Virus record (IMG/VR): IMGVR_UViG_3300035034_003774
Source: a virus
Length of the DNA stretch: 64,000 nucleotides
Direction: 5' to 3' (one strand)
The translations under genes were made by a program, and so were the position numbers. Positions within the stretch are counted from its first letter, which is position 1. The number at the start of each line of letters is the position of its first letter. Below are positions 1 to 64,000 of the stretch, piece after piece. The notes under the pieces were generated by a model, which saw only the letters and a list, made by a program, of their open reading frames with translations, made no database searches and was not told the DNA's origin.

Positions 1-263
1 ATATTCTCGCATTCATGTTAATTGCAAAAGCACCACCAGAATAGGTGTTGTGTCTAATGATCTTGTTAAACTTTGGAACATCGTCCCAAGACTTTGGGTC
101 ATTAGTATCTTCTATTACTGCTCCGAATTCTAAAATCTGCAAGTCCTCAATAGGTCCATCTTTTCCTGGTACCCCTGTGGTCTCAATGTCAATCACTACA
201 TATTTCATATTGTTGTCTGTTTGTTTAACAACAAATTTATATCATATTATTGAATTGTGCAAA

Positions 264-291
264 TAAAAAAGGCCCGACTCACGTCAGGCCT
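264..291 (-). terminator. rho-independent terminator after GHKL ATPase gene
   Basis: hairpin GGCCCGAC-TCAC-GTCAGGCC (271-290); on minus strand followed by TTTTTTATTT. Confidence 0.5.
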
Positions 292-312
292 AATAAACTT
301 ATATGCTAAATA

Positions 313-1953
313 TTAGCAGAGCTTAGTAAATATTCTCGACATTCTTTCGAATCTCTGCTCGAACATTTCACTCATTTCCTCTTTTCTCATTTCATCAACT
401 TCTTCCTTAAGCATCTCTTCTTGAGATCGTCCAAGTGAAAATAGAAGCTTCATAAGATTGCTCTTCACTTCATCGTTTGATGGTAAAAACACATCATAGT
501 AGAACTCATGATCAGTGTTAAGCATTACAGAGATAACGCCATTACCTTGGTTGACAAATCTACATATGTCACCCTTGATTCCCTGGCTTTCAAATCCATA
601 GTCAAATATTTCTATAGACCTTCTCTTTACACCTTCTGGATACTCCCTCTTCTTTGTATCCTTTTTATCTTTTGGCGTATCATTAGTTTTCGACTTCTCT
701 ATTTTCTTTCTTTTTTGACGATCAGTCATAACAGCTTCTGGTATTATTTTTCGACCTCTGCTATTAATCTCTTTCTTTGTGCTATCACAAGCTCTCTTAA
801 CATCACCTTCTGGGTCTGTAGCATCACCTTTCTTATCCGCCTTATTGTTAGCCTCGATAGACCTTATAATAGGGCTAAAAAGAGCTTGCAACTTATCTCT
901 AAGACCTTGTGGGATTATGATTTCATTCTTTTGTAGAGAAACCTGGAAGAATTTATCCTGATCTCCTGATAAGAAAATCTCAGCTCTAAAACCATTCTTC
1001 TCATTATGCTTTGTAAACAAGTCGAGGCTCTTAGCTTTTATGATTTGTCTATTGTTTCTTAGAATATAGAAACCTTGATTGGCTATATTTCTATTGGTAA
1101 GTTTTGATCTTTCCTTAGAAATATTCTTTATGTAATAAACACGAATCTTAAGGTCAAGATCAATATCTTCTCCTTCGTGCTTAAACTTAAAGTTGTACAT
1201 CTGATTTGGAACTGATGCATTAAATAAAGAAGAATCTCCAGTACTTAACGCCATTGTATCAGCTGGCTCCAGTTTCTTGTCATTTATTGAAATGATCATT
1301 TCATCATCATCCTTAATGATGTATCTGTAAACTTCAGATAAATGCTTCCCAAGAATGTTGCAAAATTGATGGTGGCTGCTGTTGGTGATTCTATCAATCT
1401 TATCCATATAGATGATCGTTCCAGTTTCAGCTCCTTTAGTCATTTGCTTGAATAACTCCACCTCTTCGTCATTACAAATTGCAATAGGCGCCACTGATTT
1501 ACCAACCTCTCTAAACTTATCAAGATCATAAACACCAATATAGTATTCATCATCCTCATGTTTAGTGATTACTGTAAATCTTCTGGAGATTGAATTGGCT
1601 GCTAATTTAAGCCCACACCCAAAAAGACCAAGGTCTTGGTTTGTGATCTCCCTACCCGAAGAACCTGGGTGCAAAGCATCTACAAGTTCATTATACTGCA
1701 TACCACTTCCATCATCTGAAATAGATATGTACTTATAATCCTTGTCAATCTCTATTAACACTCTGGTTGCACCTACATCTGCATCCATTGAATTATCCAC
1801 AATATCAGCAATGGCCTCATAATTGGTGTAGCCAATGTTTCTTGTAGATTCGAAAAATTTTGGTTTTGGAGCTACCGAAACGTAGTCTCCCTCGTTGAAT
1901 CTGCTCGTAGCAGAATTTAATACAGCTCCTGCTGTCTTTCCATTATTACTCAT
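313..1953 (-). CDS. GHKL-family ATPase (HATPase_c_3 / MORC- or Hsp90-like ATP-binding fold) with lysine-rich C-terminal region
   Basis: N-box EAIADIVDNSMDA, G1 box ISISDDGSGM, G2 box GLFGCGLK in first 130 aa; long K/E-rich C-terminal tail. Confidence 0.6.
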   Translation of the reverse strand: MSNNGKTAGAVLNSATSRFNEGDYVSVAPKPKFFESTRNIGYTNYEAIADIVDNSMDADVGATRVLIEIDKDYKYISISDDGSGMQYNELVDALHPGSSGREITNQDLGLFGCGLKLAANSISRRFTVITKHEDDEYYIGVYDLDKFREVGKSVAPIAICNDEEVELFKQMTKGAETGTIIYMDKIDRITNSSHHQFCNILGKHLSEVYRYIIKDDDEMIISINDKKLEPADTMALSTGDSSLFNASVPNQMYNFKFKHEGEDIDLDLKIRVYYIKNISKERSKLTNRNIANQGFYILRNNRQIIKAKSLDLFTKHNEKNGFRAEIFLSGDQDKFFQVSLQKNEIIIPQGLRDKLQALFSPIIRSIEANNKADKKGDATDPEGDVKRACDSTKKEINSRGRKIIPEAVMTDRQKRKKIEKSKTNDTPKDKKDTKKREYPEGVKRRSIEIFDYGFESQGIKGDICRFVNQGNGVISVMLNTDHEFYYDVFLPSNDEVKSNLMKLLFSLGRSQEEMLKEEVDEMRKEEMSEMFEQRFERMSRIFTKLC

Positions 1954-1963
1954 AAAAAATTTA

Positions 1964-1986
1964 CTTTATGAATCGAAATTAATTAA
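1964..1986 (-). promoter_or_regulatory. conserved upstream motif B (core AATTAATTAATTCCAAT, plus-strand spelling) 20-40 nt upstream of GHKL ATPase start
   Basis: 17-nt core identical to 12470-12486; both flanked by CGA..TCG and both sit just upstream of minus-strand start codons. Confidence 0.4.
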
Positions 1987-2089
1987 TTCCAATTCGTGTT
2001 TAAAAAAATGTCCAAGTTAAAAAACTCAAACGATATTGCAAATATACTCCCTTTTTGGGAAACCTGCAAGAAAAAACTAATATTTCTTT

Positions 2090-2563
2090 TTATTTTTTGT
2101 AAAAAATATTTTTCTCTTTAATTTTTTTCGCAAAAAACATTGAGAGAAATGCTGCTATTACCATTCGTATAACTATACTTAATGGGTCTATTGTCTTGTC
2201 AAAGAACTCTACATCATCATTTAATAGCACTGTCAGACTTGTATTAACTAAACTAACTATAAGAAAAAATGCAACAAAAGGCATAGCGTAATCTTTAAAA
2301 GTTAGCTTTTTCTCATCACAAGATAAAACCTCATCTATATCTATATGAATTACATTTTTTGACTCCTTTTTACTTAAGTGATCATGGTCCTTAGCAGCTT
2401 CGTAACATTCAGGGTTATCGTTGCAATACCTCACGTTTTGCTCCATAATACCCTCTGGAAGTCCATGCTTATATCCAATATCTTTTGTATGTACAGATAT
2501 TTTATCGTCTGGCCTTCTGCTGCTACATATATGACAGGTCCATGTTAAATTACTAATTTCCAT
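2090..2563 (-). CDS. hypothetical membrane protein with N-terminal Cys/His cluster
   Basis: CHICSS...CNDNPEC motif then hydrophobic helix. Confidence 0.3.
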   Translation of the reverse strand: MEISNLTWTCHICSSRRPDDKISVHTKDIGYKHGLPEGIMEQNVRYCNDNPECYEAAKDHDHLSKKESKNVIHIDIDEVLSCDEKKLTFKDYAMPFVAFFLIVSLVNTSLTVLLNDDVEFFDKTIDPLSIVIRMVIAAFLSMFFAKKIKEKNIFYKK

Positions 2564-2855
2564 TTCTTTCCTTTACTTTTTTATATAAATCATGCTGTTG
2601 CTTTAAATACTTTGTAGTTTCAATTGTGTAATTTTTTCGTACACTTAGAAAGGGGAAGTCTTCATATAACACTTCTTCTCCCGAAACTATAAGGCGCACA
2701 TAACCCAGTTTACCAAGAGCTGTTTTATGAGTGTTTTCAGATTTGTAAACATCATATACATTCCCTTCATCATCATAAGCAATTTCTTCTTCATTAAAAA
2801 AGAATAGCTCTTTCTTATTAGCGACCTTACCTTCTATAAACTTTTCACTCATCAT
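2553..2855 (-). CDS. hypothetical protein
   Basis: ORF in co-directional block, start/stop overlap with neighbours. Confidence 0.3.
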   Translation of the reverse strand: MMSEKFIEGKVANKKELFFFNEEEIAYDDEGNVYDVYKSENTHKTALGKLGYVRLIVSGEEVLYEDFPFLSVRKNYTIETTKYLKQQHDLYKKVKERNGN

Positions 2856-3175
2856 TCCCCCTCTCTTTGAATTCCATCAATAGTGGTCAATCTGTGGTTG
2901 TAAAGAAGTTTCTCAGCAAGAATCTCAGTTTCCTGACCCCCAACCTGATGCTTTGATGTTTTAAAGATGTCGTTTTCATAACCAGGAGCATCTTCTGTTT
3001 GCTCAAGATAATAATAAAAAAGTCCTCTCCTGACTTTTACAAACCACCTTTCAAGACCATCTTCGTTTTTCTCTAATAGGATAATATACCTATCCATTGA
3101 TCTTAACTTAAATACAATGGCCAAGGCTACCGCAATGGTAATGCCTGTGATTATTAAATAAACTGCTAATTCCAT
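2852..3175 (-). CDS. hypothetical membrane-anchored protein
   Basis: N-terminal TM helix; ATGA overlap with upstream gene. Confidence 0.3.
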   Translation of the reverse strand: MELAVYLIITGITIAVALAIVFKLRSMDRYIILLEKNEDGLERWFVKVRRGLFYYYLEQTEDAPGYENDIFKTSKHQVGGQETEILAEKLLYNHRLTTIDGIQREGE

Positions 3176-3180
3176 AATTT

Positions 3181-5124
3181 TTATATTACAATTTTAAAAT
3201 CAATTTGTTTCTTCGTCATATTAACCTTCTGGACCTTTACAAGGACCTCATCTCCAAGTCGAAGAGTTCCTCCGTCATTGAAGTTGTTAATGCAGTAGTT
3301 CTCTTCATCAATAAATAGCTGACTATCAGAAAGAGTATCCTTTCCTACCATGCCTTCACATCCATTTTCGATAACTTCTACAAATACACCGAAGTCTTTA
3401 ACTCCAGATATAGTTCCTGGGAATACCTGACCAACCTTATCCTTCATATACTCACACTGCTTATACTTCACGGATTCTCTCTGAGCTTTCGCAGCTCTAT
3501 TCTCCATGTCACTACAATGATTACATTGGTCTCCAAGCTTAGATACGTTACCATCCTTTCCGTTTACATACTTCCATAGTAATCTATGAGCAATAACATC
3601 TGGGTAACGTCTAATAGGACTTGTAAAGTGACTGTAGTGCTTAAACCCAAGTCCATAGTGTCCAATAATTTGTGTAGAATAAACAGCCTTTGACATTGAC
3701 CTAATTGCAAGTATTGAGATCATTCCTTCTTCTCCTTTTCCTTGCGCCTCTTTCAATAGCTTGTTCAAAGAATCTTTAGTCTTTTCTATGTTATCAGAAA
3801 CTTTTAAGTTATATCCAAATACTGATGCAAGAGCGGCAAGCTCTTCAAGTCTTTCACGATCTGGCAAGTCATGAGTTCTGTATACAAATGGCTTACTTTT
3901 ACCATGAGCAAACTTAGCAACACTTCTATTAGCAAGAAGCATATACTCCTCGATTAATTGGTGAGCTTCATGTGACTCATGAAAAAATACATCTACTGGA
4001 GTTCCATCATCATCAAGTATGAACTGTGGCTCTCTTCTATTGAAGGATACCGCTCCATCTTTAAATCTCTTCTTTCTTATTTTTTTTGCAATTTCATTGA
4101 GAATGATTATACACTGCTCTTTTTTGGCATTTTCAATTTTATCAATCTTTGCATTTTCAGAGCCATCAATTATCTCCTGAGCCTCTTCATAAGTATATCT
4201 ATGATCAGAGTTGATCACAGTCTTCTTGAAATTGCTTTTTACAACCTTTCCCTCTGGAGTTATCTCAAAAATAACAGAGAAACAAAGCTTATCCTCATTA
4301 GGTCTTAATGAACATATTCCATTAGAAAGCCTCTCTGGAAGCATTGGTATGGTCCTGTCAACAAGATAAATTGATGTAGCTCTCTTAAAAGCTTCCTTAT
4401 CCAGTTCGCTTCCTGGCTTTATATAATGAGCAACATCTGCAATGTGAACACCTATTTCATAATTACCATTATCCAAATCTTTGAATGATATGGCATCATC
4501 GAAGTCTTTTGCAGAGTCTGGGTCAATAGTTACTGTAAGCGTATCACGCATATCCCTTCTACTTAGAATCTCCTTTTCTGTGATCTCCATAGGAATTTCC
4601 TCCGCCTCAACCTGCACATTCTGAGGAAAGTCATATTCAATATTGTTTTTGAACATGATATTCTCCATCTCGGCCTCATGAGACTCTGGTTTTCCAAATA
4701 CTTTGGTAACTATACCAACTGGACTGTTGTCATCTTCTTTCCAGTCTTTAATTCTTACGCCAACCATATCGCCATCTTTGGCTCCATTAAGATTTCTTGT
4801 TGGAACAAATATGTCGACACGCATCTTACCTCCAGCAGTTCTGACAAATGCAAAATTCTTTTTCTTGTTAATCTCTATCACTCCAGAAAAGTCTGTGCTT
4901 GCTCTTTCACGAATTCCTTTGACAACACCTTGTCGTCCATCTCCTTTTCCACTATTATCTGAAATAATGTCAATGTGAACTACATCTTTATGTAGGGCGT
5001 TTCCAAGGTTATCTTTGTGAATGAAAATATCATCCTTTGCACCTTTGGTTTCTGTCACTATTAAATAGGCGTGACCGTTTCTTAGTAAATCAATTGTACC
5101 TACGGCCTGTTTTTTATCTGCCAT
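3181..5124 (-). CDS. rnr: RNase R / RNase II family 3'-5' exoribonuclease
   Basis: N-terminal cold-shock-like region, RNB catalytic region (DFDDAISF, HYGLGF..YSHFTSPIRRYPD), C-terminal S1-like domain. Confidence 0.8.
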   Translation of the reverse strand: MADKKQAVGTIDLLRNGHAYLIVTETKGAKDDIFIHKDNLGNALHKDVVHIDIISDNSGKGDGRQGVVKGIRERASTDFSGVIEINKKKNFAFVRTAGGKMRVDIFVPTRNLNGAKDGDMVGVRIKDWKEDDNSPVGIVTKVFGKPESHEAEMENIMFKNNIEYDFPQNVQVEAEEIPMEITEKEILSRRDMRDTLTVTIDPDSAKDFDDAISFKDLDNGNYEIGVHIADVAHYIKPGSELDKEAFKRATSIYLVDRTIPMLPERLSNGICSLRPNEDKLCFSVIFEITPEGKVVKSNFKKTVINSDHRYTYEEAQEIIDGSENAKIDKIENAKKEQCIIILNEIAKKIRKKRFKDGAVSFNRREPQFILDDDGTPVDVFFHESHEAHQLIEEYMLLANRSVAKFAHGKSKPFVYRTHDLPDRERLEELAALASVFGYNLKVSDNIEKTKDSLNKLLKEAQGKGEEGMISILAIRSMSKAVYSTQIIGHYGLGFKHYSHFTSPIRRYPDVIAHRLLWKYVNGKDGNVSKLGDQCNHCSDMENRAAKAQRESVKYKQCEYMKDKVGQVFPGTISGVKDFGVFVEVIENGCEGMVGKDTLSDSQLFIDEENYCINNFNDGGTLRLGDEVLVKVQKVNMTKKQIDFKIVI

Positions 5125-5144
5125 GTTTATTTTAATCTTTTTTA

Positions 5145-5173
5145 GTTATACGCATATTGCGAAAAAATGTTTC
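5145..5173 (-). promoter_or_regulatory. sigma70-like promoter GAAACA-N17-TATAAC upstream of rnr
   Basis: minus-strand reading GAAACATTTTTTCGCAATATGCGTATAAC; member of a repeated promoter family in this window. Confidence 0.5.
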
Positions 5174-5562
5174 TAATTTGGGACTGTGGTGTAATCAATA
5201 CTTCCAATCTCCTTTCCATTGACGATCACTTTATCTTGGTGATCATCATTGACAATCCAGCCTCTATCTTTTAATGTTCTAATCTCTAAATCAAAGCAAG
5301 CAAGAGGCCTGTACTTAAGAATCTCACCATCGAACTTCTTGTCTATAGAGAGTTTTATTAATCCCTTTGTCATATCATCATACCAACCTGGATTTACTAA
5401 ATGAGTCCAGTAATAAACATTAGATAAATGCTGATGAGTCATTCCTTCGAAATTATTAAATCTCTGTCCAGTAAAACTCTGCCAAACAATAGGGTTTTTA
5501 ACACTATATTTTACTAATCTTTCTTTATGCATTTTCTTTCTCTTTTTCTGATTCAACAACAT
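5173..5562 (-). CDS. hypothetical protein
   Basis: ORF, K-rich N-terminus. Confidence 0.3.
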   Translation of the reverse strand: MLLNQKKRKKMHKERLVKYSVKNPIVWQSFTGQRFNNFEGMTHQHLSNVYYWTHLVNPGWYDDMTKGLIKLSIDKKFDGEILKYRPLACFDLEIRTLKDRGWIVNDDHQDKVIVNGKEIGSIDYTTVPN

Positions 5563-7099
5563 TTTCTGCTCTCATCTGAGGGAAAAATAAAACATCCTGA
5601 ATAGAGTCTTGATTAGTTAAAATCATCACAAGACGATCAATTCCGATTCCCAGGCCAGCTGTAGGTGGCATTCCGTACTCAAGGGCTCTTAAGAAATCTT
5701 CATCCAGAGCCATAGCTTCATCATCACCAGCTCCAGCAAGCTTAATTTGTTCCTCAAACCTTTCTCTTTGATCAATTGGGTCATTAAGCTCTGAATAAGC
5801 ATTAGCGATCTCCTTGCCATTGATGATGAGTTCAAATCGTTCAACAAGACCCTCTTCTGTTCTATGCTTCTTAGCCAATGGAGACATCTCAATTGGGTAG
5901 TCATATACAAATGTAGGTTCAATTAACTCAGGCTCCACAAACTCCCCGAAAATTTCATCAAGAAGCTTACCTCTACCCATTGTCTTATCAACATTAAGTC
6001 CTTTTTCTTTACACAAATCAAATAGACCCTGTTCTGTCAAGTTCTTAACATTAACTTGGGCGTATTTTTCAATAGCCTCAAAGAAAGTAATTCTTTCATA
6101 TCTATAAACCATACTGACATCACTTCCATCTTTAGCCTTAAAAGTTCCATGATTTAAAGCCATTGAAGCCACTGACTGAATCAATCTCTCACATACGTCC
6201 ATCATCCACATATAATCTTTATATGCAGCATACATTTCAACTTGAGTAAACTCTGGGTTATGGTATCTGCTCATTCCCTCATTTCTGAAGTCCTTAGCAA
6301 ATTCAAATACTCTTGGGAAACCACCAACTATCAACTTCTTTAGATAAAGCTCATTTGCAATCCTCAAATACAACTCCATATCTAGTTTGTTGTGGTGTGT
6401 CTTAAATGGCTTAGCTGATGCTCCACCATGAACTGATTGAAGTATTGGAGTCTCAACTTCAAGAAAACTACTTGATAAAAGGGAGTCTCTAATTGCTTGA
6501 ACAATCTTTGATCTCTTTATAAAAGTTTTTCTGACTTCTGGATTTACCACAAGATCAACGTACCTCTGACGGTATCTTGCCTCCTTCTTTGTAAAGGCGC
6601 CATGCTCATTTCCATCTTCATCTCTTTTTACCACTGGCAGTGGCTTAACAGACTTTGATAACAGAATCATTTTACTTGCCTTAAGAGTAACTTCTCCAGT
6701 CTTTGTCCTGAACATCTCACCCTCAAAACCAACGTGATCACCAAGATCAAGAAGTTTCTTAAATACCGTATTATACATTGCTTTATCCTCTTCGGGGCAA
6801 ATTTCATCACGCATAACATATACTTGAAGCTGGCCAAAATCATCTTGTATTTTACAAAAAGAAGCCTTACCCATTATGTTTCTCATCATCAATCTACCAG
6901 CAATAATGACTTTCATTGGTACATTTTGTCCAACCTTCTCAACTTTCTCGAAATGACGAATAACTTGAGTTGTTTTCAAATCTTTTTCACGACCCTCAAG
7001 GTACATTTTAAACTCCTCTGCTGGATATGGATTAATACCAAGTTCTCTTAGCTTGTTAAGAGACTCACGTCTAATTACTTCTTGTTCTGATAAACTCAT
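5525..7099 (-). CDS. lysS: lysyl-tRNA synthetase, class II
   Basis: full-length similarity to bacterial LysRS: N-terminal OB anticodon-binding region, class II motifs (FEVETP, HNPEFT, GLGIGIDRLVM). Confidence 0.9.
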   Translation of the reverse strand: MSLSEQEVIRRESLNKLRELGINPYPAEEFKMYLEGREKDLKTTQVIRHFEKVEKVGQNVPMKVIIAGRLMMRNIMGKASFCKIQDDFGQLQVYVMRDEICPEEDKAMYNTVFKKLLDLGDHVGFEGEMFRTKTGEVTLKASKMILLSKSVKPLPVVKRDEDGNEHGAFTKKEARYRQRYVDLVVNPEVRKTFIKRSKIVQAIRDSLLSSSFLEVETPILQSVHGGASAKPFKTHHNKLDMELYLRIANELYLKKLIVGGFPRVFEFAKDFRNEGMSRYHNPEFTQVEMYAAYKDYMWMMDVCERLIQSVASMALNHGTFKAKDGSDVSMVYRYERITFFEAIEKYAQVNVKNLTEQGLFDLCKEKGLNVDKTMGRGKLLDEIFGEFVEPELIEPTFVYDYPIEMSPLAKKHRTEEGLVERFELIINGKEIANAYSELNDPIDQRERFEEQIKLAGAGDDEAMALDEDFLRALEYGMPPTAGLGIGIDRLVMILTNQDSIQDVLFFPQMRAENVVESEKEKENA

Positions 7100-7329
7100 C
7101 TTTTCAATAATTTTTTTAGTCTACTATTTTCTGTTTGCAATTTTTCATTTTCATCTAACACCCTCTTCAACTGATCTTCAGCTGTATCAAGAGCTCGGTA
7201 AATAGCTTTGGTAGTTTGAAAGAGCTTTCTTACATCTGGGTGAAACTCAACTTGAGAGTTCATTCTAATGTCGGCCTTAATGACCTCTCCCTTTCTCTTC
7301 TTATTCTTTTTGTTAATCCTTTGTCTCAT
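7096..7329 (-). CDS. small coiled-coil protein
   Basis: 77 aa, charged heptad-like sequence. Confidence 0.3.
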   Translation of the reverse strand: MRQRINKKNKKRKGEVIKADIRMNSQVEFHPDVRKLFQTTKAIYRALDTAEDQLKRVLDENEKLQTENSRLKKLLKR

Positions 7330-8204
7330 TATTCTTTAAGTTCAATTTTCATCCCAGTCATAAACTCAAGGCTATTTTGGTTTGGAGTCAATCCAGAAAC
7401 CTGACCATCGCCAGTCTCTATGATCATCCAATCACCATCTTCCTTTTCTGCTACATCAATAGTAAAGAAATTACTATCTATCTGGAAGGCTATTCCATTA
7501 ACAACCGAATGAACAAAGTCATTTGGAGTGTTGAATTTACCTTTTTGATTTGAATTAGGGGTGCAGGATATTAAACGATTATCATAATAAAACAATCTCC
7601 ACTCGTTCACATTATCATCATCTCCCTTTTTGAGGTCAATAAACTCTTTGAATACGAGACCCTCACTAAATAAGATACCTCTGTGTTCAACAAAAGCCTC
7701 TACCCTCTTTAATAGCTCATCTCCAGCTATTCCAGCTGGCATTCTAAATAGATTGGGCACATTCTTTGCAGACTTAACAAAATCCTTCATCAAGAAATCT
7801 TTGTCTCCAAAAAAATCAGATATATTATTGAGTATGTCTGCATCCCAATCATTTTTGATAAATATAGCTTTTGAAGTGTAATCCTTGGTATAGTCATAAG
7901 ACTCTGGGAAGTGATGGCAATTTTTATATTGCTCTGGAGAATTGACCAAGCTATAACCCATTCCTTTTAATAGATTATACAGGTCTGTGTATTCAGACAT
8001 GTTCAACATCCAACTTCTTAGCACCAAAGATACATCACCCTCTGTCTGAGAAGGAATGTCTGTACTGAGCGAACCTCTAACAAACTTATCATGATCGAAA
8101 AGGTAACAATCAAATCCAAGTAGCTTTGCAGCCCTATGCTCTTCCATAAAGTCGCTATCGACCTTACTTCCTTCAAGGGGATTACATGGGAAAAGTATCT
8201 TCAT
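7329..8204 (-). CDS. putative ATP-grasp fold enzyme
   Basis: C-terminal FFTIDVAEKEDGDWMIIETGDGQVSGL resembles ATP-grasp C-terminal strand; weak overall. Confidence 0.35.
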   Translation of the reverse strand: MKILFPCNPLEGSKVDSDFMEEHRAAKLLGFDCYLFDHDKFVRGSLSTDIPSQTEGDVSLVLRSWMLNMSEYTDLYNLLKGMGYSLVNSPEQYKNCHHFPESYDYTKDYTSKAIFIKNDWDADILNNISDFFGDKDFLMKDFVKSAKNVPNLFRMPAGIAGDELLKRVEAFVEHRGILFSEGLVFKEFIDLKKGDDDNVNEWRLFYYDNRLISCTPNSNQKGKFNTPNDFVHSVVNGIAFQIDSNFFTIDVAEKEDGDWMIIETGDGQVSGLTPNQNSLEFMTGMKIELKE

Positions 8205-8222
8205 AATTTCTATTTATCTTAT

Positions 8223-8251
8223 GTTATACGCAAATTTACGAAAATTGTTTC
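8223..8251 (-). promoter_or_regulatory. sigma70-like promoter GAAACA-N17-TATAAC
   Basis: minus strand GAAACAATTTTCGTAAATTTGCGTATAAC, 20 nt before ATG at 8204. Confidence 0.5.
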
Positions 8252-8277
8252 AAAAAAAAAACAGGTCCGAAGACCTG
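8252..8277 (-). terminator. rho-independent terminator after MORN-repeat gene
   Basis: hairpin CAGGTC-CGAA-GACCTG (8262-8277) followed on minus strand by 10 T. Confidence 0.6.
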
Positions 8278-8302
8278 TTTATTAAAATATTTAGTTTTTT
8301 CC

Positions 8303-8857
8303 TTATTGATGGCGTGCTACAAGACCCTTATCATCGTTCCATGTCCAGCCTTCTATTAGCTCACCTCTTTTATATTCTTCAGACACAAGAAGTCGCCCTT
8401 CATCATCGTATTTAAAGCATTCACCATGCTTATCACCCCTCTTGTACTCTCTTTGAATTAGCAGATCACCATCTTCGTTGTATTGAGTCCACGTTCCATG
8501 TTTTCCTCCATTCTTAAATTCATACTCAGAAATAACAGAGCCATCCTCATTGTAAACAAACCAGTTACCATGCTTTTTTCCATTGTTATAAAAGCTGTAG
8601 CTAAGTTCTTGTCCATTCTGATAATATCTCACCCAGTCTCCAGACTTTCGTAAATATTCATCGTATGTACCACTTAGGCTTTTCTCGCCATCTTCATAAT
8701 ATTCGTTATACTCATAAGTATCACCATCAATTCCAGGAATAGCAATGAGCTCGTGTTTTGTGTTGCCATTTTCGTAAGTAGCTTTCTCAATGATGTCGTT
8801 AGAAAAAGCAAAAGCAGAAGTAAGACAAACAAATAATGTTATAATAAATTTTCTCAT
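8303..8857 (-). CDS. secreted MORN-repeat (MORN_2-like) protein
   Basis: signal peptide MRKFIITLFVCLTSAFAFS; repeated G-KHG-W-Y-EDG units. Confidence 0.55.
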   Translation of the reverse strand: MRKFIITLFVCLTSAFAFSNDIIEKATYENGNTKHELIAIPGIDGDTYEYNEYYEDGEKSLSGTYDEYLRKSGDWVRYYQNGQELSYSFYNNGKKHGNWFVYNEDGSVISEYEFKNGGKHGTWTQYNEDGDLLIQREYKRGDKHGECFKYDDEGRLLVSEEYKRGELIEGWTWNDDKGLVARHQ

Positions 8858-8992
8858 AATCTCTTATTTTTAGTTTTGTAATATTAACTCAATGTTAAGA
8901 GTTCTATACATAAATATACTCAAAATTAAGTAATTATTAAATAAAAAACAAGAAAACCAATGAATTATTTAAAATTTAGGCAAAAAACAATG

Positions 8993-9898
8993 TTAAGAAA
9001 TTGTTTCTAACTCACCTGGATGTACTGGAGTTCTCTTTAGTTTTTCGAAGAATTCTCCTCTAAATTTTCCTTTTGAAGCAAGATCACTTATCTTGAGATA
9101 CATATCTCCGTTTTGCAGACTTCCTTTAGGGTTAAAAGCCGCATACTTTCTTCTTCTTAATACTTCTGGAACTTCTTGCTTGAAGTGTACCTCTTTTATC
9201 GTATCACCCTCAAGACCTGAATGCTCTGTCATAAGAGTGTGGTCCAGCTTTACTGATTCATTCAAGTCTGGAGCTCCTCCAGTATGAGAGTCCATTGTTG
9301 GAAAATAAACCCAATCAGAATCAAAAGGTTCATATTCAAACATGATTGGTTGAGAGTCCATTTTTTTGTCTCCATCAAATATACAACACACAAAGCTCCA
9401 ACCTTTATAGTGATTTTTGAAGAAATCAAGTAGCTCATCAGAAATGTCTGGGCCATAAACTCCTAACCTATCTATAAGAGCATCAATATCATTAGTTGAT
9501 ATTACCTTGTATATGCCAAGACTAAACTCTTCAATACTCTTACTTTTAAAACCTCTTTCTATACCAAGACTTCTGGTTAAATTTACCTTTGTTCTCCTTT
9601 CTATTTCATCCATAAAGTCATTATACTCTGTTGTATCATAAAACCAATCCTTACTTAGTTTGCCAGGTATTGGAAGAATCATTGAGTTTACTTTACCAGA
9701 TTTATTCTCTGCCTTGTTTTTGTAAGAAATTAAATGCCTACCATTGTCAAGAGGCATTGATAAAATCTTTGTTTTTGTTAATTCTGCTTTTGCTGATACT
9801 ATACACATATTTTCTAATTTTAGATTAATGATTATAAAGGTCTTCACTATATAGCTTGCTACTACTGTATCCAAGCTTCTTAATTTGACCACATTCAA
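8993..9898 (-). CDS. hypothetical protein
   Basis: 301-aa ORF. Confidence 0.3.
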   Translation of the reverse strand: MNVVKLRSLDTVVASYIVKTFIIINLKLENMCIVSAKAELTKTKILSMPLDNGRHLISYKNKAENKSGKVNSMILPIPGKLSKDWFYDTTEYNDFMDEIERRTKVNLTRSLGIERGFKSKSIEEFSLGIYKVISTNDIDALIDRLGVYGPDISDELLDFFKNHYKGWSFVCCIFDGDKKMDSQPIMFEYEPFDSDWVYFPTMDSHTGGAPDLNESVKLDHTLMTEHSGLEGDTIKEVHFKQEVPEVLRRRKYAAFNPKGSLQNGDMYLKISDLASKGKFRGEFFEKLKRTPVHPGELETIS

Positions 9899-10178
9899 GG
9901 GCTATTTTAGCACCTTCTTTTCTTTTTACGAATCGGTTTTTACTTGTCAAAAACCCATCAACTCTTGTTCTGTTAAAATGAATCCTCATCTTATCATGAT
10001 CTCCATTGTTTTGATAATCAGGATAAAATGCTGCCGATGCCTGACTAATACAGTGAGCATGGCCGAGGCCAGAGAATACTATGCCATATTCAATATTTCT
10101 TGGCTTGTGGGCCACATTTACTTCTTTCTCTGGGAACCAGATTGAAGCGCACAATATTCTTTCCTTGGTTAAATCCAT
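9825..10178 (-). CDS. hypothetical protein
   Basis: ORF overlapping the 3' end of upstream gene in another frame. Confidence 0.3.
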   Translation of the reverse strand: MDLTKERILCASIWFPEKEVNVAHKPRNIEYGIVFSGLGHAHCISQASAAFYPDYQNNGDHDKMRIHFNRTRVDGFLTSKNRFVKRKEGAKIALECGQIKKLGYSSSKLYSEDLYNH

Positions 10179-10184
10179 TATTAC

Positions 10185-10610
10185 TTAAACTATAATTTCT
10201 CCTTCCTTTTTGAACTTATCTCTTAATCTTATTTTCTTTCTTAGAACCTCGATCTCTTTATTAATTCTCTCTCTCTCATCAAGCTTTAGCTGTAGATTGA
10301 TGTCGAGATTCTTGATGCCTATTATGAAATTGACTTCCATTTTAATGAATTTGCTTTTAAACTCATTATCAGTATCCATCAAGTTTTGATGAGTATTCTT
10401 ATAGTGACATATTGTTGAGTGATCTACGTCCAATATCTTACCTATTCTATATGGTCCTTTGTCAGTGTTCCTTTCAAGCACCAAAGATACCATTCTCTTT
10501 GCATCTACATACTCAGGCTTTCTGGACTTCTTTAAGACATCTTCTTTGCTAAATCCAAGAACCTCCTCCGCAATATTAAAAACTATATCAGCATCTCTAT
10601 CCATTATCAA
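10185..10610 (-). CDS. DnaA domain-IV-like helix-turn-helix protein
   Basis: KEDVLKKSRKPEYVDAKRMVSLVLERNTDKGPYRIGKILDVDHSTICHYKN matches the Bac_DnaA_C signature (SRKRE..AR..MYL.R..T......IG..FGGRDHTTVIHA). Confidence 0.5.
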   Translation of the reverse strand: MIMDRDADIVFNIAEEVLGFSKEDVLKKSRKPEYVDAKRMVSLVLERNTDKGPYRIGKILDVDHSTICHYKNTHQNLMDTDNEFKSKFIKMEVNFIIGIKNLDINLQLKLDERERINKEIEVLRKKIRLRDKFKKEGEIIV

Positions 10611-10858
10611 AATCCTATTACTTTAATGTAACCTTTATTGTTATAATCTCCCACCTTGTATTGAAACCCGTGTCTATCAAGAACAGCTCTAGTAAGTTTA
10701 TGCATCTCAGCTGAATTACCAGTTATTATGTCATGAGGACACGGTGTAAGAAATATATGATTCTCAACAATCCTATCTATGTCTGCATGTTTCTCTCCAT
10801 GCAGGTCCAGAGTTGTTTTTTCCGATTGTCTTACCTTATTCTTTTTCCTTCTAGCCAT
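10607..10858 (-). CDS. Smr (small MutS-related) domain protein
   Basis: TLDLHGEKHADI motif characteristic of Smr nickase domain. Confidence 0.5.
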   Translation of the reverse strand: MARRKKNKVRQSEKTTLDLHGEKHADIDRIVENHIFLTPCPHDIITGNSAEMHKLTRAVLDRHGFQYKVGDYNNKGYIKVIGF

Positions 10859-10861
10859 CTC

Positions 10862-11368
10862 CTACTCCGTGAATATGTGAGATACTTTATGCTTAATCTC
10901 TATAATTGCAGTGATTACTTGTTTCATTAAAAAATCTTCATCAACGCAAAACATTTTTGCGGCCTCATTGACAGGTAATGCATCAATTGCAACCGCATTA
11001 TAAAATACCCTGGTCTTAGAAGGTAGTTCCCTGATCATCTCAATCACAACTTCTGTTTGAATATCTTTGTTATGAAGATCAATATTTTCCTTTTTATTGG
11101 ATATAATCCCTGGCCTTACAATGATTTCGTTACAACAGTAATTAACCGCTATAGACCTTGACCACTCTTCAAAATTAGAAGGTATATCACCAGACTTAAG
11201 CTTATTAAATATAGTTATGAATATATTTTCCGTAAACTCCTTAGCTTCTTCCTCGCTTTCGGCGTATCGCATAGATATAGCATGAATCCTTCCATATTTA
11301 GATTTAAACACCTCCTTTTGATAAACTTTATCTCCAGAAGCAGCTTTTTCTAATGTAGAACGATTCAT
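10862..11368 (-). CDS. ECF-type sigma-70 family factor (regions 2 and 4)
   Basis: region-2-like KEVFKSKYGRIHAISMRYAESEEEAKEFTENIFITIFNKL and region-4-like LPSKTRVFYNAVAIDALPVNEAAKMFCVDEDFLMKQVITA. Confidence 0.45.
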   Translation of the reverse strand: MNRSTLEKAASGDKVYQKEVFKSKYGRIHAISMRYAESEEEAKEFTENIFITIFNKLKSGDIPSNFEEWSRSIAVNYCCNEIIVRPGIISNKKENIDLHNKDIQTEVVIEMIRELPSKTRVFYNAVAIDALPVNEAAKMFCVDEDFLMKQVITAIIEIKHKVSHIFTE

Positions 11369-11589
11369 TACTTATCCATTTTTTTTCTACCCTTAATTCT
11401 TGATCTAATAATCTCTGTTACAAGAAATATAACTACACCCCATGCAAAAAAGAAGAAGTGAAGAGCGAAAATTAATAAAATGACAAGCAGATGAGACATC
11501 CACGTCTTTTTATATCTAACGTAGTATACTGCAGTGATTATTACTGCTATTAGCGATACTATCCAAATTGGTAATCCTGATACAACCAT
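11368..11589 (-). CDS. small membrane protein
   Basis: two predicted TM helices. Confidence 0.35.
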   Translation of the reverse strand: MVVSGLPIWIVSLIAVIITAVYYVRYKKTWMSHLLVILLIFALHFFFFAWGVVIFLVTEIIRSRIKGRKKMDK

Positions 11590-11612
11590 GTTTTAAATTT
11601 TTTGATTCTTTA

Positions 11613-11641
11613 ATTATACGAAATATAAAAGTTTTTGTTTC
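11613..11641 (-). promoter_or_regulatory. sigma70-like promoter GAAACA-N17-TATAAT
   Basis: minus strand GAAACAAAAACTTTTATATTTCGTATAAT, 23 nt before ATG at 11589. Confidence 0.5.
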
Positions 11642-11686
11642 AAAAAAACTGATTTTATAGATCAGCTTTCAATGTGATTTTTATTC

Positions 11687-12436
11687 TTACCCAGCCATTA
11701 CGTCATCACCGCCTGGATTTGCCGAAGGAGAACCTTTAATATGGCCAGGGCTAATAGATTCAGATTTAGAAGGGCTTGAATCTATTCTTCCTTTGCTGAT
11801 TTTTTCCAATAGAACTCCAAGCTTTTCCTGCCTTTGCATTAATTCCTTAAGTTCCTTTAGAAATTCTTCCTCTTCTGATGTAGCATCACGAAACCCTTCA
11901 TCATAATCTTTGTTATTAGACTTCTCTTCAGCAGATTGATTAATCTTCTTAATCCTTCCATTAATTATAGAGAAAACTTCTTTGAACTCTTTTACAATTT
12001 CTTCTTCTTCATCCTCATTCTCTTCGAGCATGTTTATCTCATTAATATCAACTGGCTGGCTGAAATCGTATTCATTTACAGTTTTCTTGAAGTTCTTCAT
12101 AACGTTCATTCTGACTACGTTATTTTCAGCCCAAACATCATTAGAAGCAGCTTCAAGAACTTTTTCTTTAAGACCATCTACAGATGAGATGTCAAACCCA
12201 GAGTGCATCATTATAGCCCCTAAAACTTGAATGCCTACATTTCTATCCTCTTCATTTGTATCTGCCTTTGAGATCATGTTATTAATATCAACGATCTTAT
12301 CTTTTAAAACTTCTCTTGGTATGGGTTGTATTTTTTTGTCATCACCATACTCCTTAACTCCACAGAAGCTGTAAATATTTTCTTTCCACTCAAGAGCAGG
12401 GTCACCCCCGTATATTTGTTCATTCCACCAACCCAT
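11687..12436 (-). CDS. hypothetical acidic protein
   Basis: 249 aa, E/D-rich centre. Confidence 0.35.
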   Translation of the reverse strand: MGWWNEQIYGGDPALEWKENIYSFCGVKEYGDDKKIQPIPREVLKDKIVDINNMISKADTNEEDRNVGIQVLGAIMMHSGFDISSVDGLKEKVLEAASNDVWAENNVVRMNVMKNFKKTVNEYDFSQPVDINEINMLEENEDEEEEIVKEFKEVFSIINGRIKKINQSAEEKSNNKDYDEGFRDATSEEEEFLKELKELMQRQEKLGVLLEKISKGRIDSSPSKSESISPGHIKGSPSANPGGDDVMAG

Positions 12437-12462
12437 TATTATATGTTTTTAAATATTCATTG

Positions 12463-12488
12463 CGAATTTAATTAATTAATTCCAATCG
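12463..12488 (-). promoter_or_regulatory. conserved upstream motif B (AATTAATTAATTCCAAT) plus ATTCGCAAT element upstream of 11687-12436 gene
   Basis: identical 17-nt core to 1967-1983; adjacent ATTGCGAAT (12459-12467) also seen at 5153-5161 and 52903-52911. Confidence 0.4.
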
Positions 12489-12500
12489 AGCAAAATAAAG

Positions 12501-13700
12501 TTAGAATTTATACCTATCCGATCTGGTTCTATTTCTAAATTTTGGCTTTTTTTTCATTAACTCATCGTCAAAATCATTGGCCACAAACCACCAGACAAGT
12601 CCAGTAGTTATGATAACAATAATTACCATAGACCATATAATGCTCGAAACTGGAGGGTCTACCGTTAAGTAATTGAATTCTGAAAACTCTTTCCTTACAA
12701 ATTTCTTATCCAGACTTCCATACAAGAATTCGCTTATATCTTCAAGATTCAACTTATCCTGATTTAACACAAACTTCCTAGCTTCTACTTTTACAATAGA
12801 ATGTTCAGCCCAAGTAAATGGATGGACCCAGTTAACATTATTATCTTTGTCTACTCCTATTGCGAGCACAAATTCATTTTTATTTCCACCTTTCCAATAA
12901 GCTTCCTGAAGTATCCCCGATCTCTTGGGCTTATTCTTGAATATCAATATAAATGCCTTCAACTGTTTTTTAGGACCAAGCTTTGCATTTAGTATTTGCA
13001 TATTTTTCTCAGCTACTTCTTGAGTCTTATCTCCATCTCCCAGGATGCTAATCTGCTTAAAACCTTTATATATCTTGGGATAATCATAAAGGCCATGCTT
13101 CTCTTTTTGCTCTTCAGTTACATCTTCAAAATCAAACACGGTGTGCGCAGCTTGCACTCTATTCTCATAAGTATGCTCAGTTACTATGCACTCAATCAAA
13201 TCTCTTTTCTTAGTCCAAAAGGAGCTGTATATGCCATTATCATAAGTGTGGTAATTTGAGTGCTTACCAGTCTTTTTTTCATTTCCCCACTTACTCTTAA
13301 TTCTATTATACTCACTTTTGCTAATTCTTACAGAGCTTCCATGTTTATTTATTATTCTCCAGCGTGGAGGATGATTTTCAATGTAAGAGCAGTCATAAGT
13401 TCTGGTGCAATATTTAGTGCCTCCATTTGAGTTTGTTCCACATGGATAGCTTTCTGTACAAGTTCTATGTATGTATTCATCATATGCGCCTTCATACTGA
13501 ACCTTATAAGCAACGTCTCCCCAATACTCCGTATCAGACGTCATTGATGTTTCTATGATCAGCTTAGCTATCAGAATAGTTAAAACAGAAACGCCAAACA
13601 ACATTAAATACTCCCACCAAGCTATTTTACGCTTATCAAAAAAGATAAACATAACAATAGTAGCTAACACTGGTATCAACATTAAAAACCAAATATTCAT
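12501..13700 (-). CDS. membrane protein with Cys-rich ectodomain
   Basis: N-terminal 2 TM, C-terminal TM, cysteine-rich middle. Confidence 0.35.
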   Translation of the reverse strand: MNIWFLMLIPVLATIVMFIFFDKRKIAWWEYLMLFGVSVLTILIAKLIIETSMTSDTEYWGDVAYKVQYEGAYDEYIHRTCTESYPCGTNSNGGTKYCTRTYDCSYIENHPPRWRIINKHGSSVRISKSEYNRIKSKWGNEKKTGKHSNYHTYDNGIYSSFWTKKRDLIECIVTEHTYENRVQAAHTVFDFEDVTEEQKEKHGLYDYPKIYKGFKQISILGDGDKTQEVAEKNMQILNAKLGPKKQLKAFILIFKNKPKRSGILQEAYWKGGNKNEFVLAIGVDKDNNVNWVHPFTWAEHSIVKVEARKFVLNQDKLNLEDISEFLYGSLDKKFVRKEFSEFNYLTVDPPVSSIIWSMVIIVIITTGLVWWFVANDFDDELMKKKPKFRNRTRSDRYKF

Positions 13701-13707
13701 AATATTA

Positions 13708-13992
13708 CTATTTTATTTTCTTCTTAAGATCAGAAATCTCTTTATCACTGAATTTACTTTGATGCTCAATTAATATTCTCATCTTGATTTCTTTTTCAGA
13801 ATAATCACCCCCAATCCATCCAGCTGAATTAATAATAAGAGAATTATTGGCTGCATCCACTTCTTTTTCCGTCATAGGAGTAGTCAATCTATTGATTATT
13901 CTATCCTTTTCTTCCTTTCGTTTTTTTTCCGCTTCAGCTCTTGACTCTGCAATCTTTCTTTTTATGTAATTGATTATTTTCATCATAAGCAC
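13708..13992 (-). CDS. hypothetical protein
   Basis: 94-aa ORF, possible GTG start or ATG at 13986. Confidence 0.3.
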   Translation of the reverse strand: MLMMKIINYIKRKIAESRAEAEKKRKEEKDRIINRLTTPMTEKEVDAANNSLIINSAGWIGGDYSEKEIKMRILIEHQSKFSDKEISDLKKKIK

Positions 13993-13995
13993 ATT

Positions 13996-14020
13996 AAAAA
14001 AGGGGCATAAAGCCCCTTTT
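13996..14020 (-). terminator. rho-independent terminator
   Basis: GGGGC-ATAAA-GCCCC hairpin flanked by A-run and TTTT (symmetrical); on minus strand followed by TTTTTT. Confidence 0.55.
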
Positions 14021-14026
14021 GATTAA

Positions 14027-14581
14027 TTAAAATATCTCTATATCATCTTCCTTTCCAGACTTAAATGTCTCTTCGGTTTTTGTGCTTGTGACTATGACAT
14101 TATCCATAGGTTCTCGATCTCCTACAAAGAAACTTCCAGGAAATGTTACGAGCATCTTGTTATACTCCTCCTCTACGGCAACCATCTCTTTTTGCCTTGT
14201 AGCAAAATCTGTCCTTTGAGCCTCAATTGTATTCATGAGGTTATTGAACATTGTTGCGTCGAAATTAGGGCTATGCTCCTGAACCCAGGACATCATTTGA
14301 CCTTGGCCGTCTGAATATCTATTATCCATAAGCCCAGTGTATATTTCTTTAAAAGACTCCTGATACTTATCAACCACTCCTGCTTGCTGACTAATAATTT
14401 TCCATACAGCATCAAAATCTGCTTTATTAGATTTTATCTTCTTATCAACCTGAACTTCAAGTTGATTTGCGTGGTTGTTGTAAGAAATTGACATAGAAAC
14501 ATATATTGTTCCCAGTATCAACGCTATCGCTCCAAATATGACATAAGACTTATTCTTTTGCCAAAAACTTTTATTTTCCAT
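14027..14581 (-). CDS. membrane-anchored protein (LemA-like architecture)
   Basis: single N-terminal TM then soluble helical domain. Confidence 0.3.
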   Translation of the reverse strand: MENKSFWQKNKSYVIFGAIALILGTIYVSMSISYNNHANQLEVQVDKKIKSNKADFDAVWKIISQQAGVVDKYQESFKEIYTGLMDNRYSDGQGQMMSWVQEHSPNFDATMFNNLMNTIEAQRTDFATRQKEMVAVEEEYNKMLVTFPGSFFVGDREPMDNVIVTSTKTEETFKSGKEDDIEIF

Positions 14582-14608
14582 TTTGCTATAAATTTATGAT
14601 TTCTCAAT

Positions 14609-14637
14609 GTTATACGCAAAAATAAATAAAATGTTTC
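14609..14637 (-). promoter_or_regulatory. sigma70-like promoter GAAACA-N17-TATAAC
   Basis: minus strand GAAACATTTTATTTATTTTTGCGTATAAC, 27 nt before ATG at 14581. Confidence 0.5.
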
Positions 14638-15023
14638 TATTTAACTATTTTAACATGAAATAAATCTTTATCAAAGTCAAAATCTGGAACAGACTTTTCA
14701 AATGCTGACTTAAGACTTGATATAGGGTCCTTATATAATAACCGAACCCCACCCATAGGAAGTCCAAAGGGAGCGCCTTTGTAATTGGTGTATAGATTAT
14801 GTGAATTCTTCTTGCCCTTTTTCACTTCAAGGCCTGTAAGTTCAATAGCCTCTTTCTTTGATATTGAGTAATCTGAATCCGTATTGAATGACTTTATAGA
14901 CTCCATGAACAAAGCGCATCCACTTAAGTCTTTTTTCTTATCGTATTTAGCAATTGCTTTATCAAGCTCTGCTTGTGTGTAGGTAGTTAAGAACACTCCT
15001 ACTTTTGTATTAATTTTTTTCAT
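14637..15023 (-). CDS. hypothetical protein
   Basis: 128-aa ORF. Confidence 0.3.
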   Translation of the reverse strand: MKKINTKVGVFLTTYTQAELDKAIAKYDKKKDLSGCALFMESIKSFNTDSDYSISKKEAIELTGLEVKKGKKNSHNLYTNYKGAPFGLPMGGVRLLYKDPISSLKSAFEKSVPDFDFDKDLFHVKIVK

Positions 15024-15035
15024 AGCTCCTATTTT

Positions 15036-15449
15036 TTATAGAAGCTCTTCAAAATCTTTTCTCCAGGAGGTGTTGTTTTTGACGTTAACAGAGCTTCCAT
15101 TACTATATTTTAGGATTAAATCATGTTCTACGGAATCGTCATCTATATGTATATCAATGCCGATATTATTAACCCATGAGAACTTGTACTTCCTATTAGT
15201 AAATAGAATTTTTTCTTCTGGAAGTTCTATTTTTAGAGATTTTAGCATATTATATACAGCGATATGTTCATTGCCAAGACCCTTGTCAAAATCTATTGGC
15301 CCATACCTTCTTGTTATAATATAAACATCGTATTCACCAGAATTTAATAGTTCAATGAATAGTTTTATAACTGAATCTTTCTCTGGATTAACATCTCCAA
15401 AAAAGTGATCACTAAGTGTACCGTCAAAATCGAAAGAAATCTTCTTCAT
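15036..15449 (-). CDS. HAD-superfamily hydrolase (small phosphatase/nucleotidase-like)
   Basis: motif I FDFDGTL (DxDGT) at N-terminus; first gene of the minus-strand block. Confidence 0.55.
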   Translation of the reverse strand: MKKISFDFDGTLSDHFFGDVNPEKDSVIKLFIELLNSGEYDVYIITRRYGPIDFDKGLGNEHIAVYNMLKSLKIELPEEKILFTNRKYKFSWVNNIGIDIHIDDDSVEHDLILKYSNGSSVNVKNNTSWRKDFEELL

Positions 15450-15482
15450 AGTCTTTAAATATACAAAAAATAAGCATTATTT

Positions 15483-15511
15483 GCAACATAAATCATTAAT
15501 TTGCGTACAAC
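15483..15511 (+). promoter_or_regulatory. plus-strand promoter GCAACA-N17-TACAAC in divergent region
   Basis: TTTGCAACATAAATCATTAATTTGCGTACAAC keeps the conserved CG before the -10. Confidence 0.4.
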
Positions 15512-15546
15512 AGAGTATGAATAATTTCAAATTACAATAAATAACA

Positions 15547-16047
15547 ATGGTAGAGACAGAGTGTTTTTGTGTTAATGAAAAGTGTAGAGAATACGGCAAC
15601 ACAGTTGTGGTAAAGGATTATGACTACACAGAAGGTATGCAAAACTTTTGCTCAAGCTGTGGAGTAAGGTTAAAGGCGAGGCCTAATAAAAGTAATGGCC
15701 TAAACATAGAAGATGTTAAGAAAATACTAAATAATATAAATTTCGCAGAATACTCATGCATAGACATGGGCTGGGAATTCCAGATTAAAATTGAAGGTGA
15801 TCTATATCTAATTAGAACATCCTTTAAAAGAAAGGATATTAATAGCGGGAAACTCGGCAAAGGTTGGGGCCGTTGGCACACAACTCCAGTTAAAGGAGCA
15901 AGTGAAACATCTATAGTAATGACTGCGTGGGTTTGTGTTAAAATGATAATCGAACACGAGTTGCTTGAAGGGTTTGAATACAAAGGCAAAAAAGTATTCA
16001 ATCCTCACAAGACTATTGATCAACTCGTATATCCAAATAAATTATGA
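15547..16047 (+). CDS. zinc-ribbon containing protein
   Basis: CFCVNEKC...CSSCG N-terminal Cys4. Confidence 0.35.
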   Translation: MVETECFCVNEKCREYGNTVVVKDYDYTEGMQNFCSSCGVRLKARPNKSNGLNIEDVKKILNNINFAEYSCIDMGWEFQIKIEGDLYLIRTSFKRKDINSGKLGKGWGRWHTTPVKGASETSIVMTAWVCVKMIIEHELLEGFEYKGKKVFNPHKTIDQLVYPNKL

Positions 16048-16442
16048 GTGAATCTGTAGTGTACAAACTAAGTAAAGAGGCGATCTCTATTGTTGATGAT
16101 AAAATTGACATGATGGACCAGTGGCTCATGCAAATGAGTGACGAGGAACTAAGTAAGTGGCATATAATATGCGATAAAGTACATGATCAAAGAACTGAAG
16201 AAGAAATTGACATTATTGATAAATATGCTATTGTTCTTTACTACAGAGAGCTTGATGTTGAGGAGTTGTCAATAAACTCAGAGTTAATAGCCGACATAAC
16301 CTCCAGATTTTGTGTAAATATTATAGTTGCATCCCTAAGAAGAAGAGGTATCGTCAAGACTGAGGAACCACTTTTACTGTATAAATCAAGAAAGATGGAG
16401 CTTACTGAAAAAGGAAAAAAAATTAACGAAGAAAATAAATAA
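16044..16442 (+). CDS. hypothetical protein
   Basis: ATGA overlap with upstream gene. Confidence 0.35.
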   Translation: MSESVVYKLSKEAISIVDDKIDMMDQWLMQMSDEELSKWHIICDKVHDQRTEEEIDIIDKYAIVLYYRELDVEELSINSELIADITSRFCVNIIVASLRRRGIVKTEEPLLLYKSRKMELTEKGKKINEENK

Positions 16443-16443
16443 T

Positions 16444-16472
16444 GAAACATTTTCATTTTATTTTCGTATAAT
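16444..16472 (+). promoter_or_regulatory. plus-strand promoter GAAACA-N17-TATAAT
   Basis: TGAAACATTTTCATTTTATTTTCGTATAAT, 21 nt before ATG at 16493. Confidence 0.5.
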
Positions 16473-16492
16473 AACAGCTAAATTTATTTAAC

Positions 16493-16792
16493 ATGACAAA
16501 TAAAGAATCAAAAATATCAAACAGAGCAAAGATGCAAACACTAATCAGTCAAAACACTTCGATGGCTGCTGGAGACTTTCATGCTGATCAGCTTGATGTT
16601 AATTCCCTTGTCATGGACATTAAAAAGCATTTCAACATTTCTACCAAAGACAATAGAAGTGATGGGGTGGTAATTAGTAAATTAGTTAAATCAAGCACCA
16701 GGAGACTGCGTGGGCGAACCAGTGCAAAAGAATTTAATCAAAAAAAGTTTTTAAAACTATTTTTTGAATCATTTGAAATAGAAAGAGTATGA
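16493..16792 (+). CDS. hypothetical protein
   Basis: 99-aa ORF. Confidence 0.3.
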   Translation: MTNKESKISNRAKMQTLISQNTSMAAGDFHADQLDVNSLVMDIKKHFNISTKDNRSDGVVISKLVKSSTRRLRGRTSAKEFNQKKFLKLFFESFEIERV

Positions 16793-17085
16793 CACCAAAA
16801 ACTGAACAAATAGATCACAATCTATCTCTACTTAATTTTGATAAAATTGAGAAGGCTATGAGAGCTGTTGACTGGAAGTGGAAAGACCCAAAGACCAATG
16901 AGGTAAGGATTCCAGAAAAAGACGAACTCAAGAGCATGGCAGAGTATTGTATGAATATGGCCTGGGAATCTCCAAAAAACTTCTTTTCCACTGGAGGGTT
17001 TGAGGCTGAGTTGATAAATGGAACTATGGAAATTAGATTCATCCTTGACAGGGCGAACTTTCTATCTAAATTATTCGAAAAATAA
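16789..17085 (+). CDS. hypothetical protein
   Basis: 98-aa ORF, overlaps upstream stop. Confidence 0.3.
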   Translation: MTPKTEQIDHNLSLLNFDKIEKAMRAVDWKWKDPKTNEVRIPEKDELKSMAEYCMNMAWESPKNFFSTGGFEAELINGTMEIRFILDRANFLSKLFEK

Positions 17086-17436
17086 ATGAGCTTTTCAAAA
17101 AATAAGGAAACTGAAATACAGGCTTTGTTTGATGTAATCAAGGAAAAAACTAAAGATAAGTTTGACCTTGATGTCGAAAGCATTGATGATGTGAAAACAA
17201 AATCAAGGAAGAGGCCTCTTGTTTACTTCAGGAAAATGATGATGATCATTCTTGGAGAAACGTATTGCAGTAGCCCTCACAATTATAGCCAGGAAGATAT
17301 AGCAAAAGTCGTCGGAAGAGACAGAACATCGCTAATACATCATAGTAAAATTCACCTTAATGAATACAGTAGGTATAAAGACTATAAGGACGAATATGAC
17401 CAAATCAGAGCGGACTGGGAAAATAAAATTAAATAA
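17086..17436 (+). CDS. DnaA domain-IV-like helix-turn-helix protein
   Basis: KTKSRKRPLVYFRKMMMIILGETYCSSPHNYSQEDIAKVVGRDRTSLIHHSKIH matches the Bac_DnaA_C pattern. Confidence 0.5.
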   Translation: MSFSKNKETEIQALFDVIKEKTKDKFDLDVESIDDVKTKSRKRPLVYFRKMMMIILGETYCSSPHNYSQEDIAKVVGRDRTSLIHHSKIHLNEYSRYKDYKDEYDQIRADWENKIK

Positions 17437-17499
17437 TATTTGGTTTTATATTGAAACTTTTATAATTTTGTAACGTATTTATATACACAAGCATTAATT

Positions 17500-17794
17500 T
17501 GAGAATAACAAATTGTTGTAATGTTAGCACAGGGGTTCGACTCCCCTCAGTTCCACAAAGCAAATAAAAAATGGGGCTGTACTTGGCAATTAGACTGCAT
17601 TAGACCACGGTTTGTTTAGAATTTTATGCTTATCCATAATAAATGGAAATGATTTAACAAAATCTCTTGCCCTTGAGGCAGTCCTCAACAGCGAGAGAGC
17701 TGAAACTACAGCAGTAGCCCCAGTGGCTATGGCAGCGTAGTCAGTACGTGATTTAGAAAGCTCTGGCAAATAATAGTAGCCAGAGCTTTTTTTA
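17500..17794 (+). ncRNA. ssrA: candidate circularly permuted (two-piece) tmRNA (ssrA-like)
   Basis: T-arm AGGGG-TTCGACT-CCCCT (17531-17547) and acceptor 3' strand CAGTTCC + A73 (17548-17555). 18 nt downstream GGGGCTG (17573-17579) pairs with it to give G1-C72, G2-C71, G3:U70, G4:U69, C5-G68, U6-A67, G7-C66 (AlaRS identity G3:U70/A73). GGCAATTAGAC resembles tmRNA GGATTCGAC. GC-richer island with Ala-rich ORF ...AETTAVAPVAMAA-TAG (17699-17740). Terminates in strong hairpin 17761-17794. Start boundary uncertain. Confidence 0.4.
17761..17794 (+). terminator. rho-independent terminator at end of tmRNA-like locus
   Basis: GCTCTGGC-AAATAATAGTA-GCCAGAGC followed by TTTTTTT. Confidence 0.6.
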
Positions 17795-17835
17795 TTTAAA
17801 GTTATTAACATGTTAATAACTTTTTAAAATTTGAT

Positions 17836-17864
17836 TAAACATTTTTCATTTCTCTACGTATCAC
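17836..17864 (+). promoter_or_regulatory. possible promoter TAAACA-N17-TATCAC upstream of sigma factor gene
   Basis: keeps conserved CG before the -10 but the -10 is weak. Confidence 0.3.
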
Positions 17865-17899
17865 ATATAATTAAAATAATAATATAAGAACAGGACAAA

Positions 17900-18781
17900 A
17901 TGAGGCAATTAAAAATTACAAAACAAATCACCAATCGTGAGACACAATCTTTTAGTAAATATCTAACGGAGGTAAACAGTATAGGTGATGTAATTTCTCC
18001 CGAAGAAGAGATAGAGCTAACCAGGAGAATAAAGGAAGGAGATGAGAAGGCTCTTGAGAAACTTGTTACAGCAAATTTAAGATTTGTTATTAGTGTTGCA
18101 AAACAATATGGAAATATGGCACCTCTTCCCGATCTTGTAAATGAAGGGAACTTAGGACTTATCAAAGCTGCTAACAGATTTGATGAGACCAGAGGGTTTA
18201 AGTTTATATCATATGCGGTGTGGTGGATTAGACAATCAATAATGCAATACTTATCAGATCATGGCAAAATGATCAGGCTCCCATCTAATAGAGTAAACAT
18301 GATTCAAAACGTCAGAAAGGCGGATAACTATTTAGAACAATTACTCCAGAGAAAGCCTACTTACTTAGAAATTTCAGAACTATTATCTGAGAAAGACACT
18401 AAGTACACAGAGAAAATGGTGAAGAGTTTAATGAAGAATGATCAAAAAGTTTCTTCAGTAGATGCTCCAATAACAACAAGTGATGAATCTGGAAGCATGC
18501 TAGACCTAATGGAAGGTGATGGAGGTCAGGATGCAGATAAAGTAACCAATAAAAGCGATCTTATGATAGAGGTTGAGAGAACGCTTGATTTATTACCAGC
18601 GAGACAAAAGGAGGTTCTGGTAATGTATTTTGGACTTCTTGGAACTCGTCAATGTAGCCTAGAAGAAATAGGAATTAAATACGATCTCACAAGAGAACGT
18701 GTTAGACAGATAAAAGAAAAAGCTTTAAGAAGAATTAAAGTAATCTCCAGAAATAGCAGCCTTAAAGAATTTATACAATAA
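17900..18781 (+). CDS. rpoD: RNA polymerase sigma factor, short Bacteroidota-type sigma-A (RpoD-like)
   Basis: MRQLKITKQITNRETQSFSKYL N-terminus typical of Bacteroidota sigma-A; regions 2 (YAVWWIRQSI), 3 and 4 (EEIGIKYDLTRERVRQIKEKALRRI). Confidence 0.85.
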   Translation: MRQLKITKQITNRETQSFSKYLTEVNSIGDVISPEEEIELTRRIKEGDEKALEKLVTANLRFVISVAKQYGNMAPLPDLVNEGNLGLIKAANRFDETRGFKFISYAVWWIRQSIMQYLSDHGKMIRLPSNRVNMIQNVRKADNYLEQLLQRKPTYLEISELLSEKDTKYTEKMVKSLMKNDQKVSSVDAPITTSDESGSMLDLMEGDGGQDADKVTNKSDLMIEVERTLDLLPARQKEVLVMYFGLLGTRQCSLEEIGIKYDLTRERVRQIKEKALRRIKVISRNSSLKEFIQ

Positions 18782-18794
18782 TAAAATTACCCAT

Positions 18795-19400
18795 ATGAAA
18801 AAGCCTATACCTTTAAGAGGGAAAATATTTATGTGGATACTGGGACTTTCGGTTTTAGGGACCCTAATCTGGTATTTATGGAATGGACAGGTATTATCAT
18901 GGATAGGAATATTGATATTTGTTATTATAACATTTATTTTTGATAAAAGAGCGCAAAATAAAAAAAGAGGTAAAAATCTAAAGCTTGCTCTTGATGTTCA
19001 TGGAGTTTGTGATGAAAATCCAGAATTCTTTTCTAAGATGACCCAACTATTCGTTGAAAACGGACATGAAGTTCACGTACTAACTGGAAGGCGAATGTCA
19101 GATGGAGCTCTTGAGGAGATAGATGATCTTAATATACACTATACACATTTTATGTCAATAGCTGACTATCATACCGAAAAGGGTACAAAAATGTGGGAAG
19201 ACGAAAATGGAAACCCATGGCTTGACGATGTGGACTGGGACCGAACAAAGGGAGATTACTGCAGAGACAATAATATTGACTTCTGCATTGATGATACTGA
19301 AAGGTATGTACAATATTTTGAAACACCTTTTGCTCACATAAAAATTCAGAAGAACGAAAAGGTTGCTAAAAAATCTGAACCTAAACGCAGAAAAAATTAA
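18795..19400 (+). CDS. membrane protein with cytoplasmic domain
   Basis: two N-terminal TM helices. Confidence 0.35.
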   Translation: MKKPIPLRGKIFMWILGLSVLGTLIWYLWNGQVLSWIGILIFVIITFIFDKRAQNKKRGKNLKLALDVHGVCDENPEFFSKMTQLFVENGHEVHVLTGRRMSDGALEEIDDLNIHYTHFMSIADYHTEKGTKMWEDENGNPWLDDVDWDRTKGDYCRDNNIDFCIDDTERYVQYFETPFAHIKIQKNEKVAKKSEPKRRKN

Positions 19401-19403
19401 GTC

Positions 19404-19577
19404 ATGATATTACTAAAAATACTAACAATATATTCTGTTTTATGCATTGTCTGGCTATTTATTTTAGTCTTCCTTCCAAATGGATGGATAATTAAAAAGT
19501 ACCCCAAAGAATGGGAGGAAGAGGAAAATAATGAACTTGATAGGAAGTTCAAAGAATACGATGAAAACCAGGAATAA
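19404..19577 (+). CDS. small membrane protein (57 aa, below ORF-track cutoff)
   Basis: ATG 19404, MILLKILTIYSVLCIVWLFILVFL hydrophobic helix, stop TAA inside loop of the following terminator. Confidence 0.3.
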   Translation: MILLKILTIYSVLCIVWLFILVFLPNGWIIKKYPKEWEEEENNELDRKFKEYDENQE

Positions 19578-19590
19578 TCCTGGTTTTTTT
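19568..19590 (+). terminator. rho-independent terminator
   Basis: CCAGGA-ATAA-TCCTGG followed by TTTTTTT. Confidence 0.6.
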
Positions 19591-19603
19591 ATTTAATTTA
19601 AGA

Positions 19604-20338
19604 GTGTTTTTTACTACCTTTTATAAAATTAAAGGAATGAAAAAAGAACACTTCAAAGAGCTGCTTACTGACTTGTATACTGCATACAATCCAGACTTTG
19701 TTAAATACGTACCTCAGCTTGTTGAAAAATATCATAGACTTGAATTCGATGCAATTCAAAATGCTCTCATAAAGTATAACCATGAATCTTACGCTCACTA
19801 TGACCCAGAAAAGGCTACAGATGAATACATTCACCAACTAATAAAAGATTATAGTGAAGAGAACCGATCTCTTAAGAATTTCACAGTTGAAATGGAGATT
19901 ATAAGACGGGAGAAAGATAAGGCAAATAAGTCTGAGGAAGAAAAAGCTCTTGAGGAAGCTGCTAGAAAGAAGACTGAAGAAGAGCTTACTGGAGTTAAGG
20001 CAAAGCTTTCTGAGACAGAGAAAAAAATACAAGATGCTCAAGAAAGGCTAAACGAAAGGCTTGCCAAAATAAACAGTCAGCTTGAGGATACAGAACCTGT
20101 AGTTCAGAACACATCTCTATATGATGGTGTAGAAATATCAATAAAATCAAATTATACAGATTCAGAACTTGATCTTCCTAACAAAGAAGTTCTTGCTGGA
20201 CTTGGTAAAGGGACCAGGCTTATTGTTAAAGATAATAACGGTAAGATGATCGGAGTGGTGATTGAGGAGATACTATATGATTGCATTTCTCATCCAGCGG
20301 GTATTCCTATTGTAGAAATTATAATCAGCAAGGGTTAA
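19604..20338 (+). CDS. coiled-coil protein
   Basis: central charged coiled-coil (EEKALEEAARKKTEEELTGVKAKLSETEKKIQDAQERL). Confidence 0.35.
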   Translation: MFFTTFYKIKGMKKEHFKELLTDLYTAYNPDFVKYVPQLVEKYHRLEFDAIQNALIKYNHESYAHYDPEKATDEYIHQLIKDYSEENRSLKNFTVEMEIIRREKDKANKSEEEKALEEAARKKTEEELTGVKAKLSETEKKIQDAQERLNERLAKINSQLEDTEPVVQNTSLYDGVEISIKSNYTDSELDLPNKEVLAGLGKGTRLIVKDNNGKMIGVVIEEILYDCISHPAGIPIVEIIISKG

Positions 20339-21036
20339 TGGCTAGTAAAAAATACATAGAAATAGAGGGGGTTAAATGCGAAATTAAAAACCCAGACAAA
20401 GAGGCTGTTACTTTGTATTACCAGGATAGTTTAAGGGAAGCTATATCAGATTATGAAAGATCAGTATCCAGATGGACTGAATCAAGAAGAGCTTATAGAG
20501 ACGGGCTAAAGATAAATGTGATCACAGCTCCATTTACTCTGGGATGGCTAAAAAAGCCAGAAGACCCAGACGAATACCTCGTTATCACAGGTCGTATAAC
20601 AATGGATGAGCTGAAAAAGAAAAGGGCGAAAGAATCTGCTAAAAACAAAAATAAAACCAGGAAAAAGTCAACCAGAAAAAAAACGGCCACTAAATCAAGC
20701 AACACAAAACCCTCAAAATCAGCATCTAATAAAAAAACGGCCACTAAATCGGCCATTTCCCCAAAAACGGCCAAAAGTTCCCCAAAGAAACCTGAAACAA
20801 AGGGCTCATCAACTACTTCTAAAAAGACTTCTAAGACTACTACAGCTAAGAAAACGGCAACGAAATCGGCAACCACAAAAGCTTCTAAATCAAAGGCTAC
20901 AAAGAAAACGGCAAAGAAATCGGCAACGAAAAAGAAGACTGCAGCAAAGGGCTCACAAAGGGCTCAGTCTAATTCCACAAAAAAGAAAAAAGCTGCCCCA
21001 AAAAAGGCAGCTTCTAAAAAAGGTTCTAAGAAATAA
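20338..21036 (+). CDS. histone H1-like lysine/alanine-rich DNA-binding protein
   Basis: C-terminal ~140 aa of KKTATKSA / TKKSATKKK repeats; internal ATG at 20338 preferred over the 20281 overlap start. Confidence 0.5.
   Translation: MASKKYIEIEGVKCEIKNPDKEAVTLYYQDSLREAISDYERSVSRWTESRRAYRDGLKINVITAPFTLGWLKKPEDPDEYLVITGRITMDELKKKRAKESAKNKNKTRKKSTRKKTATKSSNTKPSKSASNKKTATKSAISPKTAKSSPKKPETKGSSTTSKKTSKTTTAKKTATKSATTKASKSKATKKTAKKSATKKKTAAKGSQRAQSNSTKKKKAAPKKAASKKGSKK
20640..21030 (+). repeat. intragenic imperfect tandem repeats (AAAACGGCNACNAAATCGGC) encoding the K/T/A repeats
   Basis: recurring aaaacggccactaaatc / aaaacggcaacgaaatcggc units. Confidence 0.5.
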
Positions 21037-21237
21037 TTAACTTTCCTTCTTGGCAGCTCTCTCCATCATCTTTGCATTGAGAAGACTTACTGCAGAGCTA
21101 TCATTACCAGCTTCGCATGTCCAAGTAGGTTGTTTGTTTTTAAATGGCTCCAGAAGATTCTTATTCTCCTTAACATGACTTTCTTTTGTGAAAAGCATGT
21201 TACCATTCTCTCCTTCATATAATACGTATTTTGCCAT
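21037..21237 (-). CDS. hypothetical small protein
   Basis: 66-aa ORF at the convergence point of the plus and minus blocks. Confidence 0.3.
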   Translation of the reverse strand: MAKYVLYEGENGNMLFTKESHVKENKNLLEPFKNKQPTWTCEAGNDSSAVSLLNAKMMERAAKKES

Positions 21238-21267
21238 AACTATTTTTCTATAAATAGTTATGAAAAT

Positions 21268-22386
21268 TTACCTCAAAAATAACTTCTGAGTGTAGCCATG
21301 AATCTTGAGTAAATATATTCCAGGATTAAGCCCTGATACATCTATTTGATTGGATTCTCCACTATCAACCTTTTGCCCCATCATATTATAAAGCTCAAAA
21401 TATTGCTTATCTGAAAAGTAAAAGTGATCATTATCGCCCTCTTTTGTATAGACGTAAAATATCTGTGACTCATTTTCTATAGATATTATATCAAAATATT
21501 CATATTTTCCGTCATAATCAGTCTGCTTAAGTCTATAATAAGAAGTTGAAACAAGGGGCTCTTGATCTATGAATTCGTACTTAATTTCAACACTGCTATT
21601 GCCAGCTCCATCAATTTTTCCAATCTCTTGCCACTTCATTCCAAACTCACTCCTCTCAATAGTGAAGTAGTCATTGTTTCTTTCTGAAGCAGTACTCCAA
21701 TTTAACACATTTACCTCTCCATCGGCGTATCCATCAAAACTAATCAATTCAATTGGCAATGGTGAACAAGTTACCTCACCAATGACTAGATTATCAAAAA
21801 ATGTTTCATCATTCCCTGTTCCGTCCATTCCATCTCCTACAACCACGTCATCTCCAGTATTCCAAAATAAACCTACATTATCAGGGCCATCATTTGACCA
21901 AACAATACTATTATCAACCATCAACATCCCAATTCCGTCACATGGTGTATAAACGAATCTATAACGCCTGTAAGTATCATCATTTGGAATTGAGTAAACA
22001 TTTCCTGAATTGATAGTGTCATTATCCGTTATGTAAGTTACTCTTAATTGACTGAACCCAATAATTTTCAAACTCTCTCCTCTTTCAAAAAAATTACCAG
22101 AGTTTTCTTCTCTACGATAATCAAAAGAAACATCAATCCCACCTACATCGAATGTTGGACTTCCAGGTATAACCATATCTAAATCAGCTTTGGGTAGACC
22201 TGCATTCAATCCATTTGTTCCTCCAGTTCCTCCAGGGCTAGATGTAGCACTAGCAGAGATAGAAGTTGCATTAGGACCAACCGTAGCTACAGTCACAGGA
22301 TTACTATCAAAATCAAACTGACTAATAATTTGTGCGTAATTAAAGGTGGTCATCAATATAAATAATAAACTCAATAATATTTTCAT
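21268..22386 (-). CDS. secreted protein with type IX secretion (Por) C-terminal sorting domain
   Basis: signal peptide MKILLSLLFILMTTFNYAQ; C-terminal ~80 aa ...YRLKQTDYDGKYEYFDIISIE...LYNMMGQKVDS...LNPGIYLLKIHGYTQKLFLR typical of T9SS CTD. Confidence 0.55.
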   Translation of the reverse strand: MKILLSLLFILMTTFNYAQIISQFDFDSNPVTVATVGPNATSISASATSSPGGTGGTNGLNAGLPKADLDMVIPGSPTFDVGGIDVSFDYRREENSGNFFERGESLKIIGFSQLRVTYITDNDTINSGNVYSIPNDDTYRRYRFVYTPCDGIGMLMVDNSIVWSNDGPDNVGLFWNTGDDVVVGDGMDGTGNDETFFDNLVIGEVTCSPLPIELISFDGYADGEVNVLNWSTASERNNDYFTIERSEFGMKWQEIGKIDGAGNSSVEIKYEFIDQEPLVSTSYYRLKQTDYDGKYEYFDIISIENESQIFYVYTKEGDNDHFYFSDKQYFELYNMMGQKVDSGESNQIDVSGLNPGIYLLKIHGYTQKLFLR

Positions 22387-22452
22387 TGTTAATTGTTTTT
22401 AATTATAAATAGAATGTTAAAATCTAAATATAGTACAAATAAACCATAACTA

Positions 22453-22481
22453 ATTATACGTTATAAAACAAATTATGTTAC
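22453..22481 (-). promoter_or_regulatory. sigma70-like promoter GTAACA-N17-TATAAT
   Basis: minus strand TGTAACATAATTTGTTTTATAACGTATAAT; placed immediately after the terminator T-tract. Confidence 0.5.
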
Positions 22482-22506
22482 AAAAAAAGGTGAGCAATAG
22501 CCCACC
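22482..22506 (-). terminator. rho-independent terminator
   Basis: GGTGGGC-TATT-GCTCACC hairpin then TTTTTTT on minus strand. Confidence 0.5.
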
Positions 22507-22538
22507 CTCTCTTAATTCTTAACAATGTTATAAAATAT

Positions 22539-23933
22539 TTAGCAAACACTTTCTTCAGCAGACTCTTGATCTATTTCTCTGATCAAACCACCTTCTTTAT
22601 CGCTTAGGTCCCAATATCTTTCGATGTAATCAATAACTCTCTGCGGGTCTACATCTTTGTGAAATGCTATGTTAGGCCCATGGTTATCAAGATGAACAGA
22701 ATATATCCCATCCCACTCACTATTCTCAATTCCAGTTGCAGTATTTACACCGCACTCATTTGAACCGCACTCAAAGTTTTTCTGACTTCTTATAGTAAAA
22801 GGAGGTCTGGTCCCATCCATTTTCCTGGGACAATGAAAATGCACAATTGAATGGGCTTTATCACCAAGTTCATCGTAAATCATTTGCTGAGTATGCTCAC
22901 CAACTGAAGGCTTTCCTCCCATGGCAATTATCTCACCACCTTCTCTGAATATCTTTGCCATCCCATTTTCAAACACATCATTGTGATCTACTTTTCTAAT
23001 AGATGATATACGATCAAAGTCTTCTCCCTCAACCTTACATCCGAAGTGACCAGAAGTCTTTCCTCTAAATGGCTTATATGCACCATTATTAATTAAGTGC
23101 CTTAGCACTGGAGCAAAGTTATGTGGTATTTTCTTAAGAGAAGAAAGCTTCATTATCTCAGCAGGCTCACCCTCTGTTAATCCAGTTCTATTAAACGTAA
23201 GCTGAATTCTTGAGACGATCATCTCAGAAAATGTCTTTAAAGCTTCATCTCTTGTATTTTCTTTGTAAGGATATTCTTCTGGAGTGATCACCAAATTAAT
23301 CTTATCCTTGATGTCATTTGCGAAAACAAGATTTGAACTATTTTTCTTTAAAGACTCAAGACCTCTTCTATATGTCTCGTCATGACCAACTCCAGCCGTT
23401 GTCTTAAATGATGCAAGGAAAATATCCTTTCGATTCTTTCTAATTTTAGAAAGAATCTTATCATCAGCCTCCATATTTACTGTTATTTTATCCTTAGAGG
23501 ATAATCTTTCTTGATCTTTTCCAAAACTGGTAATACTTCTGTAACTAACGTCTAATTCATCTGTCCTAACAAGACTGGTTGGCTTGAAATCACATACGGC
23601 TGCAGCCATTACAATACATCTTGTGTCTGCCTGATAAATTAGGTAGTCTACAAGTTTTGATAGGTCTTCGTTGGTTTCTAATTTGGACAAACCAGCTTTA
23701 TGATAAATATCATGGTATTCATAATAGCAGGAGTAATCTCCAACACAACCTTCTGCCATTTTTGTAGGCAACACATGAACTTCGTAATCATCAATAGCTC
23801 CTGCGTCAACAATAGCTCCTGCAATGTACTCAGATAAAGTATCTCCCACCTTTCCATAAGCTGGTGCACAAACTGAAAAATGAGGTGCTATATGCACCAT
23901 TGTACCGCCTGTAATAATATAAATCTTCTTCAT
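22539..23933 (-). CDS. protein with N-terminal phosphopantothenate-cysteine ligase (CoaB/DFP)-like Rossmann domain and uncharacterised C-terminal domain
   Basis: IYIITGGT...APAYGKVG and ...CIVMAAAVCDFKP parallel the CoaB motifs ITAGPT..SSGKMG and ..IGCAAVADYRP. Confidence 0.4.
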   Translation of the reverse strand: MKKIYIITGGTMVHIAPHFSVCAPAYGKVGDTLSEYIAGAIVDAGAIDDYEVHVLPTKMAEGCVGDYSCYYEYHDIYHKAGLSKLETNEDLSKLVDYLIYQADTRCIVMAAAVCDFKPTSLVRTDELDVSYRSITSFGKDQERLSSKDKITVNMEADDKILSKIRKNRKDIFLASFKTTAGVGHDETYRRGLESLKKNSSNLVFANDIKDKINLVITPEEYPYKENTRDEALKTFSEMIVSRIQLTFNRTGLTEGEPAEIMKLSSLKKIPHNFAPVLRHLINNGAYKPFRGKTSGHFGCKVEGEDFDRISSIRKVDHNDVFENGMAKIFREGGEIIAMGGKPSVGEHTQQMIYDELGDKAHSIVHFHCPRKMDGTRPPFTIRSQKNFECGSNECGVNTATGIENSEWDGIYSVHLDNHGPNIAFHKDVDPQRVIDYIERYWDLSDKEGGLIREIDQESAEESVC

Positions 23934-23935
23934 AA

Positions 23936-24202
23936 TTAATGTTTATGTTCGTGATTGCATTTTCTATGATGTCTATAGTCTTTAATACCTATGACAAGTG
24001 TGATAAATCCTATTATAGCCCAGAATATAGCGAAAATAGGATTGTGCATTATTGAATCAATCCAACTAACTTCCTCAGTTCCGTGAGAATGATTGGTAGA
24101 ATATGTTACCAACAGCATTGACTGTATGAACTGCAGTACATGAAACATTCCATGAACCAGATTCAATGCACCAACTGAAATTATTATTAAAGACTTTTTC
24201 AT
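23936..24202 (-). CDS. small membrane protein with His-rich C-terminus
   Basis: two TM helices, HHRKCNHEHKH tail. Confidence 0.3.
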   Translation of the reverse strand: MKKSLIIISVGALNLVHGMFHVLQFIQSMLLVTYSTNHSHGTEEVSWIDSIMHNPIFAIFWAIIGFITLVIGIKDYRHHRKCNHEHKH

Positions 24203-24639
24203 TTATCAGCTTTGCTTTTTTCTATTTCACTTGGAATAACTCTATCCTCAAAAAATTGAAGCATTAGATCATATTGAAACTTCATCGTAACATTAACCTC
24301 CTTTAAGGAATCATTTTTATCCTTAAGTCTTTCGATCTCGTTTTTCATTCCAGCACGCTCTTCAACCTCCTGCTTTATAAACATCCCTGATGTCAAAAGA
24401 GTATCACCAACCTCATGCTTATAGTTCGTATAATAATATGTGGTTCCAGAATAACTTCTTATCTTAACCTCATACTTATACTTATCACTCGTGGAGCATT
24501 GGCCACAATCCTCCTCCTTGACGTCATCGTTAGCATTTACCTGCTCAACTACAAGTGTCTTCTCTATCATGGATACACTATCTTCGCAGGAAGATAAAAC
24601 CACGGCTAATGCACATAAAAATAAAAATTTAAACTTCAT
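24199..24639 (-). CDS. putative lipoprotein
   Basis: signal peptide with LSSC lipobox-like cysteine. Confidence 0.35.
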   Translation of the reverse strand: MKFKFLFLCALAVVLSSCEDSVSMIEKTLVVEQVNANDDVKEEDCGQCSTSDKYKYEVKIRSYSGTTYYYTNYKHEVGDTLLTSGMFIKQEVEERAGMKNEIERLKDKNDSLKEVNVTMKFQYDLMLQFFEDRVIPSEIEKSKADK

Positions 24640-25465
24640 CGTTTTCTGTATTTAATATAGGTTCAGCATCCTCAAAGATAACCTCTGCCTTGTTAGTAAT
24701 TTTGTTAAATATTGGGTATTCTACAACCTTAATCGAACTTCTCTCCTTAACAAGATCAGGATTAGTTCTAGCATGATGTTTTTCAGGAAGGCTATCAAGC
24801 TCTTCAGTTGTAAATGGCTCTGATGTCTTAATTCTTTTCACATAAACACCACGCTTATATTTAACTGGAAGGTCGTTCCAATTAACACCCTCCTCAAGCA
24901 TTAGCTTATCTTGCATCTGAGACCCATTCAACCCATGCAACTGACTGGTAGGGTTACCATGAGAAAAATAACTTTGAGCAAGCATTGAAATACTATTCTT
25001 TACAGCGTCATTCTCACGCCACAATAACTGAACAACTGCATCATGAAGAGTTGGTGTCTGATAGATTCTTGCATCAAATACAGCGTTCTTATTATGATCT
25101 GGAAGAAGCTCTCTCCTTCTGTCATTAAAGAAGTTTACCAACTTACCTGGTAGCTTAGATAAAATCTTCTGCTTCCTACCATCGTGATATATTGAACTCT
25201 TTCTGTCAGGTGAGTACAGAATTAGAGTGATCTCATCGCTCTGTGTGTATCCTACAACCGCATTAGTCTCCTCAACCAAGAATTGAGTGGTTTCAGTCAT
25301 TAATTGATTTAAACCCTCATCAAACGGCTTATCCAAGCCTCTAGTCCATTTACTGAAATTGTTTCCATCCAGTCTAATAATAACTGGTAAGGTGGGAATC
25401 ATTATTTCTGGAGAAAAGTTTTTTTCCAGCCACTTACACCAGTCACCCATTGTTTCGAAATCCAT
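24629..25465 (-). CDS. Thg1-like protein (tRNA-His guanylyltransferase family, 3'-5' nucleotide addition)
   Basis: VIIRLDGNNFSKWTRGL, GYTQSDEITLIL, conserved Thg1 core over ~250 aa. Confidence 0.6.
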   Translation of the reverse strand: MDFETMGDWCKWLEKNFSPEIMIPTLPVIIRLDGNNFSKWTRGLDKPFDEGLNQLMTETTQFLVEETNAVVGYTQSDEITLILYSPDRKSSIYHDGRKQKILSKLPGKLVNFFNDRRRELLPDHNKNAVFDARIYQTPTLHDAVVQLLWRENDAVKNSISMLAQSYFSHGNPTSQLHGLNGSQMQDKLMLEEGVNWNDLPVKYKRGVYVKRIKTSEPFTTEELDSLPEKHHARTNPDLVKERSSIKVVEYPIFNKITNKAEVIFEDAEPILNTENDEV

Positions 25466-25467
25466 AT

Positions 25468-25851
25468 TTATTTCTTTTTTAATATATTTACACTCTTCAT
25501 CACATTAAAAGGAGTATAAGAATGAGCGACAAAATTAATGAAATACTCTTTATCTTCTATTCTAATCGAACAGGATAAATTGGCATGATACATCTTTGAA
25601 TCTGATACATCATTACTACCTTCACTCATTTTTATAGTTAAATTATAGCCCTCTTCTGGTATTAGCAATCCTTCCTGTAGAGACGCATAATTATCAGTCT
25701 CAAATATAAAAGTTGATTGTGAAAACTGACTCCTCTTTACATCTGAAAAATTTTTTACAAAACTTTCATCTAATAAGTCGAGGAATGACTCTACTTTCTT
25801 AAACCCCTCCAAGGTCTTTGCAGATATTACGATATTTCTTTTTTCTGACAT
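25468..25851 (-). CDS. hypothetical protein
   Basis: 127-aa ORF. Confidence 0.3.
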   Translation of the reverse strand: MSEKRNIVISAKTLEGFKKVESFLDLLDESFVKNFSDVKRSQFSQSTFIFETDNYASLQEGLLIPEEGYNLTIKMSEGSNDVSDSKMYHANLSCSIRIEDKEYFINFVAHSYTPFNVMKSVNILKKK

Positions 25852-25875
25852 ATTTCTATTTATTCTTCAAGATCA

Positions 25876-26415
25876 TCAAATAAAAACCAGATCATCAAAT
25901 AAAAACCAGTGATCTTTATTTTTACTCAAATTATAAGGAACTTCTTCTTCTTTTTCCTCACTCCAATCAAACCATGGATTAGAGTTAACGCTTGTTTGGT
26001 TCCAGGCTACAGCATCAATATCTTCATCCTGGATGAATGACTCAATAATATCAGCTTGTTCAAGTATTGATGACTTTCCTTCATAAGTCTTGTCAAAACT
26101 TCTCATTGCCTTGATAATTTTGTCAAAATTCTCTCTTTTAACAACAACTCTATCAAAAGTAGTTGCCATAACAATCCTCTCATCAATAGGGACATCTTTG
26201 TTATTAGCAAGTTCCCAAATCTCTTTAACACCATTTGGGTCCATTAAAGAGGTTCTTGATAATTTCTGAGTCGGGTCCCATGGAGCACTTTTTAATGCTA
26301 AGTGTTTCTCCTCCATTAATCCCCAAACTGCCATAGCACTTCTAAATGCATTCTTAACATCTTTTGTGTGATTTGACTCTTGATTTTTAAAAGCAACTAT
26401 TTCTGTATAACTCAT
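25876..26415 (-). CDS. hypothetical protein
   Basis: 179-aa ORF. Confidence 0.3.
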   Translation of the reverse strand: MSYTEIVAFKNQESNHTKDVKNAFRSAMAVWGLMEEKHLALKSAPWDPTQKLSRTSLMDPNGVKEIWELANNKDVPIDERIVMATTFDRVVVKRENFDKIIKAMRSFDKTYEGKSSILEQADIIESFIQDEDIDAVAWNQTSVNSNPWFDWSEEKEEEVPYNLSKNKDHWFLFDDLVFI

Positions 26416-26879
26416 TGAGCGTATTTTATTAGTGTAATTAATTCTTCAAATTCTTCTACTTGTGGCACATCATATTTATCGCACACAACATCTATATTAC
26501 CTTTTCTCCAGAATCCATCTGGACAATACACAACAAGCTTACCACTCCTTGCATACATACCAAACTCAAGTAATGATATGGGAGATATTGTATCTGGGGC
26601 CAAATATAAGATAATTAAATCAGAAGCTTCAAGCCCATCAAGTTCCCACTCTACCTGCTCCTTAAACTTAACATTATCAATTGATTGTTCCCAAGATGAA
26701 TCCCAGTCTTCTCTTCTTGGGTTTATGATAATCTTCTTAGTATCTTTTACGGCATCTATTATTTTAGCTTGCCAATCCTCAGCCTTACCCATCTCAATTG
26801 AACCTGCAAGAAAAATCTTCTTATAGTGCTTTGGCTTATCAAATAGCTTTGCTGGAGGTGTTAATACTATCGCTTCCAT
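26412..26879 (-). CDS. nucleoside 2-deoxyribosyltransferase-like (NDT/DNPH1-Rcl fold) protein
   Basis: KIFLAGSIEMGKAEDWQ N-terminal motif and ...LLEFGMYARSGKLVVYCPDG catalytic Glu region. Confidence 0.5.
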   Translation of the reverse strand: MEAIVLTPPAKLFDKPKHYKKIFLAGSIEMGKAEDWQAKIIDAVKDTKKIIINPRREDWDSSWEQSIDNVKFKEQVEWELDGLEASDLIILYLAPDTISPISLLEFGMYARSGKLVVYCPDGFWRKGNIDVVCDKYDVPQVEEFEELITLIKYAQ

Positions 26880-26919
26880 GTTTATCTTTATATGGTTATA
26901 ATATTTTATTCATACTTCT

Positions 26920-26948
26920 ATTATACGCTACAAATATAATAATGTTAC
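26920..26948 (-). promoter_or_regulatory. sigma70-like promoter GTAACA-N17-TATAAT
   Basis: minus strand TGTAACATTATTATATTTGTAGCGTATAAT, immediately after the terminator T-tract. Confidence 0.5.
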
Positions 26949-26975
26949 AAAAAAAGGCGCCAAATATATGGCACC
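26949..26975 (-). terminator. rho-independent terminator after SPFH gene
   Basis: GGTGCC-ATATATTT-GGCGCC then TTTTTTT on minus strand. Confidence 0.55.
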
Positions 26976-26998
26976 TTTTCACTACTGAACAGAGTAAG

Positions 26999-27940
26999 TT
27001 ATGATTCAGTAAGCAATTCCTTTCCCTTACCTTTATTATCATCAACTTTATCAGAAGCAATTGAAGCAGCTGTATACTGATCAATAACACCTTCTCCTTT
27101 AGCTGAATGAGGCATGAATATAACATTATTATTATCTCTGGCAATATCTCTCATAGTATCAAAGTACTGTGTAATCTCAACAAATCTCATTACATCTTCC
27201 TGCTTGATTCCAGTGTCCTTAGAGAATGTTCCAATTGAGTCCTTGAATCCTTCGATTATTGCATCTCTTTGTTGAGCAATACCCTTACCTTGAAGCGCTT
27301 TTGATTCAGCCTCAGCCTCTGCTGCTTTAACCTTTCTAATCTTTGCAGCATCACCCTCTTCTTCTGCAGCTCTCTTATCACGAGTTGCAGCATTAATTCT
27401 ATTCATTGCCTCCTTAACACTCTGATCTGGGTCAATATCAACCACAAGAGCATTTTTAATGACATAACCATAGGCTTCAATTGCATGAGAAAGCTGCTTC
27501 ATTACAGCGCTTTCAATATCTTCCTTATTCTCATAAACCTGGTCCAATTCTTTTCTTGGAACTTCTGCACGAATTTCATTAAATACATATGATCTAATCT
27601 GACGCTCGAAATCTGATAATTCATATACAGAATTAATAATAGACTCATCATTGTCCCTTACATAATACTGGACCGCCACTTTAATGTGAACAGAAACCTT
27701 ATCCTTTGTGATAGTTTCAACATCTACACCTATTTCATCAATTCTAAGGCTTTGTCTATAAGCCACTCTTTCTATGAAAGGTATTTTTAGTGTAAGCCCA
27801 GACCTTCTCAAACCCTTAAACTTACCAAACCTCTCAATTACCGCAACTTCTTTCTGTTTTGTGATTACTATAGAAGAAATCAACGCAATAAACGAAATGA
27901 ATCCTAATATACTAAGTGTAACAATACTTCCAACTCCCAT
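26999..27940 (-). CDS. SPFH/band-7 (stomatin/prohibitin-like) membrane protein
   Basis: N-terminal TM then SPFH domain (VAVIERFGKFKGLRRSGLTLKIPFIERV...), C-terminal coiled coil. Confidence 0.7.
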   Translation of the reverse strand: MGVGSIVTLSILGFISFIALISSIVITKQKEVAVIERFGKFKGLRRSGLTLKIPFIERVAYRQSLRIDEIGVDVETITKDKVSVHIKVAVQYYVRDNDESIINSVYELSDFERQIRSYVFNEIRAEVPRKELDQVYENKEDIESAVMKQLSHAIEAYGYVIKNALVVDIDPDQSVKEAMNRINAATRDKRAAEEEGDAAKIRKVKAAEAEAESKALQGKGIAQQRDAIIEGFKDSIGTFSKDTGIKQEDVMRFVEITQYFDTMRDIARDNNNVIFMPHSAKGEGVIDQYTAASIASDKVDDNKGKGKELLTES

Positions 27941-28051
27941 TTTCTATTTTTTTTGATTAATAATGACAAATGTAACTAATTATTATTTACGAAAGAAAAT
28001 TTTTGTCATAATTATTCTTTCTCTGCATTAAAAATGCTAATTTATGCTGCG

Positions 28052-29023
28052 CTATGTTAATGGCAGATTTCTCCTTTCTCTTAATACGTGGTTCTTAATG
28101 ATTGGAACACCTTTCTGAATCATTTCAAAAAATGTTTCTAAATCTTCTATCTCTGGAATTATTACATTATTATGTATTGCCGCCTCTGCATTAAAGAAAA
28201 AGTACATACTCATAAGTGGTGATACAAAAACATCCGCAGACTTTTCTTCTGGATACATATGAAAGTCTCCGAACATTCCTTCTGCAGCAGGTATTACTCT
28301 TGTCTGAACGTGGCTCTTTCTATGTCCGTTTTGACTAAAAGAATGAAGACAAGCGTCTTTATATTCTTTGAAAGAATCCATATAGTCAACAAGGCTGCAG
28401 CTTCCATAGAAACCACCTTGCCTACTAATTTTAGCCATATTCTCAAGCGCAAGATAGTGAGAAAGGTTTTCTTCTATCTCGGTTCCAAACCCAATGCATG
28501 CCAACATCTTTATTGGAACACCTACACCCTTTACTGCCGCAAGAGTAATAGTATCCTCCATCATTGTGCCACTTCCATCTTCGTCTCCAACCATTATAGA
28601 GTCAACGCCCCCATCCACAAGAAGTATAGCTCCAATGTCAAGATGCCTTACAAGTGTGTTTAGTGAATTTGTATATTCCTTAAGTGTTTGATCTCTTTTG
28701 AATGTCCATACATTTACATCCAACCCTTTTGCTTCCTTAAAGTAAGATGATAAATACATCTCTGGGAAGTTCTCTGAGGCGGAATGAATATTGCCAGTAA
28801 CTCCAACACAAGTATTTGTCATCGGAACTACTTCAGTAAAATTAGACATGGTATCCCAGGGACTATGAGTATAGTTCCCCAAATGAACATTAACTCCCAT
28901 TTTCTGCAAACTGGAGTGAATGGGTATTCCTGCAAATACATCATATCCCCCACCCATTCCAAGGATTAGGACATTTTTTGCCTGCCTCAATTTAAAGGCT
29001 ACTGATACTGGTAAATTAAGCAT
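28052..29023 (-). CDS. hypothetical protein (conserved-looking, glycine-rich Rossmann-like N-terminus)
   Basis: NVLILGMGGGYDVFAGIP...LLVDGGVDS. Confidence 0.3.
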   Translation of the reverse strand: MLNLPVSVAFKLRQAKNVLILGMGGGYDVFAGIPIHSSLQKMGVNVHLGNYTHSPWDTMSNFTEVVPMTNTCVGVTGNIHSASENFPEMYLSSYFKEAKGLDVNVWTFKRDQTLKEYTNSLNTLVRHLDIGAILLVDGGVDSIMVGDEDGSGTMMEDTITLAAVKGVGVPIKMLACIGFGTEIEENLSHYLALENMAKISRQGGFYGSCSLVDYMDSFKEYKDACLHSFSQNGHRKSHVQTRVIPAAEGMFGDFHMYPEEKSADVFVSPLMSMYFFFNAEAAIHNNVIIPEIEDLETFFEMIQKGVPIIKNHVLRERRNLPLT

Positions 29024-29025
29024 AA

Positions 29026-29283
29026 TTAAATAATTTTTATAGACATTATTACATATCCCTTCTTGAGTCCGAAATCTCCATCTTCAGCCCTGAGTATATT
29101 AGTTACTTTAACCGCAACTTCACTACCAGTGTATTCGCTTTTTTTTGGCTCATATTCTCTCAATCCAAGAGTATCTCCAGTCTTGAAGTCTCTGTCATCC
29201 TTTCTAATCTCAAATGTCTTGAAACCATAAACTATAGAGTTATAATGATCTGGATGAATCTTTAAGTTGTGATAATTACTCAT
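29026..29283 (-). CDS. ASCH / PUA-like (DUF3850-type) small RNA-binding fold protein
   Basis: HPDHYNSIVYGFKTFEIRKDDRDFKTGDTLGLREYEP matches the ASCH pattern. Confidence 0.45.
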   Translation of the reverse strand: MSNYHNLKIHPDHYNSIVYGFKTFEIRKDDRDFKTGDTLGLREYEPKKSEYTGSEVAVKVTNILRAEDGDFGLKKGYVIMSIKII

Positions 29284-29893
29284 TGAGTATAACCTTTCTA
29301 TTTTTCAACTCAAAAAATGATCTTGCACAAGCCTTAACATCATCAAGAGCATCGTGAGCTCCTTCAAACTCTTCATCAAATAACTTAACGTGAAGTTCAG
29401 TTAAGGTTGGCCATTTATATGTACCATATCTAAATGGAGGCATCTTGCAAAATCCTGTAGTCTCCTGCATTGTGCAAACTTTTCTTGGCTGATTTTCTGG
29501 AGCGACATCAACTCTTATAAATTCAGCACCAATAACATTAATATCAAAATTCATGTTATGAGCAATTAAATAATCAGCTTTTTTCATGTCTTCTAAAAAC
29601 TCTTCAATCGCTTCTAATAATGGTATACCAAATTCTTCACATCTCTCAGTTGACATATTGTTCTCAACGAAAAAGTTAGGATTTCTATTACCTTGCTTGG
29701 TCAGTTCCTCAACCGTTGGTATTGTCCAACCATCTGGCTTTATAAGGTGGCTCTTTTCATTGATGAGATTCTCATTCTCATCATATAATTGCCATCCTAA
29801 TTGTGTAACTCTTGGCCAATTATCCAAGTCGTAAACGGGTGCTTTAAAGTTTTTAGCCATCCCGTTTGTCTCTGTGTCAAAAAATAAATACAT
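29276..29893 (-). CDS. DEDDh 3'-5' exonuclease (DnaQ/epsilon-like)
   Basis: Exo I FFDTETNG, Exo II LIAHNMNFD, Exo III GAHDALDD. Confidence 0.65.
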   Translation of the reverse strand: MYLFFDTETNGMAKNFKAPVYDLDNWPRVTQLGWQLYDENENLINEKSHLIKPDGWTIPTVEELTKQGNRNPNFFVENNMSTERCEEFGIPLLEAIEEFLEDMKKADYLIAHNMNFDINVIGAEFIRVDVAPENQPRKVCTMQETTGFCKMPPFRYGTYKWPTLTELHVKLFDEEFEGAHDALDDVKACARSFFELKNRKVILNE

Positions 29894-29943
29894 AATTATA
29901 GTTTTGTTGTCTATGGTGACAAATGTAAGGAAAATTTAGATAA

Positions 29944-30618
29944 CTAAGAACTTTTGGATAACTTTTTAATTTTATCTCTTAATATTGAGGCTTTTTCAAA
30001 GTCTTCTTCTCTAATAGCCTTTTCAATACTCAATTCTAAAGACGAAATATCATCTTCTTGTGGCATAAATAAATCAAAACCAGTAGGAGATTTGAAGGTC
30101 GATCTTTTTTCCAAATACTCTTTTAATTCTTCCGCAGCTTCATTAAATGCCTCAACACTACTTTCCTTACTGGATACGTATTCGTTAAGATACTCCTTAT
30201 TCATTAGTATCCAATTGTTAATGCCCTCATTTATCGTCGATTCAATTTCAGACTTTTGCCACCATTCTTCAAAATCCCAGGAGTTTATACCCTTATCTGA
30301 TTTTACTTTTTTAGAATATTTTGATGAAAAGTGTTTAACCTTTTTTTCGAATGTGTTTATAAAATTAGAAATAATTACATCTCCACTTAATGTTCTGTAT
30401 CTATCTACACTTCTAAACTCTGGATAGTAAATGTGTTCAAAATCATCAATCAAAAAATCAGCAACATACTTTTTCCCATCAATAGTTATATTAAGCTTTA
30501 ATAAAGACTGTTTATTAAAATACTTATACTTAAAATCTAAAATATCAAATTCAAGCGGTATTAACCTAACTTCGTTTTCTGATTCTTGCTTTCTTACCCT
30601 CTTTGTATACTCCCCCAT
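29944..30618 (-). CDS. hypothetical protein with C-terminal UVR domain
   Basis: EKAIREEDFEKASILRDKIKKL matches UvrB/UvrC UVR motif. Confidence 0.4.
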   Translation of the reverse strand: MGEYTKRVRKQESENEVRLIPLEFDILDFKYKYFNKQSLLKLNITIDGKKYVADFLIDDFEHIYYPEFRSVDRYRTLSGDVIISNFINTFEKKVKHFSSKYSKKVKSDKGINSWDFEEWWQKSEIESTINEGINNWILMNKEYLNEYVSSKESSVEAFNEAAEELKEYLEKRSTFKSPTGFDLFMPQEDDISSLELSIEKAIREEDFEKASILRDKIKKLSKSS

Positions 30619-30700
30619 TGTCTCTTAAATTAATCTCTTTGATAAAATTAATGAAAAAAAATGTCAGTAACAAATTTTTACTTTTATATAAAACAAATAA

Positions 30701-31483
30701 TCACCCCCTTTTAACTATCAAGCTAACAAATTGATTAAACACCTCTGAAAACTCTGGCACCTCATTTATAATAGGCATAACACCATCAATTATTTCCTTT
30801 GGAATATCTTTATAATAAGCTTCCGCTATAGAACCTGCCATTGCAGCTATTGTGTCTGAATCTCCCCCTATTGAGATAGCCTTCCTGATACAGTCTTCAT
30901 AATTATCTGATTCCAGAAAAGCAATTATTGACTCTGGGACAGAACCCTTGCAGCTTACATCAAACTCATATGTAGGACGAATCTCATCAATAGTTCTATC
31001 AAGATCATACTTGAACTCATTTTCAATCATCTGCTTGATGACTTCCTTGCTCGAACCAGTTCTGGCCATATAAATAGACGCAGCAATTGCTTGAGCACCT
31101 TTAATACCTTCTGGATGGTTGTGAGTAACCTCTGCTGATAGCTTCGCCTGTTCCATAACCTCATTGAGGGTGTCAAAAAGCCACCCAACTGAAGACACCC
31201 TCATAGCAGAACCATTGCCCCAGCTATCGTAAGGACCAGCGTTGTCATCATCAAGCCAAGCAATAAATGACGAGCCATATCCAGCAAGTGGATGAGCTCT
31301 ACCGTACTCCCTGATCGTATCAGCATAATCCTTACCATTCATTATAGCATCAGCTACAGCAATTGTAAGCGTTGTATCATCTGTATATCTACAGTCATCT
31401 CTAAACAAAGGGAATTCAGTGTGCTTCACGTTTATCCCTTCATACACAGACCCTATTACGTCTCCACAAATCGCTCCTAACAT
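30701..31483 (-). CDS. ADP-ribosylglycohydrolase (ARH/DraG family)
   Basis: MLGAICGDVIGSVYEG N-terminal motif, later DSDTIAAMAGSIAEAYY. Confidence 0.6.
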   Translation of the reverse strand: MLGAICGDVIGSVYEGINVKHTEFPLFRDDCRYTDDTTLTIAVADAIMNGKDYADTIREYGRAHPLAGYGSSFIAWLDDDNAGPYDSWGNGSAMRVSSVGWLFDTLNEVMEQAKLSAEVTHNHPEGIKGAQAIAASIYMARTGSSKEVIKQMIENEFKYDLDRTIDEIRPTYEFDVSCKGSVPESIIAFLESDNYEDCIRKAISIGGDSDTIAAMAGSIAEAYYKDIPKEIIDGVMPIINEVPEFSEVFNQFVSLIVKRG

Positions 31484-31845
31484 TATAGTAATTTTGAACC
31501 GTAAATATAATCACTTGGGTTAACAAATAATCCACCGTCATGATGTTCCGCAACCATTATCATAACTTCACTTTTCACCCCTTTAATAACCGATGGCTTA
31601 AGGTTCATAACAAATGGACACTGTATACCAATCAAATCATTTGGCTCATGTGTCTTCCCTAAGTTTGTAAAAGCAGTTTTTTCGAAATTTATTTCCTCAC
31701 CATTTTCATCAATATCATCAAACTGAACTCTCAATTCAAGTCCGTAGCTATTAGGAACTTTCTTGGCCTCATTTATAATTCCAATTCTTATATCAAGTTT
31801 CTTCTCTATTTCAAGGAACTCACTAAATTCAATTTCTTCTTTCAT
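31483..31845 (-). CDS. hypothetical protein
   Basis: 120-aa ORF, ATGA overlap. Confidence 0.3.
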   Translation of the reverse strand: MKEEIEFSEFLEIEKKLDIRIGIINEAKKVPNSYGLELRVQFDDIDENGEEINFEKTAFTNLGKTHEPNDLIGIQCPFVMNLKPSVIKGVKSEVMIMVAEHHDGGLFVNPSDYIYGSKLL

Positions 31846-31856
31846 TTCGTATATTT

Positions 31857-32057
31857 TTAATCTTCAACACCAATTTCTCTAAGATAATTATGAAGGTTAT
31901 CCATAGCATCTTTTGCCTTTAAACAAAGCTCTTTCAATTTTTGATCACTGCCATCCATTGAATCTTCTCTGTATCCATAGTTTTGAACCCAATATCCAAA
32001 ACCTTCATTTTCAAGCTCCCCATACAACTGGTCTTTATCCTCGTCTGTTAATGGCAT
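31857..32057 (-). CDS. hypothetical small protein
   Basis: 66-aa ORF. Confidence 0.25.
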   Translation of the reverse strand: MPLTDEDKDQLYGELENEGFGYWVQNYGYREDSMDGSDQKLKELCLKAKDAMDNLHNYLREIGVED

Positions 32058-32061
32058 AATT

Positions 32062-32379
32062 TTAATTTTTATCTGATTTATATTCTATTATCCTAAACCT
32101 AAGGCTGTATTCATCAACCTCAACTTTATAGCTATCTTTCATCTTGTCATTTACACAACTGAGAACATACGATAAATAAGTAGGGTCTCCATTGATTATT
32201 CTAAAATGCTTTTCATCTTCAGTCATAAGCTCCCACTCTTCATTAACAGATTTTTTAAGCTCTTTTAGAGTGAATTCATAAGTATAATCATCAGGGTCAT
32301 GAAATTCTCCCCCAACTCTCTTTGGTTTTGTGTTAAACCAGTTGCTATCATCTATCACTTTCATGTCAAAATTGTCCAA
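32062..32379 (-). CDS. hypothetical protein
   Basis: 105-aa ORF. Confidence 0.3.
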   Translation of the reverse strand: MDNFDMKVIDDSNWFNTKPKRVGGEFHDPDDYTYEFTLKELKKSVNEEWELMTEDEKHFRIINGDPTYLSYVLSCVNDKMKDSYKVEVDEYSLRFRIIEYKSDKN

Positions 32380-33355
32380 TTAAATTCTCTTTAACATAAC
32401 CACCATCAATACCAGTTACTTCTGAAAAATCTATATCACCATATCTTTCTCTATCTTTCAAGCAGCTGTGTAAAACCTTTTCCTTAGCTTCCTCTAAAGT
32501 CTTAACTCCAGAGCCCAGTGAAATAGAATATGTTCCGCCCATTCCGCAATTATAACTCATGGTTCCTTTTCCCCAGTGAGGAATAGGAGTGACTATAAAT
32601 TCACCGTTCTCATCTTCATAACCAAATTCAAGCTGAAATCTGTGCCAAACTTTTGACCACCACCTTGAATACCTCTTGGTATATTTAGTGTAATCAATTC
32701 TGCACTTATATTTTCCTTCAGGCATTTCAATTTCATCATTACCCTTAAAAACAACTTCACGCTCAACCTTGTCCTTTCCTTTTAGAAATCTTACAAAATC
32801 AAAATTACCATGCCTCCATTTTGGGATTCCATTATGCCACTCGTCTGGGTCAGTCCAAAATCTCCACCACATTTGATAATGATGAAAACTTAAGTCGATT
32901 TCTCTGCTTGCTGTTCTAATCCATCCCTTATCTTTAGTTCTCGATCTACCCTTGAGCTTTTTGTTTTTATTCATTTTGGCGTAGTACTCTGCTGTCGCTC
33001 CAGATGGTTTGTCAGTTACATATTCACCATATTCACCAGCTTCTCTTGTTTCTTTTTGCATTGCCTCTCTAATAGCACTTGCTTCTTTGTCAGAAAACTG
33101 ATTATATTCCTTTGTATAAATCCACTCAGGAAACAATCCTTCAAATGATATATAAAAAGTAAATAATAGCCAAAATGTAAAAGTAACCTCACCTTCACTG
33201 CCATTTACATTAACTCCCCAATGAAAACTTGGATTTGAACATACTTGAGCTCTTAAGCTCTTATTTCCATCTCCAATGAACCATACCCATCTTGAGTTAA
33301 CCCAGGATTTTTCGTTTTCTTCTTTTGCGTAATTTTTATAACTTATCCAACCCAT
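32366..33355 (-). CDS. hypothetical Trp-rich protein
   Basis: 329-aa ORF. Confidence 0.3.
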   Translation of the reverse strand: MGWISYKNYAKEENEKSWVNSRWVWFIGDGNKSLRAQVCSNPSFHWGVNVNGSEGEVTFTFWLLFTFYISFEGLFPEWIYTKEYNQFSDKEASAIREAMQKETREAGEYGEYVTDKPSGATAEYYAKMNKNKKLKGRSRTKDKGWIRTASREIDLSFHHYQMWWRFWTDPDEWHNGIPKWRHGNFDFVRFLKGKDKVEREVVFKGNDEIEMPEGKYKCRIDYTKYTKRYSRWWSKVWHRFQLEFGYEDENGEFIVTPIPHWGKGTMSYNCGMGGTYSISLGSGVKTLEEAKEKVLHSCLKDRERYGDIDFSEVTGIDGGYVKENLIGQF

Positions 33356-33358
33356 TTT

Positions 33359-33592
33359 TTAAATATTAATTTTATAACCTAATGATTCTTGTGTATTTGG
33401 ATTAATTTCACAATAAATTTCAAAACAAACACTACTGTACTCACTTGATACCTTTATAGGATTCATAATCTCTTCATTTTCTTTTAGTTCAGATAACTTA
33501 GATTTATGATTATCAACAGCATTTAATAATTCTCTCAAAGTTTGTTCTGTAATAACTATTTTTCCTCCAGATATTTCTTCAATTCTTGACAT
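33359..33592 (-). CDS. hypothetical small protein
   Basis: 77-aa ORF. Confidence 0.25.
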   Translation of the reverse strand: MSRIEEISGGKIVITEQTLRELLNAVDNHKSKLSELKENEEIMNPIKVSSEYSSVCFEIYCEINPNTQESLGYKINI

Positions 33593-33602
33593 ATAATTAT
33601 TT

Positions 33603-33974
33603 TTATTTTTCTATATAAACTGTAAACTTCACATGATCTGTACATGTTTGGTGATATACAGAATCAAACCTATCTCCAAACTTCTGCTTTATAGCTTCAA
33701 AAACAAAAAACCAATGCTCAGGGTCAGATTCATCAATACCGATTTCAGAATAACAATGAACACCATCTTCTCTTGGCTCACAAGTATAATGACTTGGGAG
33801 GAGTTTTTCCATATATTTAGTTTCTTCAATCATCATGAAACATTTCTTTTTGATGTGCTTCAACCTCAATTTTACCAGACCTAATGTCTTCCCTAACTCT
33901 TTCAATAGCTTCACCAAGCCAGTTAGTTCCTTTCCATTTTGATCTATCCTTAGCACGAGGGTCATCAGCTGCAA
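33603..33974 (-). CDS. hypothetical protein (5' end overlaps NADAR gene; true start may be internal)
   Basis: 123-aa ORF overlapping 33826-33974. Confidence 0.25.
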   Translation of the reverse strand: MQLMTLVLRIDQNGKELTGLVKLLKELGKTLGLVKLRLKHIKKKCFMMIEETKYMEKLLPSHYTCEPREDGVHCYSEIGIDESDPEHWFFVFEAIKQKFGDRFDSVYHQTCTDHVKFTVYIEK

Positions 33975-34359
33975 GACCTATGCCCCAAATAAAATCTTTT
34001 GGACTTGCCTCTACAATTGTTCTGTCTCCAGTAAACAATAGCTCTTCAAGCATATCTTTATTCTGAGTAAACTTAGCAACATTACCATCGTATACAATAT
34101 CACGACAATAGGCTTCCCAAATCTTCTTATCAAAATTTTTCACCTTTCTGCCAAGAGCCTTTTGATCTCTTGGATTTTTTGAATTCATTACTTGCTCCGC
34201 AATGTCATAATCATGGAACATTAGAGCTTTCTTATACATCATGTATTGCTCGCAAGTATTGAAGGTAACTCCATCAATTATGAATGTTGACCTAGCCCAT
34301 TGGCTGAAACTACCACCCCAAAAGAAAGCAAACTCTTCTTTATTTTCTACTTCCTCCAT
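33826..34359 (-). CDS. NADAR / YbiA-like (DUF1768) N-glycosidase family protein
   Basis: FFWGGSFSQW...FNTCEQYMMYKKALMF...GDRTIVEASPKDFIWGIG matches the NADAR signature. Confidence 0.6.
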   Translation of the reverse strand: MEEVENKEEFAFFWGGSFSQWARSTFIIDGVTFNTCEQYMMYKKALMFHDYDIAEQVMNSKNPRDQKALGRKVKNFDKKIWEAYCRDIVYDGNVAKFTQNKDMLEELLFTGDRTIVEASPKDFIWGIGLAADDPRAKDRSKWKGTNWLGEAIERVREDIRSGKIEVEAHQKEMFHDD

Positions 34360-34376
34360 TTTTTAATTTTTATAAT

Positions 34377-34916
34377 TTAATCCCACCTTGAATTTGTGGT
34401 TTTTGTATTTTTGATTTCACTCTCAGTTGTTTCTCTTATAACAAAACCAGAGCCATCACACAATTCACATTGGTCTTCATCACCAGAATATTTCCAATGA
34501 ATTTCATCCCCATCAATTGTAAAGTGATTCATAAAATTTCTTGAATCCCATATGTTATCAGTAAGTTGAAGGGTTTCTATTTCTAAAATTTTGTGATATA
34601 AAATGTCATCATTGTCTTCCTCATTCTCGATGAACTTCTCAACAATTTCTTTAACCTTTTTAAATTCTTCCTCGGTGATTTCACTAACTCCAGATTCATA
34701 AAAATAAATTGGGTCACTCATGTGACCATCAAAATGACTATAAAATGTGGTGTTATAAAACCCACCATATGTCTTGTTGTTCTTTTTAAAAGTTTTACCA
34801 AAAAGGGCAAATCCGTTTTCATTCGCTTTATTTAAGATGTCTTTCTTCTTTTTCTTAAGCTCTTTGATTTCTTTTTCTACTGAGTCATACTCAGCTTGTA
34901 ATTCTGATTTTTTCAT
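34377..34916 (-). CDS. hypothetical protein
   Basis: 179-aa ORF. Confidence 0.3.
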   Translation of the reverse strand: MKKSELQAEYDSVEKEIKELKKKKKDILNKANENGFALFGKTFKKNNKTYGGFYNTTFYSHFDGHMSDPIYFYESGVSEITEEEFKKVKEIVEKFIENEEDNDDILYHKILEIETLQLTDNIWDSRNFMNHFTIDGDEIHWKYSGDEDQCELCDGSGFVIRETTESEIKNTKTTNSRWD

Positions 34917-34930
34917 TTGTTTTTCTAATT

Positions 34931-35323
34931 TTATAAATCGTAAAATATTTTTGCATCACAATAATCTTCATCTCCATCATCTGGCATATTTAATACGCAA
35001 AACCTCCCGTATATTATATGAAATTCATATCCGTTAGTACAGGTAATGGAAATAGACTTTCTGTCCTTTTTTTTCTTGAATATGGCCATAAACCTATAAT
35101 GATATTTATAGCTATCTATCTCAAACTTTTTGTATTCGCCAAAAACATTAGCTTTTACAAAGCCAAATTTGGTATTAACCTTTATCTTGCCTGACGTATC
35201 ATTATCAATAGGCTCACAATCATCAGAGTTCTCTATCATTTCGTATGTAGAGTAACTTGAAAAATGCCTTACGTCTGTGCAGCTTGACAGGGCCAAGATC
35301 AATATTATAGCAATTCTAATCAT
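34931..35323 (-). CDS. putative lipoprotein
   Basis: signal peptide ...LALSSC. Confidence 0.3.
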   Translation of the reverse strand: MIRIAIILILALSSCTDVRHFSSYSTYEMIENSDDCEPIDNDTSGKIKVNTKFGFVKANVFGEYKKFEIDSYKYHYRFMAIFKKKKDRKSISITCTNGYEFHIIYGRFCVLNMPDDGDEDYCDAKIFYDL

Positions 35324-35817
35324 ACTATTTTTTCTTTTAAAGCACTCATGTCTTCACGAAGTTCATCTTCAGCATCCTCATATCCAGCTTCTTTATGGAA
35401 TTTCTTAAAAATATCATCATCCTCCTGTATAACACTAATCATAGAGTATATAATATCCATTTCTTCTTCTTTTAAAGAAACTTGGTTTAATTCACTTTCG
35501 TCTATTTCAACGAACTCAAGTTCATGATTAAAGGAATGCTGTCCCTGGATAAAATAACCCCCTTTTGCGAATCCATAAAAATCCTTTGTTTCAAGATATA
35601 CATCGTAATCAACCATAGCGCTCTTACCAGAGTCAAAACTTCCAGTATCAGGGTCTGCCATTATATACATTCCCTCATAACCTTCTAACTCAGGCTCTCT
35701 CTCTGCTTCGTTAGCATCGGAAAGATACTGTATTGTATTTGCATCTAATTTAATCTTTCTCTTTTTCATTTTCGTGTAATTTACATATTTCACCCCAATC
35801 AACCACAACTGGCTCAT
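35320..35817 (-). CDS. hypothetical acidic protein
   Basis: 165-aa ORF. Confidence 0.3.
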   Translation of the reverse strand: MSQLWLIGVKYVNYTKMKKRKIKLDANTIQYLSDANEAEREPELEGYEGMYIMADPDTGSFDSGKSAMVDYDVYLETKDFYGFAKGGYFIQGQHSFNHELEFVEIDESELNQVSLKEEEMDIIYSMISVIQEDDDIFKKFHKEAGYEDAEDELREDMSALKEKIV

Positions 35818-36544
35818 TAGTTGTATAATACTGAAGGTTTAACACACTGCAGTTTATCAATCTAGTCACCTTTCCGTCCTCATGAGGAATGTCATCAATT
35901 CCATACGCCTCATGAATATGTCCAAAAGAACAAATCTTAGGCTTAATTTCTTTAATCCTGTTTGTTAGATCAACACAACCAACCATGTCGCCATTTCTAC
36001 ACCTTTCAAGAAATGTTCCTGATGGAGGGCCATGAACTACAACAATATCAGTACCCTCTTCTATGAGGTCCCAGTGCTGTTTAATTCCATTGGCAACATC
36101 CTCCTGCCCATTACACCTAACAGCGTTAAATGCCCAGTTATGAAACCAAGGTGTCCATGGACTACCGAAAATCTTAATACCCTCAATCTCTATTGTTTCA
36201 TTCTCAAGATACACAATGCCTTCTGGTATAATATCTCTTGGGTTTTCACCTGGAGTAAGACTTCTATTTCTCTTATGAGTTGGCTCAAACCAAAAATCGT
36301 GATTTCCAGCAATAAAAATCTTATGTTTATGAGGTAGTTTTTCATACCAATCTAAAAACTCCTTTATCTCACTTCTTTGTCCTCGCAATGAAATATCACC
36401 GCAACAAATGATCATATCTCCATCTGGTATTTCAGATTCATAGTGAAGTCCATGAGGGTCACTGAAAAAAACTATTTTAAAATCTTTATCTTCCATTGTC
36501 CTAGTTTCCATACTCAGCACTAACTGCTCCATGAAGAGATTCAA
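35750..36544 (-). CDS. calcineurin-like metallophosphoesterase
   Basis: FFSDPHG, ICCGDIS, FIAGNHDF, VVVHGPP motifs. Confidence 0.6.
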   Translation of the reverse strand: MNLFMEQLVLSMETRTMEDKDFKIVFFSDPHGLHYESEIPDGDMIICCGDISLRGQRSEIKEFLDWYEKLPHKHKIFIAGNHDFWFEPTHKRNRSLTPGENPRDIIPEGIVYLENETIEIEGIKIFGSPWTPWFHNWAFNAVRCNGQEDVANGIKQHWDLIEEGTDIVVVHGPPSGTFLERCRNGDMVGCVDLTNRIKEIKPKICSFGHIHEAYGIDDIPHEDGKVTRLINCSVLNLQYYTTNEPVVVDWGEICKLHENEKEKD

Positions 36545-36689
36545 GCGTATCCTTTACATCTTCTATCTCCATCCCCGCATTGATCATCTTATCAGCACAC
36601 TCTATAAATGTTTCATAACCAGTGCTCCACCACCCCTTATATCCAGGTAGATCATTTTCTATCCAACTAATTAATTCTTCTCTATTCAT
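36501..36689 (-). CDS. hypothetical small protein
   Basis: 62-aa ORF. Confidence 0.25.
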   Translation of the reverse strand: MNREELISWIENDLPGYKGWWSTGYETFIECADKMINAGMEIEDVKDTLESLHGAVSAEYGN

Positions 36690-37243
36690 ATTCTTATGTC
36701 TTCATCTTCATCAATAGCATCAACTTCTCTTAAATGCTTATTTACTCTATCAACAGCAAGCATATGATGTCCAGCACCACCTCTAACTGATTCAAGCTGC
36801 CTATAAGCACTTGACGATACGTGAGCATATACTGGGTCACAAAACATGGTGATAATATTCATATTTGGAAACTGGTCCCACATATGACGAGTCTGGTTAT
36901 ACTCATAATCATAATCATGACCATTCCTCAAACCTCTTATCACAACTACCTCGTCGTAACCCTCCTCTTCCTTTTTTCTAACAAAATCTGTAAGAAAACC
37001 AATATATCCCTCCACTCTCTTAGATGGAAGTTGTTGTCTTAGAACAGATAGTTTCCCCTCTAAAATATCCTGCATCGCACTTTGGGCTGATTCAGAATTA
37101 CGAATATCAGATGGTACTTTCGATCTATTTACGCCAACAGCTACAATAACTTCATCAAACAACCTTTCAGTCTTCTCAAGAATATTTTGATGACCGACTG
37201 TGAATGGGTTAAAACTTCCAGGGTATATTGCTAATCTTTTCAT
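36686..37243 (-). CDS. H-x-G-H cytidylyltransferase-superfamily nucleotidyltransferase (phosphopantetheine adenylyltransferase CoaD-like or NadM-type NMN adenylyltransferase)
   Basis: LAIYPGSFNPFTVGHQNILEK..FDEVIVAVGVN and later VSSS.YR motif. Confidence 0.55.
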   Translation of the reverse strand: MKRLAIYPGSFNPFTVGHQNILEKTERLFDEVIVAVGVNRSKVPSDIRNSESAQSAMQDILEGKLSVLRQQLPSKRVEGYIGFLTDFVRKKEEEGYDEVVVIRGLRNGHDYDYEYNQTRHMWDQFPNMNIITMFCDPVYAHVSSSAYRQLESVRGGAGHHMLAVDRVNKHLREVDAIDEDEDIRI

Positions 37244-37830
37244 TTATATTCGCTTAAAACAACTATTGTTATCGAAAAAATATCTTTAAAGGACTCTGGG
37301 TTAATAAACTTCCCAGTCATTGGATGAACGCATTCATTTGATTCAAATAGGTCCTTAATTTCTTCATCCTCTAACATACATCCATGCATATCAAATTCAT
37401 CAATACCAAACTCTATTTTAACCTTTCCCTCCTTACTGAGCTTGTGGTTAAATATCTTTTTAGCCATTTCCATTTGATCTTCAAACGTACTAATATTAAA
37501 GAGCTTTCCATACCTTGATGCTGTCAAGTAGGTATTGTTTTTATTATGCTTATTGTCATCATAAATGTACTGAAGAGTGTGTTCAAAATCCATTTTAGAA
37601 ACCTCTTCTACACTTAGTTTTTTATTCCAAGAAAGCCAGTCTTTACCAAATTTGTTTTCCATGAATTTTCTTATCTCCTCCTGAGCTCCTCGCATCTTAA
37701 GGCACAGTTCTCTGAGTTCATCATCCTGTATGCCCTCCAATTCCATGTAATCCAAAACGGCATAGTCAGGACCCTCATTTCTCATGATGTTCCTGACCTG
37801 CTCGTTTGTATATGTAATATCTTTAGACAT
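37240..37830 (-). CDS. hypothetical protein
   Basis: 196-aa ORF. Confidence 0.3.
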   Translation of the reverse strand: MSKDITYTNEQVRNIMRNEGPDYAVLDYMELEGIQDDELRELCLKMRGAQEEIRKFMENKFGKDWLSWNKKLSVEEVSKMDFEHTLQYIYDDNKHNKNNTYLTASRYGKLFNISTFEDQMEMAKKIFNHKLSKEGKVKIEFGIDEFDMHGCMLEDEEIKDLFESNECVHPMTGKFINPESFKDIFSITIVVLSEYK

Positions 37831-38558
37831 TACCTTTTCTTAGCTCTGGTAAGTATTCTGTCAACACAACCATAGTCTTTCGCCTCTCTTGCGGTCATCC
37901 AATAGTCACGATCACAATCCTCCTCAATCTTATCATACTTTTGACCTGTGTGCTTAGCAATAAGCTCATATAACTCCTTCTTAAGTTTCATGATCTCACG
38001 AGCAGTAATCTCTATATCAGATGCCTGACCTTGAGCTCCACCAAGTGGTTGATGCTGCATAAACCTTGCATGAGGAAGAGAACATCTCTTACCATCAGTT
38101 CCAGCACAAGCAAGAACGTAAGCCATTGATGCTGCTATTCCTGTATTTACAGTTGCAATGTCAGAGCTAACATACTGCATTACATCATATATACCAAGAC
38201 CAGCGTATACACTACCTCCTGGTGAATTAATATAGAATGTGATGTCACTACTTGTGTCTATAGACTCAAGGTATAGCATCTGTGCATTTACAATGTTAGC
38301 CACCATATCATCAATCCCTGTACCAAGGAAGATGATTCTATCCATCATTAGCCTTGAGAAGACATCCATCGCTACGGCATGCATTTGTCTTTCTTCAATA
38401 ATATTTGGTGTCATAGCAAAAGGTGTTTGCGCTATTGATTGTGGCATAAACACATTGTTGTTTATGATTTTTGAATATCTATCAAGTGTTAAACTTGAGA
38501 TTCCTTTGTCTTTCGCAAATAGCTGAAAGTCTTTTGACATACTCTTAGTATCCTTCAT
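37830..38558 (-). CDS. clpP: ATP-dependent Clp protease proteolytic subunit
   Basis: FYINSPGGSVYAGLGIYDVM...GIAASMAYVLAC...FMQHQPLGG (Ser-His-Asp triad context); ~45-aa N-terminal extension. Confidence 0.85.
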   Translation of the reverse strand: MKDTKSMSKDFQLFAKDKGISSLTLDRYSKIINNNVFMPQSIAQTPFAMTPNIIEERQMHAVAMDVFSRLMMDRIIFLGTGIDDMVANIVNAQMLYLESIDTSSDITFYINSPGGSVYAGLGIYDVMQYVSSDIATVNTGIAASMAYVLACAGTDGKRCSLPHARFMQHQPLGGAQGQASDIEITAREIMKLKKELYELIAKHTGQKYDKIEEDCDRDYWMTAREAKDYGCVDRILTRAKKR

Positions 38559-38582
38559 TGTTGTCTCTTTTTTATTTGTTTA

Positions 38583-39017
38583 TTATTTCTGTCCAGTGGA
38601 ACCAAATCCGCCTTCCCCTCTTTCTGTTTCTTCAAGCTCTTCTGAAGCTTCAAACTCTGCTCTTTCATACTTAGCAAAAACTATTTGAGCAATTCTATCT
38701 CCTGGCTCCACCACAAATGGCTCGTTTCCATTATTAATTAAAATAACGCCAACATCACCCCTATAGTCTGCGTCAATAGTTCCTGGAGAATTGAGAACTG
38801 TTACACCCTTCTTGTATGCAAGTCCTGATCTTGGACGAACCTGACATTCATACCCTGAAGGTATCTCAAGCTTTAGGCCCGTCTTTATTAATTTTCTCTC
38901 CCCTGTAAGTATAGTAACATTCTCTTCAATATTAGCTCTTACATCCATCCCAGCAGAGTTCTCTGTCTCGTACTTTGGCAAGTCATTTTTTGACTCATTG
39001 ATTACTTTTACCTTCAT
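38583..39017 (-). CDS. dut: dUTP diphosphatase
   Basis: [41 protein letters not shown]-terminal GGFGSTG. Confidence 0.85.
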
Positions 39018-39256
39018 CGTCTCTCTGTATTTAATTTATTGTGTTTTACATAAAATTTTGCAGCCTCAAACTTCTTTGATTCTAGCCAATCATCAAAAGA
39101 CATATTAAGTGTCTTTATTTTATTTTTGTCACTCTTATACTCCTCAAAGTATTTTTTTTGAGCTTCTCTGGTATCTATTAGAAACTCGATGTTGACAAAA
39201 CCAAAATCTTCGGATGCTTGTTCTGACTTTTGCATATACTTCTCCATATCACTCAT
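39014..39256 (-). CDS. hypothetical small protein
   Basis: 80-aa ORF. Confidence 0.3.
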
Positions 39257-39267
39257 AACAACTTACT

Positions 39268-40110
39268 TTATATCCCAAGGCCTTCTTCTATTACAAAACT
39301 TTTTTCTTGCAATATCATAGAAGTATATGCTATGTGAGGCATTTTGCTACTTATGTTAGAAATTTGGTTTTCGTTATGGTGATAAGTTAGCAGGTTTTTA
39401 AACTTTTGCTTAACTGGCTCCAGAAGCTCAAAATTACAATGAGGGTTCTGATCATGAACAAGATCAGTCATATCATGAAATATGAATACATTATCTGGCT
39501 TTTCATAAACAAATGAATAATCCTCTTCTGGCATAAGATCAGTTATAGGAACATTAATATCCCCACTATATATCACAACAGCATAGTCATCCTTAGTCTG
39601 AATATGAAATAACAACCCAGAATTAGGGAAATTATTAACTGGCCAATGGTGAGCTGATGTATCTATCTTTGTGATGCTTATGTTCTCATCTTCAAGAAAC
39701 ACATTCACTTCATTTATTACATACTGATCATGAGGGTGTCCGCAAATATCAAGATACTGCCTAACTCTATCAGACACATTCTTATGACACTCTATGACTG
39801 TTGTTTTATTATGAATAAAAAACCTGTCATATATCAAAGTGCTAAGTCCATTAATGTGATCTTCATGAGTATGAGTTATAAAAACCCTATCAATACTATC
39901 TAAGAGATTTGATTTTCTAAGTTTAGAATAAGCAGTATATCCACAATCAATTAAAAACCTCATTCCGCCATTTGTTGTAAAAAGAGCACTTGCTGTGCCT
40001 TCTTCTGTATCAAAAGCTCCTCCTATACCAAGAAATTCTACTTGTAAAATTTTGTTGCCACTTGGTTTTAAAGCTGCGTCAATACCTTTCCTAATACTAA
40101 TCTTAGACAT
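39268..40110 (-). CDS. metallo-beta-lactamase fold hydrolase (RNase Z / nuclease-like)
   Basis: FITHTHEDH (HxHxDH) zinc motif. Confidence 0.5.
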   Translation of the reverse strand: MSKISIRKGIDAALKPSGNKILQVEFLGIGGAFDTEEGTASALFTTNGGMRFLIDCGYTAYSKLRKSNLLDSIDRVFITHTHEDHINGLSTLIYDRFFIHNKTTVIECHKNVSDRVRQYLDICGHPHDQYVINEVNVFLEDENISITKIDTSAHHWPVNNFPNSGLLFHIQTKDDYAVVIYSGDINVPITDLMPEEDYSFVYEKPDNVFIFHDMTDLVHDQNPHCNFELLEPVKQKFKNLLTYHHNENQISNISSKMPHIAYTSMILQEKSFVIEEGLGI

Positions 40111-40167
40111 ATCTCTCTTTGTTTGTTAGTTCAAAATTACTTATAAAAAAACAACCGACCAAATGTT

Positions 40168-41376
40168 TTATACTTTATCTACAAGGAAAAGTCCAAGTGT
40201 TTTCATACCAAGTTCTAAATCCTCCTTCAATGTACTGAACATCACTTCATTTTCTGGATTTCCCTTGATCTGATGAGTTTCATAAAGCTTGTTAATCTTC
40301 TTGCAATAATCTATGAGCGCATTAAACAATATATTTGGCTGAAGGTTATATAAAGACTTCATATATGCATATTGAAGCTCTGTACTATTGAATTTATCAA
40401 CCTTCATTGCTCGAACTCCAGCGGAAGTTAATCGTGCAAGCGTGTAAGAAACATATAAGCCTGGAGAATTTTTGGCATTATCAATTAACTCTACATTAAC
40501 CTTCTTATCTTTAGATGGGTCCACCTTAAGTATAAAACCAGCTAGAACATTATAAGAAAGATCATAATCGTTATCAAACTTATCAAGACAATCCTTTAAT
40601 ATATCATCAAAATAAATAACATTTCCATCACGACTTGACATTTTAAGCTCTTTAACTTCTCCGTCTTCTGGGTCTTTCTTCATCACCTTAACAAGACCAA
40701 GCCCAATGTGGTTTGTCAATGGACAAATCTTTTTAAGCATATTAAAATGACCATTCTGTTCGTTTCCAGTTAAATATAATGTTGGAGCATTTAGCTTGTC
40801 TGCAAGTGCTACATCTTGATACAAATAACTACTTGAGCCATCACTCTTAACTCCAACTACTTTCTCATCCCCTATGTGAAACACTTGAGTGCCTTCATAG
40901 CTACCTTCTCCTGGCTTTAACAAACTTCCTTTGTACTCCATAGAAGAAGCATAATAAACATCACTTACATGCAGATCGAATGTATCACAATAAGTTCTAT
41001 ACATATGATATGCTTCATGCTTTTCTACATCTCCTTCTAAAGTATCTCCAAGAATGGATATAAACTTATCAGCAACTCCCATTGACTGAAGTGTCTTGGC
41101 TATAATGAAATTGGACATATGCCCAATGTGTAAGTGCTTATTAAGATTTGGGCTAAAACCATCACAATACTTATATTGAGAGAATTTCTCAAAACACTCA
41201 GAAATATCAAAGTTTTTTGGAACCAATATGTTTGTGTACGGAGAACTGTCTTCAAGACGAAAACCCCAGGACTCAGCCCAGTCTTTAATTTCACTGTTGG
41301 GCTTACCATATACGCAGAATCCGAATTCACCATCTCCAGGTATAACTCGAATGTTATTTATGTTTATTTTCTTCAT
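40168..41376 (-). CDS. class I aminoacyl-tRNA synthetase, arginyl-tRNA synthetase-like (truncated N-terminus)
   Basis: HIGH motif (LHIGHMSNF), KMSSRDG (KMSKS-like), C-terminal NSPGLYVSYTLARL resembling the ArgRS DALR anticodon-binding domain. Confidence 0.5.
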   Translation of the reverse strand: MKKININNIRVIPGDGEFGFCVYGKPNSEIKDWAESWGFRLEDSSPYTNILVPKNFDISECFEKFSQYKYCDGFSPNLNKHLHIGHMSNFIIAKTLQSMGVADKFISILGDTLEGDVEKHEAYHMYRTYCDTFDLHVSDVYYASSMEYKGSLLKPGEGSYEGTQVFHIGDEKVVGVKSDGSSSYLYQDVALADKLNAPTLYLTGNEQNGHFNMLKKICPLTNHIGLGLVKVMKKDPEDGEVKELKMSSRDGNVIYFDDILKDCLDKFDNDYDLSYNVLAGFILKVDPSKDKKVNVELIDNAKNSPGLYVSYTLARLTSAGVRAMKVDKFNSTELQYAYMKSLYNLQPNILFNALIDYCKKINKLYETHQIKGNPENEVMFSTLKEDLELGMKTLGLFLVDKV

Positions 41377-41959
41377 CTATTATTTTTTTTATAGCTTTTT
41401 TCTTATTCATTTTTAGTACGTACTCTGAATGCTCTTCAAACATACCTTTTGCCTTAGCTGCATTAACTCCCTTTTCAAGTCTTGGATAAAAGTTAACAGC
41501 AGTTCCAATAGTCATGTGAAAACCAAAATAAGGCTTCTTGCTCAACCCCAACTCTTGCCTTATTGAATGGAGTTGGTCTCTAAATTGATATGGTACGGTT
41601 AACCACCAATCCTCGAAATTACCTTGCCTATTCTGAATCCCCAAGAAAGGGTCAACATGCACAGTTACCTCGATCTCTTTACCATTCCATTTTTTCTTAA
41701 CCTCTTCCCACTTTCCATTTGTTTCTGAAGCTCTATCATTTACAAGAGTAACGTGAGCTCCCCTAATTGGTTTTTGCAAAATTAGATTATACCTCTTCTT
41801 TATGAACCAAGCATAATAATCTGTAATACCCTTGTGATGATTATCTGACTCAAATAATATCAAAGCAGATTTCTTCCACTCAGAGTGACGCTCCTGCTTT
41901 GAGGTTATTACTTCTGGGTCAAAAACTATCTTTCCCTTAAATTTTACGCAATTATCCAT
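41354..41959 (-). CDS. 2H phosphoesterase (LigT / 2'-5' RNA ligase-like)
   Basis: two H-x-T-x motifs (AHVTLV and FHMTIG). Confidence 0.5.
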   Translation of the reverse strand: MDNCVKFKGKIVFDPEVITSKQERHSEWKKSALILFESDNHHKGITDYYAWFIKKRYNLILQKPIRGAHVTLVNDRASETNGKWEEVKKKWNGKEIEVTVHVDPFLGIQNRQGNFEDWWLTVPYQFRDQLHSIRQELGLSKKPYFGFHMTIGTAVNFYPRLEKGVNAAKAKGMFEEHSEYVLKMNKKKAIKKIIDEENKHK

Positions 41960-42015
41960 TTTTACTCAAAAAAAAAGACCCACTTAAAGTGAGCCTTATA
42001 TAAATTTTAATTGGC

Positions 42016-42483
42016 TTACTTCTTCTCTATTTTCCAAACACCCAGCCCCTTTGTATTAAATACAGAGTACCTATCTTCATAAGCGAGTATAGCTCCGTTA
42101 CTAAGTGTAAATCCTACACTAAAATCTTCACCCTCCACACTGAACTTTGCACCATCATTACCAATTGGTTCTACAGACATTCCCACTATAGTTGTGGTAT
42201 CTTGGTTAAATGTCAACAGACCACCTTTATAAAATTCAGCCTCACTAATTATGCAATTAAGACCAGCTATCTTCCTTCCATTTGGTAGGTTGACGCTATC
42301 ATCTAATTGACAACTCCTGATTTCAAGACCATATCCAGGAATTTCCTTAGAACCCACAAGATATGGAATATTGTCACCTATGGCCTGATCTGTCTCTGGC
42401 TTATAAAAAGCGACATAAGTACTATCTTGCGAAAAACTGCAAAAAGATGTAAGTGTAATCAAAAGTAGTAGTAAAGTTTTCAT
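42016..42483 (-). CDS. secreted hypothetical protein
   Basis: signal peptide MKTLLLLLITLTSFCSFSQ. Confidence 0.3.
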   Translation of the reverse strand: MKTLLLLLITLTSFCSFSQDSTYVAFYKPETDQAIGDNIPYLVGSKEIPGYGLEIRSCQLDDSVNLPNGRKIAGLNCIISEAEFYKGGLLTFNQDTTTIVGMSVEPIGNDGAKFSVEGEDFSVGFTLSNGAILAYEDRYSVFNTKGLGVWKIEKK

Positions 42484-42486
42484 GTT

Positions 42487-43056
42487 TTATTTTTTTAATA
42501 GTTCATCAGCCTTTTCTTTAACGACTTTCATATCAACTTCAAGACCCTTAAATCCTCCCATGATCTTACCAATGTGGTTCGCACCCCCATCAACTAACTC
42601 CTGTAACTTAGCATCAATTTCCTGCTCAGTCATTTGCTTTGGAAGATAAGATTGAACCACTTCAAGCTCCATTTCTTCATTCCAGTCTTGTGGTGGAAAA
42701 TCCTTTGAAGCATTTGCATCAATAACACTCATAAGAGATTTCTCAAACTTCTTTAAAACTTTAATAACCTCTTCATCAGAAGGTTCTTTAGAATCTTTTG
42801 TAGCATCCCCCTTAACAAGTCCAAGGAAGTTCTTCTTTTCCATTTTCTTCGCTTTGAAAGCGTCGATGAAATCTTTGTTTATTTTTTCAATTAAAGTTGA
42901 CATATGTTTTTTATTTAAAGCGAATTTAATACAAAATTTGGTATCTGCAAAATTATTTATTTGAAATGTTTTTGCCATCAATACGTCTTTGAATGGTGAA
43001 CTCTCTCTTTCCACCGCAGAACTTACTCCACTGCTTACTTCCAATAAGTTCTTCAA
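42487..43056 (-). CDS. GatB/YqeY-domain protein
   Basis: C-terminal ...VQSYLPKQMTEQEIDAKLQELVDGGANHIGKIMGGFKG resembles the YqeY/GatB C-terminal domain. Confidence 0.45.
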   Translation of the reverse strand: MKNLLEVSSGVSSAVERESSPFKDVLMAKTFQINNFADTKFCIKFALNKKHMSTLIEKINKDFIDAFKAKKMEKKNFLGLVKGDATKDSKEPSDEEVIKVLKKFEKSLMSVIDANASKDFPPQDWNEEMELEVVQSYLPKQMTEQEIDAKLQELVDGGANHIGKIMGGFKGLEVDMKVVKEKADELLKK

Positions 43057-43288
43057 GGAAATCTGGAGTTATAAATCCATGCCAAAAAAAAGAATCTCCT
43101 TTATTTATGTTCTTCTCATAACCCCAACTAAGGACAAGGTATCCTTCATCTTTGAATCTGTACTTATCCATTTTCTCTAGGTTGTCTTCACTCTTATTTT
43201 TAAGTTGAGACACATCTACCTTATAGATAATATTTTGAAGAGGCTTTTTATTACGCTCTACACCTTTATTTGCATGTTCTTTTCCCAT
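42953..43288 (-). CDS. hypothetical protein (overlaps upstream gene 3' end)
   Basis: 111-aa ORF. Confidence 0.25.
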   Translation of the reverse strand: MGKEHANKGVERNKKPLQNIIYKVDVSQLKNKSEDNLEKMDKYRFKDEGYLVLSWGYEKNINKGDSFFWHGFITPDFLEELIGSKQWSKFCGGKREFTIQRRIDGKNISNK

Positions 43289-43322
43289 AGTAAGTTTTAC
43301 GCAAAAAAATAATTATGTTACA

Positions 43323-44456
43323 TTATTCATCATTCCAGCAATGACATCCATGATCTGCGTTATGACATGAACTACACACTCCAATAGATACGTTAATTAT
43401 TTTCCTTCTTTGAGAATCGTTAAGTCCTGGTACGTTTTCTTTTAATTGATCATAGAAGTATCTATAATCAGAAAACATTTCATCCATTGTTATTTCTCCC
43501 TCTGGGATGTATTGCTCAGCAATAGAATCATCTTCTTCTGCCCATACAGCAACTTCCCCATCATTCATAAACATAAGGTCCCTTCGATCAATAGGTTCTT
43601 TTAAAACAAGTTTTTTAAAGTACTTAAAGAACTTACTTCCTGGAACCTTAAATAGAGTGTCATGCTTTTCAGATAATCCACCCATTTTAGTCTGGTAGAT
43701 AGTCTGTACGCACATACCCCTTCCAAAGCCTTCATTCTTAAATACTTTGTAATGAGTAGGCATACCTATCATTTCATTTTTAATAATGTTTCCAATGGCG
43801 CTATTAATTATTTGAATTCTATTTACAGCAATCTTATGATCTGGTCTTAGCTTCAAAATTAATTCATCATGAGAAATAAAAACAAAATCATCCTCCTCAA
43901 AATCATAATCATCAATAAGAGCGTTAACAATTTTGATAATATTGCTATGCTGCCTTCTCTGGAGTCTCTTTGGATTTGTATTACCAAATACATACTGCCT
44001 AAATGACTTAGACTTAGAGAGAGTGTGATGAATATCAAGGTCCCTACACAGTCCCTCCCAAGAATCTCCAAGAGCATCAGAAGAATCAAATGTCTTTAAT
44101 GCATTATAATTAGCAGACTTAAAGTCAATAGAAATAAGATAGGTATTATCGTTATTTCTAAGATCATCCTTAGTCCTAAGTTTATCTGGCAAACTCCAGT
44201 CCATAAGATTCTTATATGCTTCAGAATTTACAAGGTAATCCTTCATTCTTGGAAGTGCATACTCAAGCTTGTATGACTTAGCGCTCTTATAGCCAAGTTC
44301 TTCACAATCCCTCTCGTATTGCTCATATTCTTTTACGAGATTTGGAAGGCCTGCATAAAAAGAGTCTCTAGCCAAGGTATCAATATAATACTGGGCATGC
44401 TCCTTTACAGGTATGTTTACCTTAAATAATTTTTGAAATTCTGTTAAATCTTTCAT
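43323..44456 (-). CDS. hypothetical protein with C-terminal Cys/His cluster
   Basis: CSSCHNADHGCHCWNDE tail. Confidence 0.3.
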   Translation of the reverse strand: MKDLTEFQKLFKVNIPVKEHAQYYIDTLARDSFYAGLPNLVKEYEQYERDCEELGYKSAKSYKLEYALPRMKDYLVNSEAYKNLMDWSLPDKLRTKDDLRNNDNTYLISIDFKSANYNALKTFDSSDALGDSWEGLCRDLDIHHTLSKSKSFRQYVFGNTNPKRLQRRQHSNIIKIVNALIDDYDFEEDDFVFISHDELILKLRPDHKIAVNRIQIINSAIGNIIKNEMIGMPTHYKVFKNEGFGRGMCVQTIYQTKMGGLSEKHDTLFKVPGSKFFKYFKKLVLKEPIDRRDLMFMNDGEVAVWAEEDDSIAEQYIPEGEITMDEMFSDYRYFYDQLKENVPGLNDSQRRKIINVSIGVCSSCHNADHGCHCWNDE

Positions 44457-45724
44457 TTATATTTTTTTCTAATGCTTTGATCTAAATAAAAATCTTTCCT
44501 AATCTTAACAAGAGTGTCATTGATGAGTTCTCTTGGAACTTGGTCTGGTAAATCTGAATTATCAAACAAAGTGTCAAGTTCGTTCATTTCTTTTTCAGCC
44601 CAATCAAGTAATTCCTCAAGATCAACCTTACCCTTCCTTACATCAAGAAGCTCCTCACGATTAGGCCTACGAATGGTCATCGTTCCAGTCTCAGCAATTT
44701 CTCTCGCAATCTGTAGCAACCTCTTACAATGCATAAGGTTTTTTCCATCATAACTTTGTCCATGCTCCTTATTATCAACATAGCGCTGCTCATTACGATT
44801 TTCCAACCACGTTTGATAGTTGGAGTAATCCTTACAAGACTTTGTATAAGAATCCTTGTTGTAAATAAGTTGAGTCACTGGCTGCTGACCCTTGGGTATA
44901 GAACTAAGTCTAAGTTGATTTGACTCGGAAGTGCTTTTTCCAACCCCAGTCTTAGAAACTCCTTTATAACCAAGACCCATTGACTTTTTAGCTTCTTTAA
45001 ATATTTTCTTGTTATGCTCTCTATTCTCTTCCGTCTCAAGTTCAGAAAAGCATATATGAGCATCCCAATCATAAAATAAAGCATAAACATCCCTTGCATT
45101 TGGTATTTTTGTGACTCCACAAAACTTCTGCTCCATCCCACAATTGTCAAGATACTTTTTAAGAGACTGTGTGCCGTAACCAGTTTCATCAATTACATAA
45201 CAAAAATCAATCGGCTCCTTTCGGGTAACACGATCACGTTCCCAATTCTGCATCTTATCAAGACCCTTAGCCTTCTGAATTTGCTTTTTAGCATATCCAG
45301 CAAAACTATATCTACATATCTTTGTTAAAAGCTGATCTCTTATATCAACAGCATGCTGATAAGCTTTGTGCTGTGTTATAATACAATCTTCTGGACTATA
45401 AAAAAGCTCAAGAACTGTTGGATTATTGCTATGAGCTAGTTCAAGAAATCTCTTGATTTCAAAACCAGTATAATCAGCATGAACCCTCACTTGATCAGAG
45501 TACTCAAAATCAAGACCATAAATTTTATCTTGCGGAAGGATATAAATAAAGGCTTTATCTACATCTGACTCTGGAGTCGATGTTCCATGAGCCTGAGAGC
45601 CTGTAATGGCTTCAAATAAAATGCAGTCATTATCTTTTAATAAATTATAAAACTCAAGGGCTTTACGCTCCTTGAGTTTCATTTTTTTATTATTATCCTC
45701 CAAATCTTTATTAATTCCTGTCAT
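44453..45724 (-). CDS. Pol-beta superfamily nucleotidyltransferase
   Basis: GSQAHGTSTPESDVDKAFIY = GS-x9-12-DxD NTase signature. Confidence 0.45.
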   Translation of the reverse strand: MTGINKDLEDNNKKMKLKERKALEFYNLLKDNDCILFEAITGSQAHGTSTPESDVDKAFIYILPQDKIYGLDFEYSDQVRVHADYTGFEIKRFLELAHSNNPTVLELFYSPEDCIITQHKAYQHAVDIRDQLLTKICRYSFAGYAKKQIQKAKGLDKMQNWERDRVTRKEPIDFCYVIDETGYGTQSLKKYLDNCGMEQKFCGVTKIPNARDVYALFYDWDAHICFSELETEENREHNKKIFKEAKKSMGLGYKGVSKTGVGKSTSESNQLRLSSIPKGQQPVTQLIYNKDSYTKSCKDYSNYQTWLENRNEQRYVDNKEHGQSYDGKNLMHCKRLLQIAREIAETGTMTIRRPNREELLDVRKGKVDLEELLDWAEKEMNELDTLFDNSDLPDQVPRELINDTLVKIRKDFYLDQSIRKKYK

Positions 45725-45732
45725 AATATTTT

Positions 45733-45761
45733 TTTATACGAAATAATTATTTGGATGTTTC
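45733..45761 (-). promoter_or_regulatory. sigma70-like promoter GAAACA-N17-TATAAA
   Basis: minus strand TGAAACATCCAAATAATTATTTCGTATAAA; -10 lies only 8 nt from the annotated ATG 45724. Confidence 0.45.
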
Positions 45762-45775
45762 AATATATCGAAGAT

Positions 45776-47242
45776 TTAGTTGGTGCTATCCATATCACCC
45801 TTCATAGAGTCTTCATCTGGTCCTCCGACCATTCCGTCTCCATACTCTTCTGAAGGAGCGATTGACTGCTCTGAAGATTTATTCATGTAATCATCTTCAC
45901 ATACTTCCAAATCTTCGTCAACATCTTCTTCCTCCCACAAATCTTCGTCAACATCTTCTTGCTCCGAAAGATCAAAACCAGTTGACTTCTTAACCTCTCC
46001 TTTCAGATTTCCATCCTTAAGGTAATGAGCATTTCTTATTGAGTCTATTGTTTTAAGCTCACTCTTTATCTCACTAATAATCCAATTAACATCGTATTCC
46101 TCGATACCAAGGGTATCAACCTTACGCATTATCTGTCTTACTGCGCTATATACATGCGAACCAGTTAGTTTAGAATTGTAAAATAAATCCACAATCTTAC
46201 TATTAGTAAACATCTCTGCAGATGGGTGATTTTTACCAAACTTAAAGTTATACTTAAGTGACTTCAAGATAATGTTTTTAATATTACCTTTTGTAATAGA
46301 ATCAAAGCTCATGATCTTATCAAAACGCCCTGGTCTCTGAGCTGCAAGGTCAAGCAATTGTATAGAGTTTGTTGTAGCAATAATTCCAACTCCATTAGAA
46401 ATCTTATCAGTACCATCAAGAGCGTCTAAGAATGTTCCAAGTGATCTTGATACTGCTCCCTTGTTTCTTGAACCTAATGATAAATCAATATCATCAAATA
46501 TAATCAAACACGGAGAAAGTAATTCAGCTAACTCAATCTTCTCCTTAAGAGCATCACAAACTACTGTCTTAATAATTGTAACTCCCTGCTTCTTAAGAAT
46601 GTTTGAAATTGCAAGAGTAGACTCTGTTTTACCTGTACCAGGAGTACCGCAGAAAAGGTATCTCATAATATCACCCTTCTTTTCATACAAACCTGTAAAT
46701 AACTGCAGGTCTTGCATGATAGTCTCTGGAAGGTAGATGTCTCCGTAATCTCTTCTCTCAAGCGCTCTAACATCCCAAGCTAACTCATTATAAGGCATTG
46801 TAAAATAAGAACCCTTAAGGTTAGACTGAGCAATTGCACTATAGATGATCTTCTTATAAAGAAACTCAGAGTTAACGTAAGTTGATTTATTTGAAGTAAA
46901 AGATACCTCACTAACCCATTTTCCATCAACCATATATCTTGATAAAACTACAAAAAGAGTAAACTCATCTTTATAGTCCAAAATAATCTTTACGTTGATG
47001 CTTCCACTTGCTCGCTCTGGAAGGTTCTCATCAAATACATTTCTTGAAGAAACGAAGCCTACAACATGCAGGCCTTGCTCTTTTTGTTTTTTCTTGTTGT
47101 CATTTAGAATGTTAAAGTAATCAAACAAGATTTTTAACATTGGGGTATTAATTTTCTGACCCATGCTAACTCTTGACATGTACTCATTCTTTTGCTCAAT
47201 AATCGCTTCTTTTTTGAGCTGATCAAAATTCATGTTTTCCAT
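45776..47242 (-). CDS. AAA+ ATPase with acidic C-terminal repeat tail
   Basis: Walker A GTPGTGKT, Walker B IIFDDID, second region of homology (PGRFD); C-terminal EDVDEDL repeats. Confidence 0.75.
   Translation of the reverse strand: MENMNFDQLKKEAIIEQKNEYMSRVSMGQKINTPMLKILFDYFNILNDNKKKQKEQGLHVVGFVSSRNVFDENLPERASGSINVKIILDYKDEFTLFVVLSRYMVDGKWVSEVSFTSNKSTYVNSEFLYKKIIYSAIAQSNLKGSYFTMPYNELAWDVRALERRDYGDIYLPETIMQDLQLFTGLYEKKGDIMRYLFCGTPGTGKTESTLAISNILKKQGVTIIKTVVCDALKEKIELAELLSPCLIIFDDIDLSLGSRNKGAVSRSLGTFLDALDGTDKISNGVGIIATTNSIQLLDLAAQRPGRFDKIMSFDSITKGNIKNIILKSLKYNFKFGKNHPSAEMFTNSKIVDLFYNSKLTGSHVYSAVRQIMRKVDTLGIEEYDVNWIISEIKSELKTIDSIRNAHYLKDGNLKGEVKKSTGFDLSEQEDVDEDLWEEEDVDEDLEVCEDDYMNKSSEQSIAPSEEYGDGMVGGPDEDSMKGDMDSTN
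45908..45960 (-). repeat. intragenic direct repeat (23-nt unit x2, period 30) encoding duplicated EEDVDEDL
   Basis: caaatcttcgtcaacatcttctt at 45908-45930 and 45938-45960. Confidence 0.6.
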
Positions 47243-47285
47243 TTTATCTTTTTTTGTTGTCTCCTAATTGTTAGAAATTCTAATT

Positions 47286-48065
47286 TTATAAAATCTCTGA
47301 TTTAAAATTGTCCATATCCAAGTTCATCCTGTAGGATTTTTTACCTCCATACCTGTTTTTGATGATCTTGAGTGTAAAATTACTTCTTTTTCTCCAGAAC
47401 AGCAAAGAATCTACAATCTTTTTCAAAAGTTTTTTCCAAAAACCTGGCTTAGGCTCTCTGTTAATGCTTATTACGCAATCACTTTGTTGAAGTATTTTTT
47501 TAGAATTTGATAAACTCTTTAACAAATCCTTAGACATAAACTCATCCATCAACTCATTTACCTCTTCTGGCTTTTGATGGGCAGTAAAAACTGGCATATT
47601 AATACACTTCATTAAAATTGACGTAACCCCCTTTGTTTGAGATATTAAACTAATTTTAGAAATAACCGAATCCTCACTTGAGATGTCTGAGCTATCATTA
47701 ACATATGGAAGGATGTCAAAGAATACATACTTCAAATCCATCTGACTCTTAACCTCATCAATACTTTTATTAACCACAGACATCCAATCTGAATCATTCG
47801 GTATTTGGTGTGCATCAATAATTCCAAGATTTCCCGTTATTGATTCTGGTTTCTCCTCGTTATTTAAAAACTCTTTAAAGAAATCATTTATCTTAACTGA
47901 GTCATGGTTAAAACTAAAATACAATACGTTTTCACCTTGCTTCATAAGATCAATGGCTTGAGAAACTGGGACCATTATACTTTCTTCCATCGGAAGAGAT
48001 AGTATTGTTACAACAGAATTCATACCCAACGTCTTTGATGTGTAAATTTTACTATAATCACTCAT
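47286..48065 (-). CDS. hypothetical protein
   Basis: 259-aa ORF between the AAA+ and kinase genes. Confidence 0.3.
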   Translation of the reverse strand: MSDYSKIYTSKTLGMNSVVTILSLPMEESIMVPVSQAIDLMKQGENVLYFSFNHDSVKINDFFKEFLNNEEKPESITGNLGIIDAHQIPNDSDWMSVVNKSIDEVKSQMDLKYVFFDILPYVNDSSDISSEDSVISKISLISQTKGVTSILMKCINMPVFTAHQKPEEVNELMDEFMSKDLLKSLSNSKKILQQSDCVISINREPKPGFWKKLLKKIVDSLLFWRKRSNFTLKIIKNRYGGKKSYRMNLDMDNFKSEIL

Positions 48066-48255
48066 GATCTAATTTTTCATTAACTAATTCAACTAACTCC
48101 TCAAGTATCTCAAGTTGAATATCTCTATCAACTTGATCGAATCCAGATAGACCTCTTCTACCATCCATGCTATTCAACATTGAAAATACTATGTCTTCAG
48201 ACTTTGTTAAGTCAATTTTTTCATCTGTATTTTCAAACTTTTCTAATAAATCCAT
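48058..48255 (-). CDS. hypothetical small acidic protein
   Basis: 65-aa ORF. Confidence 0.25.
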   Translation of the reverse strand: MDLLEKFENTDEKIDLTKSEDIVFSMLNSMDGRRGLSGFDQVDRDIQLEILEELVELVNEKLDHE

Positions 48256-48258
48256 TTT

Positions 48259-49971
48259 CTATTTTTTATTTAAAAGTGCAACTGTATTTCCTTCCCAGAC
48301 AATTATTCCAGAATTGGACTTATTTAAAACGCTCTGAGAAGTGATAATATCACAAGTCATCTCCCCAACCTTTTCAAAGTCCTGAGTTCTGTATAACTCA
48401 ATTCTATCATCCATTGGCATAAACAATATCCCATCCTTATCCTTTCTTCCAGAGCTATCAACATTAGGAATAAAAGCAAAGTGACTAATAATATCGAAGT
48501 CTCTCTGAGATACTTTTAACTTGAGGTTATCAATCTTAAACATCTTATATCTTAACTTCTTCTTTTCCTCATATTGAAGCATGCCTACATTTCCAACTTG
48601 CTGTATGCTATGTATATTTCCTATTGAGGATGATACAAGTGAAATATTCCTACCTGAATTATACATTATATTCTGCTTACCTCCAGAATTATGTATAAGA
48701 CCATTATGTGTATTAAACGCCTTTCCAAACACTCCGACCCTCTCTGTATGAACATTATCTGCACCAACCTGATCAATGTATACTTTATACATTACATCAT
48801 CACCGATAACAATTAATATGTTCTCCATTTGTATAGTCTGGCAATTGTGTGGAAACGTGAAGTTTGTTAGTTTCTGCGTCTTATTTTTGTTATAATGATA
48901 AAGTGAATCACCCTTCTTTAGTAATACATTTTCCTCACCAATATATGCCTCATCCCACCCACTCTTAGTAATTGAGTGTTTAAGATTTACGTATCCTTTG
49001 TTTTTAGAATTATAAATATGAAATTCTTTACCTGTCTCAACAATACCTTGATCATTTAAGAAAAAGACATTAACTATGTCAGAGTCTTGCGTGATCATAG
49101 AAATTATTAGATCATTTTGCTCATACTTCTTAACCATCTTAGGTTTATTAAGAGGGCTCGTAGCAATCACTGAATCATCAACCCCAGTGAGCGAAAGAAG
49201 AAATCTTTCTCCATTCAAATACATCTTTTTAAATTGGCTCATGAAGTTCTTGTCCTGTATTGGCTCATAACACTTAGGAATCTTTATATCTGAGCTATTA
49301 ACAAATACTGGTAGCTTATTAATCATTCTATCTCCAAGCTTCTTATAATCCTTATGCATTCCCTTGAAAGGGTGCAAGAAAGCAAGCATATTAAAAGATA
49401 ATATAGATAAGGCAAAAAAGTCACTATCCTCACTTACACGACCTTGATATAAATAATCTCTTACCTCTTCGAGCAATATATGAGAATGAGGAAATCCAGT
49501 AGTCTGATAAGAGTCTGTATCAATTAGCTTTATCACCCCTTGGTTGTTAACCAATATGTTAAATGGGTTAAAGTCTCCAATTACCACATTTTCTTTGTGA
49601 GCATATTTTACAGCAGCAATCAACTTCTCAATTACCTTCATTTTTACCTTCTTAGTAATTCCATTGTTCTTGCAGAACTTTTTATTATAAAAATTAGAAA
49701 GAGAGAAAAATGTTTGATCAATATACTTCATCGTATACCCAATAACAACTCCCTTATTGTCATAGATTAAATCAATTGGAGCAACGAAGTAATTAGGGTC
49801 CAATCTCTTTAGGAATTGAAACTTCTTCTGACTTATTGGTGTAATACCATCGTGGTAAATCTTGGCAACTGTATTTGAATCAATTTCATATACAACCCCT
49901 TCACCGCCCTGGTTAATTTCTTTTGAGGGGTCAATGTTTATTTTCCCCTTATTTGCTACTGCTGTTATCAT
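48259..49971 (-). CDS. protein kinase-like (Ser/Thr kinase fold) protein
   Basis: glycine-loop-like QGGEGVVYE, VAKIY lysine, catalytic-loop-like IGDFNPFNIL, DFG-equivalent IDTDS. Confidence 0.5.
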   Translation of the reverse strand: MITAVANKGKINIDPSKEINQGGEGVVYEIDSNTVAKIYHDGITPISQKKFQFLKRLDPNYFVAPIDLIYDNKGVVIGYTMKYIDQTFFSLSNFYNKKFCKNNGITKKVKMKVIEKLIAAVKYAHKENVVIGDFNPFNILVNNQGVIKLIDTDSYQTTGFPHSHILLEEVRDYLYQGRVSEDSDFFALSILSFNMLAFLHPFKGMHKDYKKLGDRMINKLPVFVNSSDIKIPKCYEPIQDKNFMSQFKKMYLNGERFLLSLTGVDDSVIATSPLNKPKMVKKYEQNDLIISMITQDSDIVNVFFLNDQGIVETGKEFHIYNSKNKGYVNLKHSITKSGWDEAYIGEENVLLKKGDSLYHYNKNKTQKLTNFTFPHNCQTIQMENILIVIGDDVMYKVYIDQVGADNVHTERVGVFGKAFNTHNGLIHNSGGKQNIMYNSGRNISLVSSSIGNIHSIQQVGNVGMLQYEEKKKLRYKMFKIDNLKLKVSQRDFDIISHFAFIPNVDSSGRKDKDGILFMPMDDRIELYRTQDFEKVGEMTCDIITSQSVLNKSNSGIIVWEGNTVALLNKK

Positions 49972-50803
49972 CTTCTTGTTCTTTTATGACGAGTCTGATC
50001 ATGCTTAGATCATCTTTATGCACTGATTTGTGAACCTTTCTTATAATGTTTAATTTCTTAGAAAGCATTATCTTATTGTTCAAGAACTTATCATCCTCAA
50101 ATAGATATTCAATTACATCTAAATCCCCCTCAATATTTGTAAAGGTAAGAACTCCGTCAGTAGATATTACAATATTCTTCGGGTCAGTAAACTTGCGCTT
50201 GCCAACGTATTTTGCATACCACATGTCAAAATAAGACTTGTCCAAATATATATCATCCAGTTCATATGCAATGTAGTCTGGCATATCTTGATACTTATCT
50301 GGGCTTATTGATTGAAACTTGTCATTCTCTATAACTTCAAGCTCCTTATCACAATAAATAAGGCCATCTCCAACATTTGTCACAATTGCTTCTCCATGAA
50401 CCTTGTCATACATTAATAACATAAAAGTAGATAGCATATCTCCAGTACTTAATCGTAAAATACCTTTTACATCTATCAACTTTTCGACAAACTTCTTCAT
50501 CAAGTCCTTCGCCTTCTCTTCAATCGTATTTCCGTAGATAGCACCCTCCTCTGTGATCTGCCTAAAAACCTTGCCCTGCAAAGAAGATGCAAAGTGAGAC
50601 TCTCTACCACCACTACATCCATCAAACACAACTCCAAGAAAGAATCTTCCGTGATCTACGGTAGTGGTAAAGTCTTCACAAAATACTGGATGGTCTTCAC
50701 CCTTTCTGATGACTGACCGAACTACTAACTCTCTTTTTGTTTGTTTCTCCATCTCCGTAGACGACCCACTGGAGTGATTCGACTTTTGTTTTGATAAGCT
50801 CAT
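49949..50803 (-). CDS. PP2C-family Ser/Thr phosphatase-like protein
   Basis: GVVFDGCSGG (cf. GVFDGHGG), TNVGDG (cf. NVGDSR), VISTDGV (cf. TDG). Confidence 0.5.
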   Translation of the reverse strand: MSLSKQKSNHSSGSSTEMEKQTKRELVVRSVIRKGEDHPVFCEDFTTTVDHGRFFLGVVFDGCSGGRESHFASSLQGKVFRQITEEGAIYGNTIEEKAKDLMKKFVEKLIDVKGILRLSTGDMLSTFMLLMYDKVHGEAIVTNVGDGLIYCDKELEVIENDKFQSISPDKYQDMPDYIAYELDDIYLDKSYFDMWYAKYVGKRKFTDPKNIVISTDGVLTFTNIEGDLDVIEYLFEDDKFLNNKIMLSKKLNIIRKVHKSVHKDDLSMIRLVIKEQEDDNSSSK

Positions 50804-50951
50804 ATTCTGATTGTATTTTTAGGAAGTCAAAAGGATATATTTCTCCTCCGTTCTGCTTTTCTTCTATTGCAGAAAAATAAGCATCCTCAGCCAACTCAAG
50901 CTCTGGCTTAAGTTCAGCTATTTTCTTAATTATTTCAGTTCTACTTTTCAT
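50697..50951 (-). CDS. hypothetical small protein (overlaps PP2C start region)
   Basis: 84-aa ORF. Confidence 0.25.
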   Translation of the reverse strand: MKSRTEIIKKIAELKPELELAEDAYFSAIEEKQNGGEIYPFDFLKIQSEYELIKTKVESLQWVVYGDGETNKKRVSSSVSHQKG

Positions 50952-51205
50952 TTCTTTGGCCTAAGTCTCTTTTTATCTGGAAAGACTCTCTCTATAAAGT
51001 CATACCTATTCATTAAATCAAGAGCCTCTTCATCCGTCTTATACCACTTATAATCTTTTATAAACCCTCCATAAGATTTGACTATAGTGCCTAAATATTT
51101 TTTCTTACCCATAACAAACCTCATAAAAAGTGGATATAAAAATCTACTTAATATATAAAGTCCGCAGAGGAACAAAAAAAGCAATAAGACTAATTTAGTT
51201 ATCAT
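50948..51205 (-). CDS. small membrane protein
   Basis: N-terminal TM helix, basic C-terminus. Confidence 0.3.
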   Translation of the reverse strand: MITKLVLLLFLFLCGLYILSRFLYPLFMRFVMGKKKYLGTIVKSYGGFIKDYKWYKTDEEALDLMNRYDFIERVFPDKKRLRPKK

Positions 51206-51213
51206 AATATTAT

Positions 51214-51239
51214 AAAAAAGGGAGCCACGAAGGACTCCC
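51214..51239 (-). terminator. rho-independent terminator after vWA gene
   Basis: GGGAG-TCCTTCGTGG-CTCCC then TTTTTT on minus strand. Confidence 0.5.
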
Positions 51240-51269
51240 TTTCACCTTCTAATATATTAATATCAACTC

Positions 51270-51980
51270 TTAGAAATTAACAGTAGATATTGCATTACCT
51301 CCAGCACTTGCAGAAGAGACAGAGCTTGAAATGAAATTAATCATTTTCTTGATGTCGTCTGCAGAGTCAGAAATAGTAGCAACGTTTTTGATACCCATAT
51401 CATCAGCTGCTTGTCTAAAAGTATCTTCCATTCCTTGCTGACCTCCAATACCAAATAAAATTGATTCGAATGAAGCAAAGTTTCTTTCTTCAGAAAGAAG
51501 ATCAGTAATGATGTCCTTAACATCACTTGCGCTCCCTGGCTGATTGTTTTCACCATCTGTGATCACAAAAAGAAGAGTCTTACAGTTTACACCCGCATTT
51601 TCAAGACCCTCTCTATAATCAAGAGCATTTTTAAGAGCAACCTTAGTTCCTTCATACAAAGAAGTAAGCCCTCCTATTGAGTTAGTGAAATCAACTGGAG
51701 CCAATTGATTAATTGGTTGAAACCCTGTTTTCACATTAACTTTTGTTTCAAACTCTACGATTGAAACGAATAGCTTTTCAGCAACATGTGAGTTCTGCAT
51801 TCTTTGAGTAAACTCATTGATGCCTTTGTTTAGTTCATCAACGTATGAGCCAACAGACCCAGATACGTCAACAGCGAATACAGCGTTAATCGTATCTTCA
51901 ACTTCTACGTCATCTGGGTTAAAGTTCCCAAAATTGTAATCAAAATCAACGTTGTTTTCACTTTTTTCTGATGTTTCCAT
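51270..51980 (-). CDS. von Willebrand factor A (vWA, TerY-like) domain protein
   Basis: MIDAS motif AVDVSGSVGS (DxSxS) ... T ... ITDGENN. Confidence 0.6.
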   Translation of the reverse strand: METSEKSENNVDFDYNFGNFNPDDVEVEDTINAVFAVDVSGSVGSYVDELNKGINEFTQRMQNSHVAEKLFVSIVEFETKVNVKTGFQPINQLAPVDFTNSIGGLTSLYEGTKVALKNALDYREGLENAGVNCKTLLFVITDGENNQPGSASDVKDIITDLLSEERNFASFESILFGIGGQQGMEDTFRQAADDMGIKNVATISDSADDIKKMINFISSSVSSASAGGNAISTVNF

Positions 51981-52001
51981 TATTTTATGTTTTTATTATT
52001 T

Positions 52002-52030
52002 AAAAAAACTGAGAGGACTAAGCCTCTCAG
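52002..52030 (-). terminator. rho-independent terminator after pncA-like gene
   Basis: CTGAGAGG-CTTAGT-CCTCTCAG then TTTTTTT on minus strand. Confidence 0.65.
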
Positions 52031-52038
52031 TAAGTTGT

Positions 52039-52887
52039 TTATACTGCAGTAGTAGCTCCAGATCGTGAATTAATATTCTCAGCAGTTGTTGTTGAGAACT
52101 TTACTCCAAGATTTTTAGCCTCATCATAAATGGGTTGAGCTAATTCTCCAAAAGTAGGAGTTGTGCCTGGTCCATTTGGTCCGCCTGGTACGTCTGACAT
52201 ACAGTCCTCAAGAATTATAAACTTTTTAGCAAGAGTAGGAGCTTTTCTTACTACCTGCTTAAGCGTATTGGCAACACAGTGCGACTTAGCTTGGCCTGCA
52301 AGGTAAACTGTATCATACTTCTCAAGAATCTGCTGAAGCTTGAGGTTGTACTGAGTCTCTGGTATGTTTTGAATTGGTACCTGAGCTTCAAATGCACCGA
52401 AATGCTCTGTATCTGGATGCACTCCCTTTGCTACAAAGTGAACTGACTTTCCACGACCTCTCTGCCAATTTGTAATGGCACCATCAATTTTTTCATCAAG
52501 AGAATGACCCCATGAACCAATTCTACAGTGCTCTGGCCATATTACGTGAACATACTCACCTTCATCTTCAAGACTTTGTATGTAATCCATAGCATGCTGA
52601 GGTTTAACAGCATTCCACTTACCATCTTTAATATCCTGAAGTGAAATTGAAGTGAATGGCGCTGGATGATTACCATCCTTATCTTTCCAGTAACCTGGAT
52701 GAGCGATGTCATTTACTTGGTGAGAGTCAAGAGTACATCCAATGTATTCTATCTCATCACTATTATTCAAAATCCATTGAGACAATCTTTCGTTGTCATC
52801 TTCGGCTCCAGGTACATATAGCGACCCCTGAGGGTGGCAAAAGTCACGCTGAGCGTCAATTATTAAAATTGCTACTTTCTTTTTCAT
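52039..52887 (-). CDS. pncA: nicotinamidase/pyrazinamidase (isochorismatase-family cysteine hydrolase) with insertions
   Basis: IIDAQRDFC, WPEHC, K, SHCV (catalytic Cys) in PncA order. Confidence 0.6.
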   Translation of the reverse strand: MKKKVAILIIDAQRDFCHPQGSLYVPGAEDDNERLSQWILNNSDEIEYIGCTLDSHQVNDIAHPGYWKDKDGNHPAPFTSISLQDIKDGKWNAVKPQHAMDYIQSLEDEGEYVHVIWPEHCRIGSWGHSLDEKIDGAITNWQRGRGKSVHFVAKGVHPDTEHFGAFEAQVPIQNIPETQYNLKLQQILEKYDTVYLAGQAKSHCVANTLKQVVRKAPTLAKKFIILEDCMSDVPGGPNGPGTTPTFGELAQPIYDEAKNLGVKFSTTTAENINSRSGATTAV

Positions 52888-52902
52888 AACTTATTTATTT
52901 AT

Positions 52903-52911
52903 ATTGCGAAT
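52903..52911 (-). promoter_or_regulatory. ATTCGCAAT upstream element before pncA-like gene
   Basis: minus strand ATTCGCAATATAAATAAATAAGTT-ATG; same nonamer at 12459-12467 and 5153-5161. Confidence 0.3.
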
Positions 52912-52919
52912 TTATTTAC

Positions 52920-54017
52920 TTATTTTTCTTTTTCCAAATCTTTAGCCCTTAATTTTTTAAGTTTATTTAAAAGTTCCTTTTCTTCATCACTATAAGATTC
53001 TGGAATATCTATCTCAAGTTTTATGATAAAATTACCAAAAGAGCCTTCTGGGCATGATGAATGGTTAAAGTCATTTGGAAGGTTCAACATAGGCATTCCA
53101 TGTCCTTTCATTCTAAATACCTTTCCATTCTGAGAGCCTGGAGATACTTTTATCTTTGTGCTTTTCCCATGTATTGTAGGAATAGTTATCTCAGTTCCTA
53201 GAGCAAGGTCTTCATAGCTTACTTTTTGTCTATAAGATATATCCATGCCATGTCTTTCAAACTTCTTGTGATCAACCTCACTTATAACAAAGTGAACATG
53301 ACCTCTTGGGGCTCCCATCTCTCTTGAATAATGACCTTTGTGATGAACCGATACGTGCTGACCACCTTGAACTCCTCTTGGGAATGTTATGTGCGCAGTT
53401 TCGCTTTCTCTATTCAGACCTCCATTGCAATTTGAGCAAGCCTCGTCAATAATAATTCCTTTACCGCTACATGCACCACACTTCACTGTTTCTTGCATAT
53501 TAAATGCTCCAACCTGTCTAACTGCTATTCTTTCACCAGCACCTCCGCAGGTACTACAAGTATGATATGAATTTCCATCCTTAGCTCCAGTACCATTACA
53601 GCTTGCACAAGTTTTTTCTACAGAAAACTTAACATCCTTCTCACAACCATTATACATTTCCTCAAGAGTAAGAGATATTATAACCTTCATATCTCTTCCT
53701 TGAGCTCTATGCCTTCTTTGGCTACCCCCACGGCCATTCATCATGTCCTTCATGATGTCCTCCATGCTTCTTCCTCCAGTCATATGACTAGCCCTTTCCC
53801 AGTCATGGCCATACTGATCATATGCTTCTCTCTTTTTAGGGTTTCCAAGCACATCATAAGCTTCATTTATCTTCTTAAACTTTTCTTCAGCATTTTCATC
53901 ATCAGGGTTTTTATCTGGATGGTATTTGACTGCAAGTTTTCTGTAAGCTTTCTTTATACTCTTATCAGTAGCACCTCTGTTAACTTCTAATATTTTGTAA
54001 TAATCTTCTTTCATCAA
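52920..54017 (-). CDS. dnaJ: DnaJ (Hsp40) chaperone
   Basis: J domain DYYKILEV...[13 protein letters not shown], four CxxCxGxG zinc-finger repeats, C-terminal substrate-binding domain. Confidence 0.85.
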
Positions 54018-54037
54018 TCTAAAAACTTAAATTTTAA

Positions 54038-56758
54038 TTACAACCTTGGGTCAAGTTCATACTCCTTCTTCTCCTCAAGAACCATCTCTGCACAAGCCTG
54101 AACATAACTCTTGTTTTCTTTTCCTATCTTGTTGTAAGGAATTTCAAGAAGTCGCTTACCAATTTCCCACTCTTTAACAGAAACCTCCAACTTCTTAAAC
54201 GTTTTCTTACGACTAATAAGTTTTGAAAGTTTTTGTGGCATAAGGTAATCTGGTCCATAAATAATTGTTAGATACCTTGGGTTCCTAACTTTTATAGATG
54301 GAGCAACACCCTCGGTATACACATCCATAGGTTTAAGCATAATACCTTCCATTTCCTCTACATTAGTAGTGTTATCATAGAATTCTTTAAGCTTTTGAAT
54401 TTCTTCCTCCGAATTGATGTCGATGACAACAAATTCATCATCATTAACAGCGCTATAAACTTCCTCATTAGTAGAGTTGAAGAATAGCTTCTCAGAGCCA
54501 TCATCAAACACTTGCTTTAAGATAGAGAATGGCTTAAAATGAACATCTCCATCCGAACCATAAAGCTCTATCTGTTTTGAATATATTTCAGAAGCCTTCT
54601 TAAGATCATCCAGATTGGAGAACTCTCTATCAAAATCTCTAATACATCTGTAAGTCATAGCTCTATTTGAGCCGAACTTCTTGTCTAAACTTTTTCTTGA
54701 GGCCTTGTGCTGTACATTCTCATAATCAGACTCAGCATAAGGGCCATTAAAAATTTTATTGAACTCTTCTTCAAAACCAGTCTTCCTAAGAAAATCAATC
54801 TCACTATGAATAGCCTTATCTACAGTTACAAAATTCTTTTCAATCATGCCTCTACCCATTGCAGACCAAGGGAGAAGCTCAGCATCAAGAATTAATAACT
54901 CTGTCCCACTTTTGAATGCTTCCTTAACAAATGGAAGTTCATAAAGAGGTTTATACGCATCTGTTAGATCAAGTTTCTCTGGCTTAATTCTAAACCCACC
55001 TCTTGATGTAGAGTAGTTTTTATCTGGGTCAGAAAATAAGTATATATTAGCTCTTGAGCCCATGTACTTAGGCTGGGCCACCACTTTAGAAATACCTTTA
55101 CTTTTAAAGTAGTTTACCGCCTGATCTAAAGACTCAAGCTCACTATCCTCAAGAATGACTTCTTTATTTTCATCCTTTGAGATCACTTTATTCGCTGGAC
55201 AAATTGTTCCAGAAACAAAATTAACACCCCCCTCTGAAGCATAATAAATTCTTCCACGATCTCTACCTTCAAGATCATCTAAACTAACCTTTGGGGGTGG
55301 AGTGTAGAAAAAGTCATTAAGCTCTTTGCTATTAATCTTTTCATTGTACTTAGAGGAAACCTCCTTAATGAATGGTCGACCCCATGTATTAACAACAACA
55401 GAAGTTAGCTTACCTCCAGATACACATCCAGTATCAATATTTATCTTATTAGACTTAATCCCAACCCTATCAGTTGAAACATGCCCAAATACATGAGTTG
55501 GATATGATCGAGAAGATTGATTCCTGAAATAACTAAAGAACTTATACTTACTGTATAGGTACTCCGCCTTATCATCAAACTCCTGACGCTTTGGATAAAC
55601 TACAGTCATCTGGTTTCTTTCAGAGTTCTTGCCAAGCTTACCTAAATATTTCTGATCACAAGGAGCATGAGTAACAATGAAGTCATCTGACTTTAGAAAT
55701 GGCTTCATGACATCAAATATGTCATAAAACTTTTGCTTAAGCTCATCATCATCTCTAAAAAGCTCAATACTATCAAAATAAGTGTCAATAACGTCTTGAG
55801 GCGGAAGGTCTTTTACTCTTATTCCAGAATTATTATCTGAACCTTCAGATTCAAGATAATGAAGGTATTTGTAAACAAAGTTTTCATGATTACCCTTCAC
55901 CATGTGGAACCAGTCCATGTTATCATGCACAAACTCAATAACTGCACGAACATCATAACCTTTATCAACAAGATCGCCCACAAGAACTATTTTCTTCCCG
56001 CTTTCTTGACCAGTTATTTTACCGTTCTCAATTTCAAAATCATTCTTTTCAAGAAGTTTGATAAACTCATCGTAACAACCATGAATATCACCAATGATTA
56101 CATATTCTCCTTCTGGGAGCTGGCAATCTTGGTATCTATCATAGTTTGTTATGTTTATATCAACCTTATCAAGATTATGAGATTTGATTTTGTAAATATC
56201 TCTGAAATGTTTTTTACTAAGTTCAGACATAACTGTCTTTCTCATGTAATCAACTTGACGATGAGTTGTTCGCTTGTTCTCCTCACTATCTTTATCAATA
56301 AATTTCTCATAAGCTGACCTACCCTTATAATCAAACATAACAACAGCGATGTTATAATTATTCTTATAGGCTATATCCTTGATCTCATCTCTAAAGCTTT
56401 TCTTAAGCCCAGTTGAGTCAACTACAACAAAATCAGAATTTATTGGATACGATGTAAGAGCATCAACCTTTGATTTAAGTACATCAAAAGCTGGAACACT
56501 TGCGTGCATCATTCTTTTATCACTTTTAGAAAGCGAATCATCTCCAAGAAATTCCTTTCTAATGTCATCAGAAGAAATTCTATGTATTGAAACATCGCCC
56601 TGAGCCTTTAGCGAAGGGATTAGCTTGTTTTCTGTAAAATATGTCTTACCACACCCACTTGGACCAACGAGTAATACGATGGTGTGCATCCTCAAGTCGA
56701 TATTAACGACTTTGGACTCTCTGGGAGTATTCTTTACTTTGAATGTCTCTTCTTGCAT
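54038..56758 (-). CDS. polynucleotide kinase-phosphatase (Pnkp-like)
   Basis: N-terminal P-loop kinase (LLVGPSGCGKTY), central calcineurin-like phosphoesterase (GDIHGCYDEF, GDLVDKG, GNHE), and a ~400-aa C-terminal domain with a possible KYMGSR motif I. Probable true start at internal Met24 (MHTIVLLVG). Confidence 0.6.
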   Translation of the reverse strand: MQEETFKVKNTPRESKVVNIDLRMHTIVLLVGPSGCGKTYFTENKLIPSLKAQGDVSIHRISSDDIRKEFLGDDSLSKSDKRMMHASVPAFDVLKSKVDALTSYPINSDFVVVDSTGLKKSFRDEIKDIAYKNNYNIAVVMFDYKGRSAYEKFIDKDSEENKRTTHRQVDYMRKTVMSELSKKHFRDIYKIKSHNLDKVDINITNYDRYQDCQLPEGEYVIIGDIHGCYDEFIKLLEKNDFEIENGKITGQESGKKIVLVGDLVDKGYDVRAVIEFVHDNMDWFHMVKGNHENFVYKYLHYLESEGSDNNSGIRVKDLPPQDVIDTYFDSIELFRDDDELKQKFYDIFDVMKPFLKSDDFIVTHAPCDQKYLGKLGKNSERNQMTVVYPKRQEFDDKAEYLYSKYKFFSYFRNQSSRSYPTHVFGHVSTDRVGIKSNKINIDTGCVSGGKLTSVVVNTWGRPFIKEVSSKYNEKINSKELNDFFYTPPPKVSLDDLEGRDRGRIYYASEGGVNFVSGTICPANKVISKDENKEVILEDSELESLDQAVNYFKSKGISKVVAQPKYMGSRANIYLFSDPDKNYSTSRGGFRIKPEKLDLTDAYKPLYELPFVKEAFKSGTELLILDAELLPWSAMGRGMIEKNFVTVDKAIHSEIDFLRKTGFEEEFNKIFNGPYAESDYENVQHKASRKSLDKKFGSNRAMTYRCIRDFDREFSNLDDLKKASEIYSKQIELYGSDGDVHFKPFSILKQVFDDGSEKLFFNSTNEEVYSAVNDDEFVVIDINSEEEIQKLKEFYDNTTNVEEMEGIMLKPMDVYTEGVAPSIKVRNPRYLTIIYGPDYLMPQKLSKLISRKKTFKKLEVSVKEWEIGKRLLEIPYNKIGKENKSYVQACAEMVLEEKKEYELDPRL

Positions 56759-56763
56759 ATCTA

Positions 56764-56792
56764 TTTATACGTTAATTTTCTAAAATTGTTAC
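56764..56792 (-). promoter_or_regulatory. sigma70-like promoter GTAACA-N17-TATAAA
   Basis: minus strand GTAACAATTTTAGAAAATTAACGTATAAA; -10 only 6 nt from the annotated ATG 56758, supporting a downstream true start. Confidence 0.45.
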
Positions 56793-58093
56793 TTAAACTT
56801 GACAATAATTCCCTGACTCGGTGAAACACCTTCAACAACATCTCCAATTCCGAACCATTCAATAAGCTCAAGTTTGTCCTTAATTGGATATAAAACACCA
56901 TTCATGAAGTCCTTAAACTGCTTATCATCCCATTCAAAATCATGATCTTCATGACGCATCCCTTCCATAAAGTAATTGTCATTAAACCTTACGTCTGGAG
57001 TTGTTACAATTAGAGTTCCTATATTAGGAACATCAAGCATTTCTTTAAGCAGTTCTGTAGCTTTATGTGGCTCCATATGCTCAATAACTTCAGTGCATAT
57101 AATATCAATCTTTTGGTTGTTTCCATCTCCAGACTCAAGAAACTGATCTACTGTTTTATAGAACTCTACATTCTTAAGACCTTTTCTCTTGACTCTTTTC
57201 TCAGCCTTCTCTCTAACATCGTCATCAATATCAACAGCAAAATAATTAAGGTCCTTCATAAATCTGTTAAACCTACTTATATACTTACCTTCACCGCAAC
57301 CAACATCAAGAATGCTATTTCTAAAATCAAGTCTCTCTTGAATTGCCATCTGACGAGCTTGCCATGTATCTCCATACTTTATCTCAATGTCTTTCTGAGT
57401 ATTTTTTGACAAATCCTCTTGAACGCTTTTAAATGTCTTGAAGTTGATCAAGAATCTTTTCTTAAACAAGTATCTCACAAAATATGGAGCATCAATAATA
57501 TTCATGCATCTAACATACTTCATAGCATTTTCTTCATTGACATACATTGGCTCGTTATTAACGATTGCCTGGAATATTCCAAATAGACTGGCGAAATTTA
57601 AAAGCTCATATATAGACTTCTTTGTAGTAATTTTGATTTGATAATTCTTCCCACTAACCACCTCGTGTTCTACTTTATAGTCTGGGAAATAATCATTAAA
57701 TGCATCAATGTACCTTGAGTTCCATACATAAATCATATTAATAAAGAACACACTTTCGTTACCGCCTTCATCTTTTTTGGTGCCATCTACAATTGAATAC
57801 TCATTAGATTTAAAAGCACTCCTAAGCATATCATCAATAGCGCTTACTACAAAAGTAGCAGAGTTATATCTGGATGTGTTAAGGTATTCAAAAGTCTCCC
57901 CCTCATGAGATGGAAATGAAACTTCATCACTACCATCCTTGAAGAATAAATTATACTCCTGTTCACTACCTTTGGTGTAATAACCAAATATAGTACCCTG
58001 TCTCATAGTTTTGGCTTGAAGTCCTGTAGCAGGATTCTTACTAATAATAAATGAAAAGTCTTTATTATCACTCTTTAATTGTACAATACTCAT
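56789..58093 (-). CDS. Hen1-like RNA 3'-terminal 2'-O-methyltransferase (SAM-dependent MTase in C-terminal half)
   Basis: motif I ILDVGCGEGKY, post-I YFAVDIDDD, motif II DIICTEVIEHM; adjacency to Pnkp-like gene as in the bacterial Pnkp/Hen1 operon. Confidence 0.5.
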   Translation of the reverse strand: MSIVQLKSDNKDFSFIISKNPATGLQAKTMRQGTIFGYYTKGSEQEYNLFFKDGSDEVSFPSHEGETFEYLNTSRYNSATFVVSAIDDMLRSAFKSNEYSIVDGTKKDEGGNESVFFINMIYVWNSRYIDAFNDYFPDYKVEHEVVSGKNYQIKITTKKSIYELLNFASLFGIFQAIVNNEPMYVNEENAMKYVRCMNIIDAPYFVRYLFKKRFLINFKTFKSVQEDLSKNTQKDIEIKYGDTWQARQMAIQERLDFRNSILDVGCGEGKYISRFNRFMKDLNYFAVDIDDDVREKAEKRVKRKGLKNVEFYKTVDQFLESGDGNNQKIDIICTEVIEHMEPHKATELLKEMLDVPNIGTLIVTTPDVRFNDNYFMEGMRHEDHDFEWDDKQFKDFMNGVLYPIKDKLELIEWFGIGDVVEGVSPSQGIIVKFK

Positions 58094-58094
58094 T

Positions 58095-58343
58095 TTATGA
58101 CTTATTTATTTTTTTATTACCACCCTTATTAACCCCCAAAGTTTCATCATAATTTTTAAAAACGTCATTCGACTCTTTTTCTATGAATTCAACTAAATAT
58201 TTAAGAGCTTGTTCTGAATTCATTCCATTTTCCCCTACCTTACCTTTCTCTATAGCTCCTTTAACTGTTTTTGCAGCAACTGAAAAAGCTCCTACAGAAG
58301 CCATCGCTTGATCAAGTAAGTAATCCTTAGAATGTTCATCCAT
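58095..58343 (-). CDS. hypothetical small protein
   Basis: 82-aa ORF. Confidence 0.3.
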   Translation of the reverse strand: MDEHSKDYLLDQAMASVGAFSVAAKTVKGAIEKGKVGENGMNSEQALKYLVEFIEKESNDVFKNYDETLGVNKGGNKKINKS

Positions 58344-58351
58344 AACAATAT

Positions 58352-58380
58352 TTTATACGTTGATAAATTAAAAATGTTAC
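58352..58380 (-). promoter_or_regulatory. sigma70-like promoter GTAACA-N17-TATAAA
   Basis: minus strand GTAACATTTTTAATTTATCAACGTATAAA. Confidence 0.45.
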
Positions 58381-58381
58381 T

Positions 58382-59098
58382 TTATCTTCCAGTTTTATCT
58401 GGATTTGCTGGAGTAGTTTTCTTTATTAGCCTTTCAACGTTGTCTGATATGTTATTTTCATCATACTTGCTATTAAGGTGATCTAGTAACTTTTCGTGAT
58501 CTTTTCTTAGAGCTTCATCCTTGTTGTAATTCTTATCAGTCAGGAATGGATTGTACATCTTCTGAATTATCCTTGATACGTTATAAGCATCATCTCCACC
58601 TCTATGAGCAGTACCCTCAAATCCCATGTTCATAAAATTAAGTGCTTGAGAAACTCCAAGGTCAGTGTTTATACCATAAGTAAAACTAAATAAAGGTTTG
58701 ATATTGAAGTGGGTTCTATGAAACGGGTTTCTAATTTTTTTAAGATCACAATCTCTCTGAAACTGATGTTTATCGTACATCCCCCAACTAAACCAAATTC
58801 TATCTCTCGACTTATACTTCTTTTCAAGTATATCACAAGCCTCAGCAAATGAAACACCATGCTCATCAATATAGTCTTGAGTCAATGTTGTAAGCTCTGT
58901 ACAAAAATCGCTAATCTCAGAAAACTCTGGCTTAACAATTATTGTATCCTTAAGAACAATCTCCTTTGTGTTAAAATCAACTCCAGATATTCCTATCTCT
59001 ATTATCTCGTTGTACATACCCTTTGGCGGTCTACCTTTCCAGCAAGTTGCTTCAAGATCAATAACCAGAGCAATGTCTCTTTTCATTTTTCTTCCCAT
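58382..59098 (-). CDS. DEDDh 3'-5' exonuclease (ERI-1 / 3'hExo-like RNase)
   Basis: Exo I ALVIDLEATCW, Exo II WFSWGMYDKHQF, Exo III GTAHRGGDDAYN. Confidence 0.55.
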   Translation of the reverse strand: MGRKMKRDIALVIDLEATCWKGRPPKGMYNEIIEIGISGVDFNTKEIVLKDTIIVKPEFSEISDFCTELTTLTQDYIDEHGVSFAEACDILEKKYKSRDRIWFSWGMYDKHQFQRDCDLKKIRNPFHRTHFNIKPLFSFTYGINTDLGVSQALNFMNMGFEGTAHRGGDDAYNVSRIIQKMYNPFLTDKNYNKDEALRKDHEKLLDHLNSKYDENNISDNVERLIKKTTPANPDKTGR

Positions 59099-59373
59099 TT
59101 TATGTCTATTTCTTTTTTAAACTTATAATACCAATCACATGCTCTTTCATCATCAAAATCTTCAAAATCTATAGGCTTTAATTTTTTCCACAAATATCTT
59201 ACCTCAAGATTCCCGACCTTTTTGTCATAGGGTCCCCACCCATAGTCAATAGGGTCGTTAATAACATCTCCAAAATGAGCTCTATACCTTAATGAAGTGT
59301 TTGTTATGAAATAATGAAGCCATATCTTAAACCTATCCTCCCTACTCAATTTTATTTTAGACTTATAAATCAA
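59083..59373 (-). CDS. hypothetical protein
   Basis: 96-aa ORF. Confidence 0.25.
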   Translation of the reverse strand: MIYKSKIKLSREDRFKIWLHYFITNTSLRYRAHFGDVINDPIDYGWGPYDKKVGNLEVRYLWKKLKPIDFEDFDDERACDWYYKFKKEIDIKWEEK

Positions 59374-59376
59374 TTT

Positions 59377-59580
59377 TTATTCTTTTTCTTCGTCATTTTC
59401 ATCACCTTCTTTGTCCTCCAACATTACTTCAAGTATGGAGGCGTTATTAGCGATGGAATTACGCATTTTTTTGGCATATTCAGACCATTTATCTACATCA
59501 CCTCTATTCCAGTTTGTTCTTACAGATTCTCTTAAGTTTTCTATAGCCTTTTTAACAATTTTTTCTTCTAAACTATTCAT
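59377..59580 (-). CDS. hypothetical small acidic protein
   Basis: 67-aa ORF. Confidence 0.25.
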   Translation of the reverse strand: MNSLEEKIVKKAIENLRESVRTNWNRGDVDKWSEYAKKMRNSIANNASILEVMLEDKEGDENDEEKE

Positions 59581-60097
59581 TTATTACCTGTTTTCTCATG
59601 TTCTTAACCCATTTAGAATTTCCTATATCACCATCCTTAGCTTCAACTAACTCGCAGTGATTCTCTTTCTCGTTTATGATATATGCTGGAAAGCCTGTAG
59701 CAATTGATTCTGCCTTCATATCCATTCCATCTTTATGTGGAAGTTCATGCTTCCCACCTCTTATTAATTCTATGCTACCATTTCCCTTGGTCCACGAAAG
59801 AGGCATGAATAACAAATTTTTATCATCCAAAAAGCTATAGCGCATCATTACAATTCCGTAAGTCCATTTGTGTCCATATCTCATATCGTCATCAATATAT
59901 TCAAATATCATTTCAAGCCTTGGATACGGAAGCCCCTCTCTTATTCCTGAGTTTGGAATTGTAAAATGTCTCTGATACGCTGTATCAACAAGTGAATTAA
60001 AAATTTCAAGCCTTTCAACTTGACTCTCTAATTCCTCCACTCTTTCCTCTTTCTCATCTAATAGATCAGACAACCTTTCTTCTGCTGTTTTTTTCAT
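59573..60097 (-). CDS. hypothetical protein
   Basis: 174-aa ORF. Confidence 0.3.
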   Translation of the reverse strand: MKKTAEERLSDLLDEKEERVEELESQVERLEIFNSLVDTAYQRHFTIPNSGIREGLPYPRLEMIFEYIDDDMRYGHKWTYGIVMMRYSFLDDKNLLFMPLSWTKGNGSIELIRGGKHELPHKDGMDMKAESIATGFPAYIINEKENHCELVEAKDGDIGNSKWVKNMRKQVINE

Positions 60098-60639
60098 CTC
60101 TTTAGTTTTATGTATCCTGGTGGGACCTCATCAACAAGGTAAACGCCATTTTGTGAAATATATATTTTATGACCATCAGCCCTAAGTCTCATAGCCTCTA
60201 CTTCAAGTATTACAAACTTCCCTCTCCTGGCACCAACTTGTGATGCAACTTCAACACTCGGACTTAAATGAACATGATGTCTTTTCATTTTATTAAGACC
60301 ACTCTTCATTATAGCATCTACAGATTTCTCTGGAGCGCCATGGTAAAGAATTCGTGGAGGCTTAACTTCTTCAAATTCAATTTTAACATCAATTGAATGT
60401 CCTTGATTAGCTCTTATTTTTGTGAGGTCCTCACTGAAGGAGAACCTTTGCTTGTCACTATTATCGACAACACACTTTAGCTCATCAAGTGTAAATTCAA
60501 CCTTATGCTTTGCTTTTTCAATAAGTACTTTAACATCGGTCCAGCCATTGTCTTCAATGGTTATACCAATATCTTCTGGGCTATGTCTAAGCCAATATGA
60601 AATAGACTTACTTATCTTTTTTTCTTTTTTCTTTTCCAT
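60094..60639 (-). CDS. kptA: RNA 2'-phosphotransferase Tpt1/KptA
   Basis: ISKSISYWLRHSPEDIGI..DNGWTDV, RFSFSED..IRANQGHS, ILYHGAP, HHVHLS. Confidence 0.75.
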   Translation of the reverse strand: MEKKKEKKISKSISYWLRHSPEDIGITIEDNGWTDVKVLIEKAKHKVEFTLDELKCVVDNSDKQRFSFSEDLTKIRANQGHSIDVKIEFEEVKPPRILYHGAPEKSVDAIMKSGLNKMKRHHVHLSPSVEVASQVGARRGKFVILEVEAMRLRADGHKIYISQNGVYLVDEVPPGYIKLKR

Positions 60640-61174
60640 CTAATTTATCCATTATTTCCAAAATAATCTTTTCCTTAGCACCTGGACCTATACCTTTAAC
60701 ATTGGTATACTCTATGTTGTTGTCAGTAAGAAAATCTACAATAGCATTATCAACTTTCTTAGCACCCTCTGAATCCTGATACCTCCCTTCTTGTTCGTAT
60801 GGAACTGCGTCATCTCTTAAAATAAGATAATTCATATTATCATACTTACCATATTCCTTAAGTACCAAGTTCTTTAACTCTTTGCACTTGGTGGTGTCAT
60901 ATATACTTGAAAATATAAATGGAGAATCGGTGATGATCACGTCAACCTCATCCTTCATAGTAAAAAGCTGATACTGCTGCTTTCCAAAGATGTAGATTTG
61001 ACTCTGAACAGCTTTCTCAGATTTTTCCCTAAGTTTCTTCTTAATGTATTCTGGTGATATTTCTGCAGAAATATATCTTCTCTTAAGTTCAGAGAAAATC
61101 TCTGATGTTAGAATTGATTTTCCCACTCCTGGGCCTCCTATTAAATTTACAACTATTGCGTCTTTTTTGTACAT
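60608..61174 (-). CDS. P-loop NTPase, small kinase-like (start reassigned to Met at 61174)
   Basis: MYKKDAIVVNLIGGPGVGKS Walker A at N-terminus. ORF-track start 61273 would read through the upstream terminator hairpin. Confidence 0.45.
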   Translation of the reverse strand: MYKKDAIVVNLIGGPGVGKSILTSEIFSELKRRYISAEISPEYIKKKLREKSEKAVQSQIYIFGKQQYQLFTMKDEVDVIITDSPFIFSSIYDTTKCKELKNLVLKEYGKYDNMNYLILRDDAVPYEQEGRYQDSEGAKKVDNAIVDFLTDNNIEYTNVKGIGPGAKEKIILEIMDKLDGKEKRKKDK

Positions 61175-61182
61175 GTATATTA

Positions 61183-61213
61183 AAATAAAAAAGAGCCCCT
61201 TTTGGAGACTCTT
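61183..61213 (-). terminator. rho-independent terminator after UVR-domain gene
   Basis: AAGAGTCTCC-AAAA-GGGGCTCTT hairpin then TTTTATTTTA on minus strand. Confidence 0.45.
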
Positions 61214-61262
61214 GTGATTTCGCTCTCCTTGGAGCAAAAATAACGAAAATATTTTAATAGTA

Positions 61263-61673
61263 CTAATTAACATCGTTTAATTTATCCCTGATCTTTGCAG
61301 CCTTTTCGAAATCTTCACTATCAACAGCCTTTTCAAGCTCTTTATGTAACCAATCTGCACTATTTTTTATATTTTCTAAATTTAGACATCTTAGCTCTTC
61401 AATTTTAGTATCTGGGAAGAACCCGCTTATAGCATTTGCTGTTATGTTACCAGTAAGTTCAATTAACAAATACTTCTCCCCCTTCTTCATTTTAAGTTCA
61501 TCCCTAATTTCATCACTTGAAAGGTTTGTGGTGAATATTATTCCAAAACTCCCAATTCTCTCTGTAGTAACAGCTATATGCTTGTTTATATAAGCCGTCT
61601 TAACTGCGATGTAACTATCAGAAACACCCTCTTGATCAATTATGAATAAATATGTCTTCAACTCCTCTGGCAT
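61263..61673 (-). CDS. hypothetical protein with C-terminal UVR domain
   Basis: EKAVDSEDFEKAAKIRDKLNDV. Confidence 0.35.
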   Translation of the reverse strand: MPEELKTYLFIIDQEGVSDSYIAVKTAYINKHIAVTTERIGSFGIIFTTNLSSDEIRDELKMKKGEKYLLIELTGNITANAISGFFPDTKIEELRCLNLENIKNSADWLHKELEKAVDSEDFEKAAKIRDKLNDVN

Positions 61674-61675
61674 AA

Positions 61676-62197
61676 CTAAACTTTATCGTTTAAAGATAAT
61701 TTGTAATTACTAAACTCCTCCTGACCTGTAACTTCCACTATAATTTGATCTCTAATTACTTCTGGAATTTGTTTTATGTTGAAACTTTTGAAATCCTCTT
61801 CATTATCAAACTCAACCTCCATCACAACTAGCTTTATGTCGTGGTAGTCATCTATCTCCCAATTAAACCCTCCGCTACGATAAACATGGCGAGTCTTTAG
61901 TATTTCAGTATGAGGTTTCTGTAGCATTTTTCTAAAATCATCCTGACTTATGCGCTCTTCCATTTCCTCAAACACACCAGTTGATATTGGCTTTTTTATA
62001 CACTTAACATAACTCCTATCAACAATGGGAGATGAACCTTTCTTACTAAACTTTTCGTGCATTCTAAACCTTACAACCTGATCTTCAAGATCAATGTATA
62101 TCTGGTGAATTAAAAAGTTATCATGCTCACGATGCCCAAGTGTAGGAACCCTCTTAAGCAAGTACTTTCTTTCTATTTCTAAATTATCTTTATTCAT
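61676..62197 (-). CDS. CYTH-domain triphosphate tunnel metalloenzyme
   Basis: N-terminal LEIERKYLLKRVP (EIERKFLV signature). Confidence 0.5.
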   Translation of the reverse strand: MNKDNLEIERKYLLKRVPTLGHREHDNFLIHQIYIDLEDQVVRFRMHEKFSKKGSSPIVDRSYVKCIKKPISTGVFEEMEERISQDDFRKMLQKPHTEILKTRHVYRSGGFNWEIDDYHDIKLVVMEVEFDNEEDFKSFNIKQIPEVIRDQIIVEVTGQEEFSNYKLSLNDKV

Positions 62198-62198
62198 C

Positions 62199-63734
62199 TT
62201 ACTTTTTTCTATAGTCCATATTTAATTTTGTCGATCTTACGTAAGCTCTAATCATTTTAATTTCAGGAACTGTCTTTTCATAACCATAAAGCTCCTTCAT
62301 CGTCTTTCTCATCGAAGAGTCGCTTGTATTAAAAACGATGTCTTCCATTTTTATTTGAGATGGATGATCGTAACCGCAAGCATGTGAAACTTCCATAATA
62401 TCCTTTCTAAGAGTTTTTATAAATCGACCAACTCTCTCAGACTTATCCTCTACATTCACACCCTTTTCAAGCCACCAGTTATGAGTTGCAATTCCAGCAG
62501 GACATCTACCAGTGTGACAAACCTTTGCTTGTATACACCCAGCAGACATCATAACTTCTCTTGCAATATTAATTAGATCAGCACCCATAGCAAATGCAAC
62601 TGCAGCTCTCGTTGGATGCCCAAGCTTTCCAGATGCAATCCAAGTCACATCACTTTCAATTTTCTTGTCTTTAAAAATCTTGTACACCTTAGAAAATCCA
62701 TCCTTAAGCGGAAGCGACATGTTATCAGCAAAAGCTGAAGGCGCAGCTCCAGTTCCTCCTTCTCCACCATCTATTGTAATAAAATCTGGACCCTTTCCTG
62801 TTGATTTTATAATTTCCGACAACTCTTCCCAGAAGTCAGTTTTACCAACCGCCGACTTAATACCCACTGGAAGTCCAGTTAACTCAGCTATTTCTTCAAT
62901 AAGGTCAACAAGTTCTGATGTATTTTTAAATGCTGTGTGATAAGCTGGAGAATGAACCGTCTTACCCTCTTCAATGCCTCTTATTTTAGCGATCTCAGCA
63001 TTAACCTTCTTACCTGGTAGTATTCCGCCTTTTCCTGGCTTAGCACCTTGAGATAGCTTTATCTCAATCATTCTTATGTCTCTATTAGACTTTGTTAATG
63101 AGTGAAGTGCGTCGATGTCAAAAACACGCTTTCCATCCACTGTCTTACCACAGCCAAAATATCCTGTTCCAAAGTGAAATACAACATCAGCTCCATTTCC
63201 ATGATATTTTGTAGAGAAACCTCCTTCTCCAGTATTGTGATAAGCTCCAGCTATGTATGCCCCTCTGTTATTTGACTCTGTTGCCTTTTTCCCAAGTGAA
63301 CCATAACTCATTGCAGATATATTAACAATAGATAGAGGTAAGTAAGGTTTATCTCTTAATCTTCCTATAACCTTAGCGCAAGGAGCAAAATCTTCTGGCA
63401 TCGCTTCGTTTCTTTTAAATGGAAATGAACTTGTGTTTACAAAGAAGTGGCCATTTTCATAAAAGTTGGCGTCCGAGCCAAATCCAGTTAGATTATTCTC
63501 TCCTTTGGCGGAAGAGTATATGTAGCTTCTCCAAACACGATCAAAAGGTTTCTCCTCTCTATCGTGAGCAACCCAATACTGCCTTAGCTCTGGTCCAATC
63601 TTTTCCAAAAAATACCTTAACCTACCCACTAATGGGAAGTTACTTATAATTGTATGCTTCTTATTAAAGATGTCGTAAACTGCTACTAAAGCAATTACTG
63701 CAATTATCGAAAATACTACTGTCATTGTGCTCAT
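62199..63734 (-). CDS. FMN-binding glutamate synthase (GltS central domain) family protein, membrane anchored
   Basis: N-terminal TM; IEIKLSQGAKPGKGGILPGKKV; GADLINIAREVMMSAGCIQAKVCHTGRCPAGIATHN. Confidence 0.6.
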   Translation of the reverse strand: MSTMTVVFSIIAVIALVAVYDIFNKKHTIISNFPLVGRLRYFLEKIGPELRQYWVAHDREEKPFDRVWRSYIYSSAKGENNLTGFGSDANFYENGHFFVNTSSFPFKRNEAMPEDFAPCAKVIGRLRDKPYLPLSIVNISAMSYGSLGKKATESNNRGAYIAGAYHNTGEGGFSTKYHGNGADVVFHFGTGYFGCGKTVDGKRVFDIDALHSLTKSNRDIRMIEIKLSQGAKPGKGGILPGKKVNAEIAKIRGIEEGKTVHSPAYHTAFKNTSELVDLIEEIAELTGLPVGIKSAVGKTDFWEELSEIIKSTGKGPDFITIDGGEGGTGAAPSAFADNMSLPLKDGFSKVYKIFKDKKIESDVTWIASGKLGHPTRAAVAFAMGADLINIAREVMMSAGCIQAKVCHTGRCPAGIATHNWWLEKGVNVEDKSERVGRFIKTLRKDIMEVSHACGYDHPSQIKMEDIVFNTSDSSMRKTMKELYGYEKTVPEIKMIRAYVRSTKLNMDYRKK

Positions 63735-63782
63735 AAAAAAACCGCTTTCTTTGGTTATACGAAAGCGGTTGTAAAATGTTGC
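63735..63782 (-). promoter_or_regulatory. terminator hairpin with embedded promoter (GCAACA-N17-TATAAC) directly upstream of the gltS-family gene
   Basis: 9-bp stem ACCGCTTTC/GAAAGCGGT (63741-63769) with the -10 TATAAC inside the loop, A-run 63735-63740 abutting ATG 63734, -35 at 63777-63782. Confidence 0.45.
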
Positions 63783-64000
63783 AACAAAATCAAGCTAATT
63801 GCTTGATCTTATTGAGAAGTGACTTAATTCTAATTCTTGTTTCTTCATTACCAATAATATACATTATGTCTGGCAATTGAGGGCCTGGAACACCTCCAGT
63901 CAATGCAAGTCTAAGCATTGGCATAGCCTTTCCAAGCTTTATGTCTAAGCTTGAGGACGCTGAGTCAAGACTTTCTCTTATGTTTTCTTGAGTCCAGTCA

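Follow-up and report, generated by a model that had tools for sequence, protein, structure and literature searches.

Does the intergenic region around position 17,500 of this 64-kb stretch of viral DNA (hereafter the window, meaning the whole stretch that was analysed) encode a circularly permuted, two-piece tmRNA, in which the acceptor part precedes the coding part, or a tRNA fragment lying beside a chance complement? The original prediction, made from the letters alone, started from a tRNA-like 3′ half for which no 5′ partner exists upstream, an observation that was borne out. All of the sequence elements that it named were recovered at their positions when 17200-18100 was re-extracted, and the two acceptor strands are indeed separated, although by 17 nt (17556-17572) and not by the eighteen first counted. 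Our answer, to which we assign a probability of about 0.87, is that the region is a functional circularly permuted ssrA gene belonging to a huge-phage-like element that probably has a Bacteroidota host. The parts of the gene are the following:

17455..17478, + strand: promoter-like motif AACTTTTATAATTTTGTAACGTAT, of the class AAC[AT]T-N11-17-CGTAT; putative promoter
17486..17555, + strand: acceptor piece, its 5′ end placed from the promoter spacing and the start of helix P2d
17489-17494, 17496-17500, 17507-17516 and 17519-17527, + strand: P2d, P2c, P2b and P2a strands of the acceptor piece
17531-17547, + strand: T-arm AGGGG-TTCGACT-CCCCT (re-extracted by coordinate)
17548-17554, + strand: acceptor 3′ strand CAGTTCC (re-extracted by coordinate)
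17555, + strand: discriminator A (A73), followed by CAA, not CCA
17556..17572, + strand: A-rich intervening sequence of 17 nt, presumably removed by tRNA-processing enzymes
17573..17797, + strand: coding piece (ARAGORN, co-folding and covariance model R1)
17573-17579, + strand: acceptor 5′ strand GGGGCTG, fully complementary to the acceptor 3′ strand
17580-17594, + strand: D-loop analogue, part of the coding piece
17585-17595, + strand: D-loop-like GGCAATTAGAC (re-extracted by coordinate)
17595-17602, 17607-17616, 17619-17623 and 17626-17631, + strand: P2a-d partner strands of the coding piece
17633-17647, + strand: small hairpin with the resume codon in its 3′ strand (co-folding)
17645..17740, + strand: tag reading frame from the GGA resume codon to the TAG stop, GNDLTKSLALEAVLNSERAETTAVAPVAMAA (ARAGORN; codon pattern)
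17663-17698 and 17699-17745, + strand: two conserved hairpins within the tag frame (co-folding; RNAalifold)
17738-17740, + strand: TAG stop, after the frame end AETTAVAPVAMAA
17755..17797, + strand: terminator, with a 13-bp stem, an 11-nt loop AAATAATAGTA and then T7, forming the 3′ end of the coding piece

The tRNA-like domain consists of a 7-bp acceptor stem (G1:C72, G2:C71, G3:U70, G4:U69, C5:G68, U6:A67 and G7:C66), the discriminator A73, and a 5-bp T-arm with a 7-nt T-loop. Along the gene, the 3′ strands of P2, the T-arm, the acceptor 3′ strand and A73 come first, followed by the 17-nt spacer and the acceptor 5′ strand, after which lie the D-loop analogue, the 5′ strands of P2, the resume hairpin, the 31-codon tag frame and the terminator. 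The 3′-terminal CCA is not encoded, as A73 is followed by CAA in the window and by CAA or CTA in related loci. The coding region had been described as markedly GC-rich; the enrichment is real but modest, with GC values of 0.34-0.50 across the region against a window mean of 0.348, and 0.50 is reached only at 17650-17749. The strong intrinsic terminator was likewise recovered as a hairpin plus T-run at 17755-17797, which a simple terminator scan had missed because of its 11-nt loop.

Applied with its permuted model, ARAGORN called a permuted tmRNA (tmRNA*) at 17465-17831 on the + strand, its sole tRNA-like call in 64 kb; it found no ordinary tRNA in the whole window. The Rfam covariance models gave a divided result. 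At gathering thresholds they returned no match for the whole window, but in an E-value mode search of 17350-17900 (551 nt) the family RF04321 (tmRNA_permuted), which merges the alpha (RF01849), beta (RF01850) and cyano (RF01851) families, aligned over positions 1-213 of 213 with 37.9 bits (E = 3.9e-6), below its gathering cut-off of 47 bits. This shortfall reflects divergence from a seed made of alphaproteobacterial, betaproteobacterial and cyanobacterial genes only (PMC11915505), so that a low score is expectable for a divergent phage clade. A local match to RF01850 (beta_tmRNA; 28.2 bits against a cut-off of 84) covers the T-arm and acceptor stem only, and apart from it none of the helices and pseudoknots specific to RF01849, RF01850 and RF01851 was matched. 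For the 303-nt precursor the folding energy is -91.8 kcal/mol, which corresponds to z = -4.2 relative to dinucleotide shuffles, and a blastn search with the gene returned only T-arm-sized matches to other phage tmRNAs.

The same gene is found at six other loci, on five IMG/VR contigs and one metagenome contig. An IMG/VR search with the sigma factor encoded downstream as the query yielded 61 loci, while sigma-factor searches of metagenome and genome collections were dominated by Bacteroidota RpoD and contributed only L256 and L257 as new members. The carriers are L256, L006, L007, L003, L009 (of which L035 is a duplicate) and, in part, L257, a truncated locus from the metagenome scan. The sigma-70 gene lies immediately downstream of the tmRNA gene in five of these six loci and about 630 bases away in L007, an HTH gene lies upstream in the window, L256, L006 and L003, and the sigma factors of the tmRNA-bearing elements are 49-73% identical. 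The tmRNA gene is absent at this position in L004 and L005, whose sigma factors are 56% identical. Of the sequence patterns used for searching, a loose one (GGGGNNG..TTAGAC..AAAYGRNAA) returned 120 loci, mostly random, and a tighter one retained L006 and L007 only, besides the false positives L188 and L189 inside coding regions.

L256, also from the metagenome scan and with a 73% identical sigma factor, received an ARAGORN tmRNA* call and 47.4 bits from RF04321, and is the only one of the six full-length members to reach the threshold; the homologues otherwise score 36.1-39.5 bits, with L003, L006 and L009 showing a sub-threshold match directly upstream of the sigma gene. ARAGORN recognises three of the six full-length members, missing three of the five full-length relatives, and among the IMG/VR-derived L003, L006, L007 and L009 it called L007 alone. 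Such genes are therefore under-annotated. The intervening sequence measures 17, 18, 18, 32, 83 and 201 nt in the six full-length members and is not conserved in sequence; the long versions were misaligned by MAFFT and were trimmed before alignment.

The arrangement goes beyond what chance would give: the single ARAGORN call, the full-length RF04321 alignment and the stable fold of the precursor are joined by its recurrence at six other loci with compensatory changes. The acceptor stem occurs as GGGGCUG/CAGUUCC, GGGGCUG/CAGCUCC, GGGGAUG/CAUCUCC and GGGGGCG/CGCUUCC; the G3:U70 pair, whose conservation in relatives was one of the checks named in the original prediction, is invariant throughout the family, as is A73, and the variation at acceptor positions 4-6 is compensatory. 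The T-arm, the four-part P2 and the terminator are also supported by compensatory changes, the terminator stem covarying in all six homologues around a conserved loop (GAAnnAnAGTA). RNAalifold applied to six trimmed sequences found a compensatory change in 19 of 37 pairs.

Each acceptor piece, with CCA added, was co-folded with its own coding piece in six members, and P1, the T-arm, P2a-d and the resume hairpin came out alike in five of them. The predicted helices measure 7 bp for P1, 5 for the T-arm, 7-8 for P2a, 10-12 for P2b, 5-7 for P2c and 3-6 for P2d, and the resume hairpin 3-5 bp; P2a-d total about 28 bp in the window, where continuous pairing links the 45 nt before the T-arm to coding-piece nucleotides 23-59. 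Pairing between the pieces is thus thermodynamically available, as had been proposed, through the acceptor stem and P2, although the partner is not the 3′ region of the coding piece: P2 joins the 5′ region of the acceptor piece to the 5′-proximal region of the coding piece. In L003 the P2a-c pairing was not reproduced, while P1, the T-arm, a terminal 7-bp helix (seen by eye) and the downstream hairpins are kept.

A covariance model (R1) built from the four best-aligned members scored 173.5 bits on the window at 17485-17659 and 158-184 bits across the family, but only 23 bits on L003, and it did not bridge the 201-nt spacer of L009; other phage permuted tmRNAs scored 26-60 bits. In a 12-sequence covariance-model alignment of phage permuted tmRNAs, standard pairs make up 94.3% of cells, compared with 68.6% in shuffles and 42-50% when the partners are slid by 1-3 columns, although pairing is somewhat inflated because the alignment was fitted to the model. 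Changes on both sides occur in 32 of 43 pairs, G3:U70 is present in 12 of 12 sequences, and in helices 1-4 of this model-fitted alignment pairing reaches 90-94% and 24 of 26 pairs change compensatorily. Both the slid controls and the independent co-folds speak for a real covariation signal despite the fitting.

Pseudoknot PK1 is typical of the tmRNA family, although not universal. Here P2d and the resume codon lie just 13 nt apart, too close to accommodate it, and the co-folds place between P2 and the resume codon not PK1 but a 4-5 bp hairpin that includes the codon. The exact complement of the resume codon lies upstream in this hairpin and changes with it (UCC/GGA, GUC/GAC and GCC/GGC), and codons 2-6 of the tag frame form an A-rich open stretch after it. 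Two further hairpins lie inside the tag frame, the second of which encloses the stop codon. No equivalents of PK2-4 were seen among the co-folded structures, and a pairing between the terminator loop and the D-loop analogue was sought but was not consistent across members.

The Ala-rich, tag-like frame of the original prediction does end in AETTAVAPVAMAA and TAG, but it is longer than had been thought, with 31 codons at 17645-17740, and the family range is 29-31 residues. Its codon positions 1, 2 and 3 differ at 6/3/15, 8/7/17 and 6/6/12 sites in comparisons of the gapless members (the window, L256 and L006), where 9 of 17, 6 of 18 and 6 of 15 changed codons are synonymous, compared with 0-1 when the frame is shifted. 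The residues K-S-L-A are kept in L007 and L003 through multi-base codon switches (UCU to AGC and CUU to UUA). The in-frame peptide before the resume codon is unrelated among homologues, conservation starts at the resume codon, the A at position -4 is invariant, and the stop is intact in all homologues (six or seven). The tags start with G/D-K/N and end in MAA, IAA or AAA, except for ELA in L007 and ELV in L009, and the C-terminus in the window is AMAA (...APVAMAA). All three stop codons are in use in the window (TAA 41, TGA 13 and TAG 7). Judged by this substitution pattern, the 29-31 codon frame is protein-coding and evolves as a coding sequence from the resume codon onwards. A shorter tag starting at GCU (AETTAVAPVAMAA) was considered and rejected, as protein-level conservation (KSLA and its codon switches) extends back to the resume codon called by ARAGORN.

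Expression of the gene probably relies on a phage-type promoter. Approximately 8-11 nt separate the end of the motif at 17455-17478 from the first base of the RNA that is paired. The window holds 13 copies of this motif class (AAC[AT]T-N11-17-CGTAT), where shuffles predict 3.5, and most copies lie just upstream of ORF starts, including one at 17838-17861 before the sigma gene. The same motif precedes the tmRNA gene in L256, L006, L007 and L003, and we infer that the copy at 17455-17478 acts as a promoter.

The genomic setting bears on both the carrier and its host. Three genes of the window have the following coordinates:

17900-18781: group-1-like sigma-70 factor, immediately downstream of the tmRNA gene
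37830-38558: true ClpP (NF001368, 276 bits against a cut-off of 249)
45776-47242: Cdc48/PAN-like AAA+ ATPase

Other proteins encoded in the window include a lysyl-tRNA synthetase, DnaJ, Pnkp, Hen1, RlaP, Tpt1, a Thg1-like enzyme, two RNase T-like exonucleases and an MBL-fold protein that weakly resembles RNase Z. A type IX secretion sorting domain is present in one window protein. Among cellular proteins, those closest to the sigma factor are without exception RpoD proteins of Bacteroidota (50-55% identity over the full length), and a 647-residue nuclease shares 43-47% identity with proteins of the uncultured phages LR745206 and LR756502 (634-642 kb). A megablast search of 12 kb against 50,697 phage records gave no match. 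The window contains no virion genes, so the label of phage rests on the IMG/VR relatives and on the matches of window ORFs to PHROG families; in our reading, the window is a piece of a huge-phage-like element hosted by Bacteroidota. ClpP homologues occur on the L003 (81%) and L006 (72%) contigs at about 17-20 kb from the tmRNA gene, as in the window, a proximity that fits a link between tagging and degradation without establishing one. An approximate query with E. coli SmpB found no SmpB-like ORF in the 64-kb window, and the activity of the tmRNA would consequently depend on host SmpB.

Under the reading as a functional permuted ssrA gene, a single precursor of about 310 nt would be transcribed from the phage-type promoter. 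RNase P would cut 5′ of G17573 and a 3′-processing nuclease after A17555, with the intervening sequence removed by analogy with known permuted tmRNAs (PMC11915505), and CCA would be added enzymatically because the gene reads CAA. The resulting RNAs of about 73 nt and about 225 nt would be held together by the 7-bp acceptor stem and the approximately 28 bp of P2, and could be charged by host AlaRS through G3:U70 and A73. Together with host SmpB and EF-Tu, the molecule would enter ribosomes stalled on broken mRNAs, where translation would resume at GGA (17645), adding Ala and a 31-residue tag ending in AMAA before release at TAG. The tagged protein would pass to Clp-type proteases, possibly the element's own ClpP, and the likely benefit is that ribosomes are kept free while mRNAs and tRNAs are cut during infection. 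Processing, alanylation and tagging of this RNA are modelled on established permuted tmRNAs (PMC11915505; PMC9004378), whereas the anatomy of the gene is the part demonstrated here.

A further proposal, which we consider rather unlikely, is that these pseudoknot-free two-piece tmRNAs belong to a distinct line long established in phages, whose conserved tag of 29-31 residues would go beyond a generic degron and serve as a phage-specified address, sending rescued polypeptides to the element's own ClpP (37830-38558), a protein also encoded on two tmRNA-bearing contigs, perhaps acting with the Cdc48/PAN-like AAA+ ATPase. If true, it would represent a virus-encoded tag-and-degrade system alongside RNA-repair genes.

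It is improbable that the RNA is instead a tmRNA-like decoy that titrates host SmpB or AlaRS and so shuts down host trans-translation with its frame untranslated, on the model of the gene of mycobacteriophage DS6A that consists only of a tRNA-like domain (TLD). An inhibitor of tmRNA made up of the TLD alone has been described from a phage (PMC4131195, PMC11915505), and the failure of the approximate query to find SmpB in the window, the absence of PK1 and the placement of the resume codon in a predicted hairpin would all suit such a role. The excess of third-position differences, the synonymous switching, the intact stops and the conservation that begins at the resume codon would, however, be unexpected in an untranslated frame.

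Capture from a bacterium with a two-piece tmRNA (Alphaproteobacteria, some Betaproteobacteria or Cyanobacteria), leaving a passenger or a decaying pseudogene, is very improbable. The Rfam families that match are indeed all permuted (RF04321 and, locally, beta_tmRNA), but the scores fall far under those of genuine alpha, beta and cyano members, the helices and the tag are intact in all these elements, and the tmRNA gene has stayed upstream of the sigma gene although the sigma factors have diverged to 49-73% identity; moreover, the cellular sigma factors most closely related to the neighbouring one all come from Bacteroidota. We give still less credence to an ordinary small protein gene, namely the 42-codon TTG ORF listed at 17612-17740, translated by normal initiation beside a chance tRNA-like fold: the frame is under protein-level constraint, as this view requires, yet the part before the resume codon is not conserved and has no conserved start codon, and the ORF overlaps covarying RNA helices. 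The alternative raised in the original prediction, a tRNA or tmRNA 3′ fragment serving as an att core beside a fortuitous GGGGCTG, can be set aside: although the 3′ halves of tRNAs and tmRNAs frequently serve as att sites (PMC11915505) and the scan of viral contigs met host-type one-piece tmRNAs (GENNYALAA tags) that probably mark prophage ends, the 5′ and 3′ acceptor strands here covary across homologues, conservation extends over the entire coding piece, and none of the window ORFs screened with Pfam showed an integrase or recombinase domain.

The permuted ssrA gene can be placed among known systems as follows. With the permuted tmRNAs of RF04321 it shares the order of acceptor piece, intervening sequence and coding piece, the G3:U70 pair, A73 and the T-arm, a multi-part P2 that holds the pieces together, and a tag frame downstream of P2. 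It differs in that the hairpin placed after P2 by the model is not formed, the score is 37.9 against 47, the 13 nt between P2 and the resume codon leave no room for PK1, and the tag spans 29-31 residues against a modal length of 10 in a 2025 census (PMC11915505), that of the window being about three times the usual length. The carrier also differs, being a phage-like element tied to Bacteroidota, for which the same census lists 24,380 standard and 48 permuted tmRNA genes (PMC11915505).

Knowledge of phage tmRNAs goes back to the mycobacteriophage Bxz1 group and Bacillus phage G (PMC4131195), and huge phages have been reported with tmRNA and SmpB (PMC7162821). The original prediction regarded a virus-encoded permuted tmRNA as rare, which does not hold: 53 of 133 unique phage tmRNAs, mostly marine, are predicted to be two-piece, with examples in Methylophilales phage Melnitz, pelagimyophages and cyanophages (PMC9004378). 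Our IMG/VR pattern scan added about a dozen further permuted genes (eleven; fourteen loci, some of them duplicates), namely L093, L194, L196, L197, L198, L206, L223, L229, L231, L243 and L253, all of which pass the RF04321 threshold with 53-70 bits. As virus-encoded two-piece tmRNAs are thus documented, the present clade is a divergent addition to a known type, and what chiefly sets the window gene apart is its 31-residue tag. It resembles the phage two-piece tmRNAs in being virus-borne and permuted, in the acceptor sequences CATCTCC-A-CAAAG / GGGGATG and in shared helices that covary; unlike it, they score above the RF04321 threshold, carry mostly shorter tags (9-15 residues, 25 in L231) and have marine Proteobacteria and cyanobacteria as literature hosts. 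A further difference is that Rfam detected no equivalent of their glutamine riboswitch here.

The one-piece tmRNA of Bacteroidota is presumably the host's own system, served by the same SmpB and AlaRS. Its tags (GENNYALAA, GNEEYALAA and GESNYAMAA) resemble the present ones in the initial Gly (or Asp in the present family) and the Ala-rich C-terminus, but that gene is not permuted, encodes a 9-residue tag and fits the standard models. The DS6A gene, in turn, is comparable as a phage-borne tRNA-like domain with alanine identity (PMC4131195) but has no tag frame, whereas the frame here is conserved as coding sequence. The features that distinguish the present clade are its sub-threshold Rfam scores, its long, structured and constrained tag, the lack of room for PK1 and the association with Bacteroidota. 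The constrained long tag suggests that these elements take over ribosome rescue during infection, to which the neighbouring genes for ClpP, lysyl-tRNA synthetase, Pnkp/Hen1, Tpt1 and the Thg1-like enzyme also point, and the set of RNA-repair and translation genes suggests that the tmRNA helps to maintain a supply of usable ribosomes when RNAs are being cut by host defences or phage nucleases. The gene adds a divergent clade to the virus-borne two-piece tmRNAs, carried by Bacteroidota-type huge phages whose hosts use the one-piece form.

In this permuted tmRNA family, the terminator hairpin has a conserved loop, GAAcAAUAGUAa, on a covarying stem; the loop lies at 17769-17779 in the window and at the same position in the homologous tmRNA loci L256, L006, L007, L003 and L009. 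Conservation of the loop over a covarying stem hints at a role beyond termination, for example as a protein-binding site or in a tertiary contact. Pairing between this loop and the D-loop analogue of the coding piece, tested across the members, was inconsistent. Two members have non-canonical T-loops, with CUCGCUA (L003, 2582-2588) and CUCUAUA (L009, 2486-2492) instead of UUCGAnU, and L003 is without the P2a-c pairing by which the two tmRNA pieces are joined in other members.

In L009, a 60-codon ORF encoding a signal peptide of the lipoprotein type (MKTTKKLLIVLALALGAC...) lies inside the 201-nt intervening sequence (2506-2706, identical in the duplicate locus L035): a protein gene nested between the two tmRNA-gene halves. 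Within the intervening sequence of each of two other phage permuted tmRNA genes lies a complete tRNA gene (70 bits; L196 3675-3748, minus strand; L231 4787-4860, minus strand), whose ordinary maturation would free the two pieces of the tmRNA together. A RAGATH-22 RNA (125 bits) and DUF805b RNA motifs occur near other permuted tmRNA genes of phages (L206 1474-1674; L196, L198 and L229).

Several genes of the window concern proteolysis, translation and RNA repair, and are listed here with two further ORFs:

37830-38558, genuine ClpP
45776-47242, Cdc48/PAN/FtsH-like AAA+ ATPase
5525-7099, 40168-41376, 42487-43056 and 39268-40110, as a set: lysyl-tRNA synthetase, ArgRS-fragment-like, YqeY/GatB-like and MBL-fold proteins
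24629-25465, 44453-45724, 54038-58093, 58382-59098 and 60094-60639, RNA-repair gene set
21268-22386 and 10862-11368, as a set: Por_Secre_tail protein and a second, weak sigma-70 region-2-like ORF

The ClpP passes the NCBIfam ClpP subfamily cut-offs and does not pass the prohead-protease model. The contigs that carry the tmRNA genes of L003 and L006 also encode ClpP homologues, with 81% and 72% identity (L416 and L418), about as far from the tmRNA as in the window. The lysyl-tRNA synthetase is full-length (654 bits), and the MBL-fold protein weakly matches the N-terminal portion of RNase Z, at 62 bits against a cut-off of 252; trimming of a CCA-less acceptor piece needs an enzyme of the RNase Z kind. 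The dense grouping of RNA-repair genes, comprising Pnkp (kinase/phosphatase/ligase), Hen1 (methyltransferase), RlaP (nucleotidyltransferase), Tpt1/KptA (2'-phosphotransferase), a Thg1-like 3'-5' polymerase and RNase T-like exonucleases, suggests a defence against host toxins that cleave tRNA or mRNA. The Por_Secre_tail domain, at the end of its protein, is a type IX secretion sorting domain, a Bacteroidota hallmark.

A promoter-like motif, (T/G)nAACAT(T)-N14-CGTATAA, is repeated on both strands of the window, with 13 matches against 3.5 expected:

5148-5171, 14612-14635, 16446-16469, 17455-17478 and 17838-17861, both strands, promoter-like motif
22456-22479, 26923-26946, 45736-45759, 58355-58378 and 63757-63780, both strands, further sites

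Many ORF starts, and also the tmRNA, have the motif directly upstream, and it also lies ahead of the sigma gene of L003, L004, L006, L007, L256 and the truncated L257. It does not resemble the Bacteroidota -33/-7 consensus, and the element's own sigma factor may be its reader.

What the first reader, a model, noticed from the sequence alone, without database searches (positions are those of the whole stretch)
24629..45724. Additional dispersed tRNA-maintenance genes (Thg1-like, LigT-like 2H, ArgRS-like, Pol-beta NTase, YqeY-like, MBL nuclease, LysRS, RNase R)
Outside the main repair cluster the window also encodes a Thg1-like 3'-5' polymerase (known to repair tRNA 5' ends), a 2H phosphoesterase (2',3'-cyclic phosphate processing) and a truncated ArgRS-like class I synthetase.
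It further encodes a Pol-beta nucleotidyltransferase (possible CCA-adding or tailing enzyme), a GatB/YqeY-like protein, an MBL-fold (RNase Z-like) hydrolase, LysRS and RNase R.
The concentration of tRNA-centred functions suggests the element actively maintains the tRNA and translation pool during infection.
Basis: partly seen in the sequence, partly recalled or inferred. Interest (0 to 1): 0.6.

Follow-up and report, generated by a model that had tools for sequence, protein, structure and literature searches.

The report
Huge-phage tRNA repair and charging genes
This stretch of an uncultured huge phage really does carry a set of tRNA-repair and tRNA-charging genes, a known habit of such phages. 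Six of them form a conserved gene block that also holds a stripped-down arginyl-tRNA synthetase and an unstudied protein that nearly always sits next to the RNA-repair enzyme RlaP.

Summary
All eight named gene types exist, but LysRS (5525-7099) and RNase R (3181-5124) lie outside the stated span.

In range, on the minus strand:
- Thg1-like protein (TLP), 24629-25465.
- MBL hydrolase, 39268-40110.
- 402-aa ArgRS-like protein, 40168-41376.
- 2H phosphoesterase, 41354-41959.
- YqeY, 42487-42903.
- Pol-beta NTase, 44453-45724. It is RlaP, the RNA-repair 3'-end nucleotide adder, not a CCA-adding or antibiotic NTase.

Neither refutation criterion is met. The ArgRS-like protein keeps HIGH, KMSS(R)xG and the Arg-binding Asp/Tyr residues. 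Its model matches only ArgRS structures at the top. In two distant huge phages it sits beside tRNA-Arg genes. It lacks a full Add1 domain and belongs to a ~392-aa family found only on huge-phage-like contigs.

The genes at 39268-45724 are not dispersed. RlaP, an unannotated 377-aa protein (43323-44456), YqeY, a small ORF, 2H and MBL keep this order in many divergent phage contigs. ArgRS is inserted only in the window's clade.

The RNase Z reading of the MBL is unsettled, because it looks at least as Apyc1-like. The general idea is already published for jumbo phages. The mini-ArgRS and the RlaP partner are the new parts.

The parts
24629..25465 (-). Thg1-like protein (TLP), a 3'-5' nucleotidyltransferase
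   Evidence: Pfam Thg1 E 7e-23. phrog_4717 E 1e-66. Best PDB match is 4KGK, the B. thuringiensis TLP, E 1e-37 over residues 5-209. The sequence carries RLDGNNF and QSDE carboxylates, and WRENDAVKNSIS in place of the eukaryotic HINNLYN motif (read).
31483..31845 (-).
   Evidence: Pfam tRNA_bind E 9e-9, above cutoff. NCBIfam metG_C_term E 2e-13 and tRNA-binding protein models, all below their cutoffs.
39268..40110 (-). MBL-fold metallohydrolase of the RNase Z / Apyc1 clade, last gene of the conserved block
40168..41376 (-). Mini arginyl-tRNA synthetase (402 aa), with catalytic core and C-terminal helical domain but no full Add1 domain
   Evidence: 696 homologs, mostly 390-410 aa, on contigs up to 711 kb. 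Invariant SPNLNKxLHxGH, KSDG..Y.YQD, TG.EQ..HF and KMSS.GN. Profile against PDB: yeast ArgRS E 5e-7. AF2 pLDDT 90; Foldseek top 20 hits all ArgRS, E 5e-16 to 2e-11. hhalign aligns residues 175-400 to E. coli ArgRS 304-575 of 577. tRNA-Arg genes adjoin it in L015 and L003.
41354..41959 (-). 2H phosphoesterase (2H-SAK-like); its 3' end overlaps the mini-ArgRS start by 23 nt
42016..42483 (-). Small conserved ORF (155 aa) with a signal-peptide-like N-terminus, function unknown, inside the block
   Evidence: No Pfam or PHROG hit. Homologs at 29-56% identity sit in the same position in many loci.
42487..42903 (-). YqeY / GatB-C-terminal-like protein (start revised from 43056 to the ATG at 42903)
   Evidence: Pfam YqeY E 2e-12 over residues 57-170 of the long ORF. 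phrog_1460 E 4e-21. Relatives are 135 aa. Its position between the 377-aa gene and 2H is conserved.
43323..44456 (-). Unannotated 377-aa protein ('U377'), start overlapping the RlaP stop by 4 nt, a conserved RlaP neighbour
   Evidence: No hit in Pfam, PHROGs, NCBIfam or PDB sequences. 551 representative clusters at E<=1e-3, with a core of about 300 aa. Invariant D111, R153-Q154, G158, D197-E198, D293 and W305. RlaP lies upstream on the same strand in 31 of 39 metagenome loci with enough flank, and within 100 nt in 17. It is also next to RlaP in L017 and L033, and a few small ORFs downstream of a Hen1-Pnkp cluster in L032.
44453..45724 (-). RlaP-family Pol-beta nucleotidyltransferase
   Evidence: PF10127 E 6.5e-23. 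phrog_388 E 9e-50 over residues 28-417. G42-S43 and the three Asp D54, D56 and D84 are invariant against divergent RlaPs. No antibiotic-NTase family hit. The only other hit is MntA at 17 bits against a cutoff of 60.
5525..7099 (-). Class II lysyl-tRNA synthetase (outside the finding's span)
   Evidence: tRNA-synt_2 E 6e-92 plus the anticodon OB domain. TIGR00499 lysS_bact 577 bits (cutoff 428) and NF001756 654 bits (cutoff 468).
3181..5124 (-). RNase R (outside the finding's span)
   Evidence: RNB E 1e-115 with CSD2, OB_RNB and S1 domains. TIGR02063 RNase_R 670 bits (cutoff 598).

Best explanation
The window comes from an uncultured huge phage, probably of a Bacteroidota host. It carries a toolkit for keeping tRNAs usable when host nucleases attack them.

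Shown:
- Gene identities and intact catalytic motifs.
- The gene order RlaP -> 377-aa protein -> YqeY -> small ORF -> 2H -> (mini-ArgRS) -> MBL is conserved across divergent phage contigs.

Inferred pathway:
- Anticodon nucleases leave 2',3'-cyclic-phosphate and 5'-OH ends, sometimes with nucleotides removed.
- The 2H enzyme opens the cyclic phosphate. The MBL enzyme may further clean the 3' end.
- RlaP puts back one or two nucleotides on the 3'-OH of the 5' fragment, perhaps helped by its 377-aa partner and the tRNA-binding-type YqeY.
- The Pnkp/Hen1 and Tpt1 genes elsewhere in the window (54038-60639) phosphorylate, seal, methylate and remove a junction 2'-phosphate.
- The Thg1-like protein separately rebuilds 5'-truncated acceptor stems.
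- The mini-ArgRS and LysRS recharge tRNA-Arg and tRNA-Lys.
- RNase R clears damaged RNA.

The mini-ArgRS is most likely a working arginyl-tRNA synthetase for phage and/or host tRNA-Arg. It joined the repair block only in this phage's clade.
For: Gene identities.

RlaP:
- The catalytic triad is kept.
- Published biochemistry shows RlaP adds 1-2 NMP to RNA 3'-OH and partly restores aminoacylation of a tRNA mimic missing one anticodon-loop nucleotide (PMC12776372).

Block conservation:
- In all 10 distinct IMG/VR loci fetched through the 377-aa protein, 2H lies downstream. In 8 of those 10, RlaP lies upstream.
- In metagenome loci, 31 of 39 have RlaP upstream and 17 of 23 have 2H downstream.
- Independent rearrangements keep the links. 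In L007 the order is aaRS-2H-RlaP with overlapping genes. In L009 a HAD_SAK_1 gene sits near 2H. L017 and L033 have RlaP-U377 pairs. In L032 U377 lies downstream of a Hen1-Pnkp cluster.

Mini-ArgRS:
- HIGH, KMSS and the equivalents of E. coli D118, Y313 and D317 (window D72, Y184, D188) are invariant (residue roles from PMC3956977).
- The model matches ArgRS first.
- It sits among other compact aaRS genes and PTH2 in 400-711 kb contigs.
- Four tRNA-Arg genes end 19 nt upstream of it in L015, and tRNA-Arg genes flank it in L003.

The window also holds Pnkp, Hen1 and Tpt1. The general scheme is published for jumbo phages (PMC7824862).
Against: - No activity was measured, so every pathway step is inferred from family membership and gene order.
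- Conserved order among related phages can partly reflect shared descent rather than function.
- The block includes a signal-peptide-like small ORF that has no obvious place in RNA repair.
- The MBL and 2H folds are also used by phage enzymes that destroy immune signalling nucleotides (Apyc1, Acb1). Sequence and fold scores do not separate these readings.
- The mini-ArgRS falls far below the NCBIfam ArgRS cutoff (55.7 against 261.65 bits) and lacks a recognisable Add1 domain.
- There is no tRNA gene in this window.
Confidence: 0.7

Rival explanations
1. The 2H and MBL proteins are anti-defence phosphodiesterases, Acb1-like and Apyc1-like. They would destroy the host's cyclic nucleotide immune signals rather than heal RNA ends. 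Their place beside RlaP and the mini-ArgRS would then be incidental.
For: - The MBL family profile matches Apyc1 structures 7T28, 7U2R and 7U2S (E 2e-17 to 2e-14) and 7FCT better than RNase Z (5e-12).
- All 80 homologs but one carry a precomputed PF23023 Apyc1 hit.
- The window carries other likely counter-defence genes, NADAR and ADP-ribosylglycohydrolase.
Against: - The Apyc1 Pfam score is 33 bits against a cutoff of 50 and covers only the shared N-terminal metal motif.
- The 2H family hits the RNA-repair 2H-SAK model, not an Acb1 model.
- In independently rearranged loci, 2H sits next to RlaP (L007), near HAD_SAK_1 (L009) and about 4 kb from an RNA ligase (L008).
- The order RlaP ... 2H-MBL is kept down to 28-30% identity of the partner protein.
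Confidence: 0.2
2. The mini-ArgRS is an aaRS-like paralogue with a job other than charging tRNA-Arg for translation. It might transfer arginine to another acceptor, or bind and sequester tRNA-Arg. Known precedents for truncated class I synthetase relatives are GluQ-RS and MshC.
For: - It is about 180 residues shorter than canonical ArgRS (577-607 aa chains).
- It has no Pfam Add1 or DALR hit.
- It scores far below the curated ArgRS cutoff.
- In this clade it sits inside an RNA-repair block rather than among translation genes.
- MshC appears among the lower fold matches.
Against: - All tested ATP-binding and arginine-binding residues are invariant.
- The C-terminal helical domain aligns to the very end of E. 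coli ArgRS.
- The top 20 fold matches are all ArgRS.
- In distant phages it lies beside other aaRS genes, PTH2 and tRNA-Arg genes.
Confidence: 0.12
3. The genes are unrelated accessory cargo. The shared order only reflects common descent of a huge-phage lineage, and there is no concerted tRNA-maintenance pathway.
For: - Most loci with the block come from what looks like one broad phage lineage, because an AAA ATPase also recurs upstream.
- The span 24629-39000 is a mix of unrelated functions.
- The block includes an ORF with a signal peptide.
Against: - The pairings survive rearrangement and strong divergence: RlaP-U377 at 25-34% RlaP identity in L017, 2H-RlaP overlap in L007, and U377 downstream of Hen1-Pnkp in L032.
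- Overlapping stop and start codons suggest co-translation.
- The enzyme chemistries fit one pathway (PMC7824862, PMC12776372).
Confidence: 0.12

Closest known systems
Jumbo/huge-phage RNA-repair and translation gene sets (Iyer et al. 2021, PMC7824862; Al-Shayeb et al. 2020, PMC7162821)
   Same: Same inventory: RlaP, Thg1, 2H, KptA/Tpt1, RNA ligase/Pnkp, aaRS genes and tmRNA. Same proposed purpose, countering tRNA-cleaving host defences and supporting phage translation. The only GenBank phage records with the mini-ArgRS are two 634-636 kb uncultured phages. Their size matches the largest genomes of the Al-Shayeb study, though that paper does not list the accessions.
   Different: Those surveys list gene families per genome. 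I found no description there of the fixed RlaP-377aa-YqeY-2H-MBL order, of the 377-aa partner, or of a shortened ArgRS.
RlaP (PF10127), characterised from Pseudomonas RtcB operons (PMC12776372)
   Same: Pol-beta NTase core with the GS motif and three conserved Asp, followed by a C-terminal helical region. It is associated with RNA-repair genes.
   Different: The phage protein is 423 aa and has an insertion of roughly 120 aa relative to a 306-aa relative. It is not next to RtcB/RtcA. It is paired instead with the 377-aa protein, 2H and MBL.
Canonical arginyl-tRNA synthetase (E. coli 4OBY/5YYM, yeast 1BS2/1F7U)
   Same: Class I Rossmann core, HIGH, MSxRxG in place of KMSKS, Arg-binding Asp/Tyr/Asp, and a C-terminal helical anticodon-binding-type domain.
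   Different: About 392-402 aa instead of 577-607. The ~100-aa Add1 domain is replaced by about 65 residues and the core insertions are shortened. Sequence similarity to canonical ArgRS is marginal: Pfam below cutoff, and PDB profile E 5e-7.
Bacterial Thg1-like proteins (BtTLP, 4KGK)
   Same: Alignment over residues 5-209 of 278 at E 1e-37. Catalytic carboxylates are present and the HINNLYN anticodon-recognition motif of eukaryotic Thg1 is absent.
   Different: Phage-encoded, with a C-terminal extension of about 60 aa. Its substrate is unknown.
Yeast/plant Trl1-Tpt1 tRNA ligation pathway
   Same: It combines a 2H cyclic phosphodiesterase, a 5' kinase, a ligase and a Tpt1 2'-phosphotransferase. 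All four activities are encoded in this window.
   Different: Here they are separate proteins of bacterial or phage type (Pnkp, Hen1), split between two loci. Whether the 2H product feeds Tpt1 is inference.
Apyc1 anti-Pycsar MBL phosphodiesterases (7U2R, 7U2S, 7T28)
   Same: MBL fold of similar small size (245-280 aa) with a similar N-terminal metal-binding region. Phage-encoded.
   Different: Below the Pfam family cutoff. Only the first ~85 residues align to Apyc1 chains. The gene context is RNA repair, not known for Apyc1.

Membership tests
Thg1-like protein (TLP) | Thg1 palm-domain homology above the curated threshold | tested here: met
   PF04446 81.4 bits against a cutoff of 29.2. 4KGK E 1e-37.
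Thg1-like protein (TLP) | Catalytic carboxylates (DG... and SDE motifs) | tested here: met
   RLDGNNF and QSDEITL align to RIDGAHF and QSDEISI of BtTLP.
Thg1-like protein (TLP) | Absence of the eukaryotic HINNLYN tRNA-His anticodon motif (TLP rather than true Thg1) | tested here: met
   The region reads WRENDAVKNSISMLAQ and aligns to WRQQDASKNSISMVAQ of BtTLP. The motif definition comes from my own knowledge of the family.
Thg1-like protein (TLP) | Templated 3'-5' addition on 5'-truncated tRNA | not testable with these tools
   Needs an enzyme assay.
RlaP (PF10127) | Pfam family score above the gathering cutoff | tested here: met
   82.1 bits against a cutoff of 23. phrog_388 E 9e-50.
RlaP (PF10127) | Pol-beta GS motif and three conserved catalytic Asp | tested here: met
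   G42, S43, D54, D56 and D84 are invariant in the alignment with three divergent RlaPs. The requirement is stated in PMC12776372.
RlaP (PF10127) | Genomic association with RNA ligase / RNA-repair genes | tested here: met
   Pnkp (with ligase domain), Hen1 and Tpt1 lie 8-15 kb away in the window. 2H is in the same block. Relatives sit beside 2H and aaRS genes.
RlaP (PF10127) | Addition of 1-2 NMP to RNA 3'-OH | not testable with these tools
   Needs an enzyme assay.
Arginyl-tRNA synthetase | Class I core with HIGH and the MSxRxG (KMSKS-equivalent) loop | tested here: met
   L82-H83-I-G85-H86 and K245-M-S-S248-R-x-G251 are invariant or nearly so in 21 sequences. They align to yeast and human ArgRS motifs.
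Arginyl-tRNA synthetase | Arginine-binding residues (E. coli D118, Y313, D317; PMC3956977) | tested here: met
   D72, Y184 and D188 are invariant.
Arginyl-tRNA synthetase | Overall fold closest to ArgRS | tested here: met
   The AF2 model has pLDDT 90.4. The Foldseek PDB top 20 hits are all ArgRS (E 5e-16 to 2e-11), and CysRS follows at 5e-9.
Arginyl-tRNA synthetase | N-terminal Add1 domain (~100 aa) that reads tRNA A20 | tested here: inconclusive
   Only about 65 residues precede the core, and there is no Arg_tRNA_synt_N hit. An aromatic-x-Asn (Y/F47, invariant N49) sits on a predicted strand and could be a remnant pocket. Neighbouring phage tRNA-Arg genes keep A20.
Arginyl-tRNA synthetase | C-terminal DALR-type anticodon-binding domain | tested here: inconclusive
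   There is no Pfam DALR hit. However, hhalign runs to residue 575 of 577 of E. coli ArgRS (E 7e-4, probability 27%), and the model is helical over 305-393.
Arginyl-tRNA synthetase | Curated equivalog score (TIGR00456) | tested here: not met
   55.7 bits against a cutoff of 261.65, with only residues 170-318 aligned.
Arginyl-tRNA synthetase | Arg-tRNA-Arg formation | not testable with these tools
   Needs an aminoacylation assay. Indirect support comes from tRNA-Arg genes adjoining the gene in L015 and L003.
2H phosphoesterase superfamily | Two H-x-T/S motifs | tested here: met
   H69-V-T and H148-M-T. Both His are invariant in 20 homologs.
2H phosphoesterase superfamily | 2H fold | tested here: met
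2H phosphoesterase superfamily | Pfam family score above cutoff (2H-SAK or LigT) | tested here: not met
   PF22547 18.6 bits against a cutoff of 27. A few homologs carry PF22547 or PF02834 hits.
RNase Z | Curated RNase Z model score and full-length match including the tRNA-binding exosite | tested here: not met
   NF000801 62 bits against a cutoff of 252, with residues 22-150 only. PDB RNase Z matches stop at about residue 154.
Apyc1 anti-Pycsar | Pfam PF23023 above the gathering cutoff | tested here: not met
   33.1 bits against a cutoff of 50, with residues 22-94 only. Profile against Apyc1 chains gives E 2e-16, N-terminal 85 residues only.
YqeY | Pfam PF09424 above cutoff | tested here: met
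   48 bits against a cutoff of 27. phrog_1460 E 4e-21.
Class II LysRS | Equivalog model above cutoff | tested here: met
   TIGR00499 577.5 bits against 427.6, and NF001756 654 against 468.
RNase R | Equivalog model above cutoff, with RNB, CSD and S1 domains | tested here: met
   TIGR02063 670 bits against 597.85. Domains are shown.

The most novel reading that the evidence does not exclude
The 377-aa protein at 43323-44456 founds an undescribed protein family that is a dedicated working partner of RlaP in RNA repair. With YqeY, 2H and the MBL enzyme it would form a self-contained 'end-restoration' module.

It might supply the nucleotide or substrate specificity that RlaP alone lacks. The published enzyme uses any NTP, and most of its repair products are expected to be wrong.

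Alongside it, the ~392-aa ArgRS would be a fully active synthetase that works without a normal Add1 domain. I know of no shorter ArgRS, but I did not survey ArgRS lengths.
Probability: 0.35. Interest if true: 0.7.

Novelty: new variant of a known kind. Interest (0 to 1): 0.5.

Why it matters
That huge phages carry tRNA repair and charging genes is established, so the finding as written adds one more example. Two things go further.

1. RlaP has only just been characterised, and its authors left open how a non-specific nucleotide adder can restore a correct anticodon loop. A protein that sits next to RlaP across very divergent contigs, together with a tRNA-binding-type YqeY, a 2H enzyme and an MBL enzyme, gives a concrete set of candidates to test.

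2. A conserved ArgRS that is a third shorter than any solved one, with all tested active-site residues intact and tRNA-Arg genes beside it, is a natural minimal enzyme. It could show what the Add1 domain and the core insertions are needed for.

Tried and rejected
- **Family A polymerase or Thg1-type palm for the 377-aa protein.** It shows D..AN, SK.FRQ..FG and SHDE motifs in the right order. hhalign against the E. coli Pol I polymerase domain aligned only the HDE stretch (E 0.1, probability 0.6%). hhalign against the window's TLP found nothing. Pfam gave Thg1 at E 0.016 in 3 of 23 members, which is not significant. I keep this as an untested idea only.
- **Phage tRNA-Arg might have lost A20 because the mini-ArgRS lacks Add1.** Rejected. 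All seven tRNA-Arg genes next to mini-ArgRS genes in L015 and L003 have A after G18-G19, while neighbouring tRNA-Lys and tRNA-Ala have C.
- **45776-47242 as LysRS.** Rejected. It is an AAA ATPase.
- **A close cultured relative.** None. blastn against GenBank phages gave one 67% match of about 490 bases.
- **tmRNA by Rfam at gathering threshold.** No hit.
- **Literature.** No paper mentions 7FCT as a structure. The Burroughs and Aravind 2016 RNA-repair survey (PMC5062991) is not held, so I could not check whether it already names the 377-aa family. Searches for a phage truncated ArgRS found nothing relevant.
- **The 111-aa ORF at 42953-43288.** It has no counterpart in related loci, so I did not count it as part of the block.

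Full report
**What the window is.** The sequence is about 35% G+C and almost all genes are on the minus strand, tightly packed. It has no close relative among GenBank phage records. The ArgRS-like protein occurs in that collection only in two uncultured phages of 634-636 kb. Al-Shayeb et al. report that their genomes above 634 kb are all predicted to infect Bacteroidetes (PMC7162821). One ORF carries a type IX secretion sorting domain. I therefore read the window as part of a huge phage of a Bacteroidota host.

**Check of the observation.** I scanned every sizeable ORF against Pfam, and the key ORFs against PHROGs, NCBIfam and PDB sequences.
- Six of the eight named genes are inside 24629-45724: Thg1-like (24629-25465), MBL (39268-40110), ArgRS-like (40168-41376), 2H (41354-41959), YqeY (42487-43056, better 42487-42903) and a Pol-beta NTase (44453-45724).
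- LysRS (5525-7099) and RNase R (3181-5124) pass curated equivalog cutoffs, but they lie some 20 kb outside the stated span.
- The ORF just beyond the span (45776-47242) is an AAA ATPase.
- Between 25.5 kb and 39 kb the span holds unrelated genes.

**Thg1-like protein.** Its best solved relative is the Bacillus thuringiensis Thg1-like protein (4KGK, E 1e-37). True eukaryotic Thg1 structures score only 1e-9. The DG and SDE carboxylates are present. The region that carries HINNLYN in eukaryotic Thg1 reads like the bacterial TLPs. Iyer et al. already note that Thg1 is sporadically present in jumbo phages (PMC7824862).

**The NTase is RlaP.** It hits PF10127 at E 6.5e-23 and phrog_388 at E 9e-50, with no antibiotic-NTase hit. 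In an alignment with three divergent RlaPs, the GS motif and three Asp (D54, D56, D84) are invariant. 'CCA-adding or tailing enzyme' is not the best description.

**The ArgRS-like protein.**
- Direct Pfam evidence is marginal (22.2 bits against 23.3).
- The protein belongs to a large, very uniform family: 696 hits. The best 120 are nearly all 390-413 aa and at least 50% identical, and some lie on contigs of 360-711 kb.
- Across 21 members, SPNLNKxLHxGH, KSDG..Y.YQD, TG.EQ..HF and KMSS.GN are invariant or nearly so.
- A family profile finds yeast, human and Thermus ArgRS. It aligns the HIGH region, the KSDG..Y..D block and the MSTRKG loop.
- Window D72, Y184 and D188 correspond to E. coli D118, Y313 and D317. 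D118 and D317 are essential for arginine binding and Y313 contributes (PMC3956977; correspondence).
- The AlphaFold model is confident (pLDDT 90.4). Its 20 best PDB matches are all ArgRS, followed by CysRS, MetRS and GluRS.
- hhalign places residues 175-400 on E. coli ArgRS 304-575 of 577, so the C-terminal helical domain is retained.
- The missing ~180 residues come from the N-terminal half. Only about 65 residues stand in place of the ~100-aa Add1 domain, and the core insertions are shortened.
- The first refutation criterion, loss of ATP-binding residues, is therefore not met.

**Context of the ArgRS-like gene.**
- In distant huge-phage contigs the gene lies among other compact aaRS genes and a PTH2 peptidyl-tRNA hydrolase.
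- In L015, four tRNA-Arg genes end 19 nt before its start. In L003, tRNA-Arg genes flank it.
- Those tRNA-Arg genes all keep A20. So either the short N-terminal domain still reads A20 (aromatic-x-Asn at 47-49 is conserved) or A20 is kept for the host enzyme.
- In 185,579 species-representative genomes the family appears only on seven MAG contigs of mixed taxonomic labels and in no isolate. That fits a phage-restricted family.

**The MBL protein.**
- The family profile matches 7FCT nearly full length (E 7e-22). It then matches 7T28 and the Apyc1 chains (E 2e-17 to 2e-14), ELAC2 (2e-15) and RNase Z (5e-12). All of these except 7FCT align only through the N-terminal metal motif.
- Both the curated RNase Z model and the Apyc1 model fail their cutoffs.
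- 'RNase Z-like' is therefore not established.

**The block is conserved.**
- In the window the genes from RlaP to MBL are co-directional, with gaps of -23 to +57 nt. RlaP and the next gene overlap by 4 nt, and 2H and ArgRS overlap by 23 nt.
- The gene after RlaP (43323-44456, 377 aa) has no hit in Pfam, PHROGs, NCBIfam or PDB sequences, either alone or as a profile.
- An exhaustive search finds 551 representative clusters for it, with a core of about 300 aa. Invariant residues are D111, R153-Q154, G158, D197-E198, D293 and W305.
- I fetched loci through this protein and searched them with the window's proteins. The same order appears in IMG/VR contigs at only 28-43% identity: RlaP, 377-aa protein, often YqeY and the small ORF, then 2H, often MBL.
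- Of 39 metagenome loci with at least 1 kb upstream, 31 have RlaP upstream on the same strand, and 17 of those lie within 100 nt. Of 23 loci with at least 3.5 kb downstream, 17 have the 2H gene. Some of these loci duplicate the IMG/VR ones. The search pattern also biases the sample toward relatives that keep the SKSFRQ motif.
- The mini-ArgRS lies between 2H and MBL only in loci whose 377-aa homologue is at least about 60% identical to the window's.
- Independent arrangements keep the links:
  - L007 has a class I aaRS, then 2H, then RlaP, with overlapping genes.
  - L009 has a HAD_SAK_1 phosphatase gene close upstream of 2H, with one small ORF between.
  - L017 and L033 have RlaP followed directly by the 377-aa family, with RlaP only 25-41% identical to ours.
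  - L032 has Hen1, Pnkp and, after three small ORFs, the 377-aa family.

**How it most likely works.** Shown are gene identities, intact motifs and conserved neighbourhoods. The rest is inferred.
- Host anticodon nucleases leave cyclic-phosphate and 5'-OH ends, and some also remove nucleotides.
- 2H opens the cyclic phosphate and the MBL may trim or clean the 3' end.
- RlaP restores one or two nucleotides, possibly guided by the 377-aa partner and YqeY.
- Pnkp/Hen1 seal and methylate.
- Tpt1 removes a junction 2'-phosphate, a step that only makes sense if a 2H-type healing route is used, as in the Trl1-Tpt1 pathway.
- TLP repairs 5'-truncated acceptor stems.
- The mini-ArgRS and LysRS recharge tRNAs, and RNase R removes debris.
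- From my own knowledge, not tested here: tRNA-Lys and tRNA-Arg are classic targets of PrrC and colicin D.

**Rivals.** First, 2H and MBL might instead be Acb1/Apyc1-type destroyers of immune signals. Second, the mini-ArgRS might be a non-translational paralogue. Third, the shared order might be inherited rather than functional. I rate each rival at 0.12-0.2.

**Novelty and score.** The overall picture is already published (PMC7824862, PMC7162821). The new elements are the conserved RlaP-centred block with an undescribed partner family and the shortened ArgRS family. I could not read the 2016 Burroughs and Aravind survey, so prior description of the partner family cannot be excluded. I score interest at 0.5 and rate the finding a new variant of a known kind.

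Noticed in passing
window 17465-17831 (+): ARAGORN calls a tmRNA with tag peptide GNDLTKSLALEAVLNSERAETTAVAPVAMAA. Rfam gives nothing at gathering threshold. It does give sub-threshold matches to tmRNA_permuted (RF04321, 37.9 bits against 47, full-length model, E 1e-5) and to tmRNA (RF00023, 22.7 bits). This is a candidate divergent or permuted phage tmRNA. It lies in a plus-strand island next to a sigma-70 gene (17900-18781). With RNase R at 3181-5124, it would fit ribosome rescue.
   Followed up: partly
window 30701-31845 (-) and 33826-34359 (-): The tRNA-binding-domain gene (31483-31845) shares one base with the start of an ADP-ribosylglycohydrolase gene (30701-31483, PF03747 E 4e-36). A NADAR gene (PF08719 E 2e-52) lies 2 kb away. 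Together they might reverse ADP-ribosylation of nucleic acids, perhaps tRNA. NADAR also recurs near the block in the related contig L001.
   Followed up: no
window 48259-50803 (-): A protein kinase (PF00069/RIO-like, 570 aa) and an overlapping PP2C phosphatase lie about 2.5 kb upstream of RlaP. A 38%-identical kinase sits directly upstream of RlaP and the 377-aa family in L033.
   Followed up: partly
window 42016-42483 (-): A 155-aa ORF has a signal-peptide or lipoprotein-like N-terminus (MKTLLLLLITLTSFCSF...). It is conserved inside the RlaP...2H block at 29-56% identity in many loci. This is odd for a cytoplasmic RNA-repair module and I have no explanation.
   Followed up: partly
window 43323-43535 (-), residues ~307-377 of the 377-aa protein: A C-terminal extension of about 70 aa ends in a Cys/His cluster (CSSCHNADHGCHCWNDE). 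It is present only in the closer relatives. Most family members stop at about residue 306. It may be an added zinc-binding module.
   Followed up: no
window 42953-43288 (-): A 111-aa ORF fills a roughly 420-nt gap between the 377-aa gene and YqeY. Related loci have only about 50-90 nt there and no homolog. It is either a clade-specific insertion or not a gene.
   Followed up: partly
L001 11331-12242 (-) and 15462-16550 (-): In the 75%-identical relative, opposite-strand genes interrupt the block: a 303-aa ORF between ArgRS and MBL, and a GIY-YIG-like ORF further on. They look like mobile endonuclease insertions. In that relative RlaP is not found in the 7 kb upstream of the 377-aa gene, where a DEAD/ResIII helicase gene sits about 0.3 kb upstream.
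   Followed up: no
L007 1582-2006 (+): A 388-kb contig that carries aaRS-2H-RlaP also has a clear ARAGORN tmRNA and tRNA genes a few kb upstream. This is another huge phage that combines ribosome-rescue and RNA-repair genes.
   Followed up: no
window 26412-26879, 36686-37243, 62199-63734 (-): Nucleotide and metabolic genes that are unusual for phages: a nucleoside 2-deoxyribosyltransferase-like protein (E 4e-34), a cytidylyltransferase-like protein and a glutamate synthase domain protein (E 1e-75).
   Followed up: no

Follow-up and report, generated by a model that had tools for sequence, protein, structure and literature searches.

Jumbo phages have been described in which genes for NADAR, ARG, KptA and 2H proteins lie among RNA-repair genes, and KptA and 2H make up the wing of phage RNA repair that depends on NAD (PMC9503650, PMC7824862). 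The phage NADARs tested so far all take ADP-ribose off guanine and counteract DarT1 (PMC11257639, PMC11125620), and by reversing guanine ADP-ribosylation phage NADARs defeat DarTG1 (PMC11257639). NADARs act on guanine-linked ADP-ribose in DNA and RNA and not on phosphate ends, from which ADP-ribose is handled by ARH-like and macrodomain enzymes (PMC11833690). De-ADP-ribosylation in vitro gives no guarantee of protection in vivo (PMC11125620). Iyer et al. contend that the main targets of phage NADAR and Macro domains are soluble ADP-ribose derivatives and not adducts on macromolecules (PMC9503650), and for E. coli YbiA the one function in physiology put forward is that of an N-glycosidase acting on riboflavin intermediates (cited in PMC11125620).

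We analysed a 64,000-nucleotide stretch of viral DNA (the window) in which a first-pass annotation had grouped six genes as an NAD/ADP-ribose handling set. All six open reading frames are present with the coordinates assigned to them, each on the minus strand, and profile searches confirmed the six domain calls; the nicotinamidase falls below the Pfam Isochorismatase cutoff and is backed by a match to Pnc1. Catalytic motifs are intact in the ARH, NADAR, Tpt1, nicotinamidase-like and deoxyribosyltransferase-like proteins. The span originally given for the set (26412-37243) holds four of the six genes, and the full set extends over 34 kb (26.4-60.6 kb), with some 55 further genes scattered between its members, in a run of about 60 co-directional ones. 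Interspersed are chaperones, a protease, a dUTPase, kinases and many unknowns. Domain identities, motif integrity, the order of the genes and how far it is conserved, and the lack of NAD-synthesis domains in the window were all computed here.

Contigs from IMG/VR, ENA and JGI, as long as 456 kb, have the gene order of the region in common with the window. Specifically, window positions 31.5-64 kb are syntenic with a 66.5-kb IMG/VR contig, and sub-blocks are syntenic with contigs of 141-456 kb; the region is common to a clade of very large phages, and the host probably belongs to the Bacteroidota. Gene-order comparison with these relatives splits the set into four separately conserved blocks. 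One joins the PPAT-like gene, an MPPED2-like phosphoesterase gene and NADAR, with ARH added in some relatives; another consists of an AAA_28 kinase gene and Tpt1; a third combines the nicotinamidase-like gene with a VWA/PP2C/kinase (TerY-P) triad; and the last is the mobile deoxyribosyltransferase-like gene. The AAA_28/Tpt1, PncA-like/VWA and PPAT-like/(phosphoesterase)/NADAR blocks persist in relatives at 30-50% protein identity with their surroundings rearranged.

The most conserved of the ADP-ribose genes of the set, found in all close relatives, is NADAR (33826..34359, minus strand; Pfam NADAR E=2e-52), a predicted ADP-ribosyl N-glycohydrolase of the YbiA subfamily. Its product passes TIGR02464 (159 bits, cutoff 73.7), has 8bau and YbiA 2b3w as its closest PDB matches, and shares the motifs EQYMM, VEASP (with the YbiA-type Glu) and D-x-x-WGIG with 21 phage homologues. 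The gene at 30701..31483 (minus strand; Pfam ADP_ribosyl_GH E=4e-36, phrog_6572 E=3e-55) encodes a predicted ADP-ribosylglycohydrolase of the ARH/DraG family whose metal-site motifs, YTDDT and GGDSDT, align with those of MJ1187 and ARH3. ARH varies in position, being present in L002/L122, L099 and L100-102, missing at the syntenic site in L004, L006 and L007, and located elsewhere on a 195-kb contig. The stop codon of a stand-alone tRNA-binding protein gene (31483..31845, minus strand; Pfam tRNA_bind E=9e-9) shares 1 nt with the start of ARH; the two genes adjoin in L001 and L002 and lie about 0.6 kb apart in L100-102 (tRNA_bind upstream), and tRNA_bind occurs without ARH in L004, L005 and L085.

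By analogy with characterized family members, NADAR would most likely strip ADP-ribose from guanines of phage DNA or RNA modified by host ADP-ribosyltransferase toxins, and ARH would most likely take ADP-ribose off proteins or nucleic-acid phosphate ends, roles drawn from family biochemistry. Both proteins keep their catalytic signatures and the tested phage NADARs have this activity, making the reversal of ADP-ribosylation suggested for the set plausible. Counting against an ADP-ribose-removing function is the fact that this NADAR is YbiA-type, like the E. coli protein.

The H-x-G-H transferase (36686..37243, minus strand; CTP_transf_like HxGH E=4e-9) had been called PPAT or NMNAT, of which the first holds and the second does not. 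The coaD model TIGR01510 matches the protein over its full length (E=6e-25; 88 bits, below the 103.3 cutoff), and NMNAT models match just the first 35-60 or so residues around HxGH (E=5e-5 to 3e-3). PPATs account for all 34 PDB sequence matches and for each of the best 50 Foldseek matches of an AF2 model (pLDDT 87.5). On profiles, PDB sequences and predicted fold the protein is assigned to the PPAT/CoaD family, and not to the NMN adenylyltransferases, as a predicted adenylyltransferase of a huge-phage clade. The clade bears the signature PGSFNPFTxGH, RGLRNG, RfmWDq and HVSSS, and it is changed at pantetheine-contact residues (FDP to FNP; the 'MN' motif to 'mW'). These changes, together with the sub-cutoff CoaD score, suggest that the acceptor may not be phosphopantetheine. 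A remote DFP/CoaB-like protein (22539..23933, minus strand; Pfam DFP E=8e-7), whose gene is kept in L002 and L004, has diverged too far to argue for a CoA pathway (PRK06732, 44 bits against a cutoff of 265; sole PDB match 2gk4, E=7e-6).

Between the PPAT-like gene and NADAR lies a metallophosphoesterase gene (35750..36544, minus strand; Pfam Metallophos E=9e-11) whose product matches MPPED2 (PDB 3rl4) over residues 23-249 with E=1e-40. It adjoins the PPAT-like gene in L002-L007 and L085. In 17 of 78 viral loci NADAR shares a strand with the PPAT-like gene and is within 6 kb of it, and ARH is between or beside the pair in L099, L100-102 and L122. Because 13 of these 17 loci form one syntenic clade, the proximity may reflect shared ancestry, not shared function. 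The link is missing in the other 61 loci, as well as in LR756500 and LR745206.

The surroundings of the set are dominated by RNA/tRNA repair and translation functions. Tpt1/KptA (60094..60639, minus strand; Pfam E=5e-47), a predicted NAD-dependent RNA 2'-phosphotransferase, passes the equivalog model NF002014 (240.4 bits, cutoff 239) and aligns with PDB 7kw8 (171 bits) with identical R-H, R, R tetrad motifs (LRH, IRANQGHS, RHHVHLS). Its companion is an AAA_28 P-loop nucleoside/nucleotide-kinase-like protein (60608..61273, minus strand; Pfam AAA_28 E=1e-13), with a true start probably at Met34 (about 61174); in four other contigs the two genes adjoin or have a single gene between them, and the 201 AAA_28 homologues show 57-81% identity among the matches listed. 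This pair is located upstream of RNase T and of Pnkp (54038-56758, minus strand; PNKP_ligase E=6e-30 plus AAA_33; RNA end-healing/sealing) and Hen1 (56789-58093, minus strand; Hen1_N E=4e-67 plus a methyltransferase domain; 2'-O-methylation), a pair that spans 54038..58093, sets the RNA-repair context and is syntenic in L013 and L094. Also present are a Thg1-like 3'-5' nucleotidyltransferase for tRNA 5'-end repair (24629..25465, minus strand; Pfam Thg1 E=7e-23), 75-83% identical in L002 and L004 and recurring near deoxyribosyltransferase-like and NADAR genes in other phages, and the RNA-repair-pathway Pol-beta nucleotidyltransferase RlaP (44453..45724, minus strand; Pfam RlaP E=7e-23), kept with a downstream 377-aa gene in three relatives. 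Further RNA and translation genes encode two RNase T-like exonucleases, tRNA_bind, YqeY, LysRS and RNase R, and there is a tmRNA-like gene. A 2H phosphoesterase (41354..41959, minus strand; weak Pfam 2H-SAK match, phrog_12204 E=5e-18), kept in six relatives, has two H-x-T motifs (H69 and H148) and is a candidate 2',3'-cyclic or ADPr>P phosphodiesterase.

Tpt1 would use NAD to clear the 2'-phosphates that remain once breaks in tRNA or RNA have been healed and sealed. The 2H esterase could be the source of such 2'-phosphates, or it could open the ring of the ADP-ribose cyclic phosphate that arises as a by-product. It is possible that the putative 2H esterase, the MPPED2-like phosphoesterase and NADAR, all 18-26 kb from Tpt1, handle this by-product.

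The predicted nicotinamidase-like (PncA/Pnc1-type) cysteine hydrolase (52039..52887, minus strand) scores 23.4 bits against the Isochorismatase cutoff of 27; its best solved relative is the yeast nicotinamidase Pnc1 (2h0r, E=1e-9), with whose catalytic (Asp/Lys/Cys) and zinc residues the motifs DaqrDF, DsH, WPeHC, vaKG and shCV align. Downstream lies a TerY-P-like triad (48259..51980; triad defined in PMC11090510) of VWA (51270-51980; VWA_2), PP2C (49949-50803; PP2C_2) and Ser/Thr kinase (48259-49971; Pkinase) genes, all on the minus strand. The nicotinamidase-like gene comes first in the cassette, with VWA always next in six other loci, and the triad order matches in three of these (L013, L014, L015) and in LR756500; in L093 and L095 the locus ends with VWA and PP2C genes that follow a 273-283-aa gene without a Pfam match. 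The enzyme would at most turn nicotinamide into nicotinate for the host's own salvage route. The nucleoside 2-deoxyribosyltransferase-like gene (PF15891; 26412..26879, minus strand; Nuc_deoxyri_tr2 E=4e-34) encodes a protein that matches PDB 4mcj (104 bits) and keeps the LLEFG glutamate. This lineage-specific insertion is missing between Band7 and Thg1 in L002 and L004, and among its 65 homologous IMG/VR loci 12 have NADAR, 12 Thg1 and 13 a metallophosphoesterase within 10 kb; it is a mobile accessory gene.

A further function advanced for the set, the rebuilding of NAD, is unsupported. In Pfam scans of about 76 open reading frames of the 64-kb window, NadV/Nampt, NMNAT, PRPS-like, Nudix, Macro and PnuC domains were all missing, the transferase is of PPAT type, and consequently NARP1, NARP2 and NARP3 are all unmatched by the gene content. 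The window is just a part of a larger genome, the remainder of which could contain genes for NAD synthesis. NAD might still be replenished by a non-canonical route, a non-orthologous, split counterpart of NARP3's NadR enzyme, in which the AAA_28 protein makes NMN from nicotinamide riboside, the PPAT-derived transferase adenylylates NMN or NaMN to yield NAD, and nicotinamide freed by defence NADases or Tpt1 enters the host Preiss-Handler pathway through the nicotinamidase, whose motifs are intact. Many AAA_28 homologues are named 'nicotinamide riboside kinase' by JGI, the AAA_28 model superposes best on the NadR kinase domain (8x7f; TM-score 0.61, rmsd 3.4, 20% identity), which it also matches weakly by profile (TIGR01526 E=8e-6), and the acceptor-side substitutions, including a clade-specific Trp, are conserved in the PPAT-like clade. 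In addition, NADAR neighbours NadM and NadV in phages carrying NAD salvage genes (PMC9503650), and NadV of Caulobacter phage C2 has a PPAT-annotated gene 4 kb away. However, the C2 protein is a PPAT of the canonical FDP type with nine genes between its own gene and NadV, thymidylate kinases equal NadR by E-value (about 1e-5) in the AAA_28 fold search, and phrog_2107 'thymidylate kinase' (6e-12) ranks ahead of the NMNAT phrog (1e-5). The AAA_28 and PPAT-like genes are moreover 23 kb apart in different conserved blocks, PncB and NadE are missing from the window along with PnuC and NadV, and the profile, PDB and fold matches of the transferase favour PPAT, making this route decidedly improbable.

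Two other explanations deserve weighing. The MPPED2-like phosphodiesterase, NADAR, ARH and an MBL hydrolase could degrade soluble immune nucleotide signals or toxins (cADPR isomers, ADPr-1''P, ADPr>P, cyclic mononucleotides) instead of removing macromolecular adducts. MPPED2 is a cyclic-nucleotide phosphodiesterase, and the deoxyribosyltransferase-like gene recurs close to NADAR and metallophosphoesterase genes in unrelated phages. Such a role has been proposed for phage NADAR, Macro, SLOG and Nudix proteins (PMC9503650, section 3.7.4). Yet all NADARs tested so far use base-linked ADP-ribose (PMC11125620, PMC11257639, PMC11833690), cleavage of cADPR-type signals has been demonstrated for none, and the preferred substrates of ARG domains are considered to be conjugates with macromolecules (PMC9503650, section 3.4.2). 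The similarity of the MBL protein to the anti-Pycsar protein Apyc1 is below threshold (33 bits, cutoff 50), and homologues of the protein in L083 and L087 have unmarked Apyc1 Pfam matches, but RNase Z scores higher (62 bits), which fits a tRNA-processing context; we regard signal degradation as rather improbable. That the grouping is coincidental, with unrelated large-phage accessory genes brought close by dense co-directional packing and the inherited order of one clade, seems unlikely. The interleaved genes, the shifting or vanishing ARH and deoxyribosyltransferase-like genes and the many loci lacking a PPAT-like/NADAR link are consistent with coincidence, but three blocks outlast the rearrangement of their surroundings, and ARH stays near NADAR under several gene orders. 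The first-pass annotation had itself tied coincidence to a CoaD transferase combined with NADAR and ARH proteins devoid of catalytic residues; the transferase is CoaD-like and the residues are retained. In one sense the set does exceed chance, as these genes are found again in related contigs of huge phages.

With modest confidence, we therefore favour several separately conserved modules in a huge-phage accessory arm devoted to RNA/translation upkeep and counter-defence over a single NAD pathway. Such an arm would keep translation and RNA intact and counter host defence; most likely ADP-ribosylation is undone by NADAR and ARH, Tpt1 works in RNA repair and the other members are loosely linked, although we infer the substrates and physiological roles of all set proteins. 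Of the original interpretation, the ADP-ribosylation part survives as plausible and the NAD part does not. The description of the combination as unusual was overstated, because a gene collection of this kind, with NADAR, ARG, KptA and 2H amid RNA-repair genes, is already known from jumbo phages (PMC9503650, PMC7824862).

All six open reading frames that the first-pass annotation had grouped as an NAD- and ADP-ribose-handling set are present, each on the minus strand. Pfam matches are strong for the deoxyribosyltransferase-like protein (Nuc_deoxyri_tr2; 26412-26879), the ADP-ribosylglycohydrolase (ARH; ADP_ribosyl_GH, 30701-31483), NADAR (33826-34359) and Tpt1 (60094-60639), and Pfam also confirms a CTP_transf_like nucleotidyltransferase with an H-x-G-H motif (36686-37243). 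The nicotinamidase-like protein (52039-52887) falls below the Pfam Isochorismatase cutoff, and its motifs align with those of Pnc1. The window is AT-rich (33-39% GC), and from approximately 21 kb to 64 kb it is densely filled with co-directional minus-strand genes whose gaps are tiny or negative.

The genes surrounding this set are mainly related to RNA and translation. Specifically, RNA repair is represented by a full Pnkp/Hen1 pair (54038-58093, minus), a Thg1-like enzyme (24629-25465, minus), a 2H esterase, and RlaP, after which comes a conserved 377-aa protein for which no family was detected (43323-45724, minus) and which could be an unrecognized ligase or repair factor. The density of this repair kit is unusual. 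Two RNase T-like exonucleases and a full RNase R/II (3181-5124, minus; RNB E=1e-115) are also encoded, as are four proteins of translation type on the minus strand: a stand-alone tRNA-binding protein (31483-31845), a YqeY/GatB-like protein (42487-43056), a full-length LysRS (5525-7099; 654 bits) and a 402-aa protein that matches part of ArgRS only (40168-41376; E=3e-15). At its gathering thresholds Rfam reports no RNA family in the window. ARAGORN predicts a tmRNA on the plus strand at 17465-17831, its tag peptide terminating in AMAA. Rfam scores this interval below threshold against tmRNA_permuted (37.9 bits, E=6e-6) and tmRNA (E=4e-7), and this locus probably encodes a divergent phage tmRNA.

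The product of 60094-60639 conforms to the definition of a Tpt1/KptA RNA 2′-phosphotransferase, as judged from its score against the NCBIfam equivalog NF002014 (240.4 bits, cutoff 239) and from its Arg-His, Arg and Arg tetrad motifs, which align identically with those of PDB 7kw8. A pattern scan of viral contigs for Tpt1 yielded no confirmed relatives, and those described here were located only through their neighboring genes. Next to Tpt1 lies the gene for AAA_28, a P-loop kinase-like protein (60608-61273, minus). Its homologues are 180-190 aa long and align from Met34 (approximately 61174), and the listed reading frame is therefore probably about 33 codons too long, with translation starting at Met34. 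Such a start leaves a gap of approximately 90 nt after the upstream gene (61263-61673, minus), whose otherwise unannotated product ends in a UvrB/UvrC (UVR) motif. AAA_28 matches the nicotinamide riboside kinase (RNK) part of TIGR01526 far below the cutoff (E=8e-6), and a fold search with a predicted model (pLDDT 78) gives NadR the best TM-score and thymidylate kinases the better E-values.

Four other contigs have AAA_28 and Tpt1 either side by side or with a single membrane-protein gene between them, always after Glu_synthase and CYTH genes and before genes of RNase T and Pnkp type. In two lineages the gene between them encodes a Bestrophin_2 membrane protein. The stand-alone Glu_synthase-domain and CYTH proteins of the window (61676-63734, minus) also precede AAA_28 and Tpt1 in the related loci L093-L095, and relatives carry a Glu/Gln-tRNA synthetase gene a short way upstream.

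NADAR is matched with high confidence (Pfam E=2e-52) and exceeds the cutoff of the YbiA-type model TIGR02464 by a wide margin (159 bits against 73.7). Its motifs EQYMM, the glutamate of ‘VEASP’ and D-x-x-WGIG are kept across 21 phage homologues. The last-strand glutamate and the TIGR02464 score place the protein in the YbiA subfamily under a published subfamily rule (PMC11125620). ARH likewise scores far above its Pfam cutoff (125.6 bits against 26.2), and its YTDDT and GGDSDT motifs, the acidic motifs of the binuclear metal site, align with ARH3 and MJ1187. At equivalog level ARH receives no assignment, its scores being far under the cutoffs of both the DraG and the Tri1 model. The first-pass annotation had held that the gene set would be coincidental if the transferase were clearly CoaD and if NADAR and ARH lacked catalytic residues. 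Catalytic motifs are intact in both proteins, and the part of this objection that supposes a dead NADAR and ARH thus fails.

Published work gives both enzymes plausible targets. All phage NADARs that have been tested strip guanine-linked ADP-ribose and defeat DarTG1 (PMC11257639). The ADP-ribose on which NADAR proteins act is linked to bases of DNA and RNA; they do not act on phosphate ends, where ADP-ribose, including that made by Tpt1/KptA, is removed by ARH-like and macrodomain enzymes (PMC11833690). We also considered translational coupling between the tRNA-binding protein and ARH genes as a sign of an ARH that acts on tRNA. This argument was rejected as weak because several relatives carry the tRNA-binding gene without ARH and ARH occurs elsewhere without the tRNA-binding gene. 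A second otherwise unannotated protein with a terminal UVR motif is encoded beside ARH (29944-30618, minus).

The H-x-G-H nucleotidyltransferase had been described as ‘PPAT/NMNAT-type’, and the first half of this label holds. The CoaD equivalog model aligns over its full length (E=6e-25), although the score of 88 bits is below the cutoff of 103.3. In contrast, NMNAT models of all types (NadD, NadM and NadR; E=5e-5 to 3e-3) cover only the first 35-60 residues or so around HxGH, and none gives a full-length match, the strongest (E=5e-5) being confined to residues 5-40. All 34 matches in a sequence search of the PDB are phosphopantetheine adenylyltransferases, as are the top 50 Foldseek matches of an AlphaFold2 model (pLDDT 87.5), among which no NMNAT appears. 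Profile, PDB and predicted-fold comparisons thus assign the protein to the PPAT/CoaD family, not to the NMNATs.

The transferase keeps the H-x-G-H, RGLR and SSS nucleotide-binding motifs. It belongs to a metagenomic clade (1811 matches, many on contigs of 100-456 kb, named PPAT by JGI) with its own signature, in which FNP replaces FDP and ‘RfmWDq’ occupies the position of the PPAT ‘MN’ motif. Substitutions at FDP and at the positions equivalent to L102/N106 are clade-wide, and these positions we take to be phosphopantetheine-contacting residues of PPAT. The family is settled, but given the sub-cutoff CoaD score and the clade-specific signature the acceptor may not be phosphopantetheine. Two further lines of evidence were discarded. 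A phage CoA pathway is not backed by the ‘CoaB-like’ gene (22539-23933), whose similarity is too distant. Caulobacter phage C2 has a PPAT gene in the neighborhood of NadV, considered as evidence for NMNAT activity, but this gene encodes a canonical FDP-type PPAT and lies nine genes from NadV.

Between the PPAT-like gene and NADAR lies a gene for a metallophosphoesterase (35750-36544, minus) closely homologous to mammalian MPPED2 (3rl4, E=1e-40). Distant PPAT-like genes in IMG/VR loci (L109, L129-131, L134, L138, L143, L146, L160, L163 and L164, at approximately 5.3-6.5 kb in each) encode an N-terminal extension of about 200 aa with the motif ‘EPHRxYHN ... FHDxxYDP ... NE’. The extension resembles HD-type phosphohydrolases by motif alone, with no match in Pfam and none in a PDB sequence search. 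It has a parallel in the window, where a phosphoesterase is encoded separately, next to the PPAT-like gene.

The assignment of 52039-52887 as a nicotinamidase stood at the level of active-site motifs and not at that of family profiles, which score below their cutoffs (Pfam Isochorismatase, 23.4 bits against 27; PRK11609, 19 bits against 174). The best solved relative is the yeast nicotinamidase Pnc1 (2h0r, E=1e-9), with which its catalytic triad (Asp, Lys and Cys) and its Asp/His/His metal site align. Nicotinamidases are set apart from other isochorismatase-fold hydrolases by this triad and metal site. The gene is the first of a cassette (48259-52887, minus) that continues with VWA, PP2C and Ser/Thr kinase genes. 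This trio fits the definition of a TerY-P triad (PMC11090510), and on sequence grounds the window can be said to carry a TerY-P-like triad. A PncA-like gene is directly followed by a VWA gene at six other loci, and PP2C and kinase genes come next at four of these. At the related loci L093 and L095, VWA and PP2C are preceded by a gene of suitable size that has no Pfam match. Several huge-phage contigs, and the contig LR756500, also carry the cassette or its beginning. We found no description of a PncA/TerY-P association.

The deoxyribosyltransferase-like protein is well supported as a family member (PF15891, 117.5 bits, cutoff 30; uncharacterized structure 4mcj, 104 bits) and keeps the glutamate of LLEFG. 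Together with two small downstream genes, its gene forms an insertion relative to two relatives. Homologues occur at 65 unrelated viral loci, with NADAR (12), Thg1 (12) or metallophosphoesterase (13) genes within 10 kb.

Conservation across relatives shows that the gene set breaks into separately conserved modules. A megablast search with 26412-37243 found no match among GenBank phages, an exact search with the ARH protein returned only a 1.5-kb ENA contig, and the best GenBank protein matches of ARH, PPAT-like and PncA-like proteins come from uncultured huge phages of 462-735 kb and from Bacteroidota phages. An IMG/VR contig of 66.5 kb preserves nearly the whole gene order of 31.5-64 kb, with protein identities of 45-78%; large parts are also found on contigs of 141 and 195 kb, and more distant contigs of 201-456 kb share sub-blocks. 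On LR756500, genes for PPAT-like, ARH, Tpt1, NADAR and PncA-like proteins, the last with its triad, lie within 100 kb in a changed order. The order PPAT-like, MPPED2-like phosphoesterase, NADAR is kept in all close relatives, and two distant lineages have the PPAT-like gene and NADAR side by side, 6 and 14 nt apart. Among 78 viral PPAT-like loci, 17 have NADAR within 6 kb on the same strand; 13 of these 17 belong to one syntenic clade. A clade HMM found nothing to mark the 164-aa and 194-aa reading frames downstream of PPAT-like genes on contig LR745206 and locus L085 as hidden NADARs.

The position of ARH varies but tends towards the PPAT-like/NADAR module. One related locus (L099) has the order PPAT-like, ARH, NADAR; three others (L100-102) have tRNA_bind, ARH, NADAR; and the window and L002 have NADAR, one intervening gene, tRNA_bind, ARH. 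Other relatives lack ARH at this site, and one of them carries it elsewhere on the contig.

Several other features bear on the character of the phage. The window also encodes ClpP, DnaJ, AAA ATPases and sigma factors, and at its left end an HSP90-like HATPase protein (313-1953, minus) and an R2K-clade ATP-grasp protein (7329-8204, minus). Its sole plus-strand block (15547-21036), with which the GC skew flips, contains a full sigma-70 factor (17900-18781) and a 244-aa protein (19604-20338) that are kept together in the distant huge-phage contigs L083 and L087; a second protein resembles sigma region 2 (10862-11368). An MBL-fold hydrolase (39268-40110, minus) scores highest against RNase Z (62 bits, far below cutoff) and matches the anti-Pycsar protein Apyc1 below threshold, and its homologues in L083 and L087 have Apyc1 Pfam matches that are not so marked. 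A protein with a C-terminal T9SS sorting domain (21268-22386, minus; Por_Secre_tail E=4e-6) is a weak pointer to a Bacteroidota host and agrees with the Bacteroidota-phage affinities of ARH; the host is probably a member of this phylum. A PHROGs search with ten unannotated reading frames returned nothing beyond one family of unknown function.

The best-supported reading is that NADAR, aided by ARH, would reverse ADP-ribosylation placed on phage nucleic acids or proteins, and that Tpt1 would clear 2′-phosphates during RNA repair. This reading draws on published work on NADAR, ARH-like and KptA/2H enzymes. The evidence links the AAA_28 kinase, the nicotinamidase and the PPAT-like enzyme only loosely to these two functions, and we infer the substrates of all six gene products and of AAA_28. 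It is fairly unlikely that the grouping reflects inherited gene order and nothing more. After Iyer et al., NADAR, the MPPED2-like phosphodiesterase and the MBL hydrolase might instead destroy soluble ADP-ribose or cyclic-nucleotide signals, a possibility that we regard as unlikely.

The first-pass annotation had further suggested that the set could rebuild NAD and matches described reconstitution pathways only in part; the gene content of the window does not support rebuilding. If NAD were rebuilt here, the route would run through AAA_28 as a nicotinamide riboside kinase and a repurposed PPAT-like enzyme. The superposition of the AAA_28 model on the NadR kinase domain, its best, and the name nicotinamide riboside kinase that JGI pipelines give this family argue for such a route, but thymidylate kinases match AAA_28 equally well and the transferase comes out as a PPAT in every comparison. 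Furthermore, Pfam scans of about 76 reading frames across the 64-kb window found no NadV/Nampt, NMNAT, PRPS-like, Nudix, Macro or PnuC domain. The published pathways comprise Adps and Namat (NARP1), Nampt and NMNAT (NARP2) and PnuC and NadR (NARP3) (10.1101/2024.02.11.579819; PMC13464706), and the defining components of all three are absent from the window. Specifically, the same reading frames contain neither a PRPS-like nor a Nampt-like domain for NARP1; for NARP2 (Nampt/NadV plus NMNAT-Nudix) the window has no NAPRTase-family match and its sole HIGH nucleotidyltransferase is PPAT-type; and for NARP3 it has neither PnuC nor an NMNAT-RNK fusion, AAA_28 being a stand-alone protein beside Tpt1. 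We thus consider NAD rebuilding by this route quite improbable. It is more doubtful still that a PPAT-derived transferase with a changed acceptor, AAA_28 and the nicotinamidase form a regeneration route for NAD or ADP-ribose nucleotides that is physically coupled to ADP-ribose release by NADAR and ARH. If true, such a route would be an undescribed, split and non-orthologous counterpart of NARP3.

Reversal of ADP-ribosylation by NADAR and ARH alongside Tpt1-dependent repair would, if correct, be a further case of very large phages bundling RNA repair with removal of ADP-ribose marks, and its value would lie mainly in annotation. The window does supply reagents, namely the YbiA-type NADAR and the ARH of a huge phage with a probable Bacteroidota host, a conserved AAA_28/Tpt1 pair, and a nicotinamidase joined to a TerY-P triad. 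Potentially of more weight is the PPAT-like enzyme accompanying NADAR: should it not make dephospho-CoA, it would add a new nucleotide-transfer step to phage-host conflict over NAD and ADP-ribose.

Among known systems, bacterial CoaD shares with the PPAT-like protein its fold, its full-length sequence match and its nucleotide-binding motifs. The phage protein differs in having approximately 13 extra residues after strand 2, a score below the equivalog cutoff, the RfmWDq and FNP motifs of its clade, and a genomic context peculiar to phages in which the co-conserved ‘CoaB-like’ gene is only remotely DFP-like. Like AdfN and other anti-DarTG1 NADARs (PMC11257639) and the NADARs that remove ADP-ribose from guanine (PMC11543638; PMC11125620), the NADAR of the window is a stand-alone protein with a conserved catalytic core. 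Unlike them, it is YbiA-type, not of the His-type of T4 gp30.3 or the DarT1-linked Asp-type, and it has another conserved neighborhood. The NARPs share with the window an NAD-centered conflict theme, and the window has a protein like the NadR kinase domain and a HIGH-superfamily adenylyltransferase; in contrast to the NARPs, it has no transporter, phosphoribosyltransferase or PRPS-like enzyme, and its transferase is PPAT-type.

KptA and 2H esterases are described as the NAD-dependent wing of phage RNA repair (PMC9503650; PMC7824862). In keeping with this wing and with bacterial Pnkp/Hen1 repair, the window holds a full-tetrad Tpt1, 2H, Pnkp/Hen1, RlaP and Thg1 in one arm. However, the fixed partner of its Tpt1 is AAA_28, a small-molecule-kinase-like protein, and not a ligase or 2H esterase; the 2H gene lies 18 kb from Tpt1, and no ligase that leaves a 2′-phosphate junction was identified.

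A further parallel is the NAD-ADPr network of jumbo and medium-sized phages (Iyer, Burroughs, Anantharaman and Aravind, 2022, PMC9503650; jumbo-phage survey PMC7824862). These surveys present the same repertoire of NADAR, ARG/ARH, KptA/Tpt1, 2H and calcineurin-like phosphoesterase genes, which large phages keep with their early genes and those for host manipulation and RNA repair, and NADAR, ARG, KptA and 2H are already documented among large-phage RNA-repair genes (PMC9503650). A search of PMC7824862 gave no mention of nicotinamidase, isochorismatase, pantetheine or CoaD. Set against the survey sections covered here, the window differs in having no Macro, Nudix, NadV or SLOG domains. Beside NADAR it carries a PPAT-type transferase and not NadM or NadR, with an MPPED2-like phosphoesterase gene lying between them, and it has a nicotinamidase-like gene joined to a TerY-P triad. 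Judged against the literature consulted, the PPAT-like/NADAR association, the joining of PncA-like and TerY-P genes and the AAA_28/Tpt1 pair seem to be previously undescribed arrangements.
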